DNA from: a virus
Lineage: Duplodnaviria; Caudoviricetes
Virus record (IMG/VR): IMGVR_UViG_3300032218_003260
Direction: 5' to 3' (one strand)
DNA length: 64,000 bases
Shown here: piece after piece, positions 1-64,000 of the stretch
Layout of the letters: the number at the start of each line of letters is the position of its first letter
How positions within the stretch are numbered: the stretch's first letter is position 1
Translations under genes and position numbers: made by a program
Notes under the pieces: model-generated
What the model saw: only the letters and a program-made list of their open reading frames with translations
What the model was told of the DNA's origin: nothing
The model's database searches: none

Positions 1-384
1 TTCGCCGATCACAGATACTTCGCGAACACCCTTAAACCACGCGGCGCAGAACACTTCGCCGATTGCCGCAAACAGCGCTAGCCTTACTGGATATCTAAAC
101 GCAAAGAAGTCGCGCCGGTTCAGCGCTTGTTCAAACGTGCGCACTGGGTCAGCGCCGTTCACAAAATCACGTTGCGCGGCAGCTAGAGCTTCCGCAATTT
201 TTACAATCTCGTCTTGCGAGATGTTGTGTTCTTCGTACCAAGCGAGCGCGTCACCAGTGCGCGCGGCGGAGTCAAGATTCTCAATTGCACGCACCATCAA
301 CGTCGGCGTGATGTACGCGTAGTCGCGCTCCGGGTTGTATAACGGGCCGCTGTCGCCTTTTTGGCGATAACCAATGCTGCTCAT
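1..384 (-). CDS. hypothetical protein, 3' end runs off the window
   Basis: ATG at 384 starts an uninterrupted frame MSSIGYRQKGDSGPLYNPERDY... to the window edge; same strand as the downstream-reading operon. Confidence 0.7.
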   Translation of the reverse strand, partial: MSSIGYRQKGDSGPLYNPERDYAYITPTLMVRAIENLDSAARTGDALAWYEEHNISQDEIVKIAEALAAAQRDFVNGADPVRTFEQALNRRDFFAFRYPVRLALFAAIGEVFCAAWFKGVREVSVIGE

Positions 385-394
385 AACGTCCTTT

Positions 395-1246
395 CTATGG
401 CGCAGATTCTATTTGCCGCGACGCCGCTTGTCGGCAGCGGATACACAGCAAACCAGAATCTTTTGGGTCAAAAAACGCGTCTGTTTGGCACGCCTCGCAA
501 TACCGGGTTACGTACGTGCGCTGATGGGTAGCAAACATGCACTGGTCTGCGCCCAGCCAGCAGTGCAAGCACGAATGCTCATAACCATCGGGACACGGTC
601 GAGCACGCGTACGCACCTCGATGAGCCCGCGGTTATCGCGCTGCATGCTGCTGCTGACGCTTACTTTCGAGAACGCAGGTTGTTCTCGACTCCGCTCCGC
701 TTCGACATGCGCAAAGAATAGCAAGTTTAAAAAGTGCATAGCCGTTGTATACGGATATGCGCCCCACGGCGCGGAAAAGCCGAGCGTTTGAGAAATCGCC
801 CGGCAACTGTTCTGCGAGAAAAACTGCGTAAACAACATAGCCGCCGGCGAACCGCCGACTGCGCGACATTCAAGTAAATACCCCGAGACTGTCTTGCGTT
901 TATACGGTCGTACGCCTTCGACACACACCGGTACAAGCTCGTCTTCCAGTTGCCGCGTCCACGGCAATACCGGAAGCCCAGCCTTAAGCGTTTCAATATT
1001 ACCGGCGAGTCGCCACGCCAACTCGTACGCGGCGCGCTTTGACAGTCGCGTGCCGGCTAACGCACGGACAGAATCAAACACCGCCGGCTGCGACACAGCA
1101 GATGGTAACTCGGCCAGCACGTCGCGGCAAATGTCGCGTAACGTCTCTCCGGCTACATTTGCGTCGATGTACGGCCGAAGAGCGCGCTCAGCGAGTTTGT
1201 CGCGACACTGGCGCAAGCGCACATAACTAAACTGAGGGCGTTTCAT
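395..1246 (-). CDS. hypothetical protein with C-terminal Cys clusters (possible Zn-binding)
   Basis: 283 aa ORF in tight operon; CLHC...C, CEAC and CIRC motifs near the C-terminus. Confidence 0.75.
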   Translation of the reverse strand: MKRPQFSYVRLRQCRDKLAERALRPYIDANVAGETLRDICRDVLAELPSAVSQPAVFDSVRALAGTRLSKRAAYELAWRLAGNIETLKAGLPVLPWTRQLEDELVPVCVEGVRPYKRKTVSGYLLECRAVGGSPAAMLFTQFFSQNSCRAISQTLGFSAPWGAYPYTTAMHFLNLLFFAHVEAERSREQPAFSKVSVSSSMQRDNRGLIEVRTRARPCPDGYEHSCLHCWLGADQCMFATHQRTYVTRYCEACQTDAFFDPKDSGLLCIRCRQAASRQIESAP

Positions 1247-1874
1247 CGGCGCCCCGCAATGTTACATCCGCAGGCGTTGTAAGCTGTTCCGGGGTTGCCG
1301 GTACAGTGCTGAGCCCGGCGCCGTCACCACGTACCACGACCTTGCGATCAGGGTTGTTGGCTTCCCACTGCTGCCGGGCTTTGGTGCAGGTCTCTTCGGC
1401 TGTCGTGGCGGTCTCTTTGACAGCCAGCGCTTCCTGCTCAAGCGACAAAATAATCGTCCCCAGCTCACTCGACAGTAAATTAGCGATATCGCCGACGCAC
1501 ACCACATGCTTGATATGCGCGACAACCGGCTCCAATTCTTTACCGTCTTTGACGGGCCGAAACGTAATCGCGATATCTTCGATCTTGATTGTCTCGGGAA
1601 TCGGGTCGCTCAATGTTTTGCCGTGGAGTTCCGCGCCGATCTGTCGTAACGCGTTAAACCGGGTGTACATCTCTTCCATCCGCGCAGCCGATTCCTTAAT
1701 CAACGTCGACGGGTTTATTTTAATAGTCTGCGGCTGGGAAGCAGCAGTCTGCAATGCCTTTGCCAGCGCTGACGCGTCCATCTTGATCGGCACTGTTACG
1801 TTAGTCGTGCCGCCGGTGCTGCAAGCGGCGCCCTTGGCTTCACTTACTGCGTCTACAATCGTCGTCTTTGCCAT
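1227..1874 (-). CDS. hypothetical protein, predicted coiled-coil
   Basis: Start placed at MAKTT (AAGGA upstream); helical Ala/Glu-rich segments. Confidence 0.7.
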   Translation of the reverse strand: MAKTTIVDAVSEAKGAACSTGGTTNVTVPIKMDASALAKALQTAASQPQTIKINPSTLIKESAARMEEMYTRFNALRQIGAELHGKTLSDPIPETIKIEDIAITFRPVKDGKELEPVVAHIKHVVCVGDIANLLSSELGTIILSLEQEALAVKETATTAEETCTKARQQWEANNPDRKVVVRGDGAGLSTVPATPEQLTTPADVTLRGADETPSV

Positions 1875-1884
1875 TGTTTCGTCC

Positions 1885-2289
1885 TTAAAGTGTTTTAACT
1901 GCAAACCCAAACCAGTAACGTAGTCCGCTGTTCAACCCGGTATCGGGATCATACAGCAACTCAACCGGATTTCCAGTGGCCACATAAAAGTGGTGAACTG
2001 GTCGCGGCAGGTAAGCTGCGCAAGATAACCCGATCTGCAACAGAAACGCCATAGCAAGATCTGCTGCCGGATTAAGATCGTACGAAAAAAGCGGAACTCG
2101 TAAATACTCGTCGTGCTCGGAAAAAGCCCATACAGGCTGTTCGCCCGGGTTGTAGGCGGCGTCCAGAATGTGCCACTTAGCGCCACCAACCTCGTCAATT
2201 GGTTTGATCAGGGCCGGCTCAAACGGAACGCCTTCCGGCCAGCGCTCTCGGGTCTTTTTCATATCTAAACGGGCTACAGAAACTTTCAT
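1885..2289 (-). CDS. hypothetical protein
   Basis: 134 aa ORF; start overlaps the stop of the upstream gene (translational coupling). Confidence 0.7.
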   Translation of the reverse strand: MKVSVARLDMKKTRERWPEGVPFEPALIKPIDEVGGAKWHILDAAYNPGEQPVWAFSEHDEYLRVPLFSYDLNPAADLAMAFLLQIGLSCAAYLPRPVHHFYVATGNPVELLYDPDTGLNSGLRYWFGFAVKTL

Positions 2290-2984
2290 GCCGTCATAGT
2301 CCTTGGTTCTGCAGTTTCTACGCCGGAATCGTTGACGTTGATTTTCACGCCCTCACGAAAATGACAAAAACGAATGTCTTGATGCTTGAATGCTGCGCCA
2401 AGAACGCGTTCGCCATACTTCTGTTGAAATCCTACCGGCGGAAAGTCGAACTGGTACAACAGCTCTGTTTTGATTGCCCACCATCCGCCAATTACATACG
2501 GCAGATAAGTCTTGTCGTACGCGGGATTGAACCACGGCTGCTGTTGCATCCACCGCAACTGCTCATCTGGGAGTTTCGCCCGTTCGACCGACCCGACGAG
2601 GTTGCACCCGTTTACGTTGGTTGTTACACGCGCAAACCAGTTGTGAATGTCATCTGCTGGCTCAAGATACGAATCGTGGTCAAACCACATCGTAATCGGT
2701 TCTGTGATCAGCGGCTCATAAAACATACGCCGCATCATCGGGTACTTCATCAGGTTTTTAGTGCTGTGAAAAATTGTTGCTGAGTGAAAATGATCAGCAA
2801 CCTGCTGGAGAAGAAATTGAGTCGTGTCTGGCCCTACGGCATTGCACCCAAAACGAAAAGAGACGTTTTGTGTAGCCAGTTCGCGCATCGGGCCGTTAAG
2901 CACGCGTTGCGCAAGTTGAAAGTGTTTGTTTTCTGCGCCGTAAAATAAGACGCAGATACAAACAGAAGCGGCTCCATCCGCCAT
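2286..2984 (-). CDS. putative GT-A fold (family 2-like) glycosyltransferase
   Basis: N-terminal hydrophobic strand CICVLFY, DxD-like motif MWFDHDSY, IGGWWAIKTELL segment and GERVLG acceptor-side motif. Confidence 0.5.
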   Translation of the reverse strand: MADGAASVCICVLFYGAENKHFQLAQRVLNGPMRELATQNVSFRFGCNAVGPDTTQFLLQQVADHFHSATIFHSTKNLMKYPMMRRMFYEPLITEPITMWFDHDSYLEPADDIHNWFARVTTNVNGCNLVGSVERAKLPDEQLRWMQQQPWFNPAYDKTYLPYVIGGWWAIKTELLYQFDFPPVGFQQKYGERVLGAAFKHQDIRFCHFREGVKINVNDSGVETAEPRTMTA

Positions 2985-3008
2985 ACACGACTCCGTTCAA
3001 CTAAAGAT

Positions 3009-3557
3009 TTATAGCCTCGCTGGCGCTAGCGCTGCCTTCGCTACCGCAACCGGCATGACAACCGGCGGCACGCGCGACCGACCAAGAAGCTTCAAAACCC
3101 GCATCACGTTTTGTGAATCAGGCTCGATATTTTTCTTGGCGTCTTTGACCATCTTATCGACCAGTTCAAGAAACGTCGTGCGTTCTTTCACCGACGCAAA
3201 ATTGAACCGCACCGAAAACTGAGTTACCGTTTTGCCTGCGTGCTCGTCTGCGACGTCGCACCTGTCCCACGCCGACTTATCGTCGCCGCGCGTGTAAACA
3301 CAGGCAATCCGACCCAGAAAGTCATAGACCACAATGACCGCCGATTTATCAACGTCGCCGACTAACGAGAAAGCGTGGGGAAATTGCGTTGCCGGAACAA
3401 ACGGCAACTTTTCCACAACCTGCTCGTTAAGTTCGAGGCGCTGGAGCTGCAGCGGAAATGTGCGATGACCGCGTTCATTATCTTTGATATAGAACTCGGC
3501 CTCCAGCGCACCAACGCCGGGCTCAATCACAATTGGAACATTACGTACAGAAAACAT
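3009..3557 (-). CDS. hypothetical protein
   Basis: 182 aa ORF, GGAGG-type RBS upstream. Confidence 0.75.
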   Translation of the reverse strand: MFSVRNVPIVIEPGVGALEAEFYIKDNERGHRTFPLQLQRLELNEQVVEKLPFVPATQFPHAFSLVGDVDKSAVIVVYDFLGRIACVYTRGDDKSAWDRCDVADEHAGKTVTQFSVRFNFASVKERTTFLELVDKMVKDAKKNIEPDSQNVMRVLKLLGRSRVPPVVMPVAVAKAALAPARL

Positions 3558-3565
3558 AAAACCTC

Positions 3566-4453
3566 CTAACGCGTCATATTGGACCGGCGACGCGGCGAGG
3601 CTTCCTGCTCTTCCGTATCGTCATCAACCTCTTCGCGCTTGTCCAGCTCCTCCCGAACCTTAGCGCACATCGCGCGGTGATCCGCCACGATGTCAGACAG
3701 CTTCTCAAAGTTTTCGATGATCTCGGTAAAGTAACCTTGAACAGTTGCATCGAACTTTGACGGTGCAGCATTTACAATGTCGTCGTAAATGTTGTCACGC
3801 TTTTCGCTCAACCAGAGCGAATCAGAACGAGAAATCCAGCGCCGCTGATGCTGCAGCAGATCGTGAAGCTGCTGCTTGAGCCCCTTGGGCGACTGATGCG
3901 TGCGACCGCTTGTCTTCTGCTTACCGCGCATCTCCTGCAGCTCAGTCGCCAGCGTGCGGGCCGTGTAAGCCTCCTCAGCGCACTTCTCCTCGACCGCAGC
4001 GCGCTGCTGGTCGTCGGGAATCTGCGTGAGAAGTTGCACGTGCGATGTCGTCAGCCGCCAGCGAGGGCGGTCAGGGCATCGTAGGCTGAGCAGCCGAATA
4101 ATCTCGGCTTCGCTCGGGTACTTCTCGAAGAAGCTCACGGCACCGCGCATCTGCTCCACGGTGTAAACAGGCGCAAAGATCGACATGAGCAGCGATGCTC
4201 CGTCAATGTGCTGCGCTTGCTGTTCCGGCGTCAGATAGCGTTCTGGATCTCCTTTTACCTCCGAAATAAGCTTCCCGATCCGCCAGTACGCGCGCAGGCT
4301 AGCTTCCTGTGCGTCACTGAACAGACCGTCGATTTCGGAAACGACGTCCTGCAACTCAGGCGTCAAATTCTCCGTTGCTACTAAGAGCGGCGAATTACGA
4401 GACTCGACCATGTCAGCCTGAATCATCGCCGCTGCCTTAGACTTCCTACCCAT
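3566..4453 (-). CDS. DUF1016/YhcG N-terminal-like domain protein without nuclease domain
   Basis: RAYWRIGKLISE, YTVEQMRGAVSFFEKYP and LTTSHVQLL...EEAYTARTL parallel the DUF1016_N pattern (LYWxIG, FSxRNL...FY..YP, LSWSHY..L...WSVREL). Confidence 0.55.
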   Translation of the reverse strand: MGRKSKAAAMIQADMVESRNSPLLVATENLTPELQDVVSEIDGLFSDAQEASLRAYWRIGKLISEVKGDPERYLTPEQQAQHIDGASLLMSIFAPVYTVEQMRGAVSFFEKYPSEAEIIRLLSLRCPDRPRWRLTTSHVQLLTQIPDDQQRAAVEEKCAEEAYTARTLATELQEMRGKQKTSGRTHQSPKGLKQQLHDLLQHQRRWISRSDSLWLSEKRDNIYDDIVNAAPSKFDATVQGYFTEIIENFEKLSDIVADHRAMCAKVREELDKREEVDDDTEEQEASPRRRSNMTR

Positions 4454-4480
4454 TGAATCTCTCCCTATAAGTGAGGTTAA

Positions 4481-5635
4481 CTATTTTCGCTTTCTGCTTT
4501 TCGGAGCAGGAAGCAGCAATTCAAGCGCGGTTGTTTGCAGTAGGTCGCGCAGGGTGTGGTAATGCCCGCGCGAGCACCGCAACACGGAACAAAACAAGTC
4601 GTAGGCTGTTCGCTGCCTAAGCACTTCTTTTGTGTAAACGTCAATAGCGTCGCGCGGCTCTATGTCCGCACCCACCATTGCCGTGTTTTTGATAATTTGT
4701 TTGGCGTCTTCTCGCGTGACCTTGAATTTCATCAGGTACGAAGTCCACTTATCGGTCGCGGCGTCCATGGTTGTCTTGTCTGGCGAAAATTCCAGCGACA
4801 AGCCCATGAGTGCTGAGACGCGATTTGCCACGGTGGTCATATCAATACTGCGCTCGGCCACGTTGGACGCCAGAATCGCTGTACGGCCAACAAGGTCGGC
4901 GCCGGTATGATTCAGCCGGCCACCTTTACCTGCTGGAGACAACGCTGCGCCAAACTTTGTGTACAAACACGTAGACGCCCGGATCGCGTTCCCCGTGTCT
5001 TCGCGGTTTGAGAAATACCAACCAGCCGCAAAAGTGTGCCGCGGATCGGTATAGATATCTGTACGCCGCGATTTGGGATCTATGAAATACAGCCGCAGCT
5101 CTCGCCCCAGAAGTTCCGCGCGAAAAAACTCGGCCTGCGGTTGTTTATCGTACAGTTCGTTGCTGACGGTTTCCATAAACAAACTGTTGTCAAGCATGCG
5201 GTGATCGAGGCCCAGAAAGCCTTCGACTGACCGCTCGCGGTGGTTCACCAGCAGAGTGCGCTCGCGCAACGCATCGAATCTAACACGTAGCGTCGTGTTG
5301 TAAATACTGACCGCCGCGGCAATGTCGTTTGCGCGAGTAGTCGTACGAACTTGCCGGACGTTCTCGCCCGACAGCTCGTTAAACAACTGCGCCAGCCCGA
5401 CAGACAAAACAGACGATAGCGCCCGGAAACCTATAGCGTTAAACCGGTAGCCGTTCTCGACAATGCTGCCATCGGGTCCCATGACCAACTGGGATTCCTC
5501 GACGACCGGGACCGACTCCGTGCTGGCGGAGCGCATCTCCAGAAACTTCCGGCACTCTTCTAGCTGGCTGGCCGAGAACGAGAACGCCGGCACGGGCGCA
5601 AATACGCTGCGCACAGTTGTAGTTGCCGACAACAT
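4481..5635 (-). CDS. DUF932-like protein
   Basis: 384 aa; order of motifs (LLV...EGFLG..HRMLDN..FME, AGWYFSNREDTG) resembles DUF932-type proteins; recognised by eye only. Confidence 0.4.
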   Translation of the reverse strand: MLSATTTVRSVFAPVPAFSFSASQLEECRKFLEMRSASTESVPVVEESQLVMGPDGSIVENGYRFNAIGFRALSSVLSVGLAQLFNELSGENVRQVRTTTRANDIAAAVSIYNTTLRVRFDALRERTLLVNHRERSVEGFLGLDHRMLDNSLFMETVSNELYDKQPQAEFFRAELLGRELRLYFIDPKSRRTDIYTDPRHTFAAGWYFSNREDTGNAIRASTCLYTKFGAALSPAGKGGRLNHTGADLVGRTAILASNVAERSIDMTTVANRVSALMGLSLEFSPDKTTMDAATDKWTSYLMKFKVTREDAKQIIKNTAMVGADIEPRDAIDVYTKEVLRQRTAYDLFCSVLRCSRGHYHTLRDLLQTTALELLLPAPKSRKRK

Positions 5636-5653
5636 CCGGGCCTCCGTGCCGAA

Positions 5654-6220
5654 CTAATCGTAATACCAGTCTGAGCCTATGGCGTTAAAAAGCGTTGCGG
5701 TGTGCTCAACTGTAAACATATTCTTGACGGTTGGCGGAAAGCTGCAGATCCACTGGACTCGGGGGATGCCGGTGTCGTCCGTTATATGGTTGTGGGCGCA
5801 CAGCATTGTCCGCACTACGGGAAAGCACATAATAAACCGGCGCTCTGTATTGATTTCCAGCTTGTGCAGGTTTTTAGCCACCGCGGCGAGTAATCTGTTT
5901 TTACCGTCTTTCGGGATTTTGAACAGATCAGCTATCGTCAGTTCGTGCAGTCTGGGAATGCGCCGACCGCATAAGACGCCGGGGAAGCGGTGAAACTCCG
6001 AGTTAAACCAACTAAAGTTCAATTTGTCGTGGCCGGTCATGTCGCGGCACTCGTTCGCCATCTTGCCCCAACCAGATATCTTAATGCCGCACTCTTTGAA
6101 GACGCGCTTAATAATGCGCTCCTCAAAAGCGAGCTGACGCTGAAACCGGATGGCTTCAGCGCCCTGACTGTCCTGATTAAACAGTTCGTTGAAGAACTGA
6201 TCGCGTGGATCTGCCATCAT
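5654..6220 (-). CDS. hypothetical protein
   Basis: 188 aa ORF coupled to neighbours. Confidence 0.7.
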   Translation of the reverse strand: MMADPRDQFFNELFNQDSQGAEAIRFQRQLAFEERIIKRVFKECGIKISGWGKMANECRDMTGHDKLNFSWFNSEFHRFPGVLCGRRIPRLHELTIADLFKIPKDGKNRLLAAVAKNLHKLEINTERRFIMCFPVVRTMLCAHNHITDDTGIPRVQWICSFPPTVKNMFTVEHTATLFNAIGSDWYYD

Positions 6221-6429
6221 CAGGGCGCCGTGTTGTTATCAAAATAGCTCGCAATAGACTCTGGCGGCGGGAGTGGCATCCACAGAAGCAACTCTGTCCG
6301 CGTTGCCAATTCCCCGCCAGTCACCATGAACTGGTCGTGAGTGACGGGGTCAGCGGCGAGTACTTTTTCGTCGCGCCCGGGAAGCCTGTCGTTTACGTGC
6401 GTCCATCTTCCGAACTTTGGTTCCTTCAT
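6220..6429 (-). CDS. DUF551-like small phage protein
   Basis: WTHVNDRLP...KVL and WMPLPPP motifs. Confidence 0.7.
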   Translation of the reverse strand: MKEPKFGRWTHVNDRLPGRDEKVLAADPVTHDQFMVTGGELATRTELLLWMPLPPPESIASYFDNNTAP

Positions 6430-6631
6430 GAAGCACCTTCTCTACGTCTTTGAGTAATCCTTCGGCGTTAATGATTTTGTCGCACGCCGATTCACCTGCT
6501 GGTATACATTGATGCGTTTCCAGCACATCTCGCACCACCCAAGCCAGCCAGTCTACTTCTTCTCGCGTAAACGAGATCGAGATGCTGACCGGCTTGACTT
6601 TAGCTGTCTTCTTCTTCGTCTTCTTCGTCAT
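6350..6631 (-). CDS. hypothetical protein
   Basis: Lys-rich N-terminus; overlaps both neighbours. Confidence 0.55.
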   Translation of the reverse strand: MTKKTKKKTAKVKPVSISISFTREEVDWLAWVVRDVLETHQCIPAGESACDKIINAEGLLKDVEKVLHEGTKVRKMDARKRQASRARRKSTRR

Positions 6632-6974
6632 ATTTGTCCGCATTGTGTTCTTCGTCGTAGTCGTCTACTGCTTCCATAAAGTCGTCAAAGCTCATGCCGG
6701 GCGCGTTTACACATTCCATAAACTGATACACAAACTTGCGCTCACCCGTCTCGTCGTCAGCACGCTCAACAAGACGATAGTGCATCATGTCGCCGGTTTC
6801 GTGGTCGTAACCGCTGATGATGGTGTCGGCTTCTGGAATAGGAACCGGCAGCTTTGCGCCGTCTACGGGGCCGCCAAAACACTCGGCCAATTGAAACAGT
6901 CCTTTTTGCATGCCCATAAGTTCATGCTCAATAACGCCGTCGTCTTCGTCTTCGTTTTCGTTTTCGTCATACAT
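6600..6974 (-). CDS. small acidic protein
   Basis: ATG overlaps the HNH gene stop; Asp/Glu-rich at both ends. Confidence 0.65.
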   Translation of the reverse strand: MYDENENEDEDDGVIEHELMGMQKGLFQLAECFGGPVDGAKLPVPIPEADTIISGYDHETGDMMHYRLVERADDETGERKFVYQFMECVNAPGMSFDDFMEAVDDYDEEHNADKYDEEDEEEDS

Positions 6975-7300
6975 TACTCTGCCTCCAACTCCTCGTAGAA
7001 GCGACGCCAGTGAGCCTGCATTTCCTGCGGATCGGGCCAAAAATCTTTATTTGCGTCCACATGCCGTGAACGATGACACGCCCGGCATAGTGCCTGCAAA
7101 TCTTCGGGGCGCTCGTTGCCTTCATTTTCATAGTGCAGGTGATGCTGCTCAAGGCGTTGGCCTATACCGCAAACACTGCCGCAGACTTCGCACCGGCCGG
7201 CCGCCCGTTTATGTACCGCCTGTTGTGTCAACAACGGTATAGCCGGCTTCGGGCGGCCGGCTGGTCTGTATTCTGTTATGACGGTTGACGCGTCACTCAT
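6974..7300 (-). CDS. HNH endonuclease family protein
   Basis: CEVC...HHLHY...LCRACH zinc-binding HNH signature. Confidence 0.85.
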   Translation of the reverse strand: MSDASTVITEYRPAGRPKPAIPLLTQQAVHKRAAGRCEVCGSVCGIGQRLEQHHLHYENEGNERPEDLQALCRACHRSRHVDANKDFWPDPQEMQAHWRRFYEELEAE

Positions 7301-7302
7301 AG

Positions 7303-8673
7303 TTAATCTACCTGTCCAAGGGGATCCAGATCCGCTCCGACAACTTCGCCGACCGTGCTTGACGCCGCCATAAGCTCAGGCACGTCGGTCATCTGATTAT
7401 TCTTTAACTCTTCCATCACCTGCTCGCGATATTTACGCGCCGGGTCGCAGATCGTGTAGTCGTTTACGCCGAGTAAGCCGTGCAGCATGCCGAGGACCTT
7501 GGGATTGTCTTCAAGCATGATGGACGCCTCAACTTCCGACACGGCGTCTTGCTTGGAAATACCGAGCGCCTTAGAAAAGACGAGCGGTGTTTCAGCGTTC
7601 TTGGTGCCATGCTTGTATTCCAGATCGCAGACTTGCTTAAGCAGCCCGGGCAGCTTGGGATCCATACCCGGAACCTGCTTACCGTCGCCCGCCTGCAGCT
7701 CCATGAGCAACCGGATGGACGCAGTGTGCCAATCCCAGAAATGGAATTGCTGATTCTTGTAAGTTTCGTTGCCGTTCTTATCGACGGCCGGCACGATCTC
7801 GTTGTACCAGAGCAGATTAACAACGATCTTGCGCCCCGGAGCGCCCAGATTGTTTTTAGTCGCTGCAATACGAATCGACGCACCCTCGTAGCGCGGCGGG
7901 ATGTTCTTCTGCGACGCCTTAGACATATCGAGGATCAGCGTCGGGTAGTAATCCAAACTGGCGCCGCCGGGAGCGTACTTCTTGGGCGGACCAAACCCCA
8001 TGGAGTTAATTTCCTCCTTAAGATGGTTTGTCGCAACGAGCGCAATCGGGTAATGCCGCAGAGTGGGCACCAGCGCCGTCCGCATGAAGTCAGACAGGTT
8101 GCGGGCGAGATACGGGTGCCCGGCCGCGGCGTGGCCCTCGTCGGCTACTTTCTCGACGCGCCGGTCGACCTCGACTGCCGAGATGGAGTCGATACCGATA
8201 CAGATAGGAATAACACGGTCCGGCGCGTTCGCTGCATCAACCTGCTTGTGAATCGCCTGACAGAACTCCATGTAGTGCTTCTGCCATTCTTCCACGCTCG
8301 CCGCCGTCTTGATGCGGGTCCGAGCGATGTACTGCTGGTTGTGACTGAATAGGCCCGACATCATGGTCGGCGATCCCTTGTTCTCGGTGTCGATCATGAT
8401 GGCGCCGCCGCCGTACATGTGGAACCAGCGCATAATCTCGATGAGAAGCGCGGACTTACCAGCGCTGAACTCGCCGCGAAGCTGCGTGAAGCGCGACAGC
8501 GGGAAAATGTTAGCCTGCAGCAGATAGCGCGCTGCCAGCGTAGGAAGCGGCAAGCCGATCAGCGGATCTTGGTCTTCCGCCGTCGCCTTGAGCACTTCCG
8601 TGATAACCGGATGCTCGCCATTGCGGGCGAACACATCAACTTCGTCGTGATCTTCTTTACGTTTCCTGCCCAT
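7303..8673 (-). CDS. recA: RecA/UvsX-like recombinase
   Basis: Walker A GEFSAGKS, IDTE, Walker B IGIDSISA, TNHL, PGGASLDYY, KNNLGAP; start at MGRKRK. Confidence 0.9.
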   Translation of the reverse strand: MGRKRKEDHDEVDVFARNGEHPVITEVLKATAEDQDPLIGLPLPTLAARYLLQANIFPLSRFTQLRGEFSAGKSALLIEIMRWFHMYGGGAIMIDTENKGSPTMMSGLFSHNQQYIARTRIKTAASVEEWQKHYMEFCQAIHKQVDAANAPDRVIPICIGIDSISAVEVDRRVEKVADEGHAAAGHPYLARNLSDFMRTALVPTLRHYPIALVATNHLKEEINSMGFGPPKKYAPGGASLDYYPTLILDMSKASQKNIPPRYEGASIRIAATKNNLGAPGRKIVVNLLWYNEIVPAVDKNGNETYKNQQFHFWDWHTASIRLLMELQAGDGKQVPGMDPKLPGLLKQVCDLEYKHGTKNAETPLVFSKALGISKQDAVSEVEASIMLEDNPKVLGMLHGLLGVNDYTICDPARKYREQVMEELKNNQMTDVPELMAASSTVGEVVGADLDPLGQVD

Positions 8674-8757
8674 AAATTCCCTTCTGATATGAAAAGCCGC
8701 AGCTCCGGCACGCACGCACCCAGAGAACAACGTGGTGCCGGAGCTGAAGCGAAAAGA

Positions 8758-10128
8758 TTACTTCTGCGCTGCGCGAGCACGAGCCCGGGCCAGAATGTCA
8801 GCAGAGTCGCGCTTCGCGGGTCCAGCCTGCGCCATCGACGGCGGGGCAGGAGGCGCGGGCGGAGCCGAAGCAAAGATATCAGCAACGCTGGCATCTACCT
8901 CCGGCGAAACTTCAGCCTCCGGCTGCTGGTCCCACGGAGCCACAGGATCGGGCTGTGGGGCCGGGCGGCGGGCAGAGGCTGCTGCACGTGGAGCTGGCGC
9001 CGGCGGGGCTTCCAGCTCCTCTACAGGCGTCTCTACGCCCTGAAACGTCGACGTGCCCTTCGGCAGTGCCCGAAGGTACTGCGGGAAGTCACGCCAAGCG
9101 AAATCAAGCGCTTCGCGAGGGAACACAGGAGCCAGCATTTCAGCCTGCTCCTCATACGACGGCAGGCGCAGAAAGTCTTCCCACGTGCCGGCTTCCGCAA
9201 CGATGCGATCGGCATACGGCTCCAACGAAATCTCCTGACCGTTAAACGTGTCATGGAGAATGCCGAAATGCGTGTAATCACTTCGCGAGTGCGGGTAACC
9301 AACGATGTACTGAGCGCCCTGCGGCCCGCGAGCGAACTTTGGGCACTGGAACGTCGTCGGACCCTCGATGCCGGTTGCGATCAGATTGGCGGCGCCACTC
9401 TTGAACGCTTCCGGCAAAATCGTAAACAACTTCGCCGGTCCGAGTGACAGCATATCGTTGATTAAAAACTCGCCGGTGCTTTCGTCGCGAACGTTGAGCG
9501 CCGAATGCAAAGCTTCAGCCGCGCTGGTCTTCAAACCGATGATGCGCGCATTGCGCTTGTTATCATCTGAAAACGCGCCCAGCTGAATCTTACCGTGTTC
9601 GTCAACGTAAACGGCGGTCGCCGAAATAAACATTGTCTTCTCGGGCTTTTTGAGCGACCCGATGTGCGAGTTTCGCACAAACTCCTTCGACAGCAACTCG
9701 GTGAACAACCGGCCCAGCGTCGGGTGCGGATTGTCCTTGGAACTGTCGTAGGCGACCTTGCGCAGAACGTGCAGCGGACTTTCGTACAGATTCACTTCGG
9801 GGTTGCCGTCGTGAACGATGAAGCAGATGCCCGGGTTACCTACCCAGTGCGCGCAGGTCAGCAACCGACTCCAATCGCCCATAGCAACGTTGTCGTGCCC
9901 CTCGCGGAAGCTGGCAAACGTTTCGCCATTTTTGCCCTCCTCGTAGATGGGGAGCAGCCGAAGGCAGAGGCCGTTTCCGAGGAGTTCACCGCCCGCTGCA
10001 ATCAGAATGTTGTTCTGTTTGCCGTAGGCGTAACGACTCTTACTGTTAGAGCCGCCAGTACCGATGTTGTTGGCCTTGCGGTACTCAGGATCAATCGCTG
10101 CAAAATTAGCCGCGTTATAGCGTGGCAT
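8758..10128 (-). CDS. putative gp32-like single-stranded DNA-binding protein
   Basis: LRLLP strand near the N-terminus, Pro/Ala/acidic linker and terminal ADILARAR tail typical of gp32-like SSBs; lies between polymerase and RecA. Confidence 0.6.
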   Translation of the reverse strand: MPRYNAANFAAIDPEYRKANNIGTGGSNSKSRYAYGKQNNILIAAGGELLGNGLCLRLLPIYEEGKNGETFASFREGHDNVAMGDWSRLLTCAHWVGNPGICFIVHDGNPEVNLYESPLHVLRKVAYDSSKDNPHPTLGRLFTELLSKEFVRNSHIGSLKKPEKTMFISATAVYVDEHGKIQLGAFSDDNKRNARIIGLKTSAAEALHSALNVRDESTGEFLINDMLSLGPAKLFTILPEAFKSGAANLIATGIEGPTTFQCPKFARGPQGAQYIVGYPHSRSDYTHFGILHDTFNGQEISLEPYADRIVAEAGTWEDFLRLPSYEEQAEMLAPVFPREALDFAWRDFPQYLRALPKGTSTFQGVETPVEELEAPPAPAPRAAASARRPAPQPDPVAPWDQQPEAEVSPEVDASVADIFASAPPAPPAPPSMAQAGPAKRDSADILARARARAAQK

Positions 10129-10172
10129 ACAAACCTTTCTATGTAATTAAGGGCCCTATTGCCCTGTGTGGA

Positions 10173-10208
10173 TGTCTGCAACTATAGCAGACAAAACCAT
10201 TCTGTCTA
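10173..10208 (-). promoter_or_regulatory. sigma70-like promoter for the SSB-RecA operon, -10 inside an inverted repeat
   Basis: Minus strand TAGACA-N16-TATAGT with extended -10 TG; TGTCTGC/GCAGACA arms flank the -10 box. Confidence 0.5.
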
Positions 10209-13200
10209 GCCCTTCTCGTCACAAAACCAATCGACACCTAAACCCCTAGATTTCTCGGGTTTTAGGTTCTCTCCCCAGTGGAAAAACACGTCTCGGCTCA
10301 TACCAAAGTGGTAAGGCGCAGCCACTTCGATTTTGGTGCCGTCGAGCCTGTGCGGCCAGAACGGCACACCATCAATCATGCACGCCGGAATAATTTCTTT
10401 GTACAAACGCTCAGCGTGCTCTAGCGGCACAATTAACACAATCGCGTCATGAATCTGCAGCGCAATTTTGTAATCAATATCCGAGTGTTCTTCACGGTAC
10501 TTGTAGAAGTTGTAAAGCGCAATCGACACGGCGTCAGCAACTCCGCCTTGAATCGGGAAGTTCTGCGCCTGCCGTTCTTGTTCGCCGCGTACAGCGCGGT
10601 CCTTCGTCGGCATGAACCGGCGAAACCGACCGTACGGACCTACCAGCCATCCCGGATCTTGCGACCGCATACGGCACTCGGCCAGAAACGACTTCGTGCC
10701 GGGATAAGACTGGAAGTAGGCGTCGATCATCGCTTGGCACTGATCGGCCGTGACGTCGTGACCTTCCTCTTTGCACTGCCGCGCTAGAGCTTCTGCGCCG
10801 CGGCCATACGGAATACCGAAGTTCACGTTTTTGGCTGCCACACGCAAGCCCTTTACACCAGCGTCAGCCATGCCCTGTTTCGTGGGCGTAACTCCGCTAA
10901 GCCGGAATGTCTTGACTGCCTGCTGACTATGGATGTCATAGTGGTCCGGGTGATCCTCTGGGAGAAGATTACGCCGAACGTGCTCGATCATATTTTTATC
11001 TTGACTCAGCCACGCGAGGACCGCCAATTCCGCACCAGTGAGGTCCGTTTCGATACCGACGCAGCCCTTTGGTACTCGAAGAATTGATCGGACGGGATGC
11101 TGGTACTTGTCTTTTCCGAGGATGCGCTTGTAGTCGTCTTCCCGTCGCGAACTAAGGTTCTGTAGGGGAGGTCGGCTACTGCTTGCTCGGCCTGTTTCCT
11201 TGGTTTGAAACATGTGCGTACGGACTTTGCCATCAGAGTGGACGCACCCGACAAGACCTTTTTCATACGTGTAATTACCGTTCTCATCGAGTTCGTATTC
11301 TCCGTCTTCTGTTTCAGCGGGCTTGCGCAACACTGACTGCAGCACCTGACTGATGAATTTATAGTCACGGATTTTAGCCGCAGTCGAGTTCATGTGCCCG
11401 AGAATACCAAGACTTTCTTTATCAGTGCTGGGCGTCGCAGTCTCGGGATTAACGCCGCGATAAGACAACTCGTTCCACAGCACAGGGCGCTTACCGGTTG
11501 TCTTCACTGGACGCAGATCGAGAGTCTGGGCTTCGGCTGGAATCGGCGGAGAGTTCGTGTATCGGTCGGCAAAGTCGCGGCCGAAAAGCGCTATCGCCAA
11601 TTGGGGCTGCGACTTTGGGTTAAACGCTGGCCACTGTAACTCTTCGCGAATCTCGGCCAGCAGTCGTTCCTGCGTGTTCATAAACAGCGTGGTCAGCTCG
11701 TCCGCGCGGTTGCGGTCGATTTCAAGACCGGTCATTTCCATTTCTAGAAATGCCAACGACGAGTTGTGCGCAGTCCAGTACGGCAACCAGCAATCGTGAC
11801 CGGTGCTAGACCGCCCAATAAGGCCGTCTTTACCGTTGGTGCCGTAAAACCTCATCATGATTCGTCGAGTTACGTCGACGTCATATGAGGCGTATGGATG
11901 GAGAATGTGCGCCGGGCATTCACCGTAACCACCAATCTCACTGGCTTTTAATTTGTTATCAGTGCGGTATTTCTTTTTCCAGTGATCAAGCGGTTCCCAG
12001 TAAGTGGGAGCAGCTGTGAATCGCATGGAACACTCGTCGAGGCCGTAGCGGGCGCACTCGTTGACGGCGTGGTACATGAGACTTGTATCCCAACCGCCGT
12101 GCATGCGGTCATCGGGATCTTCGGCGGGAGCGTACTCCGGGCGTACATCTACGCCAAAATCAAAAAGCCATGGCAAGTCAGCACGGAAAAAGTGCCCACC
12201 CACACGAACGTTTCTTTCGGGCGTGCTTTTGAGTAGCCGCGTGAGTAGTCTGCGCGCAGCGTCCAGATTTGGCTGAAACGCTTCTGCGCCGCCCTGATGC
12301 CGCAAAACAATTGTGCGCGCCCACTTGTCTTTATTTGATATCTGAACAGTGCGTAAGTAAGCGCCCTCTTCCGTCGGATACTCCCCGTGCCACTCACAGT
12401 CGATTGCGATGATGTTGGCGTTTGGATCAGGATCGTTAACCATCTCGTCAACAATTTCGGCCAACGCGGCTTCTGTATACACGTCAGCATGGTCAACGGC
12501 TTCCTCATCTAGAATCTCGTCGTGAATAAGGGCTTTAAATCGACGGATCTGTCCGATGAAGTCTTCGGTCACTTCTGGCTTACGCACGACGAACGCTGGG
12601 TGCATTACCGACAGCGCTTTCATCGTCCGGGGATTGCCGTCTGTGTCTACGGACGAGACGTCGAGGATGCGGCCGGCGAGGCCGGTGATGGCGCCCGTCG
12701 TACGCATGACTGCTTTTGTCGCCTCGTTGCCGAGGCACAGAATAAACTCCGGCTGGACGATGCGAATTTCTTGCTCCAGCAGAATTGCGCAGTTTTTAAT
12801 CCACGCGGCCGGTACAGCCGTAATTTCCATCGGCGGCGCAAACTTGCACGCAAATGTTACGTACCAATCCTCATACGCTTCCGGGCCGATACCGCATTCT
12901 TCAAAGATATCAGCAAGCGAGTTCATCGCCGGGCCAGCCGTCGCGTTCAAACTCTCCATCTCGTAATAGCCGGGGAGTTTGCCGACGACCATCACCTTGG
13001 CTTTATGCCACGGGCCATATGTCTCTACAGCAGCCCCGCGCTTCCCCCAGCGATGCCCGGGAAGAAACGGAACCGGAATCAAGTCTTTAGAAGATTTGTG
13101 CGAAATCGGCAAATGAAAGTCGGGCCGATACAGCGCGTTGCGATAGAGGTTTGTCAGGTGAGTACCGACAGGTACAGCCTTCTTTTTCTTGGCGCTAGCT

Positions 13201-13373
13201 TCGTCAATCTCGTCGCCGAGAACGACGGCGTGCGCAATAAAGTCTGGACCGGCTGGCGGCATACCCGGTTCCGTAAGCGGAATGAACGGGTATGCCGCAG
13301 CCGTAAAATCTTCTGTGTTCGGGTCATACAGCGTCTGTGTCAGACGATGCGTGAGCGAAATACCCTGTGTCAT
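10206..13373 (-). CDS. polA: family A DNA polymerase with N-terminal family-4 UDG-like domain and 3'-5' exonuclease
   Basis: UDG-like VVGKLPG..E, EIRIVQP..ILCLG..A, MHPA; Exo I IDCE, Exo III YASYD; Pol motif A DLTGAEL, motif B RVAAKNVNFGIPYG, motif C QIHDA. Confidence 0.95.
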   Translation of the reverse strand: MTQGISLTHRLTQTLYDPNTEDFTAAAYPFIPLTEPGMPPAGPDFIAHAVVLGDEIDEASAKKKKAVPVGTHLTNLYRNALYRPDFHLPISHKSSKDLIPVPFLPGHRWGKRGAAVETYGPWHKAKVMVVGKLPGYYEMESLNATAGPAMNSLADIFEECGIGPEAYEDWYVTFACKFAPPMEITAVPAAWIKNCAILLEQEIRIVQPEFILCLGNEATKAVMRTTGAITGLAGRILDVSSVDTDGNPRTMKALSVMHPAFVVRKPEVTEDFIGQIRRFKALIHDEILDEEAVDHADVYTEAALAEIVDEMVNDPDPNANIIAIDCEWHGEYPTEEGAYLRTVQISNKDKWARTIVLRHQGGAEAFQPNLDAARRLLTRLLKSTPERNVRVGGHFFRADLPWLFDFGVDVRPEYAPAEDPDDRMHGGWDTSLMYHAVNECARYGLDECSMRFTAAPTYWEPLDHWKKKYRTDNKLKASEIGGYGECPAHILHPYASYDVDVTRRIMMRFYGTNGKDGLIGRSSTGHDCWLPYWTAHNSSLAFLEMEMTGLEIDRNRADELTTLFMNTQERLLAEIREELQWPAFNPKSQPQLAIALFGRDFADRYTNSPPIPAEAQTLDLRPVKTTGKRPVLWNELSYRGVNPETATPSTDKESLGILGHMNSTAAKIRDYKFISQVLQSVLRKPAETEDGEYELDENGNYTYEKGLVGCVHSDGKVRTHMFQTKETGRASSSRPPLQNLSSRREDDYKRILGKDKYQHPVRSILRVPKGCVGIETDLTGAELAVLAWLSQDKNMIEHVRRNLLPEDHPDHYDIHSQQAVKTFRLSGVTPTKQGMADAGVKGLRVAAKNVNFGIPYGRGAEALARQCKEEGHDVTADQCQAMIDAYFQSYPGTKSFLAECRMRSQDPGWLVGPYGRFRRFMPTKDRAVRGEQERQAQNFPIQGGVADAVSIALYNFYKYREEHSDIDYKIALQIHDAIVLIVPLEHAERLYKEIIPACMIDGVPFWPHRLDGTKIEVAAPYHFGMSRDVFFHWGENLKPEKSRGLGVDWFCDEKG

Positions 13374-13379
13374 AACGCC

Positions 13380-14450
13380 TCATAACAAAAACGAAAGATC
13401 AGCCGTGACGTCAACAGCGTCGGCGGCAGATGACAACATCTCAAACAGTTCCGGGCGCGAATAATCGGCCGGATCACGATTGTCCGGGAGAATGACCGGA
13501 ACGACATTAACGTTTCTCTGGCAAAGAGCTGCAACGACATGTTCAAGCTCGGTCTGCGCGTCGTGATCGAGGATGACGAACACAGGCTTATTCGCCCATG
13601 TCGTCGCGATTGTGTTGCACTGCCACGCAGATAACGTCTTACCAAAAATGCAGACGCCTGCAACTCCCAGCCGCCACACGCTTGGTACACCCTCTACAAC
13701 AACGGCTACGGGCTGTAACGCCGCGTTATCATAGTTGTAGAGCACCTGACTTTTGCGCATGCCGTTGTAGTATTTGACGGTGTTTTTACCCTCTCCAACT
13801 ACACGACCCTGCCAGCCGACAAGTTGCCCGTGAAAATGCACAGGAATGTAAATACGCCCGTGCATAATCCGATGCTTGTCCAGCCGCGGGTTTACGCAAA
13901 TACCGATTTTGAAAATATCGGCCAGCTCTTTGATATCTGTAAACCCGCGCGACGCCAAATACTCAATAGCCGGATGATACTCCGGCAGCGACTCGATCGG
14001 CAGGATTTCACCGGGCGGTTCAATCGTTTCATGTACGGTGTCGAGCGGTACTGCCCTGATTGGGGTTCGCAACATAACCCGCCGACCTGCGCCAAACACC
14101 ATATCTTCAAACTGCTCTAGCCGTCCGGGCTTATCAAGACAGTTTTCGTTGTAGCACACGACCAGATGCGTGTTTGCCCGACGACCGTTGCGAATGTCTG
14201 CTCCGTACCTGTGATTCACCCACAGACGATTTCGCTGGTCACGACAAAACGGACAACACACGCAGTAATACTCACCCCAACTGCCGCGATATGTAGATTT
14301 GCCGCGGCGGAGGGGATCATCAAATTGTTCGACCTGCGCGGGCACACCTTCGTTTGCGATGTTTACTTCGCCAAATTTGTGCGCGAGCAGGCCATACAGT
14401 ACGGGATTCAGGGGATTTGAACTTGGCGCTTTTGAAACCGCCATTTTCAT
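13380..14450 (-). CDS. dnaG: DNA primase (Zn finger + TOPRIM)
   Basis: CPFC...CYNENC zinc finger, RIYIPV..GQLVGWQGR, KYYN, VVVEG, LDHD; AGGAG RBS. Confidence 0.9.
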   Translation of the reverse strand: MKMAVSKAPSSNPLNPVLYGLLAHKFGEVNIANEGVPAQVEQFDDPLRRGKSTYRGSWGEYYCVCCPFCRDQRNRLWVNHRYGADIRNGRRANTHLVVCYNENCLDKPGRLEQFEDMVFGAGRRVMLRTPIRAVPLDTVHETIEPPGEILPIESLPEYHPAIEYLASRGFTDIKELADIFKIGICVNPRLDKHRIMHGRIYIPVHFHGQLVGWQGRVVGEGKNTVKYYNGMRKSQVLYNYDNAALQPVAVVVEGVPSVWRLGVAGVCIFGKTLSAWQCNTIATTWANKPVFVILDHDAQTELEHVVAALCQRNVNVVPVILPDNRDPADYSRPELFEMLSSAADAVDVTADLSFLL

Positions 14451-14461
14451 ACTGACTCCTC

Positions 14462-16171
14462 TCACGACATCATGTCTTCAGCAAATGTGTCCACCGGCAT
14501 AATTCGCCGTGGTGTTGACCGCGGCCGCGTAAGCGCCTGCGCCTCTTCCGGCGTAACCGGAGCGATGTCGCCGCGCTGAATGATCCGTTTAGCGGCTTCA
14601 GATGCAGTGTACTCGTCATTCACAAGACGAATCTCTGCGACTCTATCATCAATCTTGATTAAACCCTTGAGGTTATCTGCGCGAAGATACCGCAATTTAG
14701 ACCAATAAATCGTCGATACATGGCACGACTCGTCGCGCGCGTTGACGCAGAGGCACGCGTGAAGGTTCTCCGCGAATGACTTTGAACCGGACGCGTCGGC
14801 ATGCGAGACGTACCTATACGCCGGAATGTTTTTGACCTCGCCCTGCGCAAGCTGATGCGCCAGCATAATCACCGCGCCTGTTGGTACAGCAATCCGCGCA
14901 CGCAACTGATCCACGGCATTTTTGATCGGCCGCGCTAGCGACTCTGCGTACTTCGTTTTGACGTTTGCGTTCATTTCACGCTCCACCATGACGCCGCAGT
15001 AATCAATGGCGATAAAACCGATTTCCATGCCGCGTTCGCGGGCCAGCTGTTCAACCGCTATAACAATCTCCGCCACGCCGCCAGCACCGCGATTACCGGT
15101 CTTTTCGTTTTGCGAAAAGTCCAGATACATGAAGTTGTTGTTGAACCACGAACTAGCCGCCACCCAACGTTCGCGCTCGCCAAACATTACTTCGCCGTTT
15201 CTGTTTACAGGCAACTCGCGGTCGTAATCTTTGAGATTGTCGGCTGTAGACAGCTCGGTCCAAAAGTCGCGACCGACGGCAAATAACGAGCGATCGATCT
15301 GCGCGGCGGCAGACCAAAATGTAGGATTCATCTTTTCGGCGGGGTCTTCGTAGCCGATAAACACGGACAGCTTATTGGGCGAGTTTGCGGCGTATTGCTG
15401 CGCCATGCGGACAGCCGTAACTGCCAGCAGTGTCGTCTTACCGCCACCATACGGGCCCAAGACGCCAATAATGTCACCTTGTCGAAAACCCTGCAGATAC
15501 TCGTCAATAAACGGGAGCGTCGTCGGGACAGCGACCGGCGGGAGAGCGATGGGCTGCCCAACTTCGGGCATCATGGCAGCATTTTCAAAGCTCTTACCCA
15601 GCGCGTCGACCGCTTGGGCTTTCCTTGTCCACCGCGCTAGCTGCGCCTCTAAATTCTCGGGCGCGCCGCCTACCGTGTTTAATACTGCCTGCGCCTCACC
15701 CTTGACCATCCGCTCCCGAATGAATCGACGAACAATATCCTCGATGTATGACTTTTCGGCGCGGGCTTCAACTTCCGCTGGCGGCGTAACGCCAAAAGAC
15801 TCGTCAACAAAACGAACCAACGCTTCAATAGCTTCGTCGCTTAAAGCGAGCGCCGCCGTGCCGGCAGCCGCACTATCGCGCCACGCAAGCAACCGAGTTG
15901 TGATCATCTCGGCCGTGAGGGCGCCAAACTGATCATGCAGTTCTTTTGTTGCGGCAAATAGATAATAAAACGGCAGCTCATCCGTCGAGTGACCGAAATG
16001 ATTATGCGAAAGACCAACCCGCAACGAATCGCGAAGCAACGCTGGGTACCGCAAAAGACCCGAAAGCATTGTGCCGATTTCAGACGCTGTTACTGCGTCA
16101 ACTGTTTTTGGCTTTTCATCCATGAATTCACTCGGCATCGTAATTTCTCCAATGCTGCCGTATCTCGACAA
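14462..16171 (-). CDS. dnaB: DnaB-like (SF4) replicative helicase
   Basis: Walker A GPYGGGKT, IAIDY, LAHQL, SGSKSF..N motifs; adjacent to primase. Confidence 0.85.
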   Translation of the reverse strand: MSRYGSIGEITMPSEFMDEKPKTVDAVTASEIGTMLSGLLRYPALLRDSLRVGLSHNHFGHSTDELPFYYLFAATKELHDQFGALTAEMITTRLLAWRDSAAAGTAALALSDEAIEALVRFVDESFGVTPPAEVEARAEKSYIEDIVRRFIRERMVKGEAQAVLNTVGGAPENLEAQLARWTRKAQAVDALGKSFENAAMMPEVGQPIALPPVAVPTTLPFIDEYLQGFRQGDIIGVLGPYGGGKTTLLAVTAVRMAQQYAANSPNKLSVFIGYEDPAEKMNPTFWSAAAQIDRSLFAVGRDFWTELSTADNLKDYDRELPVNRNGEVMFGERERWVAASSWFNNNFMYLDFSQNEKTGNRGAGGVAEIVIAVEQLARERGMEIGFIAIDYCGVMVEREMNANVKTKYAESLARPIKNAVDQLRARIAVPTGAVIMLAHQLAQGEVKNIPAYRYVSHADASGSKSFAENLHACLCVNARDESCHVSTIYWSKLRYLRADNLKGLIKIDDRVAEIRLVNDEYTASEAAKRIIQRGDIAPVTPEEAQALTRPRSTPRRIMPVDTFAEDMMS

Positions 16172-16898
16172 CGCCTAATTTAATGTCGTTTTCTATCCAC
16201 CATTTGTATTCTGGGTGCGCGTCCATTACCGCGTCATATGACCGTTGCTGCGCCTCATAATCGAGCGCGGCTTTCCACAAATAACGTTCTACTGCTTTGT
16301 CGCAGTTACGGCTCGCCGCAAATGCGTTTCGAAAAAACGGTGTAGCGGTGACGTAACTTTCGTCGCAGAATACGTATAGTTCCTGCGCAACCTGCGGCAT
16401 TTTGTATATCGCAGTTGTTGCCATACGCAGATGCAATGTCTCTGCCGCCACGTGAAAACGATCTTTAAGAATCCGCGGCATATGCGTCATATAATCGCGG
16501 TAAATTTCAGCAGATTTAGCGCTGTATAAAACAGACGGGCGCATTTCAGTTAGACGCTGGTGACCTGTCGAAATGCGTTCTGTGGCTAGCGCTGAGAAAT
16601 GCGCATAAACCCAGCCGCCCAGATCAGCGCCGGCGCGTTCTGCGGCGCGTAGAATTTTGCCCCACACTGGCGTGTGTCTTACGCCAAAGTTATCTTTACC
16701 GCCGTCCCACGACGGTCTACGTTTCAGATGAGCCGACGCTTCCCAGTCAGCAACGCGCTCGTTTAAATGAATGTATTGGTACCTGATATACGCAAGCTTT
16801 TGCGTATCTGTCAGAGTCTGGTACCAATCGACCGACAAGATATCTGAATCAATCTCCGCTGTTTGCGTCGCGGTTTCGCCAAGAGCGCTGTGCGTCAT
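16128..16898 (-). CDS. hypothetical protein between the two helicases
   Basis: Long ORF; start placed at MTHSAL, uncertain. Confidence 0.65.
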   Translation of the reverse strand: MTHSALGETATQTAEIDSDILSVDWYQTLTDTQKLAYIRYQYIHLNERVADWEASAHLKRRPSWDGGKDNFGVRHTPVWGKILRAAERAGADLGGWVYAHFSALATERISTGHQRLTEMRPSVLYSAKSAEIYRDYMTHMPRILKDRFHVAAETLHLRMATTAIYKMPQVAQELYVFCDESYVTATPFFRNAFAASRNCDKAVERYLWKAALDYEAQQRSYDAVMDAHPEYKWWIENDIKLGVVEIRQHWRNYDAE

Positions 16899-18387
16899 GC
16901 CAATTCTGCTCCCATCCGAGGAGTTTATAGCTGTTTCGTCGACCCAGACTCTTCCGGTAGAAGGTCGGGTCGAACGTGTCCATGCAATCCAGTACTTCAC
17001 CAAACTCTTTTCGCGTGCCGTCAGGGGCTGTGTAAATGCGGCTTACACGACCCGGACCCTGCACGTCCACAATGTCGCTATCGCGGTCATCGGCGCGGAC
17101 AAGAACGTTTAATTGTTCAAAGTCAACGCCGGTGGCCCATACGTCCGTGGCGATTACGCGCTTGAGTTGTCCAGACTCGAAATTAGAACGCATGTCGTAT
17201 TTCTGTATGTCTGTAAGCGGTTTGTAATCGGCGGGCAGTAAACCCTTTTTCCGATACCCCGCGCAGTCATACGGCGACATGTTCCCATATACGAGACTGA
17301 AATCAGGCAATTGCGCGCCGAGATGAACAGCATGTTCAATCGTCTCTACGAGGATCAAAATCTGATGCGATTCTGGATATCCTCGCACGGCTTCGGCGAT
17401 GATACGATTCCGCTCGTGGTTTGTCCAGATGCCGTATCGCTTTCGCGCCACGCGGTTGCCGTAGCGCTCTGCAGGGTTTGACCGTAGCCGCATGGGCAAC
17501 CAATTCACACGCACGGGCACAACCAACCCAAGCTCCACAGCCTGCTGGTAGGTCAGCTCAAACACCATCGGACCGAACATAGGCTCAAGCACAGCATGAG
17601 CGTTGTCCATCCGCGCATATGGTGTTGCGCTCAAACCAAAGTTACGGCTCGTTCGATACCGTGCGGCCAACGCAGTGGAAAAGTTCAACGTGGCAAGCTG
17701 GTGAACCTCGTCAGCAAACAGAAAATCTGCGTCGCCGTCTGAATGCGCCAAGCTGCCAGCCGTGATCACCGTCACGCGCTCCCACTGTTTCCAACCGTCA
17801 CCGACGCGACCCACCTTCGGCAAAAGCCGTTTCAGGCTGCGCACGATACGATCGGCTACGTCAACTGACTTGGTGACGACGTGGATCTTGGCATTCGGAA
17901 ACAACAGCGCTGCCGCGCCAATCAGGGTCGTTTTGCCGAACCCCGTGACGGCTTTGATAATCCCGCACGGTACGCGAGAAATCGTACGTAGGCATTCTTC
18001 TTGTCGGGCGCGAAACGTAATCCGGCCGTCGAGGTTTTCCCACTGCGGCGTGAAGCAATCTGGGCGTTTTCTTTGACCAGATCTGTCAACGAGCAACGTG
18101 GGGCAGCCAAGTTTCTTAAGCCTATTCACCATGCGGGCTAAATACCCGCTAAGCACAATCACATGCCCGCGCTCGACCCTGTGCAGCTTGTATTCTTTCG
18201 TTTGAAAGAACATTCGCTGCCCAGTAATCGGATCTCGGCGCGCTTGCCCGTGAACCTGCTCGACATGCGAGTACCGCAGGTCGTGCGTGAGCCGTTTGAT
18301 CAGCTCGTCGTTCAACGGGGCGTTATCTGCGCCGGTAAGCGTTAAAACGTTGCCAACGCGTGTAATTGTTACAGGTTGGACGATCAT
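16849..18387 (-). CDS. SF2 helicase (UvsW/XPB-like)
   Basis: VTGFGKT, ADEVH, GLSATP, ATDVWATGVD, QGPGRVSR. Confidence 0.9.
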   Translation of the reverse strand: MIVQPVTITRVGNVLTLTGADNAPLNDELIKRLTHDLRYSHVEQVHGQARRDPITGQRMFFQTKEYKLHRVERGHVIVLSGYLARMVNRLKKLGCPTLLVDRSGQRKRPDCFTPQWENLDGRITFRARQEECLRTISRVPCGIIKAVTGFGKTTLIGAAALLFPNAKIHVVTKSVDVADRIVRSLKRLLPKVGRVGDGWKQWERVTVITAGSLAHSDGDADFLFADEVHQLATLNFSTALAARYRTSRNFGLSATPYARMDNAHAVLEPMFGPMVFELTYQQAVELGLVVPVRVNWLPMRLRSNPAERYGNRVARKRYGIWTNHERNRIIAEAVRGYPESHQILILVETIEHAVHLGAQLPDFSLVYGNMSPYDCAGYRKKGLLPADYKPLTDIQKYDMRSNFESGQLKRVIATDVWATGVDFEQLNVLVRADDRDSDIVDVQGPGRVSRIYTAPDGTRKEFGEVLDCMDTFDPTFYRKSLGRRNSYKLLGWEQNWHDAQRSWRNRDANSGD

Positions 18388-18388
18388 G

Positions 18389-18886
18389 CTATCCGTCGCT
18401 TCCCGGTCCTGAGACGGGCTCGACGGAAAGGACTTCAAATGTCCCATACTTTTCCTGCGCGTTGTTAAACGGGGAGAAGCCCCGATACTTTCCAACTAAA
18501 GTGAGTAGGTGCACAAAATCTCCCAACGAAATCTCCTCTGGAAGCACCGCCGACAATATCACAATGTCGCCGGGGCGAAAAGCCTCGTGCAGCGCGTAGT
18601 GGCTGCGCATCTGATTGTCGGCCTGCGGCGTCAAAATCGTGCGGCGCCAGTCGTTTCTAGGTTCGCCCATGACGATCGGGCACCAGTCGATTTTTTTGAC
18701 TTCGTTGTGATGCCGGTTCGCGATCTTGGCAGCATAGCGCATACACGACAGCCACGCAGACGGCAGAAACATAACCCGCTGGCTCGGGTCACGGTCGAAG
18801 CAGAAGATGACTTGCCCGTGACGCCGCTTTTTTGCTGCGCCAAGGCAGACACGGTTGAATCGAATTTTGATAGTTATTTCTTGCAT
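18389..18886 (-). CDS. hypothetical protein
   Basis: 165 aa from MQEITIK, coupled to neighbours. Confidence 0.7.
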   Translation of the reverse strand: MQEITIKIRFNRVCLGAAKKRRHGQVIFCFDRDPSQRVMFLPSAWLSCMRYAAKIANRHHNEVKKIDWCPIVMGEPRNDWRRTILTPQADNQMRSHYALHEAFRPGDIVILSAVLPEEISLGDFVHLLTLVGKYRGFSPFNNAQEKYGTFEVLSVEPVSGPGSDG

Positions 18887-18893
18887 GTCATTG

Positions 18894-27917: not shown

Positions 27918-28908
27918 CGTCGCCCTTTCGTTTCTGCGAGTCTACAAGTCCGCGACCTACAGCGCGCAGAATACCGGTTCCGGCCAGTAGTCGCATACCG
28001 TGTACGGCACGCAAGTAAGCAGCGACAAGCTCATCGTAGCCGTCTAGCAGCGGCATTGGATATTTGTTGAACTCGCCGAACAGATAGAAAAACTCTGTAT
28101 CAGGCTGTTCGTAACACGCGGCGACTTTGAGTGACTTGATATACGTTACCCGGCTCCCGCGAACACGAACACACGGCAGCTTTGTTTTTGGGGCGTGTAA
28201 GAAAAACTGCCGGGCCTCGATCAGCCAGCCATTGTCCTGTGGAACAACAGCCAACCGCCACATCGAACCCATCGTTTTACGCCCGAGCTGCTTTGTCTGC
28301 TTGTTGTATGCGTTGCGCTCGCGCTGCAGCTCGCCCCACACTAAGCGCTCGTACTGCTTTACCACGTCCAGCCCACAGCCAACGCGCGGGTCCCATTCAG
28401 GCGCGGCGATAAATCGAGTGGCAACGCGGCAAGTGACAATAAGCTTAGTGTCTTTATTGTGACGTCCCAGCGCCCGTAATTTGTTTTTAACGTCACGATA
28501 CTGCGCCGTACTGATACGCGCGTAGCAAAACGGACAGATGTGCGCCCAGTTACACGGCCGCAACGCCACATCTTTTTTCCAACGAAAAAACATATACGTC
28601 GGACGGCAGAACAGACACCGCTGAAACGACAGCCGAAACTTTTTGAAATCAAAATCAGCGTCGTCGGGATGTGCCAGCCGCGCCACTGGCAACCACAGCG
28701 CGCGAATTGCTAACTCTTTCAATTTGAGGGCCCAGCGCTGCCGCACCGTATTTGTCCGGCTGATTACGGCGTCGTGTGTCTTGGCACTAGTCAAACCCAG
28801 TACAAAGTGCTGCGCAAACACATGCGCCATACGGACGCTGACGCGATTAACGCGCCACGTTTTTAATCGGTAACGGCGGACAAACTCCGCAAAGTCAATA
28901 AGCGCCAT
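27787..28908 (-). CDS. degenerate rolling-circle Rep (Rep_1/pC194-like HUH) homologue
   Basis: RC..C...FF....C....ICPFC zinc motif, motif-1-like LIVT, GSMWRLAVV..NGW, EFNKYP catalytic-Tyr motif, HGMRLLAGTGILR; HUH position reads IEARQ. Confidence 0.5.
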   Translation of the reverse strand: MALIDFAEFVRRYRLKTWRVNRVSVRMAHVFAQHFVLGLTSAKTHDAVISRTNTVRQRWALKLKELAIRALWLPVARLAHPDDADFDFKKFRLSFQRCLFCRPTYMFFRWKKDVALRPCNWAHICPFCYARISTAQYRDVKNKLRALGRHNKDTKLIVTCRVATRFIAAPEWDPRVGCGLDVVKQYERLVWGELQRERNAYNKQTKQLGRKTMGSMWRLAVVPQDNGWLIEARQFFLHAPKTKLPCVRVRGSRVTYIKSLKVAACYEQPDTEFFYLFGEFNKYPMPLLDGYDELVAAYLRAVHGMRLLAGTGILRAVGRGLVDSQKRKGDDAKTKTQSPERSAAAEARIAQAQDRARGPAMAAEVGVSVRDSF

Positions 28909-29111
28909 TACAGCGTGTCTTTCACCGGTAATGTGTCCATATCCAGAATCGCGTTGCGCACATTAACGTGCTGAGCAATTTCTGCGCGCTGCGTTCGAAC
29001 CTCACGGCGCAAAGCCTCGATGTGCGCCGCGGCTTCTAACGCCAGCTGCGCGCCGTCTGCGCGTGGTTGTTTAGCCGCCCACAACGTCAAACGTTTTACA
29101 ATGTCGCTCAT
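28908..29111 (-). CDS. hypothetical protein
   Basis: 67 aa, DIVKRL...EAAAHIEALR pattern common in phage small proteins. Confidence 0.65.
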   Translation of the reverse strand: MSDIVKRLTLWAAKQPRADGAQLALEAAAHIEALRREVRTQRAEIAQHVNVRNAILDMDTLPVKDTL

Positions 29112-29362
29112 TTTGTCACCAGCGCGCCGCTAGAGTAGTCACCGCCGGGCGTCACAGTCTTTGTGCTTAACACCTGCACCTTCGGCTTTGGCGGAATACG
29201 ACCAAACCAAATACCGCAGCCGAACAAGCAGAGCCGCATGGCTGGCGCGGTAGATACACCGATATGCAAAATACAGCCCGTACCCATCCATTCAAACCTA
29301 GCGCCCCATCGGCGCGTCGTATCAAAGTGCGTTGTTGTAACAGTCCATGCGTTTGCAGTCAT
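29108..29362 (-). CDS. hypothetical protein
   Basis: 84 aa, coupled start/stop. Confidence 0.55.
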   Translation of the reverse strand: MTANAWTVTTTHFDTTRRWGARFEWMGTGCILHIGVSTAPAMRLCLFGCGIWFGRIPPKPKVQVLSTKTVTPGGDYSSGALVTK

Positions 29363-29365
29363 TGC

Positions 29366-29539
29366 TTATACTTTTTTACGTTTTTGTGAAGGTTTGACGG
29401 CTGCGTACATCTGATCGATCAGGTCGTGCACCATCGGATCGCAATCGACGTGGCGATACGGTACGTACCGCGTTTCTTTTAAGAACTTGCGCACAAGCGC
29501 TTTTAGACTTTTCAGTTCTTCTACCAGCGGGCGGCTCAC
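29366..29539 (-). CDS. hypothetical protein
   Basis: GTG start coupled to a short upstream ORF; 57 aa. Confidence 0.5.
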   Translation of the reverse strand: MSRPLVEELKSLKALVRKFLKETRYVPYRHVDCDPMVHDLIDQMYAAVKPSQKRKKV

Positions 29540-29621
29540 CTGTCGTAACCCCTGAAGTAAAAATAGATAAACGCAATCGCGATAGCCGCACCGCAAATCT
29601 CAGATAGCCAGCTATACATAA

Positions 29622-29930
29622 TCACGCCGTCTCCTTCACAAAAATCCCCTCGGGCGTCAACGTGCCTTTGCGGTCTTTGATCTGCTCGTACGCCATCGCG
29701 AGGCAATATTCGGGTGTGATGCCGTGTAGCGCACAATACAAAATCAGCGTCACGAGCACGTCGCCAACGCCGTCTACAATCGCTATGGCGTCGCCCTTGA
29801 GTGTCGCGTCAGCCAGCTCCCCCAGCTCCGACATTGTCTTCATCAGCTGCGCGGTCGGATTGCTGTTGGGGATGATCTGCCGATCCTTTGCCCACTGAAT
29901 CACCTTCTCTTCCAATTCCTGATACGTCAT
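29622..29930 (-). CDS. mazG: MazG-like nucleotide pyrophosphohydrolase
   Basis: QLMKTMSELGELA...DGVGDVLVTLI. Confidence 0.9.
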   Translation of the reverse strand: MTYQELEEKVIQWAKDRQIIPNSNPTAQLMKTMSELGELADATLKGDAIAIVDGVGDVLVTLILYCALHGITPEYCLAMAYEQIKDRKGTLTPEGIFVKETA

Positions 29931-30162
29931 TACAGCGTCCTTGTTGTTTGAGGTAGGTCATTTGTGTTAACAACGCCTGATCATGCAGCGAGAGTAATTC
30001 AATCGAATACTCTCGTAGTTTATGTTTCAGCCGTTCATACTCGGGGCGTAGTAAATTAAGCAGGGCGAGGATATTTCGCATTTCTTGCGGAGTTAACTCG
30101 CCCATCGCCAACCGTATGGCCTGCCTGTCGCCGGCCCAGATAGCTTCAAGGTTGATTGGCAT
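29809..30162 (-). CDS. hypothetical protein (3' end overlaps mazG)
   Basis: Fills the 29930-30162 gap; helical N-terminal part. Confidence 0.55.
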   Translation of the reverse strand: MPINLEAIWAGDRQAIRLAMGELTPQEMRNILALLNLLRPEYERLKHKLREYSIELLSLHDQALLTQMTYLKQQGRCNDVSGIGREGDSVGKGSADHPQQQSDRAADEDNVGAGGAG

Positions 30163-30165
30163 GAC

Positions 30166-30405
30166 TCACCACGTTGGCGTCCACGTTGGCGTCCACGGAC
30201 CAGACGGCCAACCCGGCGTGTCTTGCTTTTGCGGGTGCGGATATGGATATGACAGCGGCAAACGCGTAACCGCAAGCTCGACGGCAGTCAGCCGCTGCTG
30301 CAGTGTTTCAATCTGCGCTCTCAGCTGCGCTATCTCCGCCGCTAGTTGAAGCATCGGCGACGGCTTGCGGATTTTCTTCTTTGTTTTCTTGGCTTTCTTC
30401 GCCAC
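30166..30405 (-). CDS. small coiled-coil protein with Pro/Trp tail
   Basis: Lys-rich start, heptad segment, WTPTWTPTW end. Confidence 0.5.
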   Translation of the reverse strand: MAKKAKKTKKKIRKPSPMLQLAAEIAQLRAQIETLQQRLTAVELAVTRLPLSYPYPHPQKQDTPGWPSGPWTPTWTPTW

Positions 30406-30841
30406 TGATCTGCTCCTGCATCTTGTCAATTCGAGCACGCACTAACTCTATGGCTTGCTCGACACTTTCAACTTCAATAAACGGAAGCTTGGTTTGTAAG
30501 TGTTCCCACTTCGTCGGACCTACGCCGGCTACGTTGATCTCGCCGGGCTCTTGGCTGCCAAATTCGTCAAGCAGCGCCACGGCGGTTGCAGTCTCTCGCG
30601 ACGGAAACACCAGAATCCTGTTGTCAACGTCGGAGAAGAACTTCACACCCGTCCGATCGCAAATAACATAGCGCACGGCTGACTCGCCAGTATCAATGTA
30701 GCTCATGGCTTTGGCCGGGGCGGAATAACTCACCCGGTTCTGCGGCGCGTCGGGACTGTGGCAGGCTTTAAACTTTTTGCCGCTGCCGCACGGGCACCGA
30801 TCGTTACGTTTGATAATGCTATCTTTGCGAATTGTGCTCAC
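30308..30841 (-). CDS. SEC-C motif protein
   Basis: RNDRCPCGSGKKFKACH at the N-terminus. Confidence 0.85.
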   Translation of the reverse strand: MSTIRKDSIIKRNDRCPCGSGKKFKACHSPDAPQNRVSYSAPAKAMSYIDTGESAVRYVICDRTGVKFFSDVDNRILVFPSRETATAVALLDEFGSQEPGEINVAGVGPTKWEHLQTKLPFIEVESVEQAIELVRARIDKMQEQISGEESQENKEENPQAVADASTSGGDSAAESAD

Positions 30842-31127
30842 GAAAAACCTCCGTGTCGCCGTTGAGCTGGATTAACCTCCGGCCAGCCGGACCGGGTTGG
30901 GCCATTGTCTCTTTTTCTTTTGCTTGTGCAATACGTAGCCAGTTCAACCGAAACTCTTCAATCGTGACCCCTTCCCGCGGCAGCAGCAGGTCAATTGACA
31001 TGCGCGTCGGGCCGTAGCCGCCGTCCTGATTCATTGCAACGCCAATAACCTGCGCATTGAACAACAGGGCTATGCCTTCCTGAAGCTGCTCTAGCGGGTC
31101 GGAGTTCGATTCAAACGGCGCCCTCAT
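30819..31127 (-). CDS. hypothetical protein
   Basis: 102 aa, coupled. Confidence 0.6.
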   Translation of the reverse strand: MRAPFESNSDPLEQLQEGIALLFNAQVIGVAMNQDGGYGPTRMSIDLLLPREGVTIEEFRLNWLRIAQAKEKETMAQPGPAGRRLIQLNGDTEVFREHNSQR

Positions 31128-31363
31128 GGTTCGACCGTTACCTGTGCCGTCGTCATGAGCAGGCCAGCACGCATGGTCGAGACGCCGTGAATGGTGATGC
31201 GGTCGCCCACAACAATCGTGTCGCGATACTGGACGCTTAGCCGGTCAGGCGCGTTCGGATCCGGGTAGATCATTTTGGGCGCGCCCTCCGCAATCACAGT
31301 CGGCCCGCTCGGGGGCGGCATCGGTTCCTCGCGCGGAATCGTCACTACGCCGGGTGTTGTCAT
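31124..31363 (-). CDS. hypothetical protein
   Basis: 79 aa, GAGGT upstream. Confidence 0.55.
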   Translation of the reverse strand: MTTPGVVTIPREEPMPPPSGPTVIAEGAPKMIYPDPNAPDRLSVQYRDTIVVGDRITIHGVSTMRAGLLMTTAQVTVEP

Positions 31364-31529
31364 TGTCTAGACCTCGGTTAAAGAAAACGTGGAAGCACAG
31401 CTTACCGGGGGCACCCTGCAAGCTGACGTTGCCGGGGAACGGTGAATCAGCGGACTGGTCTTTTGAAAACTGATGAATCGCGTGAAACGTGTTTGAGTCG
31501 TTGGACATGCTTTGCTCGCTTTGACGGCA

Positions 31530-31714
31530 GGATTATGTTGTCATAATCCGAGATTTGCTGTTTGTAGGGGGGTAAAATGGGTCAAAAATTGCCCGTAACC
31601 TATTGGCGTTATTGGGTTTGCAACAACGCGTTCAAGCATTTTTTGTCCGAATTACGCGGACCTAGAGTAAGTCCTTCGGACTTACAAGGCCGGCATTTTT
31701 TCAGGAATGCCGGC
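31530..31714. promoter_or_regulatory. non-coding control region with three perfect inverted repeats
   Basis: GGATTATG-4-CATAATCC (31530-31549), GTAAGTCC-3-GGACTTAC (31667-31685), GCCGGCATT-8-AATGCCGGC (31689-31714). Confidence 0.55.
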
Positions 31715-31799
31715 AACTTTGAATGTCTACTGCATGATCGGGGGGTTGTTTATTACCGTTGGGGCAAATTGGGTAATTTGCGGACAACGTTTGGATAGC

Positions 31800-31852
31800 A
31801 AAAAAAGAGATTGCATAGGGGCGGGTTTTTGCCCGCCCCTATGCGTAATCTC
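31800..31852 (-). terminator. rho-independent terminator after the ParB-like gene
   Basis: 13-bp GC stem GCATAGGGGCGGG/CCCGCCCCTATGC with extension, followed by a T7 run on the minus strand. Confidence 0.85.
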
Positions 31853-31857
31853 ATTGC

Positions 31858-32895
31858 TTACCGGGTGAACTTTTTCTGGTGACCGGGCCGCTGGGTCTTC
31901 TTGACCAGCAGCGCATGCTCATCCAGAAGGTAGTTTTCCATGTCTACCTTGGCGGCGTTGGTCCAGTTGCCAGTACGGCCACCGGGGGCAATAAACCGCT
32001 CTACGCAGCCAAGGATCTTGGCAAGGCGTTCCTGACGGTGACCTGCGCCGCCGCCGCCCTTTTTAGCCATGATCTTGGTGACCTCGTAGACCGCGTCATG
32101 GGTCTTGCCGTTCTTGACGCCCTCGTCGTTCTGGTGCCGGCGGAAGAACTCAATGACGTCGTCAACGTTCTTGCCCAGCTCAGAGTACTTGAAGTGCGCC
32201 AGCAAGAACGCTGCCGTCGGCGGGCCGGAGAACCGGGCTTTGGTCGGCAGGATGCTATCTAGCGCGCGCAGCTGCTCCTGAAAGTACTCCACGCAGGTCG
32301 CCACGGATACCTGCCGAATATTCGGAGGTGCGTTGTCGATCTCGTAGAGGTGATGGATCTCGCACAGCGCCTCCTTCATCGCGGACACAATGCCCTTGCA
32401 GCCCGCGAAGAAAGAAGACTGATACGTGATGCCAAACTGCTTGAACGCGCTGTAAAGCTGGTCAGCCGCGTCTTTGGTCTGGCCGCTGCTGTCGTAGGTG
32501 TAGTACTCGTCAATGACTTCCTGTTCGTCTTTGACGTAAGTGATCTTCACCGTCACGTAGTCCGGCACGGCGTCAGTCAGGCCGTTCATCCAGCCATAGG
32601 TACGCGTGTGCGCGTCCAGCTTATACTCCTTTCCGTCGTCCGTCACGGCCATGTGGACCGTGCGGTGCGCTTCACGAAGCGTGGACAAGTACTTCTTCGC
32701 CTTGTTCCAATGCTTCGGCGTGTCGCGCTGTACAGGGGCATCCTGTACCTCCGCCCACTGCTTCAACGTCATCTGCCGCGTCTCGGGACGGCCGAGACGG
32801 CGAGCCGCGCTGCTCTTTTTTTGCGGCGCGATTGATGACTTGTGCGCCGCTCGCGACGCCATTCTCTTACTCTGCGGGTGCTCCTTGCGAGCCAT
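31858..32895 (-). CDS. ParB/Srx-like N-terminal domain protein
   Basis: PVQRD...HMAVTDDGKEYKLDAHTR resembles the ParB-like (I/L)DGxHR core; GC-rich codon usage. Confidence 0.45.
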   Translation of the reverse strand: MARKEHPQSKRMASRAAHKSSIAPQKKSSAARRLGRPETRQMTLKQWAEVQDAPVQRDTPKHWNKAKKYLSTLREAHRTVHMAVTDDGKEYKLDAHTRTYGWMNGLTDAVPDYVTVKITYVKDEQEVIDEYYTYDSSGQTKDAADQLYSAFKQFGITYQSSFFAGCKGIVSAMKEALCEIHHLYEIDNAPPNIRQVSVATCVEYFQEQLRALDSILPTKARFSGPPTAAFLLAHFKYSELGKNVDDVIEFFRRHQNDEGVKNGKTHDAVYEVTKIMAKKGGGGAGHRQERLAKILGCVERFIAPGGRTGNWTNAAKVDMENYLLDEHALLVKKTQRPGHQKKFTR

Positions 32896-32910
32896 GTTAT
32901 TTCCTTGTTA

Positions 32911-33249
32911 CTAGGTTGCAGCTACTTCTGGTTCGCTGCTTGGTTCGGCTTTAGCCGGAATTTCAGCTTCCGGCAGCATGTCGTACAGCCCCATTTCCAT
33001 GTCAAGGATCATGGGGTTTGGCACGTCGGGACCGCCGTAGATTAAACAGCGCACGTGCGGATCAGCGGGCTTACCGGCGATGTGCTCATGCAGCATCGAG
33101 AACGTGATGATATAGAAACGTTCTTCGGGCAACCGGTCGATCAGTTCTTGCGGTAGCGAGCGATTGTATTTCATCACGTCGCGCGAAATGTGATTGATGC
33201 GGTTGAGAAATTCTTTGTCTAGGTATTTGTATTTTGTGACTTCAGCCAT
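32911..33249 (-). CDS. hypothetical protein
   Basis: 112 aa from MAEVTK. Confidence 0.7.
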   Translation of the reverse strand: MAEVTKYKYLDKEFLNRINHISRDVMKYNRSLPQELIDRLPEERFYIITFSMLHEHIAGKPADPHVRCLIYGGPDVPNPMILDMEMGLYDMLPEAEIPAKAEPSSEPEVAAT

Positions 33250-33256
33250 TGGATGT

Positions 33257-33511
33257 TTAGCGCTGGCGCGCTTTTTGTGCGTTGTGAAATTTGAGAACGG
33301 CGTCGGCCGCCTGCTTTGATTCCGCGTCGCTATATCCTTCGAGCTTGAATCTGTTTTTGACGTAGTTATGTTCAGCTGATGACGAGTCTGGTTTGAACGT
33401 TGCCTGTTGCGGCGGTACGGCTGCCGCGCCAAAAATAGACGCAATAATGCCGATAATAAGCGCTACGATAAGTACCGGCCATCCAAAGCCGCCGCTGTTG
33501 TTCTGATTCAT
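33257..33511 (-). CDS. small membrane protein
   Basis: One hydrophobic segment WPVLIVALIIGIIASIFG. Confidence 0.7.
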   Translation of the reverse strand: MNQNNSGGFGWPVLIVALIIGIIASIFGAAAVPPQQATFKPDSSSAEHNYVKNRFKLEGYSDAESKQAADAVLKFHNAQKARQR

Positions 33512-33807
33512 GCGTTTGCCTTTCTGTGCGCTTTGTCTAGCGCGTTAATTGCCTTTGTTAGCTCGGGCATCCGTTCATCATCTTCAAACATGCCGTCGCC
33601 TTTTGTGTTGGCTTCGTACACAGTTTCGTCGCCGCAGTTGGGGTAGTCGGCGCGGAAGTAGCCGTGACGCAAACGCAAGTAGCCCGCTTGTTTGCCGTTA
33701 TCGTCTAGCACGTCGTACTGTTCTGGGCACGCGACAGATGTTTGTTTAAGTGTGTAACCGCCGATGCAAAGATCGGGCTCGTCCCAATTGGGGTCATTCT
33801 GCGCCAT
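33508..33807 (-). CDS. conserved phage hypothetical protein
   Basis: ACPEQYDV.....GYLRLRHG motif seen in phage small proteins. Confidence 0.7.
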   Translation of the reverse strand: MAQNDPNWDEPDLCIGGYTLKQTSVACPEQYDVLDDNGKQAGYLRLRHGYFRADYPNCGDETVYEANTKGDGMFEDDERMPELTKAINALDKAHRKANA

Positions 33808-34057
33808 TTGGGGGCTCCATGCCGCTAGTGATGATGTTGGGAAATTGCTCACGAAATTGCTTCTTGGTCCAGAAGATATCTTTATGCCCTTCGGCGGCCA
33901 GTTCCATTTCGCACTCCATAGGGTAGTGACGAAGGACGCTCAATGCCCGCCGGCGAATTGCTTTCGGGACCTTTGGTGTTTTTTTTGGATCCAGTAAGTC
34001 GCGCATAAACTCGCGGGCGTATTGTACGGCTCTAAAGCGCTCGTCGGGCATTGTCAT
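33794..34057 (-). CDS. conserved phage hypothetical protein
   Basis: MTMPDERFRAV...L..PKKTPKVPK.IR..A...LRHYP motif. Confidence 0.75.
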   Translation of the reverse strand: MTMPDERFRAVQYAREFMRDLLDPKKTPKVPKAIRRRALSVLRHYPMECEMELAAEGHKDIFWTKKQFREQFPNIITSGMEPPNGAE

Positions 34058-34060
34058 ACA

Positions 34061-34288
34061 TTACTCGCTTTGACTGTCTCTGTATTCGTCAAAATCATAA
34101 CCAACGGCGTCGCCTAGTTTTTTCATCTCTTCTCGAAAGGCTTCGTCATTGAGATCCATAGCGGTCAGAATTTTGTCTGTTGTTTTAAGGTAATACGTCG
34201 ATGCTAAGCAGACAAACTCTAACGCCGTGACCAGCTCGCTTTCGATACTACTGAGCGGCTGGCGTGTTTTCTTTTTTTGTTTCGTCAT
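34061..34288 (-). CDS. hypothetical protein
   Basis: 75 aa from MTKQKK. Confidence 0.55.
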   Translation of the reverse strand: MTKQKKKTRQPLSSIESELVTALEFVCLASTYYLKTTDKILTAMDLNDEAFREEMKKLGDAVGYDFDEYRDSQSE

Positions 34289-34706
34289 TTTTTTCTTTGT
34301 CACTGCGGTATGGTGTGTATCCGTTCTTTTCAGCCTCTGCCGACGACAGCGTGCGAAGCCAGTACCCAGTCGAGCACAGCTGCCCGCGTTCGCCTGTGAC
34401 TTCGCAAATCTTGTACGCCATAGCTTCTGCCATGCTGCACACGCCAAACGTAAACTCGTCTCCGCCGTAACTGTACAAACGCAACCCGCCAAATTTTTCT
34501 TTGATTTGGCTGAAACGAAAAGGCGGGCATTCCGGTTTGTATTTAATGTGATTCTGAATCACTTGACAGGCGGTGTAGATTAAATCAAACCAACCGTCAG
34601 AGCACTCGCACCCGAAGCACATGAGCGATTCTGTCGGCGGCTTGTCGTGATCTCTGAACAGCTCAGGAAATTCTGTAATAAGCCGCTGTTCAAGTTCGTC
34701 TCTCAT
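34248..34706 (-). CDS. conserved phage hypothetical protein
   Basis: DGWFDLI...QIKEKFGGLRLY...CEVTG motif widespread in phages. Confidence 0.8.
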   Translation of the reverse strand: MRDELEQRLITEFPELFRDHDKPPTESLMCFGCECSDGWFDLIYTACQVIQNHIKYKPECPPFRFSQIKEKFGGLRLYSYGGDEFTFGVCSMAEAMAYKICEVTGERGQLCSTGYWLRTLSSAEAEKNGYTPYRSDKEKNDETKKENTPAAQ

Positions 34707-34974
34707 TTTTTCCGTCCTTGGGTTTACGTTTCTTTATCGGTTTTTCTACCGTTCGTTCAAATTTTCGCAGCAGGTCAGTTATGGCGTCTTGTACGTCAAA
34801 CGTTTTGCCTAGCTCGTCAAATGCAGATGGTTCGGGTAGGTACGGATCTTCTTTGCCTTCTTTAAGCGCGGCGTTGTACTCACGGATTAATTCAATTTTG
34901 CGCGAGCCGAGCGCAGTGTTAACAACCCGAAGGGCTTCGTAGACCAGCTGCGCTTCTTGCGCGGTGAGTTTCAT
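34690..34974 (-). CDS. hypothetical protein
   Basis: 94 aa, coupled. Confidence 0.65.
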   Translation of the reverse strand: MKLTAQEAQLVYEALRVVNTALGSRKIELIREYNAALKEGKEDPYLPEPSAFDELGKTFDVQDAITDLLRKFERTVEKPIKKRKPKDGKNERRT

Positions 34975-34975
34975 G

Positions 34976-35518
34976 TCATTCCGCCATTGCTACAACGCGG
35001 CGTCGGTTTTTCTTTTCGGTCAACGTTGCCGGTTCAACGTGTTCGAGTTGTGACCCCGGAATTAGTGCGGCCATGTGGCGCAGAAACGTCTGCTCGAACT
35101 CGTCTTTAGTCAGGTCAGAGTAGGTGCCCATGCTACCTTTGTGATACACCATCTCGCCTCGGTAGAGCAGCTTTCCTTCTTTGGTCATTCTGCATTTCCA
35201 CGAGCACAAACAACCAGACCGCCGATTCCACACTTCAAGCCCGACTATGACGTCTTCTTTTCTGACGTATTTGCCGCACTTACCGACCGGGATTTCTAGC
35301 TCTTCGAGATCCTGATCGTAGTGCGGGACAATGATATCTTTGGCGCTGTCCCAAACCGCTGGGATACATGTGTCCATAAAAGCCGCGTGCTGCCGGGCGA
35401 GCTGGTCGTCTTTCTTTTTTTCTTTAGCTATCAGCTCATCGCAAATTTTTCTTTGCTGAGCCACGATCAAGCCTAAAAGCTCATGGTTTTGTTGTTCCAC
35501 TTTTGTCCTCAATGACAT
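34976..35518 (-). CDS. hypothetical protein
   Basis: 180 aa from MSLRTK. Confidence 0.65.
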   Translation of the reverse strand: MSLRTKVEQQNHELLGLIVAQQRKICDELIAKEKKKDDQLARQHAAFMDTCIPAVWDSAKDIIVPHYDQDLEELEIPVGKCGKYVRKEDVIVGLEVWNRRSGCLCSWKCRMTKEGKLLYRGEMVYHKGSMGTYSDLTKDEFEQTFLRHMAALIPGSQLEHVEPATLTEKKNRRRVVAMAE

Positions 35519-35750
35519 CCCAGCCAATGTGCCCGAATACTCTTTTGGTGGCGCGAAAATCGTCACCGTCATCGAGTCCCGGCACTATCAGTACAAGGGT
35601 TTTGTTTTTCTTATCAATACGAAACGTGGTGCCTGATCTAGGGATTCCCCACACCGCGTCTTGTGCCGCCGCGGCCACAAGACTGCGGCACCACATCAGC
35701 ACTGACTCGGACGGATTATCTAGTTCAAAATTGTTATTGAGCGCTACCAT
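35481..35750 (-). CDS. hypothetical protein
   Basis: 89 aa. Confidence 0.6.
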   Translation of the reverse strand: MVALNNNFELDNPSESVLMWCRSLVAAAAQDAVWGIPRSGTTFRIDKKNKTLVLIVPGLDDGDDFRATKRVFGHIGWDVIEDKSGTTKP

Positions 35751-36267
35751 CGGATTTCGTTTCTCCGGCGGTCAAGGGTTCAGTTTTAAAGTAATTGTTA
35801 GCCGCCGTGGCCCGAAGATAGTCGCCAACCAAAAGGTCGTGGCCCACTTCAAGTCGGGCAAAATCAACGAGCAAATTTGCCGGGTAGCGTGTTTCAAAAT
35901 TTAAAACATCAGGCCAACCGGCAGCTTCCTCGGCGTACTTTCTATCGAACCCGGCGTCGGTGTAGGCGCGAATCATTGCCGTGTAGTAAAAATCTTCCGC
36001 ACCAGAACCAGAGCCGCTTAGCCAAACCGGACCCGGCGGCGGTTCTTGGTCGTCTTCCAAGTCGTCACACACCTCTTGGTGCTTCAACTCAGCCAAGTTC
36101 ACGAGCGCAGTTGCTAGAGCTGAAATTACAATCTCTGCTGTCGCGACATTGTCATCATCACAAAAGCTGGCGGCAAACGCACGCAGCGCCATTTCACGCA
36201 GCGTTTCGTCCGACGCTAGCTCTTTGTTCGCCATGACGTAACGCAACCGCAAGTCGTTTTTGCTCAT
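35734..36267 (-). CDS. hypothetical protein
   Basis: 177 aa, coupled. Confidence 0.65.
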   Translation of the reverse strand: MSKNDLRLRYVMANKELASDETLREMALRAFAASFCDDDNVATAEIVISALATALVNLAELKHQEVCDDLEDDQEPPPGPVWLSGSGSGAEDFYYTAMIRAYTDAGFDRKYAEEAAGWPDVLNFETRYPANLLVDFARLEVGHDLLVGDYLRATAANNYFKTEPLTAGETKSDGSAQ

Positions 36268-36638
36268 ACAGAACTCGCTTCTGGTTTGGGGTCAAGGTGT
36301 TTGTGCAGCTCATCGCGCCATACGTACGCCTGCGAACCGCGCCCAAACTTTGTCGGGCAATTGATATCAAAATCGCGGATCATGCTAGAAAGCGCGTCTA
36401 GCCCGTAGATACCGCGCATCTGGTTGACTGGTTTACCGTCAGGGCCGGAGATGGTGTATTTCGGATTGCTGAAGTCACTTTCATAAATCGTGGTGCAGCG
36501 CTCGACCATTTCTTGCGGCACGCCGACATCCAAAAACGCCTGCGGCTCGAATATCGTGTGGCCGTCACATATGTCTGCGGCGGCGAGCACAATGTGTGCG
36601 GGAATGTCGGTCCATTTGATTGTGTGGTCTTTAGTCAT
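36264..36638 (-). CDS. hypothetical protein
   Basis: 124 aa from MTKDHT, GGAG upstream. Confidence 0.65.
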   Translation of the reverse strand: MTKDHTIKWTDIPAHIVLAAADICDGHTIFEPQAFLDVGVPQEMVERCTTIYESDFSNPKYTISGPDGKPVNQMRGIYGLDALSSMIRDFDINCPTKFGRGSQAYVWRDELHKHLDPKPEASSV

Positions 36639-36870
36639 CTGTTTGCTCCTCGCATACGCTGTCGTAGTTTTGCTCGTCGTCGCTGCTGAGTCCTTCGTAT
36701 TCGGCAAGACAGCCGCTGCAAACGAGCCGATTGATCCATCGATGTGCGTCGTCTACCTCGATTTCTTCACCGCAGGCAGCGCACGGAATAATCGTTTCTT
36801 CTAGGTAGGCTAGCAAGTTTTTTTCGTCTTGCAACGCCGCGTCTTCGATCGTGTCGTGGATAGAGTGCAT
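36631..36870 (-). CDS. small zinc-ribbon protein
   Basis: CAAC...CSGC. Confidence 0.65.
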   Translation of the reverse strand: MHSIHDTIEDAALQDEKNLLAYLEETIIPCAACGEEIEVDDAHRWINRLVCSGCLAEYEGLSSDDEQNYDSVCEEQTDD

Positions 36871-36884
36871 GGTTGTTCCCCTAG

Positions 36885-36919
36885 TGCCCGGGCGGTAGTT
36901 TTTGGCTACCGCCCGGGCA
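36885..36919. terminator. perfect 14-bp hairpin (terminator or processing site)
   Basis: TGCCCGGGCGGTAG / CTACCGCCCGGGCA, 7-nt loop, just after the RQGD gene. Confidence 0.7.
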
Positions 36920-36937
36920 GAGACGTCGGTTTAGATA

Positions 36938-37561
36938 TCAGTCCCAAACGCGGATGACGGTGTTGTCCCGTGCAACCGTACGCTGGTATGTGATCCTGTA
37001 TGTGCCCGGCGGCAACAGCCAGTCGCCGTGTTCCGGGTGCGCGATCGTATTGGCTTTGGTCAGCCGGAGAATCGGGCCGGCAAACGCAAGCATGGCGATG
37101 GCGTCTTGCGCCGTTACTCTGTTCGACGGCGCGTTGGGGTTGTCGCGCCGCTCAGCCCACTCGGCTTCTTGCAGACGCGGCCGCCAGTTCGGCTCCGCCA
37201 CGGAGATCCCGCGCATCTCGGCAAGTTGCACAAACATCTCGCGCGAACCAGCCTCAACCGGGCTGTAAACAGTGACGCCGTCTCCGTGAGCCAGACAGTG
37301 TCGGCTACCCTTGGTGTTACCCTCGGCAAGCTGAAGCGGAAATACCGGCTGCAGCGTGCGGGTGTAGAGCAGCGGCGTCTCCGAAACGTCATCAATCTTT
37401 TGAATGTAAATATCGCCCTGTCGAACAGCATCGCCGACGCTGGCCGCTTCGGGAAACTGCTGCGGGGCGTCATTCTTAATCTGCTCAACAGCCGCGGCGG
37501 CGGCACGAAGCCGAGCCACCGTGGCATGCGAAACCGGCGCGTCAATAACAGCTGTACTCAT
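36938..37561 (-). CDS. RQGD-motif protein, partner of DUF6745
   Basis: RQGDIYI, LAEG...GSRH, HPEHG...LPPGTYRITYQR. Confidence 0.75.
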   Translation of the reverse strand: MSTAVIDAPVSHATVARLRAAAAAVEQIKNDAPQQFPEAASVGDAVRQGDIYIQKIDDVSETPLLYTRTLQPVFPLQLAEGNTKGSRHCLAHGDGVTVYSPVEAGSREMFVQLAEMRGISVAEPNWRPRLQEAEWAERRDNPNAPSNRVTAQDAIAMLAFAGPILRLTKANTIAHPEHGDWLLPPGTYRITYQRTVARDNTVIRVWD

Positions 37562-37583
37562 GAAAAATTCCTTTGTGTTTGAT

Positions 37584-39014
37584 TTACGATGCACCAATGA
37601 CTCGAACCGGACTGGCAGCATACGAAACACGCGAAGTGGTTCCTGCGTCTGCCATCCAACCCTGCGCTTCAACGCAGGTGCTAATATCTCGCGGCACGCT
37701 GATGAAATACCGCCGCCCAGTAGAACGGCAGAACAACACCATCCGGTTTTGACCGGTTCTGTTTTCTTGTCCGCGCGGCGGACCAACCAGCATCTCGGTC
37801 GTGTTATCAATATCGTTAACACGGCTATCAAGAACTGGGCAGTCTGCCTCTGCAATAAAGCGATCCCAGCCGAAACGCTCGATGGCCAGCCGGCGTGTTT
37901 CCTCGTTACGAATGCGCATGATGTGCGCCGTCGACAGTTGCTCCGGTTTTGCGACAATCATCCGGCCGCCTTCGTTCATGAAGTGCCCGTCGTTGAACCA
38001 TAGCTTTACGCCATCGGCCCACTGCACTGCCGGTCCGGTCGTGCTGTGCAAGTTGTTCGACTCGTTTAGCGTGATGCGCGGACGATCGGCAAGAATGATG
38101 CACGACGACTGGAACGCGGCAAACGCCGTGCAGTGGTGGAACACTTCGTGCTCCCACGTAGTCGCCGGGTCATCAATCTTTAGGATCTTGCACAGAATTT
38201 CGGCGTCAAGCGCCTGCGGCACGCTGCCCAGAAACACGTTGTCATCCGCAATTAAATTAGTTGGGTTGGTTAATTCGTTTATGGACATGGCGCGATTCAG
38301 CTCGCCAATTGACCCCGCGGTCGAGCTGCTGTCAAAAATGATCTTGTTGCTGATTTCAGACAGTTTCTTTTCAGTTTTTAACACTTCATTGTTGCGCATC
38401 GTCCCGTCCCAGCTACGAAAATTCTCTGTGATAGCTCCTAGGCCGACGGTGTCGTTGAGCATAGATCGAAAAAGATTGACTGTGGTGGTCAAGTTGTTTG
38501 TCTTGTACATGACAACATCTTCTACGCCTTCGCCGCGGCTGCGCCACCAACGACGATTTAACCCAAACGAAGTTGCTACGAGGCTTTCACTTGTCATGTA
38601 CTCTTCGCGAATTGCCCGCAACCACGTTCGAGTAAACTCGTTGTTTTGCATGTTGCTCCACCAACGCCGGCGATCGCTATTCCAGCCGAGCAACGAGTCT
38701 TTACGCAATGGGATAACAAACGCGCTGTCGATTTCAAGCTCGCGACACAGCTCTTTTGCGTATGTCTTTGTCATCCGTCCGCGCACCACCGCCATCGAAA
38801 TCATGAACGTCACCGGCGACGAGGCGACGTGAAAAGTTACAGGGCTTTTCTTGTGGCGGTCCGAGCGAAAAGAACCCAAACCACCGGCATAACCGGCGCG
38901 AAGTATTTCCGCAGCTTTAGCTTGGCTGGGTTGACCGTTGTGAATAGTTTCAAGCCAGCGATTGATCGTGTTTTCAACAATGGTTCGAGTTGCTTTGGAG
39001 ATCTTAGATTTCAT
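37584..39014 (-). CDS. DUF6745 domain protein
   Basis: ILADRP.I.L.E...LHSTTGPAVQWADG.KLWF..G...I.NEETRRLAIERFGWDRF. Confidence 0.8.
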   Translation of the reverse strand: MKSKISKATRTIVENTINRWLETIHNGQPSQAKAAEILRAGYAGGLGSFRSDRHKKSPVTFHVASSPVTFMISMAVVRGRMTKTYAKELCRELEIDSAFVIPLRKDSLLGWNSDRRRWWSNMQNNEFTRTWLRAIREEYMTSESLVATSFGLNRRWWRSRGEGVEDVVMYKTNNLTTTVNLFRSMLNDTVGLGAITENFRSWDGTMRNNEVLKTEKKLSEISNKIIFDSSSTAGSIGELNRAMSINELTNPTNLIADDNVFLGSVPQALDAEILCKILKIDDPATTWEHEVFHHCTAFAAFQSSCIILADRPRITLNESNNLHSTTGPAVQWADGVKLWFNDGHFMNEGGRMIVAKPEQLSTAHIMRIRNEETRRLAIERFGWDRFIAEADCPVLDSRVNDIDNTTEMLVGPPRGQENRTGQNRMVLFCRSTGRRYFISVPRDISTCVEAQGWMADAGTTSRVSYAASPVRVIGAS

Positions 39015-39015
39015 G

Positions 39016-39471
39016 TTAGGTAGTGGTTGCCATGATTGGGTCAACAAACCCGCAGTTTAGCGTGCTGTCTGTCAGCACAATTTCAAGTGTTTCAAAGTGA
39101 TCGCAGTTCTGTACCCAGCTGCGCGGAATGTTAATTACTTCCGCAAAATCATCGCCGCCAACTAGTTCGCGGCTATTGTCGTACCATTCGTCGTCGGTAT
39201 TTGGGTTGCAGTGTTCGGCGTAAACAACGTGTGCGCCGCTAGCGACACCCTCGACATCTCGCGGAATACCGTTGCTCATGAGATATACGCCGCGATCGTG
39301 TACAAATACCAAGCCGGGGCCCGCGGGCGTTCGCGTTTCCGGCGGCTCTAACCCAAGCTCGCGAAACTGCTCGTCCGTCATGTTCTCGTGACCCATATCA
39401 AACTGCGTCGAGGCGTATGCGTGCTCAAGGCACCTCTTTAACTCCGCAGCTTTAAACCGTAACACTGGCAT
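39016..39471 (-). CDS. DUF3085 family protein
   Basis: LVFVHDRGVYLMS...VVYAE.CNP...GGDDFAE. Confidence 0.8.
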   Translation of the reverse strand: MPVLRFKAAELKRCLEHAYASTQFDMGHENMTDEQFRELGLEPPETRTPAGPGLVFVHDRGVYLMSNGIPRDVEGVASGAHVVYAEHCNPNTDDEWYDNSRELVGGDDFAEVINIPRSWVQNCDHFETLEIVLTDSTLNCGFVDPIMATTT

Positions 39472-39826
39472 CGTGTAGCTCCTTCTCTAAGTTTTTACCT
39501 CTCCCAAACATCCACGAGTCGCCCTCTTCTGGTTGAATGCGGCGCAGCCAATCGGCAACGCTGGGGATGCGACCAAGGTCTTCATTGACGTGCTGCTCGC
39601 CGATATACCGTACCGGCACAACCCGCCCGTCAGAATTCGTGATTACTTTTCCGAAGATTCGTTCTGATAAGAAAATACCTTCGGAGTGGTGCCGCAGCGC
39701 GCGGTGGCGAAAGTCTGCCATGTGCGCTTTGGATCCATCAAACCATTCGTGGATAGCGAGATAATCGTCAACCTCGCCGCCCCACTTGCGCACTGACGAC
39801 AGCGCGTGATGGTACGGATGTGCCAT
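39452..39826 (-). CDS. DUF6915 family protein
   Basis: MAHPYHHA.SS.RKWGG...Y..IH.WFD.SK...D.RHRALRHH.EGI. Confidence 0.85.
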   Translation of the reverse strand: MAHPYHHALSSVRKWGGEVDDYLAIHEWFDGSKAHMADFRHRALRHHSEGIFLSERIFGKVITNSDGRVVPVRYIGEQHVNEDLGRIPSVADWLRRIQPEEGDSWMFGRGKNLEKELHDASVTV

Positions 39827-40035
39827 TAGTCTCCCGTGTACAAGTCGAGCACGGAGGTTAGATCGCTGTGCGTAGCTGACCAGTCCATTTTGTCTTCGGC
39901 TATTTCAGCCGAGCGTTCCCAGTCGGCGTCGTCGGGTCTGCCAAACATGTCAGCGCTCCACCAAGCCAGAATGATGCTTTTGACGCCGTTCTTTTTTGCT
40001 CGTTTCAAATTGTCGATCGCTTCGTCGATAGTCAT
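39826..40035 (-). CDS. hypothetical protein
   Basis: 69 aa, coupled. Confidence 0.6.
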   Translation of the reverse strand: MTIDEAIDNLKRAKKNGVKSIILAWWSADMFGRPDDADWERSAEIAEDKMDWSATHSDLTSVLDLYTGD

Positions 40036-40325
40036 GCTAGCGGTTTCACTGTTGGTTCGGTTGCGCCTTCTGCAAACTCTATGTCTGCTTCGCCGCGCAT
40101 CACTTGTTTAATGATGTTGACGTCGTTGAGCGCCCGTTCAATCCACGGCTGCATGCGCAAGATAAGCGGATCGTCAGCCGGCCGCTTTGCCTTATACATC
40201 AGCATCATCGACATACCCACGACCACCATTTCGAGCGGCGGACAATCAGCGGCCCAGTCGGCGGTATACGTGATTGGCGCCATCACCTCTTTAACGTCTT
40301 CTTCTGTCCATTTGTCAGCGGTCAT
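40032..40325 (-). CDS. hypothetical protein
   Basis: 97 aa, coupled. Confidence 0.6.
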   Translation of the reverse strand: MTADKWTEEDVKEVMAPITYTADWAADCPPLEMVVVGMSMMLMYKAKRPADDPLILRMQPWIERALNDVNIIKQVMRGEADIEFAEGATEPTVKPLA

Positions 40326-40329
40326 TTAG

Positions 40330-40773
40330 TCACCACTCGTTTTGCGTCGTGTTTGTTTCCATGATGCGCTCGTTGTGCTGATGCTTGATCTTGCCTTTGA
40401 GCGTATCGATTTCAATTTCGCCAAAACTGCCTTCGTTAATCTCCCATCCGCCCGGAAGAAGATCCCAAAGCGTTTCAGAAAACTCCGCAAGCTTTTCGAG
40501 CGAAATAATGGGCTTGGCGTCAGTGCCGGTTGGCGTTGCGTACTGCCGCTTGAACTCTTCAAAATAAACTCTGCGGCCGTTTGTCGACGACTCCATAGCT
40601 TCGCTGTCGTGCTGCGCTACGGGGTCGCAGAACCAGAAACAGAGTTCTTGAAAGTCCCCGGAATCGCCGCTGCCGTCATACGAGGCAACTATCCCTGTAA
40701 CGCCAAGCGCATTAAACAGCGGGCAGATTTCTTTAAGCGTTTCAATTGGCGTTTTGATTTTAGTTTTTGCCAT
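40330..40773 (-). CDS. DUF6878 family protein
   Basis: YDGSGDSG and GWEINEGSFG motifs. Confidence 0.8.
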   Translation of the reverse strand: MAKTKIKTPIETLKEICPLFNALGVTGIVASYDGSGDSGDFQELCFWFCDPVAQHDSEAMESSTNGRRVYFEEFKRQYATPTGTDAKPIISLEKLAEFSETLWDLLPGGWEINEGSFGEIEIDTLKGKIKHQHNERIMETNTTQNEW

Positions 40774-40774
40774 G

Positions 40775-41278
40775 TTAATAAGACGCGTATACCGTACAAG
40801 GTTTACCGGTTTTCTTTTCTTTCTCTTCAGCAAGCGTGACAAAATTTTGAAACGACTCAACCACGCGGTCCGCAAGGTCTGACTGTTCGCCGTATAGACG
40901 CGCTTGCCGTTCACGTACAGCCTCTTCGACCGTCATTGGTCTGGTTGTGTCGCTTCTGATGTTTCCGCCTTCCGCAACCTCGGCGCCAGTTGATTGCACC
41001 ATATCCAAAAACATTGCAGCGAGCTTGTGCCCGTCGCCGGTCATTGCTGGTTCTGTAACACGCGTTAGCCGTTCGCGCATAACAGCGGCAGGAATCTGCG
41101 CCCGGCAATCGTCAGCCTCGAACGCTTCGCGAACAAGGATTCGCGTGGCATACGGGCCGCCGTGGTACGCTTCGCGCAGATAACCGACGTGACCGGACGT
41201 GGTAGAAAAACCAGTGGCCTGCGCGCTCTTTTCCTCTTCTTCCATCCCGTCCCATTCCAGATAGATATCAATACCCAT
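40775..41278 (-). CDS. hypothetical protein
   Basis: MGIDIYL...GYLREAY motif; 167 aa. Confidence 0.7.
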   Translation of the reverse strand: MGIDIYLEWDGMEEEEKSAQATGFSTTSGHVGYLREAYHGGPYATRILVREAFEADDCRAQIPAAVMRERLTRVTEPAMTGDGHKLAAMFLDMVQSTGAEVAEGGNIRSDTTRPMTVEEAVRERQARLYGEQSDLADRVVESFQNFVTLAEEKEKKTGKPCTVYASY

Positions 41279-41284
41279 CGTTGT

Positions 41285-41503
41285 TCACTGCTCCTTTAAA
41301 GCTACGAGCATGTCATCTTTAGCCGCGGTTTGAGTTTCAACTGCGCGTGTAGTGGTTTTATTCGTGCGCACGAACTGTCTTGCGTTCGGTGGAAAATCAG
41401 AATCCCACGTGACCGCTTTTTCTTCAGCTGCTTTTTCGTTGTCAGCCTCGATTACAAACGTTTCTGTTTGGGTGGTAGAAGTTTGAACGTGAAAATAGGG
41501 CAT
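41285..41503 (-). CDS. hypothetical protein
   Basis: 72 aa; E.F.IEAD.E.AAEEKA pattern. Confidence 0.65.
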   Translation of the reverse strand: MPYFHVQTSTTQTETFVIEADNEKAAEEKAVTWDSDFPPNARQFVRTNKTTTRAVETQTAAKDDMLVALKEQ

Positions 41504-41532
41504 TTTTATTCCGTTTAGAGGTGGTTAAATGA

Positions 41533-41566
41533 GGAGGGCGCCGGGGCCGAAACCCCGACGCCCTCC
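41533..41566 (-). terminator. GC-rich hairpin terminator
   Basis: GGAGGGCG/CGCCCTCC plus CGGGG/CCCCG stem, with one G-U pair on the minus strand. Confidence 0.7.
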
Positions 41567-41600
41567 ATGGCGTCAAAAGTAGTTACCTAGATACGATAGT

Positions 41601-41933
41601 TCAGCGGCAGCCGCAGCTGCTGCAACCACCGCGACAGGCGCGGCCGGCCCGAACAACGCGCACCGGAGCGGCGACGACCGCCACCGGAACCTCGACGACG
41701 GCGCGGGTTACCGTGCGGGTCTTCTCGATCGTCCGGCCGAACAGACCGGCGCGGCACGAACCGCGGCACGAGCTTTCCGTGCGACAGGTACCGTTAGCAC
41801 ACGCGGGAGTGGCGTCAGCCACAACCACCGGCGCAGCGGGCTGCACCAGCACGCTCTTCGGTTCACCGGCATCGCCAGCAAACGCAACGGACGAAACAAA
41901 CGCAAGGACCACAGCTGCAAAACAAGACTTCAT
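41601..41933 (-). CDS. secreted Cys-rich small protein of planctomycete type
   Basis: Signal peptide MKSCFAAVVLAFVSSVAFA; CANGTC, CRGSCR and CRGGCSSCGCR motifs. Confidence 0.7.
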   Translation of the reverse strand: MKSCFAAVVLAFVSSVAFAGDAGEPKSVLVQPAAPVVVADATPACANGTCRTESSCRGSCRAGLFGRTIEKTRTVTRAVVEVPVAVVAAPVRVVRAGRACRGGCSSCGCR

Positions 41934-42002
41934 GTCAATCTCCTTGAACTACCGAACAAATACTACCGCACGCGCGGCAATAACCTGCTCAGCAATACTC
42001 TT

Positions 42003-42030
42003 TGTATAGCGGAGCAGGATTTTGTTGCAA
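42003..42030 (-). promoter_or_regulatory. sigma70-like promoter
   Basis: Minus strand TTGCAA-N16-TATACA in AT-rich gap upstream of the secreted-protein gene. Confidence 0.45.
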
Positions 42031-42077
42031 CCCCAAAATCAAAAACAGATTCTGGGGAATCTTGTCAAAATGCGTAA

Positions 42078-42347
42078 TTATTCACGCACTACGTGAACGT
42101 TGTACCAGCGCATTTTATCGTTGAGCCACTTGGCCTCGGCGGCGAGTGCGTCTGCGCGCGACTCAAAGTTACGCAAAGACGGCCCGCCGACTGGCGATAA
42201 ATCAGCAACCCACTCTCCCGGAATTGTCGGGTCAGGCTCAACGTGACTGGCACGTTTGATATCAAGCTCTCCCAGCGCTTTTAGGTTGATCTCTTCGCCA
42301 TAGAGACATTGCGCTGAGCCGTTGGGGCGAATGTATAGCTGCATCAT
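42078..42347 (-). CDS. small conserved protein associated with DUF1257/AAA clusters
   Basis: CLYGEEI.L..LG.L.I.RASHVEP...W.ADLSPVGGP.L..F..R..AL.AE..WL. Confidence 0.7.
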   Translation of the reverse strand: MMQLYIRPNGSAQCLYGEEINLKALGELDIKRASHVEPDPTIPGEWVADLSPVGGPSLRNFESRADALAAEAKWLNDKMRWYNVHVVRE

Positions 42348-42348
42348 G

Positions 42349-43350
42349 CTACATCGACATCAGACGTCGAGAGGGTATTAGCTCGTTCATGTTAACCGCT
42401 CGCGGCAACTGCGCCACGGCTGCAGGCGTATACAGGTTTTGTCGTCGCCGCTCAGACCTTGACACGTTGTACACATTAAATTGCGTAATATTGTCAATGA
42501 TTGCTCCCGCAAACAACGCGTCGTCGTGCACGTCTTCGCGTGGGTAGGTTTGCGACTGGCCATCATACGTGGGGCGGAAAATGATATGACCGCCGGCTGC
42601 AACAGCATGGCCGCGAAACGCTAACAGGGCGTTGATTTGTTCGACGTTTGCAATGATGGCGTAGTCAACAACTTTTAAACGCGACCGTTCAAACGTCGGG
42701 TCGTTCTGCTCACGCGAGTAGATCGTGACTTGCATCAGTTTGCTGCCTACGACCTGCGCTTTCCCGGCAATAGTGACAAAGCCGCGAAGCACAGAACTGC
42801 TGATTTGCGCCTCGCCGCCGACGTATGCCTGACCTTCGAGTGACGTTTGAATTGCAATCGCTTTTCCCGAAATACCGCAGTTCCCGCGTAACGTGCAACT
42901 GATAACGCGGGCGCTGTCTCTGATAAACGCGTTTTCGTACGCAGTTGTCGAGCCAGAAACAATACCGCCGTATACGCGAGCTTCGTTTGAGAACTGACAG
43001 TCGTCCATTACTCGGGCCCGGCCGCTGACGCTCGCAAACTGGCTCAGTTTTACGTTTCCGCTGACGTGCGCGTACCCGCAGATCTGGGCCCGATTATGCA
43101 CGCGTACGTTGCCCTCGACACGGGCGTTGTGATACACCTGCGCCAGCTTGTAAACAAAAACCGAATCGGCCACTTTTGCGGTATCTGCTACCCAGCCCTC
43201 GCCGTTAACGTGTCGATGTGCAAACACGCGGCCGTTACCGTCTTTGAAATCATGCTTTGATGCCCGCTTCTTTTTTGGTTTGACCGCGGTCATCACCGCT
43301 GCCGCCGCATCTAGCACGGCGACAGCGCTGTCTTTTTGTTCCTCCATCAC
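42349..43350 (-). CDS. left-handed beta-helix (hexapeptide repeat) protein
   Basis: AHRHVNG.GWVADTA then repeated hexapeptides (AQVYHN, ARVEGN, AQICGY, AHVSGN, ASVSGR). Confidence 0.8.
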   Translation of the reverse strand: MMEEQKDSAVAVLDAAAAVMTAVKPKKKRASKHDFKDGNGRVFAHRHVNGEGWVADTAKVADSVFVYKLAQVYHNARVEGNVRVHNRAQICGYAHVSGNVKLSQFASVSGRARVMDDCQFSNEARVYGGIVSGSTTAYENAFIRDSARVISCTLRGNCGISGKAIAIQTSLEGQAYVGGEAQISSSVLRGFVTIAGKAQVVGSKLMQVTIYSREQNDPTFERSRLKVVDYAIIANVEQINALLAFRGHAVAAGGHIIFRPTYDGQSQTYPREDVHDDALFAGAIIDNITQFNVYNVSRSERRRQNLYTPAAVAQLPRAVNMNELIPSRRLMSM

Positions 43351-44294
43351 GACTCCATCGGAAGGACACGCCGTCTGGGCGCGTTTGTGATCAGACTGTC
43401 GAGCGCGGTTTTAACCTCGCCCATCTGCTGGGTCAGGTTCTGCCGCAAGTTGTTGTTCTTGCGCAGGTCCTTCACGTCGACACCTGAAACAATGTCAGTA
43501 GCGCGCTGGATTAAAGTATCAAGCTGCGCATTTGAGCGAATATTCATTTGCCGGAAGTTGTCATAGAACTCTTTGAAGTTTTCGATCGCAGAGTTTTGAA
43601 ATTTCTTTTTCGTACCGTCAGGCTCGTCGGTCAGCCGCTCGATCAGGTGCGCGATCATGTCCTGCAGCTGCTCGGCAAACGCGTTTTCAGCCATGACTAC
43701 CGCCGTCTCAAACCGGTGCTGGACGCGTTGCTGCTCCTGCTGGTACAGCTCGGGATTGAACGTCATGAGATAGTTCGGCGGATCAACCGGCGGGTACTCC
43801 CACCGAAGGTCAAACACGCCTTCCAGCGACGGCGGATAGTCGTTGGGGTTGTACAGCTCGCCCAGCTTTTCGCGGGCGGCAACCTTGAGAGTTTCGTACT
43901 CTAGCTGCAGGTTTGCGGCAGCCACTACCAGCTGTTCTTTGTATTCGCGCATCCTGTCTTCAAACGCGCCGATGTCGGCTTGTTTGATGAGGCGCACACC
44001 TTCCTGCGGATACGGTAGCGTCATAGAGCGCCAGTACGCCGACGCCTGACTCTTGAGCGTGGTTAGCACGCGATATGTTGTGTTCTTTGTATCGATAAGG
44101 CGCTTGGACGCTGTGACCAGATCGGTGGCGGCATGAAACGTATCAGCGGCTTGCTTGGTCTGCGCATCAGATAGCTTGCGCTGCGTCCCTAACCACGAGA
44201 ACGACAGCTTGACGGCGCCCATCGTCTGGCGCAAGTCGCTAGCTGTCTGCTCGACTGTCGTGTTTTCTTCGGTCGTTGTGTCGGTTGTGGACAT
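43347..44294 (-). CDS. DUF3150-like protein
   Basis: VKLSFSWLG..RKL, SKRLID, TLPYPQEGVRLI, coiled coil; next to the AAA cluster. Confidence 0.6.
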   Translation of the reverse strand: MSTTDTTTEENTTVEQTASDLRQTMGAVKLSFSWLGTQRKLSDAQTKQAADTFHAATDLVTASKRLIDTKNTTYRVLTTLKSQASAYWRSMTLPYPQEGVRLIKQADIGAFEDRMREYKEQLVVAAANLQLEYETLKVAAREKLGELYNPNDYPPSLEGVFDLRWEYPPVDPPNYLMTFNPELYQQEQQRVQHRFETAVVMAENAFAEQLQDMIAHLIERLTDEPDGTKKKFQNSAIENFKEFYDNFRQMNIRSNAQLDTLIQRATDIVSGVDVKDLRKNNNLRQNLTQQMGEVKTALDSLITNAPRRRVLPMES

Positions 44295-44894
44295 TCAGTC
44301 TCCTTCTTCGTCTGTGTCAAGTTCTTCTTCAATTGTTTGCTCCACCCACTCGTCGATTGCAAACGCTTGTACAAGTCTCTTTGGTAATTTTTCTAGTTCG
44401 GCCAGATTGTCGGGTACGCTAAACTCTTGAATGTCACCATTGCGGTAAATGCCGCAAAAACCTACGCCCGGCTCAAAGCAATAGGCTGTGATATCAAAAC
44501 CTGCAACAACGCGCAGGTGGTCAAAGAACTGAATTGGCGGTGACCAAGCTGAATCGAAAACGAGTGTGATGTGTTTGGATTTTGACGGCACGCGCTTTGG
44601 CGTTTGATCTGTTTCGCGCCCTACGTCCCACTTTGTTCCCCAATGACCAACCTGCCACTCGTACCAGTTTTTTGCTCCGTACAGCTCAACGTTTTGGCGT
44701 TCTTGCGCTTCTAACGCCAATTGTGCGGCTGACCCATCTGAGCCAGCGCAACCAGCGACAGTCGCTTTCAATTCTTCTGGGCACGGCAGAAATGTGCTCA
44801 TGAGACAACCACTGTTCCATGCGCGCACCAACTTGTGCAACTGCTCCGGGTCGTTGTGTTTAAACGTAACTTTGTTGGCGCACCAGTTAGGCAT
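44295..44894 (-). CDS. DUF1281/YubB ferredoxin-like protein
   Basis: MPNWC.N, WYEW...WGTKWD, FDSAWSPP, YCFEPG. Confidence 0.85.
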   Translation of the reverse strand: MPNWCANKVTFKHNDPEQLHKLVRAWNSGCLMSTFLPCPEELKATVAGCAGSDGSAAQLALEAQERQNVELYGAKNWYEWQVGHWGTKWDVGRETDQTPKRVPSKSKHITLVFDSAWSPPIQFFDHLRVVAGFDITAYCFEPGVGFCGIYRNGDIQEFSVPDNLAELEKLPKRLVQAFAIDEWVEQTIEEELDTDEEGD

Positions 44895-44915
44895 TGCGTT
44901 GGCTTGCAATCCGCA

Positions 44916-44941
44916 GCTGCGGGGCAGTGATGCCCCGCAGC
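44916..44941. terminator. perfect 11-bp hairpin after the AAA gene
   Basis: GCTGCGGGGCA-GTGA-TGCCCCGCAGC. Confidence 0.7.
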
Positions 44942-44958
44942 CGCAGTATTGCTAGCAC

Positions 44959-46443
44959 TTAGCCCTTGGCGGGCGCCGCGACACGGCGCGGTCGCTGCGT
45001 TGTAACAGCCGGCTTACCAACACGCGTGTAAATACCGCGGTTGTCAGCCGACAGGCAGCGACCTTCAGCCCAGCCGCGCAGCCGCTCAATCTGCTCAGCC
45101 GACGTCACGGAGATCGGTACCACGTTCTGCGCCGCTTCAACAAGCGGGATATCAAGCAGCGCCGCGAGACGGCAGCACGACTTGATCTCGGCGCCCGTCC
45201 AGTTGGCGTCGTCCGGCTTTTCCTGCGACTCATCTACGCCGAAATGCTTCAGGTAGATATCCCAGATCGCCGCGCGCTGGTCAGCGCCGGGCAGATCCAC
45301 GAAGAAGATACCGTCGAAGCGCTCGGCGCGGGCAAACGGCGCCGGCAGCTGGCTGGCGTCGTTGCAGGTACCGATGAAGAACACATCGGACGTGTGGTCG
45401 TTGAGCCACGTCAGCAGCGTGCCGAACAGGCGAGCTGAGACACCGGAATCGGTCTGACCAGAGCTTCCGACGCCGGCAAGACCCTTCTCGATCTCGTCGA
45501 CGAACAGAACGCACGGGGCCATGGCGTCGACCTGCTTGAGCGCACGCCGCATGTTACCCTCGGACTCGCCCACGAACTTACCCATGAGCGAACCGAAATC
45601 CAGCATTACGGTCGGACGACCGACCTCGTTGCCAAGTGCTTTGGCAAACTGCGACTTGCCGCAGCCCGGAGGCGACAGCAGTAGCACGCCCTTGGGGCGT
45701 TTTTCTACGTTGGTTTCGCCCTGACGCCGCATGGCGCGCAGGCAGAAACTCTTTAGGTTTTCGAGACCACCAAGGTTCTCGAAGTTTGCGTCACCGCGAT
45801 ACAGCGTCATCGTCCCGCTCTTTTCGAGCGTCTGGGCTTTGATACCCCAGATCGTATCAGGCGACAGCTTATTATTGCGCACCAGCGACAGCGCGAAGGC
45901 GTTCTCGGCCTCCTGCCGCGTCAGGCCACGTGAGGCGTCGACGACAGCAGCTACGTCCTGCTCGGCCGGCTTGGCGAACGGAGAGCCGTCCGGGAACAGC
46001 TCGTTGCAGACCGTGGTCAGCTGCGGGAGATCCGGCAGCTCGTGATGCACTACCGTGAACAGCTTCTCAACCTCGGGTTGCAGCTGCAGCACCGGCGCCA
46101 CGATAATGATATGTTTACCTTCGCCCTTACCCTGCACCACACGGTTAGCCAGAGCCTGCAGCACCTCGGGGTTACCAAGGAAGCGATGAAAATTCTTCAG
46201 AACGAGCAGCATCGGCTGCTTGGGCTGCGGCTGGTCGAGAAACCGCAACGCCTGAAGCGGGCCGGGAGCCGGAGCGGCACCCGAATACAGCTGGCGGTCG
46301 ATGTCCCACACATCAAAACCCCAGTCCTTTTCTTCAGTTACGCGGCGAATCGACGCAATCGCGTCATCGCACTCCTGTGATTCAATCCAGATGCCGGAGA
46401 AGCCGGCGCAAACCAGCTCCTTAATTTCTTTTTCGAGCGACAC
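44959..46443 (-). CDS. Ycf46-like AAA+ ATPase
   Basis: Inactive N-terminal AAA-like half, GGLENLK, Walker A SPPGCGKS, Walker B VDEIEK, TCND sensor, RAERFD. Confidence 0.9.
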   Translation of the reverse strand: MSLEKEIKELVCAGFSGIWIESQECDDAIASIRRVTEEKDWGFDVWDIDRQLYSGAAPAPGPLQALRFLDQPQPKQPMLLVLKNFHRFLGNPEVLQALANRVVQGKGEGKHIIIVAPVLQLQPEVEKLFTVVHHELPDLPQLTTVCNELFPDGSPFAKPAEQDVAAVVDASRGLTRQEAENAFALSLVRNNKLSPDTIWGIKAQTLEKSGTMTLYRGDANFENLGGLENLKSFCLRAMRRQGETNVEKRPKGVLLLSPPGCGKSQFAKALGNEVGRPTVMLDFGSLMGKFVGESEGNMRRALKQVDAMAPCVLFVDEIEKGLAGVGSSGQTDSGVSARLFGTLLTWLNDHTSDVFFIGTCNDASQLPAPFARAERFDGIFFVDLPGADQRAAIWDIYLKHFGVDESQEKPDDANWTGAEIKSCCRLAALLDIPLVEAAQNVVPISVTSAEQIERLRGWAEGRCLSADNRGIYTRVGKPAVTTQRPRRVAAPAKG

Positions 46444-46482
46444 GTGTGACCTTTGTTTTTGTTTTGTAAGAACTTGCTATTG

Positions 46483-46674
46483 TCAGTTGCTTTCCGTAAT
46501 CTGCTCGTCATTACTGGCAATGTAAAAATCGCCGGTAAGCTGCTCGTCCACCTTTGCGCCCAACGCCTGTTCCAGCGCTCGCGTCGCGTCCTGACAAGAG
46601 CTGCCGGTAAAACCGAAAGTTTCGATCTTGGTGCCGCCCTTCGGGTCGACAACGATATGAATGGTCTTCGACAT
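46483..46674 (-). CDS. DUF2997 family protein
   Basis: I...VDP.G.T.IET.GFTG.SC..AT..LE.ALG. Confidence 0.85.
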   Translation of the reverse strand: MSKTIHIVVDPKGGTKIETFGFTGSSCQDATRALEQALGAKVDEQLTGDFYIASNDEQITESN

Positions 46675-46676
46675 GT

Positions 46677-47042
46677 TTAGAAACCTCCCGTCAGGCTGAG
46701 TTTGACCGAACCGTCCGGCAGCATCTCCTCGAACACCGAGTAGCCGCCCTTCTGAGCTTCGTAGATCGCCTTTTCGACCGCGTACGCCTGCAGGAACCTG
46801 TCCAACTCTTCCTGCCTACCCCACGCGCCGTTGTAGTTATCGTACGCCGCGGCGCCGGTTTCCGTATTGAACACGGCCGGGTACTGCCAGCCCGGGAGCT
46901 TCACAGCCAGTCCATCGGCACTCTGGCCGGCGAACAGCACATGATGCCCGGCCTTTGGGGCCTCAAACCCGAGACGCTTGCAGGCCGCTTCAACCGCGGC
47001 AGCGTCTTTTACTTCCGTCTTGATCTGAACAATGTGAGACAT
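46677..47042 (-). CDS. DUF1257 (Ycf35-like) protein
   Basis: MSHIV.IKTEV.D..A...AC..LG...YD...G.WG....L..F.Q.YAVEK. Confidence 0.85.
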   Translation of the reverse strand: MSHIVQIKTEVKDAAAVEAACKRLGFEAPKAGHHVLFAGQSADGLAVKLPGWQYPAVFNTETGAAAYDNYNGAWGRQEELDRFLQAYAVEKAIYEAQKGGYSVFEEMLPDGSVKLSLTGGF

Positions 47043-47066
47043 GCTTAGCCTCTTCTGTCCTTTGCT

Positions 47067-47366
47067 TTAAGGTAGTTCTTGAAGTGCACACACAACTGTG
47101 TTTTCAAATTGTTCCGGCGAGATGTAATCATTGCCGGCAAAATATTCCAATACAGCAACCGCAATTTTGCGATTGTAAACGTATTTAAACTGTAGCGGAC
47201 CGCGCGGCGTATCTAAGCGATATTCCGTGATATCGTGTAACGACACGACTTCTGGAATTGCGATAACGTCGCTGTATTTTTTTCGTAACTCATTAAGCTC
47301 GTCGAGCGCCGTCAGAATGCGTTCGCGATCTTCGTCAAAACAATCTTCATTGTCGTAGGGCGTCAT
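47067..47366 (-). CDS. hypothetical protein
   Basis: 99 aa, lower GC than neighbours. Confidence 0.6.
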   Translation of the reverse strand: MTPYDNEDCFDEDRERILTALDELNELRKKYSDVIAIPEVVSLHDITEYRLDTPRGPLQFKYVYNRKIAVAVLEYFAGNDYISPEQFENTVVCALQELP

Positions 47367-47671
47367 CGGTACGCGATGATCTCTGCTTTAGTCTCTATCC
47401 AAACATGCGCGCCGCACGAGAGTGGCGCGTCTGGGGAGTACACAACCTGCGATTCGCCGCGGACGTCGACGTGTTTTGCCGCGTACGTTTTGTTGCGCCA
47501 CTTGATCGTCAGTGGCGGCACGCGCAGGTTTTGTTTTTTGTTATCGCGGATAATGTGCTGGTTAACGTGTATACGTTTAATCGTCCCAGCGGGCATTGTC
47601 ATTTCATCGGCGTCCCCCGGGAAACGCAGCGGAATACGGGGCTCCAACAGGCAGACGTCTTCTGTCGCCAT
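47363..47671 (-). CDS. conserved phage hypothetical protein
   Basis: IHVNQH.I..N.K...P.LTIK...YA..V.I.G.S.VVY.P..PLSCGA.VWIET. Confidence 0.75.
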   Translation of the reverse strand: MATEDVCLLEPRIPLRFPGDADEMTMPAGTIKRIHVNQHIIRDNKKQNLRVPPLTIKWRNKTYAAKHVDVRGESQVVYSPDAPLSCGAHVWIETKAEIIAYR

Positions 47672-47682
47672 AGGTAAAGATA

Positions 47683-47733
47683 TTTATCGCGCGTCGGCAT
47701 GGTCGTCCGTGACCATCGCCGGGCGCGGATAAA
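47683..47733. terminator. long imperfect hairpin downstream of the acidic HTH gene
   Basis: TTTATC/GATAAA, CGCGC/GCGCG and ATGGTC/GACCAT arms. Confidence 0.5.
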
Positions 47734-47739
47734 AATAGC

Positions 47740-48591
47740 TTACGACGCAACTACCGAGCGCAACTTCTTGTGCTCAGCCAGAATGTTGCCGGCCATGTCG
47801 TAGCAACCGTCGCAAGCAGCCAGAAACGCCGTCGCAGCCTTGAGCTGATCCATCGGCAGCGTCGTCGAACCAGACGGCCCGCGCGCGACCGGCCGCTTCG
47901 GGGCGGCGCTCTTCGCCGGCTCTTCCTTCCGCTTGTGGCGCGCCGCGTCGCGGGTCCGCTCTTCGCCCGCAGCTACGGCCTCGCCGCGCTTTGCGGGAGC
48001 TACGCCTGCTTTCTTCAACAGCTGGCTCACTTGAGCCGGGCTGACTTCAACACGCTTCTTGGCGAGCGCCGCCACGATGTCAACACCGCGGAGCGAGTCA
48101 CCAGACTCCTGCCGACGCTCGATCTCCTCGCGGATGTGATCGGCGCCGCTTTTCTTCTCGGCCATATCTTTCACCTTCCCTTTTCTGGTCTTGGTCGCAT
48201 TGGGCGCCTCGACCGGGTCATCGTCTTCGTCGGCTTCCACAGTGGAGTCGACAGCTTCGTCCGAAACCTCGTCGCCGTCTTCCGGCTCATACTCGGTTTC
48301 GTCGTCTTCGTCGTCGGTCAGCTTCGCGGCCGTCGAGCGGACGTCTTCGCTGCCTTCGTCTTCGTAATCGGCTTCAGCGTATGCCGCTTCGTCGTCGACT
48401 GTGTCTTCTTCAAGCTCGGCGTCGACATTTGCGTCAACGTCTTCGTCGTCGTAATCTTCTGGTGTCGCGAACCGCATCCCTGTGGTTCCTTTCTCCTTCT
48501 TGTCTTTCTCTGCGGGTGCCTTGCTGGTTGCGCCCGGAAGTGGCTTTCCCCACAGATTTGCCGGACTCACAAACTCGTCAGCCTTGGCCAT
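47740..48591 (-). CDS. acidic low-complexity protein with C-terminal HTH-like domain
   Basis: About 100 aa Asp/Glu tract, then SGADHIRE...GVDIVAALAKKRVEVSPAQVSQL and LDQL..A..F..ACDG. Confidence 0.7.
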   Translation of the reverse strand: MAKADEFVSPANLWGKPLPGATSKAPAEKDKKEKGTTGMRFATPEDYDDEDVDANVDAELEEDTVDDEAAYAEADYEDEGSEDVRSTAAKLTDDEDDETEYEPEDGDEVSDEAVDSTVEADEDDDPVEAPNATKTRKGKVKDMAEKKSGADHIREEIERRQESGDSLRGVDIVAALAKKRVEVSPAQVSQLLKKAGVAPAKRGEAVAAGEERTRDAARHKRKEEPAKSAAPKRPVARGPSGSTTLPMDQLKAATAFLAACDGCYDMAGNILAEHKKLRSVVAS

Positions 48592-48699
48592 AGTGTCCTC
48601 TCCTAAAGCGCCGCCGGCCGAAACATTTCGGCCTCGTTGTGCGGCTAAATGAAAAATACACCACCGGAAACAAAAATCAACTATTGCAGAAAACAACCG

Positions 48700-49062
48700 T
48701 TATTTGCTGCTTCTGTAGTTGTCCGGCACGTTGCCATCTTTAGTGCGAAGTGCGCCGGCATTTAGCTCGGGCCACTTCTCTAGCGAGTGGATGGCGCCGA
48801 TGACATTCCATGCAGCGTGACCAAGATGGTCTTCACTGCGGTCGCCGTTCAAGAAATTGTAGATGTGCGCAATCGCGTGGTTTAGCAGGTCAGAGACGGG
48901 CATGCCGTTTTCCCAGTTGTACGGGCCAAACTTTTCAGCCCCTTCGTGGTAAGTCTGCGCTAGCGCGCGTAGACCAATCGGCGAAATTAGATCGTAGCGC
49001 ACGGCGTCGCAATCGGCGCTGCGTACGGCGCCAGTGTCGTACTCGTGGCGTTCGTTGCTCAT
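48700..49062 (-). CDS. dATP/dGTP diphosphohydrolase domain protein (DUF5664)
   Basis: TGAVR...RYDLI.P..L..LA..Y.EGAEK.G..NWE.G...LNHA..H...DHLGHAAWN. Confidence 0.85.
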   Translation of the reverse strand: MSNERHEYDTGAVRSADCDAVRYDLISPIGLRALAQTYHEGAEKFGPYNWENGMPVSDLLNHAIAHIYNFLNGDRSEDHLGHAAWNVIGAIHSLEKWPELNAGALRTKDGNVPDNYRSSK

Positions 49063-49370
49063 CAGAGATAACCTTCTTGTCGGAAAGCAAAGTAGAGCCG
49101 CGGTTCGTCGTTGAACGCGACTGTGCCGCGAACGCCGTCAGATTTTCGAATCACGTGCACGTAAGGCGGCTCAAAGTGCGACACCTCAAATGTGTCTAGC
49201 AATTGCTCGCTGTTCCAGACCTGCTCGCCATACTGCTCTTGCAGCACGGTACGAATCTCATCTGATCCGCGGCGGTCAAGCTGCTCTTTGATAACATTAC
49301 GCAACATCACGTGCCCGATATCGAGCGGTATCTGCGTTGCGAGTTCTTTAGCTTTGTGTGGTGTCGGCAT
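49062..49370 (-). CDS. conserved hypothetical protein
   Basis: From MPTPHK; W....L...FEV..F.PP.V.V.RK.DG..G...F...PR.YF. Confidence 0.7.
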   Translation of the reverse strand: MPTPHKAKELATQIPLDIGHVMLRNVIKEQLDRRGSDEIRTVLQEQYGEQVWNSEQLLDTFEVSHFEPPYVHVIRKSDGVRGTVAFNDEPRLYFAFRQEGYL

Positions 49371-49746
49371 TTGGTTGTGCAAGCTTGTCCAGTTCTTCTT
49401 TTTGTTGTTTGATTTGCTCTGCGACATGCGCCGCATACTGGTCAAGCATTCTAAGCTGGCCGACAAGATCTTTGTGCACGTCGACACTGAACAGCGAAAG
49501 CCGCCGCATGAGCATGAGCAAACTTGCGGTAAACGGTGGTTCTTTGCTGCGTAAGCTCAGCAGGCCGGGCGGAGCGTTTTCCGGCTGCGATGTCCACAGG
49601 GGAACAAGCGCAAGTCCGTGTAGTTCTGGAACAGCGGCCATTACTTCGTTACAAAACTCTTCGCCGCGTCGCATAAATTCGACGTCAAACGGTAAGCGGC
49701 CAGATTGAATTTCAGATTGCTGATCAGGTTGCTGCGGCGTATCCAT
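49348..49746 (-). CDS. hypothetical protein
   Basis: 132 aa, AGGA RBS. Confidence 0.7.
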   Translation of the reverse strand: MDTPQQPDQQSEIQSGRLPFDVEFMRRGEEFCNEVMAAVPELHGLALVPLWTSQPENAPPGLLSLRSKEPPFTASLLMLMRRLSLFSVDVHKDLVGQLRMLDQYAAHVAEQIKQQKEELDKLAQPNADTTQS

Positions 49747-49759
49747 TAAACATCCTTTG

Positions 49760-50107
49760 TTACTGCGCGTAGCGCGATTCTTTTGGTAGCATGCCGTCGA
49801 TTACGTTACCGAGGCGTGTGGCTGCTAGGCTGTAGATCACTACTCGAACGGTAGTTTCGACCATACCGCCTATTCCTGTTCCTGCCAAGAGCAGCAAAAA
49901 CAAATACAGTGGCGCGTGATATGACTTGCAAAACGGGCAGTTGATCAGCTCTAGCAGTTTGCCTTTTGCCGTGTTGTAGGGCGTCACATCTTGAAGCGCC
50001 TGCGCGTAAGCTCGCGCTGTTTCAAACAAAGAACCCTTGTGCCACACCTCGATGATCGCACCAGCTGCGAGGGTGACAGTCAAAAAATCTAAAGCGCTAA
50101 TCGTCAT
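49760..50107 (-). CDS. DUF1360-like membrane protein
   Basis: Hydrophobic helices flanking ELINCPFCKSY. Confidence 0.6.
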   Translation of the reverse strand: MTISALDFLTVTLAAGAIIEVWHKGSLFETARAYAQALQDVTPYNTAKGKLLELINCPFCKSYHAPLYLFLLLLAGTGIGGMVETTVRVVIYSLAATRLGNVIDGMLPKESRYAQ

Positions 50108-50286
50108 CTGCGTTTTCGTTTGTGGGTAGTGTCTGTGGCGCCGCGCATGAAGCACGCACCACTATAGATTGCTGCGCCAGCTACTACGAGACCGGCGACG
50201 CCAATTTGCGGTATTGCGCAAATTCCGGCAAGAAGCATAAGCGTTGCGTACCCGGCGAAGGTAGCTTGCGGGTCTGGTTGTGACAT
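50104..50286 (-). CDS. small membrane protein
   Basis: Two hydrophobic segments, basic tail. Confidence 0.55.
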   Translation of the reverse strand: MSQPDPQATFAGYATLMLLAGICAIPQIGVAGLVVAGAAIYSGACFMRGATDTTHKRKRR

Positions 50287-50510
50287 TACGGTGCCTGACT
50301 GTCGCCGTGCGGCCACACCTGTGTTCGAGTTGTGTCCGGCGCGGCCGGGTTAAATTGATATTGCGGTAGCGGCAACGGCGCCTCAAGTTTAAGATGGTTT
50401 ACGGCGTTATCAGGGAAATAGAGCTGCGGCCCGGGGCCGCGGCGAGTGCCCTCAACGTAGTGCTGTTTTCGTTCCTGATACAGTTTTGCAGAGCGTCCGA
50501 CGTTTGCCAT
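50286..50510 (-). CDS. hypothetical protein
   Basis: 74 aa, coupled to the downstream gene, GGAGG upstream. Confidence 0.5.
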   Translation of the reverse strand: MANVGRSAKLYQERKQHYVEGTRRGPGPQLYFPDNAVNHLKLEAPLPLPQYQFNPAAPDTTRTQVWPHGDSQAP

Positions 50511-50731
50511 ATAACCTCCAAAAAGTACGCGGCCGGGTCACCGTTTAGTATACCCGGACGCGCACCCATCACTTGCGAGTCGTTTCTTTGGCGGCGGCAG
50601 CTGCAACCTGACACATGTAACCTAGTACATTTGCCAGCCCAGCAAGACCGTATATGAAAACATGCCCTGTGTATTTGAGGCTGTCTTCAACCCATTGAAA
50701 TTCTGACTCGCTACCGTTGTTATTGTGGTTC

Positions 50732-52648
50732 ATGGATAAACCTAATCAAACAGTTACTGAAGCAGTTGACATGCCTTCCGTAGGCGTGCAATCACTTCTA
50801 CAAGAATTAATCTCAATCGACGTGACGGATGTACATTCTGTTCACGCGCGAGCGGCTGTTTTGCAGCAGCTCGCCGGTCGGCATGCTTTCCCGTCACTGG
50901 AACCGATTTTACCGCTAGTTCTGAATCTTAACGGGCGCCCGTACAGCATTCAGAATCATATGCCTTTTTCCCCACTTTTCCGGCTACTGACGCCGAAAAA
51001 TCAAGTGTGGTGCACGGGGCGGCAGGTATCAAAATCGACCAGCCTAGCAGCGCACGGAGTTGTAGTTGCCAACTCTCTCCCGTTTTTTAAGACGTTATTC
51101 ATCACACCGCTGTACGAACAGATACGGCGGTTTTCGAATAACTATGTGCGTCCGTTTATCGACCAGTCTCCTGTGAAGTCGCAATGGAGCGGCACGACGA
51201 CCGAGAATTCAGTTCTGCAAAGATCTTTTAAGAACAATTCAATGATGTTGTTCAGCTTTGCGCTTTTAGATTCGGATCGTGTGCGCGGTGTTTCTGCAGA
51301 CCGTGTGTGTATCGACGAAGTTCAGGACATGGATCCTGATCACGTGCCGATCATTCAAGAAACGATGTCTTACTCCAAATGGGGGACTAGTTATTACACA
51401 GGAACGCCGAAGACGCTAGATAATTTAATTTACGGATTGTATAAACGATCATCACAAGCCGAGTGGTTTATACCGTGTCATTCATGCAAGCACTGGAGCA
51501 TCCCTTCGCTTGAATATGACTTGGACAAAATGATCGGCCCATACAGCGTGCATATCAGCGAGAAGTATCCGGGCACCGTCTGCGCTAAGTGTCAGAAACC
51601 GATCAGCCCAAGGCATGGTCGGTGGGTGCACAGATATCCCGAACGCCGCTGGCAATTTGCCGGGTATCACGTACCACAGATGATACTACCGCTTCATTTC
51701 TCCGACCCTGAAAAGTGGTCAACTCTATTGTTGAAAAGAGAAGGGTTTGGGAACATGACCCAAGCCCAGTTCTACAACGAAGTAATGGGAGAAAGCGTTG
51801 ATACCGGTCAGAAGCTCATCAGCGAAACTGATTTGAAGGCTGCGTGCGTGCTAGACTGGGAAAACAAGAAAGAACCAGACCCTAAGTGCTTTGCAAATCT
51901 CTCGAACTACAAACATCGCATCCTTGCGGTCGACTGGGGCGGCGGCGGAGAAGCAGGTATTAGTTTCACCGTGCTTGCTGTGCTGGGGTTCCGCCCGGAC
52001 GGGACCGTCGACACGCTTTGGGCCAAGCGCCTGCTTATTGGCGGCGATCATTTGGCCGAAGCTGTTGAATGTATGCGCTGGTCTAACTTGTTTAATTGCG
52101 ATTTTGTTGCTCACGATTACACGGGTGCCGGCACGGTCCGCGAAACGGTCATGGTGCAGGCAGGATTTAATCTAGAGCGAGTCTTGGCGATGCGGCTCGT
52201 TCGTTCCGCATCGCAAGATTTGATGGTGTTCAAACCACCGACAGAGATCAATCATCGGGCACACTATAGCCTCGACAAAACGCGGTCGTTGCTGTACACG
52301 TGTCAGGCGATCAAGCTGAAGCAAGTCCGTTTCTTCCAGTACGATTGGTCGTCACAGGATTCGCCGGGCTTGGTGTCGGACTTTCTTGCGTTGGTAGAAA
52401 GTAAAGCCGAGTCTAGACTAGGCGGCGATATTTATACCATTACAAGGAACACGTTGTTGACTGACGACTTCGCGCAAGCTGTTAACCTAGGCTGCGCCGC
52501 TCTTTGGCACGTGAATAACGCGTGGCCTAATTTCGCGGAGATCGCTGGCGTAGCGCGGTTAAGCGAGCGTGTTGTCAAAGCCGAGACGCCGATGGATGAC
52601 GACTGGGCGGATGACTCCATCGGGCGAAGCTACTTTGGCGGTTACTAG
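50732..52648 (+). CDS. terL: terminase large subunit (GpA-like, Zn-ribbon type)
   Basis: GRQVSKST Walker A, RGVSAD..CIDEVQD Walker B, GTPKT coupling motif, CHSC/CAKC, FYNEVMG, nuclease LAVDWG and DDFAQA. Confidence 0.9.
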   Translation: MDKPNQTVTEAVDMPSVGVQSLLQELISIDVTDVHSVHARAAVLQQLAGRHAFPSLEPILPLVLNLNGRPYSIQNHMPFSPLFRLLTPKNQVWCTGRQVSKSTSLAAHGVVVANSLPFFKTLFITPLYEQIRRFSNNYVRPFIDQSPVKSQWSGTTTENSVLQRSFKNNSMMLFSFALLDSDRVRGVSADRVCIDEVQDMDPDHVPIIQETMSYSKWGTSYYTGTPKTLDNLIYGLYKRSSQAEWFIPCHSCKHWSIPSLEYDLDKMIGPYSVHISEKYPGTVCAKCQKPISPRHGRWVHRYPERRWQFAGYHVPQMILPLHFSDPEKWSTLLLKREGFGNMTQAQFYNEVMGESVDTGQKLISETDLKAACVLDWENKKEPDPKCFANLSNYKHRILAVDWGGGGEAGISFTVLAVLGFRPDGTVDTLWAKRLLIGGDHLAEAVECMRWSNLFNCDFVAHDYTGAGTVRETVMVQAGFNLERVLAMRLVRSASQDLMVFKPPTEINHRAHYSLDKTRSLLYTCQAIKLKQVRFFQYDWSSQDSPGLVSDFLALVESKAESRLGGDIYTITRNTLLTDDFAQAVNLGCAALWHVNNAWPNFAEIAGVARLSERVVKAETPMDDDWADDSIGRSYFGGY

Positions 52649-52971
52649 AAGATACGCCAGCAATAGTCTTCGATAAATTTTTGCATCGGGCGGTGATCGC
52701 GAATCTTAGAGTTTTCGATAACGTCGATTACTTCGCGCGCCGCGTCAGCTAACGCCGCAGCAGCCGCCGTGCAATCCATAGACGAGTCGTACAACTCCCA
52801 ACCGGCGCCTGATCGCGGAATCGCCGGCTCTTTGCCGTCAAACGCGTCCGCAATCAGCCGTTGAAATACGCCGTCTGGTTCGGTGTCGAGCGCGCCAAAC
52901 TCTCGATACTTCGTTTGCATGCGCTCAAACCTACGAACCGCTTCGCGAAGTTTCTCCACCGTCAGCGTCAT
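52645..52971 (-). CDS. hypothetical protein
   Basis: Convergent with terL, stop codons overlap. Confidence 0.65.
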   Translation of the reverse strand: MTLTVEKLREAVRRFERMQTKYREFGALDTEPDGVFQRLIADAFDGKEPAIPRSGAGWELYDSSMDCTAAAAALADAAREVIDVIENSKIRDHRPMQKFIEDYCWRIF

Positions 52972-53413
52972 TGGAGTTGTTAATAGAGTTGACAAGCTCC
53001 ATTCCTTTTTCGGTTATTGAGAAATTGAAATCGTTTTTATCGTAGTCGTATTCTGCGTCTAGAAAACCGCGCTGCACGCCGACACGCATAACGTTTGATA
53101 TAACGCGCGCACCGAGCGCACGAAACAGTCGAAGCATTTTTGTCTTGTACTCTTCGAACGAGTTGGCACCAATGCCGTACGCGCCGTCAGCCTGCACGTC
53201 AGACAGTTCACGAACAATTTGTTCGACTTCCCAGACCTCCAAAAACTGTCGCTGATATTCAAGCGAGCATTCACTTTCGGTCGGTTCTTCGTTCTGCAGC
53301 TTGGCGATAAAACCGGCGAACATCACTAGTACATGATCGCGGAGATCTTCGATCGACCCGCAAATACGCCGCGCGGGCTGTTCTTCGTTTTCGTCTTCGT
53401 AGTCTTCGAACAT
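52931..53413 (-). CDS. hypothetical protein
   Basis: 160 aa from MFEDYE, GAGG RBS. Confidence 0.7.
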   Translation of the reverse strand: MFEDYEDENEEQPARRICGSIEDLRDHVLVMFAGFIAKLQNEEPTESECSLEYQRQFLEVWEVEQIVRELSDVQADGAYGIGANSFEEYKTKMLRLFRALGARVISNVMRVGVQRGFLDAEYDYDKNDFNFSITEKGMELVNSINNSNDADGGETSRSGS

Positions 53414-53420
53414 AACTACC

Positions 53421-53735
53421 TCAAGCCATCTCTGCGGCAAGACGAGCAGTGGCGAGCGCGGCGTCGTAATTGCCGCGCGCAATCATACGCGCGTGAGCGG
53501 CGTCACGGCACTGCCCCAGATAATCGGAGTAGTCGCTGTCGGTGTTGACGAGCGCTTCCGCCGAACTGAAGCTGTGCGGCTTGTTGGTCAGCGGGTTGTC
53601 GCCGCTTTTCATGATCCGCTCGACCGCAGCCATTTTGACAGAGATGCGGTTGTCTTCCAGCTCTGCCTCGCTGCGCACAGCGTCGGCAAGAACGGCGGCG
53701 GCGTGGGTAATGTTATCAGCAAAATTCTTGGCCAT
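53421..53735 (-). CDS. hypothetical protein
   Basis: 104 aa, AGGAG RBS. Confidence 0.7.
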   Translation of the reverse strand: MAKNFADNITHAAAVLADAVRSEAELEDNRISVKMAAVERIMKSGDNPLTNKPHSFSSAEALVNTDSDYSDYLGQCRDAAHARMIARGNYDAALATARLAAEMA

Positions 53736-53737
53736 GA

Positions 53738-54022
53738 TCACTCCTCAATTTTTTGCCAACCATCTATGGCGCGGCGAACAGTCAATATGTCGTCAAGCGC
53801 CCGGTCTAGCATGTGTACAGCCGATTCGAGATCGTCAGCGTCGGCTAATTCAAAGATAATAAACGCAAACAAGGTATCGCCGCATTCTCGAATACTCTGT
53901 TTGCCCACACGATTGATGTAATCGTGAAATGTTTCGTCGTTATTTGGCGGATCGACTGCGAGTAGGTCTGATCCCGGATATGAATCGTAAATTGCTTTCG
54001 GAACCAGTTGGCTATTCGTCAT
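53738..54022 (-). CDS. hypothetical protein
   Basis: From MTNSQL; GDTLF.FI..EL motif. Confidence 0.65.
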   Translation of the reverse strand: MTNSQLVPKAIYDSYPGSDLLAVDPPNNDETFHDYINRVGKQSIRECGDTLFAFIIFELADADDLESAVHMLDRALDDILTVRRAIDGWQKIEE

Positions 54023-54266
54023 TTCTCCAGTTTTGTTTTTCTTGGCGCGTTGGCTGCCGTTTGGGATATTTCTCGGGATGACAAACCTGACAACGTGCGC
54101 GCGTGCAACCACAACTGCGCAACGTTTTACGATACCGCCCGGCTTCGCTCGCGGTTTGCGCCGCGTTTTCAACCCAACTACCAAACTCCAGCCACCCGGC
54201 ATTAATTTGTCGGTGCTGCTTTACTCGGCGTTCGATGATGTGCTTTTCGCTGTGGTAACGTTTCAT
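54012..54266 (-). CDS. small basic protein with CGC...C..C motif
   Basis: 84 aa; CGCTRARCQVCH. Confidence 0.6.
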   Translation of the reverse strand: MKRYHSEKHIIERRVKQHRQINAGWLEFGSWVENAAQTASEAGRYRKTLRSCGCTRARCQVCHPEKYPKRQPTRQEKQNWRNDE

Positions 54267-54268
54267 TG

Positions 54269-54721
54269 TTATTTGCCGTCTGTTTCACAGTAGATGACGA
54301 TTTTGCAACCGCACTGTTCTGCTAGTTTGACAACGTCGGGCGCATACACCGCCACGATTTGGTCGCGTTTGATCGCGCCGGCGGTGATCAGGGACTGCAA
54401 CCCAAGTTTAGCTATGCCGCGACGTCTATACGCAGGGTCGACGAAACACTCGACGGTTTGTGCGGTAATAGGCCGACCTTTGAATTTTTCTGGCCACGGG
54501 CGCGAACCGACCCAGCCGGCTAGCGTGTCGTCTATCCACACGAGTGCCAGAGCCATTTCTGGATACGGCTGCTCATGGTTGACGTGCAGATAACGCTTGC
54601 TGAGTTCTTTTTGAATTGAACTGTCGCTACCCGAGTTTGGCCACGACAGTCTTGTCATGATGGCCGTGACATCGACCAGTCCAAGCTGGTTAATGTCTTT
54701 GATTTTGATAGTAATATTCAT
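54269..54721 (-). CDS. GNAT family acetyltransferase
   Basis: Acetyl-CoA-binding motif A: CFVDPAYRRRGIA. Confidence 0.8.
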   Translation of the reverse strand: MNITIKIKDINQLGLVDVTAIMTRLSWPNSGSDSSIQKELSKRYLHVNHEQPYPEMALALVWIDDTLAGWVGSRPWPEKFKGRPITAQTVECFVDPAYRRRGIAKLGLQSLITAGAIKRDQIVAVYAPDVVKLAEQCGCKIVIYCETDGK

Positions 54722-54756
54722 GCTGCGCCCTCCGCGACACAGCATGAAGTATACAA

Positions 54757-54829
54757 AGCCGGCGGTCGGATTCGAACCGACGACAGGCAGTTTACAAAAC
54801 TGCTACTCTACCAACTGAGTTACGCCGGC
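54757..54829 (-). tRNA. tRNA-Thr(TGT); CCA not encoded
   Basis: GCCGGCG/CGCCGGC acceptor, ACTC/GAGT D stem, GCAGT-TTTGTAA-ACTGC, GTCGG-TTCGAAT-CCGAC. Confidence 0.95.
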
Positions 54830-54834
54830 AAGCG

Positions 54835-55302
54835 TTAAACAGGTTCAGTGATTAAACCAGTTGGCCAGTAGTATGGCATGTCGATCGGCTCCTGCCAACC
54901 AAACCGCGAGTAGTAGCGGAAATCTTTGCGGAGAAGATTGCTGCGATGACTGGCGTGAAATTGCTCGTCGCCAACCCACGGCGGGTACACGTTGCGCTCA
55001 ATGGTGTTGCGCAGTGTTGTATAGCTGCCCATGAACTGCGGGCAGAGCGTGTCATTAAATCCGCGGCGTATCCACTCGCGGCACACGACTATGGCATACA
55101 CTGCTAGCGCTGTTTCATATCCCGCCCACATACGGACGGCAGGATGATTGCGCCAGCTACTTGTTCCGGGCTCATGTTCGCCTACCGGAACGCCAAGACA
55201 GAGTAAGATCTGTTTACATTCAACCCTTTGTTTGCCCAGCCTTTTGTTATCGAGGCAGGCGGCCGAGTGTTTAAATCTCGGCAGGGGTAAGAATGTCTGC
55301 AT
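54835..55302 (-). CDS. pyrimidine dimer DNA glycosylase-like (DenV/MSMEG_6728 family)
   Basis: MQTFLP....SA..LD.KRLGKQRVE..QI...HPAV.MW.GY...H.SHRSNLLRKD. Confidence 0.85.
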   Translation of the reverse strand: MQTFLPLPRFKHSAACLDNKRLGKQRVECKQILLCLGVPVGEHEPGTSSWRNHPAVRMWAGYETALAVYAIVVCREWIRRGFNDTLCPQFMGSYTTLRNTIERNVYPPWVGDEQFHASHRSNLLRKDFRYYSRFGWQEPIDMPYYWPTGLITEPV

Positions 55303-55306
55303 TTAA

Positions 55307-55627
55307 TCAATTGTCAACTTCGTCGTCAAAATCTTCTTCGTATTCAGGGTCATTGTCTTCTTCGTCCTCGTACTCTTCGTCCCAGTCCTCGTCCTCATCT
55401 GCGTCAACCCATTCTTCTTCGTCATCTTCTTCTTCGTCGTCGTCGATAAATACGTAGTTCGGTTTGGGTAACTCAATGTCGCTGTTATCGTCTTCGTCGT
55501 CTTCGTCTTCGTTGTCATCGACAAACTGCCACTCTTCTTCAATGAAATCACCATCGAGGCCGTCGTCGTGACGGGTGGCGCGTTCGTTTGGAATGTCGCG
55601 AAACAATGGAGATTTAAAGTAGCGCAT
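55307..55627 (-). CDS. extremely acidic small protein
   Basis: C-terminal about 80 aa dominated by Asp/Glu with interspersed aromatics. Confidence 0.65.
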   Translation of the reverse strand: MRYFKSPLFRDIPNERATRHDDGLDGDFIEEEWQFVDDNEDEDDEDDNSDIELPKPNYVFIDDDEEEDDEEEWVDADEDEDWDEEYEDEEDNDPEYEEDFDDEVDN

Positions 55628-55629
55628 AG

Positions 55630-58263
55630 TTATCCAGTTTCCCGGGCAAGGTCAGCTGCAGGTAACAAGTATTGATCGCACCAACTGCTGTCAACAAGAA
55701 TGCCCGGCAGGTTGCGCACAGCTTCCTCTCCGCCGAAAACTCCGCGACGCGTCAATAGTTTAACAAGCCAAAGCCAGTTTGGGGCTAGCGCTTTTCTATC
55801 ATAAAAATAGCGATTGACGGCGCGCTGATTCAACCACCAATGTGTTTTTTTACGCACAATGTAGTTATTGGGTTGGCCGACTTTTCGCGCCCGGGGCAGA
55901 ACCGCGAGCGCGCCGGTTTGAATGGCATTTGTTAACTCCGCAAAAAACGACAAATCGGCCTCGTTTTGCGTGGTTAATTGTTTGCGCGCATAGTCGAGCT
56001 GGAACGCGCTGCCGTACGTTTCTTGCAGCCAGTCGTGTAGGTCGGCAAGTACGGCCAAGGCAGTTACCGAGTCCGTTAGGCTAATCCGCATTCGTTGACG
56101 CATTGCACGCTGAATGTAGCCCGGCAAGATATACGCCAGCGGGGTAAAGTCGGTTTTAGGGTCTGCGTAGCCGTTGATAGTCTGCCAACCGTACATCGGC
56201 GCGATGGCTGCGGCGGTGGGAGCCAAATGCAAAAGTACGGGGCGGTTATGACAACGCGGGATCGTCAGGCTCAGACTGGTCGCGTCGAACACGCTAGCAA
56301 CAGTTGTTGGCCACGCCAACTCTGCCGTGCGTGAGTACACCGCAGAACTGGCGGATGCGCGGTGCAGGATATCAATACGCTGGTGCGGGCAGCCAAGGAC
56401 TGGCGCAATTTGTTGTACCACGACAAAACTATCGCCGGTAAAACCAGTAGCAACTGGATCACGGCGCAGTATTGGGTCCACGAGATTGGCAATGACGGCG
56501 GCCGCAACGGTCCAGACAAAAGCATTTTCTTGACTGGGCGTTAAAAACTGCCGTATCGCCGGCGGGGCGACTGCAACAGGCTCTGGGAATACAGCGTGTT
56601 TGTTTTTTTCACTCGATTGATTTGGCGGTGACGGTGTGCCGTCTGCGGCTAGTTCGTAGTTTGCAAAACGAAACACGCTTGCGCGCTCGTCCCATCCTAG
56701 CCTGTTTGATACGCATACCAACTCTGGTTTGCTCAGGCCGATGGCCAGCAGGTGGCTTCTGCTATTCCACCGACTGTCGTACAGCATCACTTTTTTGTGG
56801 GACGCAACGACACTAGCCGCGAAGGCCAGCAGCCCGGCGCGTTCAATCTTGAAAGCGTTATCGGCAAAGTTAATTTCTTCGCCGTTGAGGTAGATCGTAC
56901 CGGCATATGTTTTTTCGCCGTCGTCGGCTTGAGTGATTTTATTGATAACAATGTTGGCGTCACAAATGTGCTGATTTGTGACGCTCCACCAACCGTCTGC
57001 TTTTGGAATGACAGTATGGCGCCACGGCTGTGATGTCGTCGGGGTAATGTGCTTAGAAGTCTTGACATGCGTCAATACCCGATCTGAAAAACCGGGAGAA
57101 AAATTACTGCCAATTTTGTTCAAAAACGGCACTAACTTGTCTGGCGGTATCGTAAGTCGCGTCGCAAACGAATGCGCCGCAATTTCATTTATCTGCCCCA
57201 GCGTGCTGCTCAGCCGGCTTTGCCATGTTTCTGCGTTGCTGCGAATCGAAACTAGCCGCGTCATGGCGTCTGTGGCGAGCCTATTTTTTACTCGTTGATT
57301 TTGCGTTACTATTGCCACGTAGCCGCGGGCATTAGCGACCCTGCTAATTAGTTCCGGCGAAATAATGTGGCTCTGGAAGATTCGCGGCACTGGCGCAAAT
57401 GAACACCAGCTGCCGCCCCAGCTGTTTGCCTCGACGCCGGTGTAGCTCGCCATTACCGGCAGCAGCGACAACCCGTGGCGTAGCATTTCACACTGCATAC
57501 TCAACGCCCACATCGGATCGTCTACTACAAACTGTGTGCTTTTTAGCGGCGCGACAGCGGGAAGAAGCGCCGCGCGCAGTAGAAAGTAACCAGCTTCTGG
57601 TCGGCTGCGTTTGTACTGGTTGAGCGAGATAAAGTTTTGTTTGGCCGTAAATTGCTCGTCGTACTGCACAATTAAGACGCCGGTTATACGCCCGGGCAGA
57701 TCGTAATACGGAAACACAAGGCTTGCGCCGTTTTCTCGTATGGGGCTAATCAGCGGCCGGCGCACGAATCGCTGGAGCGTATCTATTTGTTCTTTGTACG
57801 CCACGCCGACCAATCCGGCCGCATCTATTTCTTGATGTACGCCCAACTCGCGTAGGCGGCAGGCAATAACATCGTCGTGGTGGCCCCAGATTTGCGCTTC
57901 GGCGTCAAACCAAAACTGCTCAAATTTTTCAAAGCGTTCAATAGCTCGGGCGTATTCGGCGACGGCATTGTCTTTTTCAGCTGGGTTTATGGCGTTTAAC
58001 TCGATAAAACGGCTAATTGCCACATCGGGGCTTGTATTCCATAATGCCGCGCCAAACGTTATGATATCTCCATGGGCTGAGCACGAATTACAGTGTAGCC
58101 AGATACCGTTAGTGCTTGTGTCGTCGAATAGGTGTAGCGTATTTTTTTGACATAGCGGACAACTGACGACCGCCGGGAAAACCAACTGGTCCGGCGCAAT
58201 GCCCAGCGCCGACAGGGCAATCGCGTGGTGTTGGCGGCCAATTAAACAGGTAGGAAATCCCAT
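55630..58263 (-). CDS. large primase-like protein: Zn finger, degenerate TOPRIM, DUF927-like C-terminal region
   Basis: CPLC...WLHCNSC.AHGDII, FPYYDLPGRITG, FVVDDPMWAL in place of VVEG..D; no intact Walker A recognised. Confidence 0.55.
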   Translation of the reverse strand: MGFPTCLIGRQHHAIALSALGIAPDQLVFPAVVSCPLCQKNTLHLFDDTSTNGIWLHCNSCSAHGDIITFGAALWNTSPDVAISRFIELNAINPAEKDNAVAEYARAIERFEKFEQFWFDAEAQIWGHHDDVIACRLRELGVHQEIDAAGLVGVAYKEQIDTLQRFVRRPLISPIRENGASLVFPYYDLPGRITGVLIVQYDEQFTAKQNFISLNQYKRSRPEAGYFLLRAALLPAVAPLKSTQFVVDDPMWALSMQCEMLRHGLSLLPVMASYTGVEANSWGGSWCSFAPVPRIFQSHIISPELISRVANARGYVAIVTQNQRVKNRLATDAMTRLVSIRSNAETWQSRLSSTLGQINEIAAHSFATRLTIPPDKLVPFLNKIGSNFSPGFSDRVLTHVKTSKHITPTTSQPWRHTVIPKADGWWSVTNQHICDANIVINKITQADDGEKTYAGTIYLNGEEINFADNAFKIERAGLLAFAASVVASHKKVMLYDSRWNSRSHLLAIGLSKPELVCVSNRLGWDERASVFRFANYELAADGTPSPPNQSSEKNKHAVFPEPVAVAPPAIRQFLTPSQENAFVWTVAAAVIANLVDPILRRDPVATGFTGDSFVVVQQIAPVLGCPHQRIDILHRASASSAVYSRTAELAWPTTVASVFDATSLSLTIPRCHNRPVLLHLAPTAAAIAPMYGWQTINGYADPKTDFTPLAYILPGYIQRAMRQRMRISLTDSVTALAVLADLHDWLQETYGSAFQLDYARKQLTTQNEADLSFFAELTNAIQTGALAVLPRARKVGQPNNYIVRKKTHWWLNQRAVNRYFYDRKALAPNWLWLVKLLTRRGVFGGEEAVRNLPGILVDSSWCDQYLLPAADLARETG

Positions 58264-59437
58264 GACAAATATCCCGCTCGATCAAGCGCATGACGTCAGC
58301 GGCCGCGAGACACACAGGCTGACGACTCTGTACCCGCAACCTGACTTTGTAAAAAATGCCGCGGATGAAAAATTAAGCGGCGCTGCGGATTTACCTCGTC
58401 ATCTGTACGCTGATCAGCGCCATAAACTTTATCCGTGCCATACAGCCCCTGCAACATGGATGTCCGCGCTTTTCTTTGCTGACAAGCAAGCGCAGTTTGA
58501 CGCCAAAGAGGCCGCGGCTATTCAATCTAGGATACACCAAACTGCCGAATATTTCGGTATTCGCGGGGCTGTGGCGGAACTGGAAGAAAAGATTGCGGCC
58601 AGCGCTACACAGGATATTAACAGCCTACCGGACTCTGAATTTGCTATCGTCTGGGTCAGCGATGTGGGCGGCAAGGAGCGCCACTGGCCGCTGCGCAACG
58701 CCGGGGAGGTCAAATTTGCCGCCGCGCACTTTAAAACGTTCCGCGACAACTTCGTCTTCGAAGACCGCCACGTAATTGCCACAAAGATCCTCGAAAAGGC
58801 CGCGCAGTACAGCGCAGACGTTTCGGGGGCAGAGGGCTCGCTAGAGCTAGCGGCGGGGCTTGGCGCCTGCGCGGCTAAGGTAGCGAGCGACATGATCAAA
58901 GACCGCGTACGGCTTACCAGTCGGCAGCACACGCAGCTGGCGAGTGAGTTGTCAAAGTTAGCAGAAGCGGTTGACCAGAACCCCGAGAGGGCGCGTACGG
59001 TCGACATGCGGCTAAAGTTGGCGAGCGCGGTCGATAATTTCGATAGGAGCACGCAGCTCTATCGACTCTACGACGCCGGCGGATTACCGCGGCCGGAAGA
59101 GGTCTTGTTTGCGATCACCGAAAAGGTGGCGCGGGACTTCATGGCGCAGAACGTCGAAACCACTACGGGCAACGTATACGCTCTCGACGACCTTGAGAAG
59201 CTAGCCGTTGACGATGTACGCGAGTGGCTTGGCGACGACTTTGCTGACGCGGTAAGCGCCGGCGGCGTGTACATGGACCGCAGCAAGCTGGCAGCGATTG
59301 TTCCCACGCTCGACCGCGGTATGGCAACTATGCTGGACCGGCTCATGTCCGACAAGAGCGCCAGCGCTGTCGTGAAGTCAGCGTCAGCGGACAATCTGCT
59401 TTCGCTTGAGCGCCTTCGCGAGCTTGCGAGGGGCTGA
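58262..59437 (+). CDS. DUF6582-like domain protein
   Basis: LPDSEFAI...RHWPLRNAGEVKFAAAHF resembles LPDSxF...RxYP...V..A...F; an earlier copy-like segment YAD...KLYPCHT. Confidence 0.55.
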   Translation: MTNIPLDQAHDVSGRETHRLTTLYPQPDFVKNAADEKLSGAADLPRHLYADQRHKLYPCHTAPATWMSALFFADKQAQFDAKEAAAIQSRIHQTAEYFGIRGAVAELEEKIAASATQDINSLPDSEFAIVWVSDVGGKERHWPLRNAGEVKFAAAHFKTFRDNFVFEDRHVIATKILEKAAQYSADVSGAEGSLELAAGLGACAAKVASDMIKDRVRLTSRQHTQLASELSKLAEAVDQNPERARTVDMRLKLASAVDNFDRSTQLYRLYDAGGLPRPEEVLFAITEKVARDFMAQNVETTTGNVYALDDLEKLAVDDVREWLGDDFADAVSAGGVYMDRSKLAAIVPTLDRGMATMLDRLMSDKSASAVVKSASADNLLSLERLRELARG

Positions 59438-59869
59438 GGCTTTTTTCTTCTTACGCGGAGCCGGGCCGAACAACGACTTAATATGTCGGAGTACGGCCGC
59501 TTCGCGCGTACGTTTGTAGTTTACATTGTCCCACGCTTGGTCGGCGTGTTCGACACCGCGGCGCGCGGCCTCGACGTCGTGGATAAGGCTGTAGTCCGGG
59601 TTATACCACTTAAATCCGCGACCCTTGCCTTTGTTCCATCTAAAGTCTGCTACTGATATCTCGTAGACGGTGTGCGTTACGGTGTCGAGAATTATTTGCG
59701 CAGTGCATTTAAACTCTCGTGGTTTGTTCGGCAGCCGGATAGTCGCGTCAAGTATTTGCGCGTTGTTGCCGTAACAAGCCCAGCAGTACGCGGCGCTATC
59801 GGTTATCAGAAAGCGACAAGCGTTAAAAAAGCGATTAACCCGCAACGCGCCACAGTGATCAAATGTCAT
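59384..59869 (-). CDS. conserved phage hypothetical protein
   Basis: W.NPDY...HD.EA..RGV...QAWDNVNY. Confidence 0.65.
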   Translation of the reverse strand: MTFDHCGALRVNRFFNACRFLITDSAAYCWACYGNNAQILDATIRLPNKPREFKCTAQIILDTVTHTVYEISVADFRWNKGKGRGFKWYNPDYSLIHDVEAARRGVEHADQAWDNVNYKRTREAAVLRHIKSLFGPAPRKKKKASAPRKLAKALKRKQIVR

Positions 59870-60108
59870 TTTGATATCAAGTCCTTCAGTTTGCGAAATA
59901 GTTGCCGCACGGCTGGCATAAGCTGCCGCTTTCTTGACGGCTCAGCGCCCGGCTCAACGTTCTGAGAAGATAAGCCGCCAGACTGCTCTTCTAACTCGCT
60001 TCGGCAGTAGTCGAGGTAGAGTTGCCAGTTGTCATAGGCGTCTCTATCTTCTGCTCGTTCGTAGGGGATGTAGGGGGGCTCGTCGATGAGTCTGTCGTTC
60101 CAGCCCAT
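59866..60108 (-). CDS. hypothetical protein
   Basis: 80 aa. Confidence 0.6.
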   Translation of the reverse strand: MGWNDRLIDEPPYIPYERAEDRDAYDNWQLYLDYCRSELEEQSGGLSSQNVEPGAEPSRKRQLMPAVRQLFRKLKDLISK

Positions 60109-60281
60109 TTCTTTTTGTCCTTCTGTTTGCTCCCGTCAACTAACTCGCCGCGCACGATCGATGTCGTTTGCGGCGCGGTAAGACCAATTTTGACGCGGTC
60201 GCCTGTGATGCTTAAAACTTTCACAACAATCCCGTCGCCAATTACGACTTCCTGTTCTTTCTTCCTTGAGAGTACCAGCAT
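59991..60281 (-). CDS. csrA: CsrA/RsmA family translational regulator
   Basis: MLVLSRK.EQEVVIGDGIVVKVLSITGDRVKIGLTAP..TSIVRGEL. Confidence 0.9.
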   Translation of the reverse strand: MLVLSRKKEQEVVIGDGIVVKVLSITGDRVKIGLTAPQTTSIVRGELVDGSKQKDKKKWAGTTDSSTSPPTSPTNEQKIETPMTTGNSTSTTAEAS

Positions 60282-60291
60282 TGTGTCACCA

Positions 60292-60963
60292 TCATGATGT
60301 GGCTGAACCTTGTAACATTTTTACGACATACTCCGTGTTGCCGTTTTTAAGGTCCAGTGCGGCCATTTGTTTAATAAGTAAACCAGTCTTCAATCGAATC
60401 GACTGATTGATGTCTTCTGTCTTTCCCGTCTCAAAATCGTAGACCGCGTTAAACATCGTCGGGTCATCTGAGAAATCTGTAATGTTATGGCTGACCCGCG
60501 CGGCCCTCAACGCGATACGCAAAATGTCAGGGGCGTTAATGATTCCCTCGCTGTCCAGCACGGCGCCAATGTAACCGCGCACTTCGTCGGTGAACGGTTC
60601 TTTATCGTCGTCCTCTGGCGGGCTGATCAGCAGCGCTTCGGTAATACCCCACGCAACTTCTTCGGCGTCCGCGGGGTCCCACATATCTGGGCGGTATGTG
60701 TCACCGCCCAGCACGTTGCAGAACGTCACAAAGTCCGGCAGGCTTTTGAAAAACTTGTCGGTCGTGAGGATCTGAATCGCGACTAGCAGCTTGTCGAGCG
60801 CCAGTTGGGGTAGCTCGACGTCAAACTCCTCTTCGATTTCGAGGGTGATCGTCGACGGGTCCCAATCCAGCGCCTCGATGCCGAACTTATCCAGAAACAG
60901 GGTCAGTAGGACGCTCGCAAACGTCTCCCTGCTTTTCCACGCTTCCTGCGCTATTGTTGCCAT
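60292..60963 (-). CDS. conserved hypothetical protein
   Basis: 223 aa from MATIAQ; WDP.TI.LEIEEEF...DKL..AI...F...CNVL motif. Confidence 0.7.
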   Translation of the reverse strand: MATIAQEAWKSRETFASVLLTLFLDKFGIEALDWDPSTITLEIEEEFDVELPQLALDKLLVAIQILTTDKFFKSLPDFVTFCNVLGGDTYRPDMWDPADAEEVAWGITEALLISPPEDDDKEPFTDEVRGYIGAVLDSEGIINAPDILRIALRAARVSHNITDFSDDPTMFNAVYDFETGKTEDINQSIRLKTGLLIKQMAALDLKNGNTEYVVKMLQGSATS

Positions 60964-61447
60964 TGAGTCCGGCCCTGCTCTTGATGATCTGCACGCCCCG
61001 GCGGTACAGCTCACTCAGATTATACGCTATCGTCTCCAGCGGACGGCGCGGGAGAAAATCGCATTTCTCGCCGGACTCTAGCGAAATCCAGCCCATCGCG
61101 CCAGTCCATGTGACGTGCCGGCCGTCCGCAAACGCGAGCGTGGCGGAGCAGTCACCTTGGATATCTTCGATGGGCAGGTCCAGCTCTTGTCGAGTCTGGC
61201 GCAGCAGTTCTCCGATCATCAGCCGCTGTTCGCTCGACAAGAAATTTAGGTTCTCCAACATATCGGCAAGCAGCAAATAAAACACCGCTTCCGTATTGAC
61301 AATCATTGCCGGGCTATACGTCCACTGGCGTCTTAAAACGTTCGTAAAAACGTTGCGAATTTGCAACTTGCTAAGTTTCATGACCTGCATTACCATATCG
61401 AGCGTCAGGTCTACTTTTTCTTCGGAGGTATCTATGTCCGTTTCCAT
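60887..61447 (-). CDS. hypothetical protein
   Basis: 186 aa from METDID; start uncertain. Confidence 0.6.
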   Translation of the reverse strand: METDIDTSEEKVDLTLDMVMQVMKLSKLQIRNVFTNVLRRQWTYSPAMIVNTEAVFYLLLADMLENLNFLSSEQRLMIGELLRQTRQELDLPIEDIQGDCSATLAFADGRHVTWTGAMGWISLESGEKCDFLPRRPLETIAYNLSELYRRGVQIIKSRAGLNGNNSAGSVEKQGDVCERPTDPVSG

Positions 61448-61712
61448 TATCGACAACCTTTCTAATATCACGCAGGGCCGAGCTGAGATTATCGTCAGTG
61501 CCGATGGTATCGAGGAACTGCTGTCGGCTGCAACTGCCAACGTCGTGCTGCAGAAGGCAGCGGAAGCCGGCCTGCACCGACCGGGCGTGTCCAGCGCGAG
61601 CGGGCCTTATCCGGTTGACGCCGACGGCAAGACCGACGACGAGCTGATGATGGGCAAGCGCGGGCCGGTTGTCGGCTACCGCCGAGATTTTGTTATCTTG
61701 GCGTCGCTCTGA
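61434..61712 (+). CDS. hypothetical protein
   Basis: GGAGGT RBS before ATG; stop abuts the convergent gene at 61713. Confidence 0.65.
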   Translation: MSVSIIDNLSNITQGRAEIIVSADGIEELLSAATANVVLQKAAEAGLHRPGVSSASGPYPVDADGKTDDELMMGKRGPVVGYRRDFVILASL

Positions 61713-62030
61713 TCAGGCGTCGTCAGATCGGTCGACTACCGACATGCTTGCGGCCGTGCCGTTGATAAATTCGATAACGGCAAAGCACACAGGCGTGCGG
61801 CAATCTATATCAAGACGTTTCGCGGCGGCATACCCGGCGCGGAAGCTTGTTTTCTTTGCCGCGGCGATGGCGGCTGCTTTTGTGCGGAACAGGCCAACGG
61901 GCACGTCGTCCATCGTGTGCCGCCATACAACAAGGTAACCGCACATCCGTGCGGCGGCATTGCTTAGCGTTTCTGGTTTGCTCTCACCCGAGGCGCGCGG
62001 AGCGCGCCTCTTCTTTTGCGTTTTTGACAT
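61713..62030 (-). CDS. hypothetical protein
   Basis: 105 aa, GGAGGAG RBS. Confidence 0.7.
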   Translation of the reverse strand: MSKTQKKRRAPRASGESKPETLSNAAARMCGYLVVWRHTMDDVPVGLFRTKAAAIAAAKKTSFRAGYAAAKRLDIDCRTPVCFAVIEFINGTAASMSVVDRSDDA

Positions 62031-62031
62031 T

Positions 62032-62511
62032 TCACTCCTCCATTCCGAACTTGTCGATGTGCGCCAGTCTGGCGCAGTAGAACTCAGCCACAGGCCCGGC
62101 TACAGCGCCGAACCGTTTGACCATGTCTGGAATCACCTGCTCGTTAAACACGCGCAGGATAACTTTCCGAAACTTGGCGACGGCTTCTTTTGTGTAACCT
62201 TCTTCTCTCGCTTTCTCGGCGGCTTTACGGATGTCTGCATTGCCGTCAAATTGCATCTGAAGATAGGCCGGGTTTACAAACTCAATAATGTGCCCGTATA
62301 CCTGTCTGACCTCATATGAGCAGGGCACGTCAAATACACCGCGGCCGGGCCAGCGTTCGCCGTTCACTTCGTCGTCTGACAGGTATCGCAGCTTCCCCAG
62401 CGTCCAACCGAATGCCGCCGCGTCATCATTCGGTTCAGCCATGACAAAGGCTGGTTTTGGCGCTGGCGGTTGTTTGTCAAGTTTTGCTGCAGATTTACTT
62501 TTACGCGCCAT
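62032..62511 (-). CDS. hypothetical protein
   Basis: 159 aa. Confidence 0.7.
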   Translation of the reverse strand: MARKSKSAAKLDKQPPAPKPAFVMAEPNDDAAAFGWTLGKLRYLSDDEVNGERWPGRGVFDVPCSYEVRQVYGHIIEFVNPAYLQMQFDGNADIRKAAEKAREEGYTKEAVAKFRKVILRVFNEQVIPDMVKRFGAVAGPVAEFYCARLAHIDKFGMEE

Positions 62512-62631
62512 AATTCACAATAGCTAAGGAAAATTGGGACAGTTTTGTTCTGACCGTGTAGCCGGGAGTCACATCAGCCGTCATAAGACGAATAGATGTG
62601 TCCCGACTACACAGTCAGAACACGCCGAAGA

Positions 62632-63006
62632 TCAGTCTCCGGCGGTGCAAGCAATGTACGCATGGTACTGGGCTATAGCCTCAATGTTAGGATCAATCTC
62701 TCTAAAGACTGGCTCATCATCCATAGTGGCCAGATCACCGCGAAAAAGCGCTGTCGTGTACTCGTGATACAGCCGAGCCATATCACCACGCAGGTTCTTC
62801 TTGGTGAATTTAAGCACGCGCTCCTTCAGAAAGGCGGCGCGTTCCCAGAAGTTCGGCATCAGGTCTAGCTGATCCCGAAACTTCTCTGCAGTCTTCTCGA
62901 AAAGCTTATGCGCCCTATCAGGAACAATCTGAAACTGGGGCGCGGCTTTTTTGCATCGAGCGGTGACTGCAAGGCGGATTTGCTCCGCCGGGGGAGAAAG
63001 AAGCAT
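62632..63006 (-). CDS. hypothetical protein
   Basis: 124 aa, GGAG RBS. Confidence 0.65.
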   Translation of the reverse strand: MLLSPPAEQIRLAVTARCKKAAPQFQIVPDRAHKLFEKTAEKFRDQLDLMPNFWERAAFLKERVLKFTKKNLRGDMARLYHEYTTALFRGDLATMDDEPVFREIDPNIEAIAQYHAYIACTAGD

Positions 63007-63186
63007 GCGTTAACTCCGTTGTAACGCGGTAGAGAAGAGCCGCTAATACGATATAGCAGCGACAATAAATATGCCGCGATTTTGGCAAAAATTTAGCTGC
63101 CGTTCGGAATTCGCGAATTGCAAAAGTGCCTGTCAGTACAGGACTTACGACGCGGTATAGCGTGTTCTGGAAAATGGAAAATGCAA

Positions 63187-63266
63187 CCGCCGCCCCGCGC
63201 TGCCTAAGAGCGTGAAGCCCGTGGGTTACGTGGCACGTAACCCGTCAGCAGACCGCAGGGCGGCGG
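63187..63266 (-). ncRNA. candidate structured RNA (three-way junction)
   Basis: 13-bp outer stem, 5-bp second stem, 9-bp and 4-bp inner hairpins; all non-Watson-Crick pairs are G-U on the minus strand. Confidence 0.45.
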
Positions 63267-63296
63267 AAGATCGCAACCTACACATGGCAGGTGCGG

Positions 63297-63599
63297 CTAG
63301 AAGGTCAACTGGACTACTTGCCCGCCAGCGTTGACGTAAACAACGCGGATCTTTTTAGTATCCAGCAGAGATTTGAGTTGCGTCTTTTTTTCGCTGCTAA
63401 GGCCGGCAAGACACGATTTAATTTGCGCCATAGCGCTTCGCCGTTTTTCTTGGCGTTTATGTGCGCAAGCGCCGCAACCGCTATTGTTTGTCCGAAACAA
63501 TTCGAGCTTGTTGTAAAAACATGGAATTGATTCAGAGTACGTTGGGTCGCTCAGTAAAGATATTATTGTGTTGTCTTCAAGCACTACTAGATCGCGCAT
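63297..63599 (-). CDS. small Cys-containing hypothetical protein
   Basis: CGAC motif; 100 aa from MRDLVV. Confidence 0.7.
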   Translation of the reverse strand: MRDLVVLEDNTIISLLSDPTYSESIPCFYNKLELFRTNNSGCGACAHKRQEKRRSAMAQIKSCLAGLSSEKKTQLKSLLDTKKIRVVYVNAGGQVVQLTF

Positions 63600-63606
63600 A
63601 GTACTC

Positions 63607-64000
63607 TCACGGCGCTGGAGGTGGTGGCGGACCAATCCATGTTTCTCCGCCCGGCAATAGATTGTCAGCCACGTCGAGCGTGTTTTTAAGTCGCTGTACG
63701 TCTTCCGCTACGTCTTCGATAAATGCTTTGACTTCTGCCCGCGAGCGCAGAAGCACGTCAACGTAGTTCAGTCGAAACCACGCCGGGCGGTAATTTGGGA
63801 GCGGGTCGTCTTCTGGGTATTCTTCCAGATCCGTGGGCGAGCATACGTGGTCAAAAGCTCCGACCCGCTCTTCTGCGCCCGGTTTGAGTGGTAGCAGCTG
63901 ATAAGCGAATATTTTTGTCGGCATATTTACGGCGTCGCTGGCGGTAATGCGCACGCGAATGCCGTCTGTGGTTTCGTAGTTATATCGGCTGACCTGCCAC
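63607..64000 (-). CDS. hypothetical protein, 5' end outside the window
   Basis: Frame open from the window edge (WQVSRYNYETTDGIRVRIT...) to the stop at 63607. Confidence 0.65.
   Translation of the reverse strand, partial: WQVSRYNYETTDGIRVRITASDAVNMPTKIFAYQLLPLKPGAEERVGAFDHVCSPTDLEEYPEDDPLPNYRPAWFRLNYVDVLLRSRAEVKAFIEDVAEDVQRLKNTLDVADNLLPGGETWIGPPPPPAP

Follow-up and report, generated by a model that had tools for sequence, protein, structure and literature searches.

Phages of freshwater Planctomycetes are already known as in silico predictions from metagenomes, going by the main texts of three studies (Kavagutti 2019, PMC6802176; Okazaki 2019, bioRxiv 10.1101/655167; Jaffe 2022, PMC9040852), and our literature search found no paper describing an isolated Planctomycetota phage. 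Among isolated phages, the closest large terminases to the one considered here (28–31% identity) are those of Salmonella phage Arash (OQ632216.1), an "orphan" myovirus of 180.8 kb (PMC10585845), and of Vibrio phages D69, D181 and D148 (~187 kb). The window (the whole 64,000-nucleotide stretch of DNA that was analysed) is approximately one-third of the ~200-kb genome of an uncultured tailed jumbo phage that belongs to a large freshwater-lake clade; we found no paper on this clade or its host. Our results are probably best explained by a ~200-kb virulent lake jumbo phage, likely with a freshwater Planctomycetia host, that has exchanged genes twice with Planctomycetota.

Genome organization and phage nature

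The window contains genes for replication and recombination, numerous small genes of early or accessory type, three tRNA genes, a CsrA gene and a large terminase gene, and the virion genes are located outside it. The genes that bear on phage identity, replication and strand layout, together with four other genes with Pfam matches, are as follows.

7303-8730, minus strand: RecA-like recombinase (PF00154, E=3.6e-7)
10206-13373, minus strand: PolA (family A DNA polymerase) bearing a UDG-family domain at its N-terminus, plus a 3'-5' exonuclease (PF00476, 2e-47; PF03167, 2.6e-14; PF01612, 1.7e-5)
13380-14465, minus strand: DnaG-like primase, weak (PF08275, 1.4e-5, just under the Pfam cut-off)
14462-16171, minus strand: DnaB-like helicase, weak (PF03796, 2.1e-5, just under the Pfam cut-off)
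16849-18495, minus strand: SF2 helicase, ResIII/Helicase_C (PF04851, 4.7e-8)
19813-21966, minus strand: SbcC-like ATPase (PF02463, 2.7e-18)
21908-23095, minus strand: SbcD-like nuclease (PF00149, 1.2e-4)
24427-25074, minus strand: T5orf172/MUG113 (GIY-YIG-like) protein (PF13455, 4.5e-14)
48700-49062, minus strand: protein with a dATP/dGTP diphosphohydrolase N-terminal domain (PF18909, 3.5e-16)
50717-52648, plus strand: large terminase subunit (TerL), GpA type (PF05876 GpA_ATPase, E=3.5e-13)
54269-54745, minus strand: GNAT acetyltransferase (Pfam)
54835-55302, minus strand: DenV-like pyrimidine-dimer glycosylase (Pfam)
58199-59437, plus strand: conserved gene of 412 aa (92% amino acid versus 87% nucleotide identity to relative G406, without stops)

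The original prediction of a large phage with a terminase, near-uniform strand use and no host housekeeping operons was borne out. The terminase assignment was supported both by the Pfam profile and by tblastn matches to the annotated terminases of Arash and the three Vibrio phages. Approximately 90 genes lie on the minus strand versus 2–3 on the plus strand (~80 of 94 greedily called open reading frames are minus), with TerL and 58199-59437 well supported as plus-strand genes and 50394-50657 a possible third; no housekeeping families were found among the ~100 window open reading frames scanned against Pfam. A replication and recombination set is likewise present, but because no single-stranded DNA-binding protein (SSB), ligase or clamp was recognized within the window, nor a topoisomerase, its earlier description as "full" was too strong.

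Genome size, circularity and virion genes were assessed on relatives of the window's contig. Close relatives in IMG/VR, of 193–205 kb, are collinear with the window at 83–90% nucleotide identity (20 kb compared, positions 1-20000), and relatives of TerL occur on 78 IMG/VR loci, many of them on contigs of 193–205 kb (for example, IMGVR_UViG_3300042305_001773, 205,044 bp, with a TerL 98% identical to that of the window). One relative (G406; 88–90% nucleotide identity) gives a circular map, its two contig ends sharing a 128-nt overlap, and the junction between them is crossed by a homologue of the major capsid protein of Arash (42% identity over 116 aa, 26% over 235 aa), so the phage is one of jumbo size that forms virions. 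The checks for circularity and a capsid gene that accompanied the original prediction were thus passed on a close relative. The phage is apparently virulent (lytic), as judged solely from the 64-kb window, in which no integrase was seen.

It is scarcely credible that the window derives from a plasmid, a chromosome segment or some other element that makes no virions. In keeping with such an element, no capsid or tail gene was recognized within the 64-kb window, and Pfam models of the T4 capsid (Gp23) and prohead protease (Peptidase_S77) had no match in four relatives, but these models were also blank in every control genome. Against it stand TerL in the window itself, the homologues in complete relative G406 of Arash proteins, namely the major capsid protein and those annotated in GenBank as structural (gp13, gp14, gp218, gp222 and gp236), CheckV completeness of 95–100% as viral genomes for the 193–205-kb relatives, and the uniformity of that size across many samples.

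Sequence matches to Planctomycetota

The three tRNA genes of the original prediction were called by both ARAGORN and Rfam.

24034-24109, minus strand: tRNA-Met(CAU) (53 bits in Rfam)
25074-25144, minus strand: tRNA-Gln(UUG)
54757-54829, minus strand: tRNA-Thr(UGU)

The tRNA-Gln gene, which did not figure among the original arguments, is the strongest evidence on the host. The window copy is 97% identical to genes in two lake Planctomycetia metagenome-assembled genomes (MAGs; G003 and G005) and 94% identical to a third (G001), while relative G406 has a copy that matches that of G003 at 100% identity over 70 nt and is the same as that of G005 across the shared tRNA core; the sole difference of the window copy is one compensatory anticodon-stem pair. 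These three MAGs are independent, coming from different studies according to their records, and all show an expansion of DUF1501, which we take to be a planctomycete hallmark. Their tRNA-bearing contigs encode cellular genes (CobW, radical SAM, polyprenyl synthetase and squalene-hopene-cyclase domains) and have nothing in common with the phage besides tRNA-Gln. Matches at E<=1e-10 were found in 38 of 126 sampled Planctomycetota versus 1 of 126 Pseudomonadota (87% over 54 nt) and, with one binned phage fragment discounted, in 0 of 120 genomes of a third phylum; the best match among isolated phages was 85.7%. Identity declines stepwise across Planctomycetota (97–100%, 94%, 91% and 85–90%), as expected if the gene is that lineage's own tRNA. 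The tRNA-Thr gene points weakly in the same direction (best match 86%, in Planctomycetota, versus 79% in 121 genomes of an Alphaproteobacteria-labelled class), and tRNA-Met had no match at E<=0.001 in five planctomycete genomes.

An unlinked second signal comes from a gene module and the DUF-family genes beside it, all on the minus strand.

37584-41278, minus strand: block of DUF-family genes (Pfam)
37584-39047, minus strand: DUF6745 (Pfam)
39016-39471, minus strand: DUF3085 (Pfam)
39452-39826, minus strand: DUF6915 (Pfam)
40330-40914, minus strand: DUF6878 (Pfam)
42078-42347, minus strand: 89-aa partner, core module
42349-43350, minus strand: beta-solenoid protein, core module
43347-44294, minus strand: DUF3150-like protein (no Pfam match; look-alike clusters in the ESM Atlas only)
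44295-44909, minus strand: 204-aa protein, core module
44959-46443, minus strand: Ycf46-like AAA+ ATPase (Pfam, 1.7e-27)
46483-46674, minus strand: DUF2997 (Pfam, 1e-14)
46677-47042, minus strand: DUF1257, weak (Pfam, E=0.004)

Of the four families originally named in this cluster, the AAA and DUF2997 assignments are thus firm, DUF1257 is weak and DUF3150 lacks a Pfam match. Five core-module genes (42078-47042) have 46–63% identity to genes that lie together in clusters on Planctomycetota chromosomes. Among 185,579 GTDB species, 70 of the best 80 AAA loci carry a Planctomycetota label, and one further, unlabelled genome is planctomycete-like; the closest copies include some from G001, G003 and G005. 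The planctomycete AAA copies are 52–60% identical to that of the phage (68–72% nucleotide identity over 640–900 nt in five genomes), compared with at most 32% in isolated phages and 39% in plasmids, and they keep their neighbours: DUF1257, DUF2997, the DUF3150-like protein, the 89-aa partner, DUF6915 (72% identity) and DUF6878 (28%) adjoin AAA in Planctomycetota loci, at 28–72% identity overall. Among the loci compared, the beta-solenoid and 204-aa proteins matched phage relatives only. The phage AAA gene has a GC content of 61% within a 54% GC window. The Planctomycetota copies sit in multi-copy integrative elements that are small and carry a serine recombinase (in one genome, a 12.7-kb repeat at 98% identity that also carries a ThiF-family gene). 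In an AAA tree, the phage clade separates cleanly from the cellular clade rather than nesting inside it, so any exchange of the module would be old.

The module with its small partner is the only one of the five gene arguments for a planctomycete host in the original prediction to carry weight; the other four relied on the following genes.

26700-27917, minus strand: 405-aa protein, earlier described as "HTH + DHS-like" (no Pfam or PDB match)
41601-41933, minus strand: small secreted Cys-rich protein (110 aa, 9 Cys, signal-like N-terminus)
47740-48696: acidic protein (pI 4.6), HTH according to the original prediction
59991-60281, minus strand: CsrA homologue of 96 aa with a C-terminal extension (PF02599, 9.4e-20)

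CsrA family membership was confirmed, and its distribution is weakly consistent with the proposed link (matches in 57 of 151 Planctomycetota genomes, at up to 55% identity and 47 bits, versus 24 of 151 genomes and 35 bits in the Alphaproteobacteria-labelled class). The Cys-rich protein exists as described and gives no planctomycete signal: its ESM-Atlas look-alikes score 0.85 or less, so it has no reliable relative. The DHS-like domain found no support from Pfam, PDB or named homologues and likewise gives no planctomycete signal, with homologues of the 405-aa protein occurring in phage relatives and among distant ~323-aa proteins, of which the only named cellular one is from Chloroflexota. The acidic protein matched phage relatives only, among the loci compared.

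Host assignment

A Planctomycetota host is most likely and is now the best-supported reading, in line with the original prediction, on the strength of the 97–100% tRNA-Gln identity and the 70 of 80 best module loci. In the sequence of events that we propose, the phage would have recently captured a host tRNA-Gln gene and, in an older exchange, the module, comprising as many as seven genes (DUF1257, DUF2997, AAA+, DUF3150-like and partners), would have passed between the phage and planctomycete chromosomal integrative elements; the two exchanges were presumably separate.

Two other hosts were weighed for the same jumbo phage. One is an alphaproteobacterium such as Sphingorhabdus, with the planctomycete-like genes as old or indirect transfers. 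A complete 202,923-bp relative (AAA protein 80% identical) was binned into a RefSeq MAG that carries the label Sphingorhabdus sp. (GCA_040398725.1), and Sphingorhabdus genomes have a GC content of ~55%, near the 54% of the phage. However, assigning a 200-kb contig to a bin from its composition and coverage carries little evidential weight, and the similar GC content would itself account for a wrong bin. This host is also at odds with the tRNA genes (at best 79% for tRNA-Thr in the Alphaproteobacteria-labelled class and 87%, over 54 nt, for tRNA-Gln in Pseudomonadota), with the fewer and weaker CsrA matches in that class, and with the module, for which 1 of the 80 best loci is Alphaproteobacteria-labelled, on a contig that bears most of that genome's DUF1501 genes. 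Taken together, these points make an alphaproteobacterial host very improbable.

A host in another or unsampled phylum, with the tRNA and module explained by contamination, promiscuous tRNAs or horizontal transfer unlinked to the current host, is less far-fetched, albeit still unlikely. In its favour, the planctomycete genomes compared are all MAGs, in which contigs may be mis-binned; the tRNA controls cover Pseudomonadota, the Alphaproteobacteria-labelled class and one more phylum; and the AAA tree gives no sign of recent transfer. The GC content of the phage (54–55%) also differs by 10–12 points from that of the tRNA-bearing host contigs (66–67%; median for module loci, 60%), which is a large gap for a phage–host pair and counts against a planctomycete host. 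CRISPR spacers, a check suggested with the original prediction, gave no match either when 20 kb of the window was searched against 401 sampled Planctomycetota genomes or when 735 kb of sequence from the phage clade was compared with ~2,000 spacers extracted from 93 arrays; both samples are a small part of the phylum, and we regard this result as uninformative rather than contrary. What speaks for Planctomycetota over another phylum is that near-identical tRNA-Gln genes occur in three independent MAGs on contigs with cellular genes, that tRNA-Gln identity tapers gradually across the phylum, and that the tRNA (at 25 kb) and the module (at 39–47 kb), which are unlinked, both lead to G001, G003 and G005.

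Comparison with known phages and mobile elements

Ycf46-like AAA+ ATPases with DUF1257 (Ycf35-like) and DUF2997 neighbours share the Pfam families of the module (PF00004, PF06868 and PF11211), and homologous AAA-ATPases of mycobacteriophages, Rhizobium phages and plasmids, at 27–39% identity, occur on many mobile elements. The module and tRNA-Gln are shared by the IMG/VR genomes of the clade. The module may serve in host take-over or in conflicts between mobile elements. It is possible, though we hold this only tentatively, that the clade represents the first host-linked jumbo phages of Planctomycetia and that the module, with the 89-aa partner, DUF6915 and DUF6878 among its members, is a discrete functional system traded with small planctomycete integrative elements. 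If true, a widespread ~200-kb lake clade would be the first host-linked jumbo-phage lineage for Planctomycetia.

The phages predicted by Kavagutti, Okazaki and Jaffe share the habitat of this clade and the same type of in silico host assignment (host genes, tRNA and spacers); in the main texts of those studies, planctomycete phages appear in lists, without individual descriptions. Arash and the Vibrio phages resemble the clade in genome size, and Arash and the clade both carry tRNA genes. Relative G406 also encodes counterparts of the major capsid protein, helicase, sigma factor and RNA polymerase beta-type subunit of Arash, and of several further Arash proteins that carry a structural annotation. 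The isolated phages infect Gammaproteobacteria, and, for the AAA gene of the module (the one module gene compared), they are absent among the matches listed from the phage collection, the best of which are 27–32% identical. Because core protein identities are only 21–42%, kinship to Arash and the Vibrio phages is very distant: judging from these sequences, the core proteins of Arash and the clade are recognizably homologous and too divergent for the two to be placed in the same family.

Gene content and genome size

ARAGORN and Rfam agreed on three tRNA genes in the window, all on the minus strand, and Pfam scans covering roughly 100 window ORFs located the following protein features:

10206-13373, minus: family A DNA polymerase with a UDG-family domain and a proofreading exonuclease
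24034-24109, minus: tRNA-Met
25074-25144, minus: tRNA-Gln(UUG)
44959-46443: AAA
48700-49062, minus: dATP/dGTP diphosphohydrolase N-terminal domain protein (PF18909, 3.5e-16)
50717-52648, plus: GpA-type large terminase (TerL)
54757-54829, minus: tRNA-Thr
59991-60281: CsrA

Further Pfam matches were to a RecA-like protein, a DnaG-like primase and a DnaB-like helicase (both weak), an SF2 helicase, SbcC, SbcD, a T5orf172 protein, MazG, a SEC-C motif protein, a GNAT acetyltransferase and a DenV-like glycosylase, and to DUF2997, DUF6745, DUF3085, DUF6915, DUF6878 and, weakly, DUF1257. The original prediction, of a large phage with a Planctomycetota host, had described a full replisome; replication and recombination genes are indeed present, but the set is not full, with no SSB, ligase or clamp recognised in the window by these scans. 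Its three tRNAs, near-uniform strand and lack of host housekeeping operons were all recovered, with ~80 of 94 ORFs on the minus strand (greedy ORF set, 95% of the window covered) and no housekeeping families among the Pfam-scanned ORFs. The well-supported plus-strand genes are the terminase and 58199-59437, which shares 92% protein and 87% DNA identity with a relative.

The polymerase is a single 1055-aa protein whose uracil-DNA-glycosylase-superfamily domain is N-terminal. No adenylosuccinate synthetase (PurZ-type) was matched within the window, and modified DNA bases hence lack support there. Most window ORFs had no Pfam match, and PHROGs searches with ten large proteins of unknown function returned a single family, its function likewise unknown, and one weak match. 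For the minus-strand ORF at 36938-37957, only the last ~211 codons are conserved (93% identity) in G406, a close IMG/VR relative; because the stretch before these codons overlaps the DUF6745 gene and contains a stop codon in G406, the real gene is probably the shorter one at about 36938-37573.

The nearest isolated-phage matches to TerL were Vibrio phages D69, D181 and D148 and Salmonella phage Arash, at 28-31% identity, and TerL was found at 50-98% identity in 78 IMG/VR loci. Many of these contigs measure 193-205 kb, with widely varying terminase positions, and four such genomes (CheckV completeness 95-100%) share 83-90% nucleotide identity with window positions 1-20000. The ends of G406 (IMGVR_UViG_3300042305_001773; 205,044 bp), classed as linear by IMG/VR, overlap by 128 nt, and the gene for its counterpart of the Arash major capsid protein runs across the contig-end junction, implying a circular map or a terminally redundant or permuted genome. 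A capsid gene, the lack of which had been raised as an argument against a phage, is thus present at least in this close relative; Pfam T4 Gp23 and Peptidase_S77 had no match in four relatives, and control genomes were equally without match. As judged from these sequence comparisons, the window comes from a jumbo phage, for which genome-level statements are drawn from its relatives, and belongs to a large, lake-dwelling clade for which our literature search found no describing paper.

A gene module shared with Planctomycetota

Relatives of the AAA+ protein at 60-98% identity were numerous on phage-sized contigs; the next relatives were ~518 aa long at 55-57% identity, and those named by organism came only from Pirellulales and Planctomycetia MAGs. 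Scanning GTDB (185,579 species, one genome each) with an AAA family alignment yielded 319 relatives, and 70 of the best 80 loci carried an NCBI label of Planctomycetota, upholding the proposal that the DUF3150/AAA/DUF2997/DUF1257 cluster and its small partner point to that phylum. Among these best 80, most of the Planctomycetota loci came from Pirellulales and Planctomycetales and a few from Isosphaerales, Phycisphaerales and bins labelled Brocadiales; the complete chromosome of Anatilimnocola sp. NA78 was represented, as were 7-8-Mb chromosomes or contigs. Six of the 80 genomes were unlabelled, one of them carrying at least 100 genes of DUF1501, expansion of which we take to be a planctomycete hallmark, and the sole Alphaproteobacteria-labelled locus lay on the contig holding most of that genome's DUF1501 genes. 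The AAA gene was accompanied by other module genes, and the 315-aa protein among them adjoins ESM Atlas clusters in which 18-29% of members have DUF3150, so its earlier DUF3150 label is supported at a remote level.

Window proteins accompanying the AAA gene at the AAA loci (tblastn, all window proteins; identity to planctomycete copies; number of loci)
DUF1257: 57-60%; 64 loci
DUF2997: 54-63%; 66 loci
315-aa protein, 43347-44294: 46-47%; 52 loci
89-aa protein, 42078-42347: 52-56%; 47 loci
DUF6915: 69-72%; 28 loci
DUF6878: 26-29%; 18 loci

Phage and planctomycete AAA genes share 68-72% DNA identity across 640-900 nt; the best matches listed among isolated phages had 27-32% identity and the best among plasmids 39%. 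In a FastTree phylogeny of AAA, one branch (local support 99) parts 18 rows (the window, phage-contig relatives and several metagenome proteins of unexamined context) from 83 rows that include every planctomycete chromosomal locus. This clean split argues for an old exchange of the module; a recent transfer was rejected, the phage clade not being nested within the cellular one. The phage AAA gene has 61% GC (window average, 54%; planctomycete homologues, 57-67%), apparently a compositional mark of where the gene came from.

In several genomes the module occurs in two to five copies. On one 3.8-Mb contig of the Planctomycetaceae MAG HK-STAS-PLAN-18, a 12.7-kb repeat (L039:2948-15655 and L041:2951-15655, 98% identity) carries an 803-aa large serine recombinase, DUF1257, DUF2997, the AAA+ ATPase, the DUF3150-like protein, the small partner and a ThiF-family protein, and resembles a small multi-copy integrative element, of which we know no earlier description. 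The recombinase-bearing repeat and the multiple copies together indicate that the cellular module copies belong to integrative elements.

A probably captured tRNA and other host signals

CRISPR spacers did not connect the phage to the proposed phylum in the sample searched. Window positions 1-20000 against 401 Planctomycetota genomes (blastn) gave chance-level or low-complexity matches only, the whole window had no spacer match in 5-6 lake MAGs, and 93 arrays (~2,000 repeat copies) from 120 Cas1 neighbourhoods matched 735 kb of clade sequence over at most 19 nt. Matches at 55320-55446 (acidic low-complexity coding sequence) and at 63063-63101 (34-37 nt, 86-88%, over a promoter-like motif) were ruled out as spacers.

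During the search of the window against five lake MAGs, a match to tRNA-Gln(UUG) surfaced; near-exact tRNA matches of this kind serve in metagenomic studies, beside host genes and spacers, for host assignment (PMC6802176 is one example). The window copy is 97% identical to those of G003 (Planctomycetaceae Jr-14may18-66) and G005 (a Lake Fargette Planctomycetia MAG) and 94% identical to that of G001 (Pirellulales EUL_332), which has compensatory differences in the acceptor stem; the G406 copy matches G003 at 100% over 70 nt, and the tRNA core of the G005 copy is the same. Against L187:3478-3548 and L322:10029-10099 (a phage relative and a planctomycete MAG), window positions 25074-25144 differ by one compensatory change only, from a G-C to an A-T pair in the anticodon stem. 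The three tRNA-bearing bacterial contigs had nothing else in common with the 735 kb of clade sequence (blastn, tblastx); they have 66-67% GC, and their products are cellular, among them CobW, a radical SAM enzyme, a polyprenyl synthetase, a prenyltransferase, squalene-hopene-cyclase domains and DUF1214/DUF1254. In each of G001, G003 and G005, 16-26 very strong matches to DUF1501 are scattered over many contigs. At E<=1e-10, the tRNA-Gln was matched in 38 of 126 sampled Planctomycetota (80-94% identity), 1 of 126 Pseudomonadota (87% over 54 nt) and 1 of 121 genomes from the phylum of MAG WB9_2_064, where the match is to a piece of a related phage that had been binned with the genome; the best tRNA-Gln identity among 50,697 phage records was 85.7%. 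The tRNA-Gln and the module lie ~15-20 kb apart in the genome, and both indicate the same MAGs.

The other proposed pointers varied. CsrA does lean towards planctomycetes, but weakly (57 of 151 Planctomycetota genomes, at up to 55% identity, 47 bits and 13 matches per genome, versus 24 of 151 and at best 35 bits in an Alphaproteobacteria-labelled class); six planctomycete genomes (G075, G100, G142, G008, G048 and G123) have 8-13 separate matches, an unusually large paralogue set for a small regulator. A further weak signal is tRNA-Thr, best matched in Planctomycetota (86%, 84 bits), with matches at E<=1e-10 in 12 of 121 genomes (3, 7 and 8 of 121 in three other groups); the planctomycete genomes searched yielded nothing for tRNA-Met. 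Two pointers found no support: the Cys-rich secreted protein had no reliable look-alike (Atlas scores <=0.85), and the 'DHS-like' protein at 26700-27917 had no Pfam or PDB match, its sole named cellular relative being from Chloroflexota.

Probable host and bins with clade sequence

Two bins contain sequence of the clade, and the first of them counts against a planctomycete host. In GCA_040398725.1, a RefSeq MAG labelled Sphingorhabdus sp., the 202,923-bp contig JBBATN010000003.1 is a complete genome of the clade, and its proteins (for example, WP_353208432.1) are hence named Sphingorhabdus sp.; its placement is probably a composition-driven binning error. Tracing bins through cluster members added no other organism name. 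The GTDB species representative 'bacterium WB9_2_064' has no DUF1501, its proteins are labelled just '[bacterium]', and two different S12 genes mark it as a mixed bin. Related phages are represented in it by at least two fragments, of 14 kb and 5 kb, and its 97% tRNA-Gln match is itself on a phage fragment. Also against a Planctomycetota host, phage GC is 10-12 points under that of the putative host contigs, and the putative host genomes are MAGs without exception. The best-supported reading remains a host within Planctomycetota, which we consider likely, and probably within freshwater Planctomycetia.

In lakes Planctomycetota are plentiful, and their cell biology is unusual; a literature phrase search turned up no paper on an isolated phage of the phylum. 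A common, complete ~200-kb clade linked to named lake Planctomycetia MAGs offers a concrete target for phage isolation, and a case in which a captured tRNA points to a host though spacers fail; the analysis also brought to light a probably mis-binned 203-kb phage contig in RefSeq. Predicted planctomycete phages already appear in metagenomic surveys, as list entries only (PMC6802176, PMC9040852, bioRxiv 10.1101/655167). With the isolated phage Arash, an orphan myovirus, G406 has in common several structural proteins, a sigma factor, an RNA polymerase subunit and helicase homologues.
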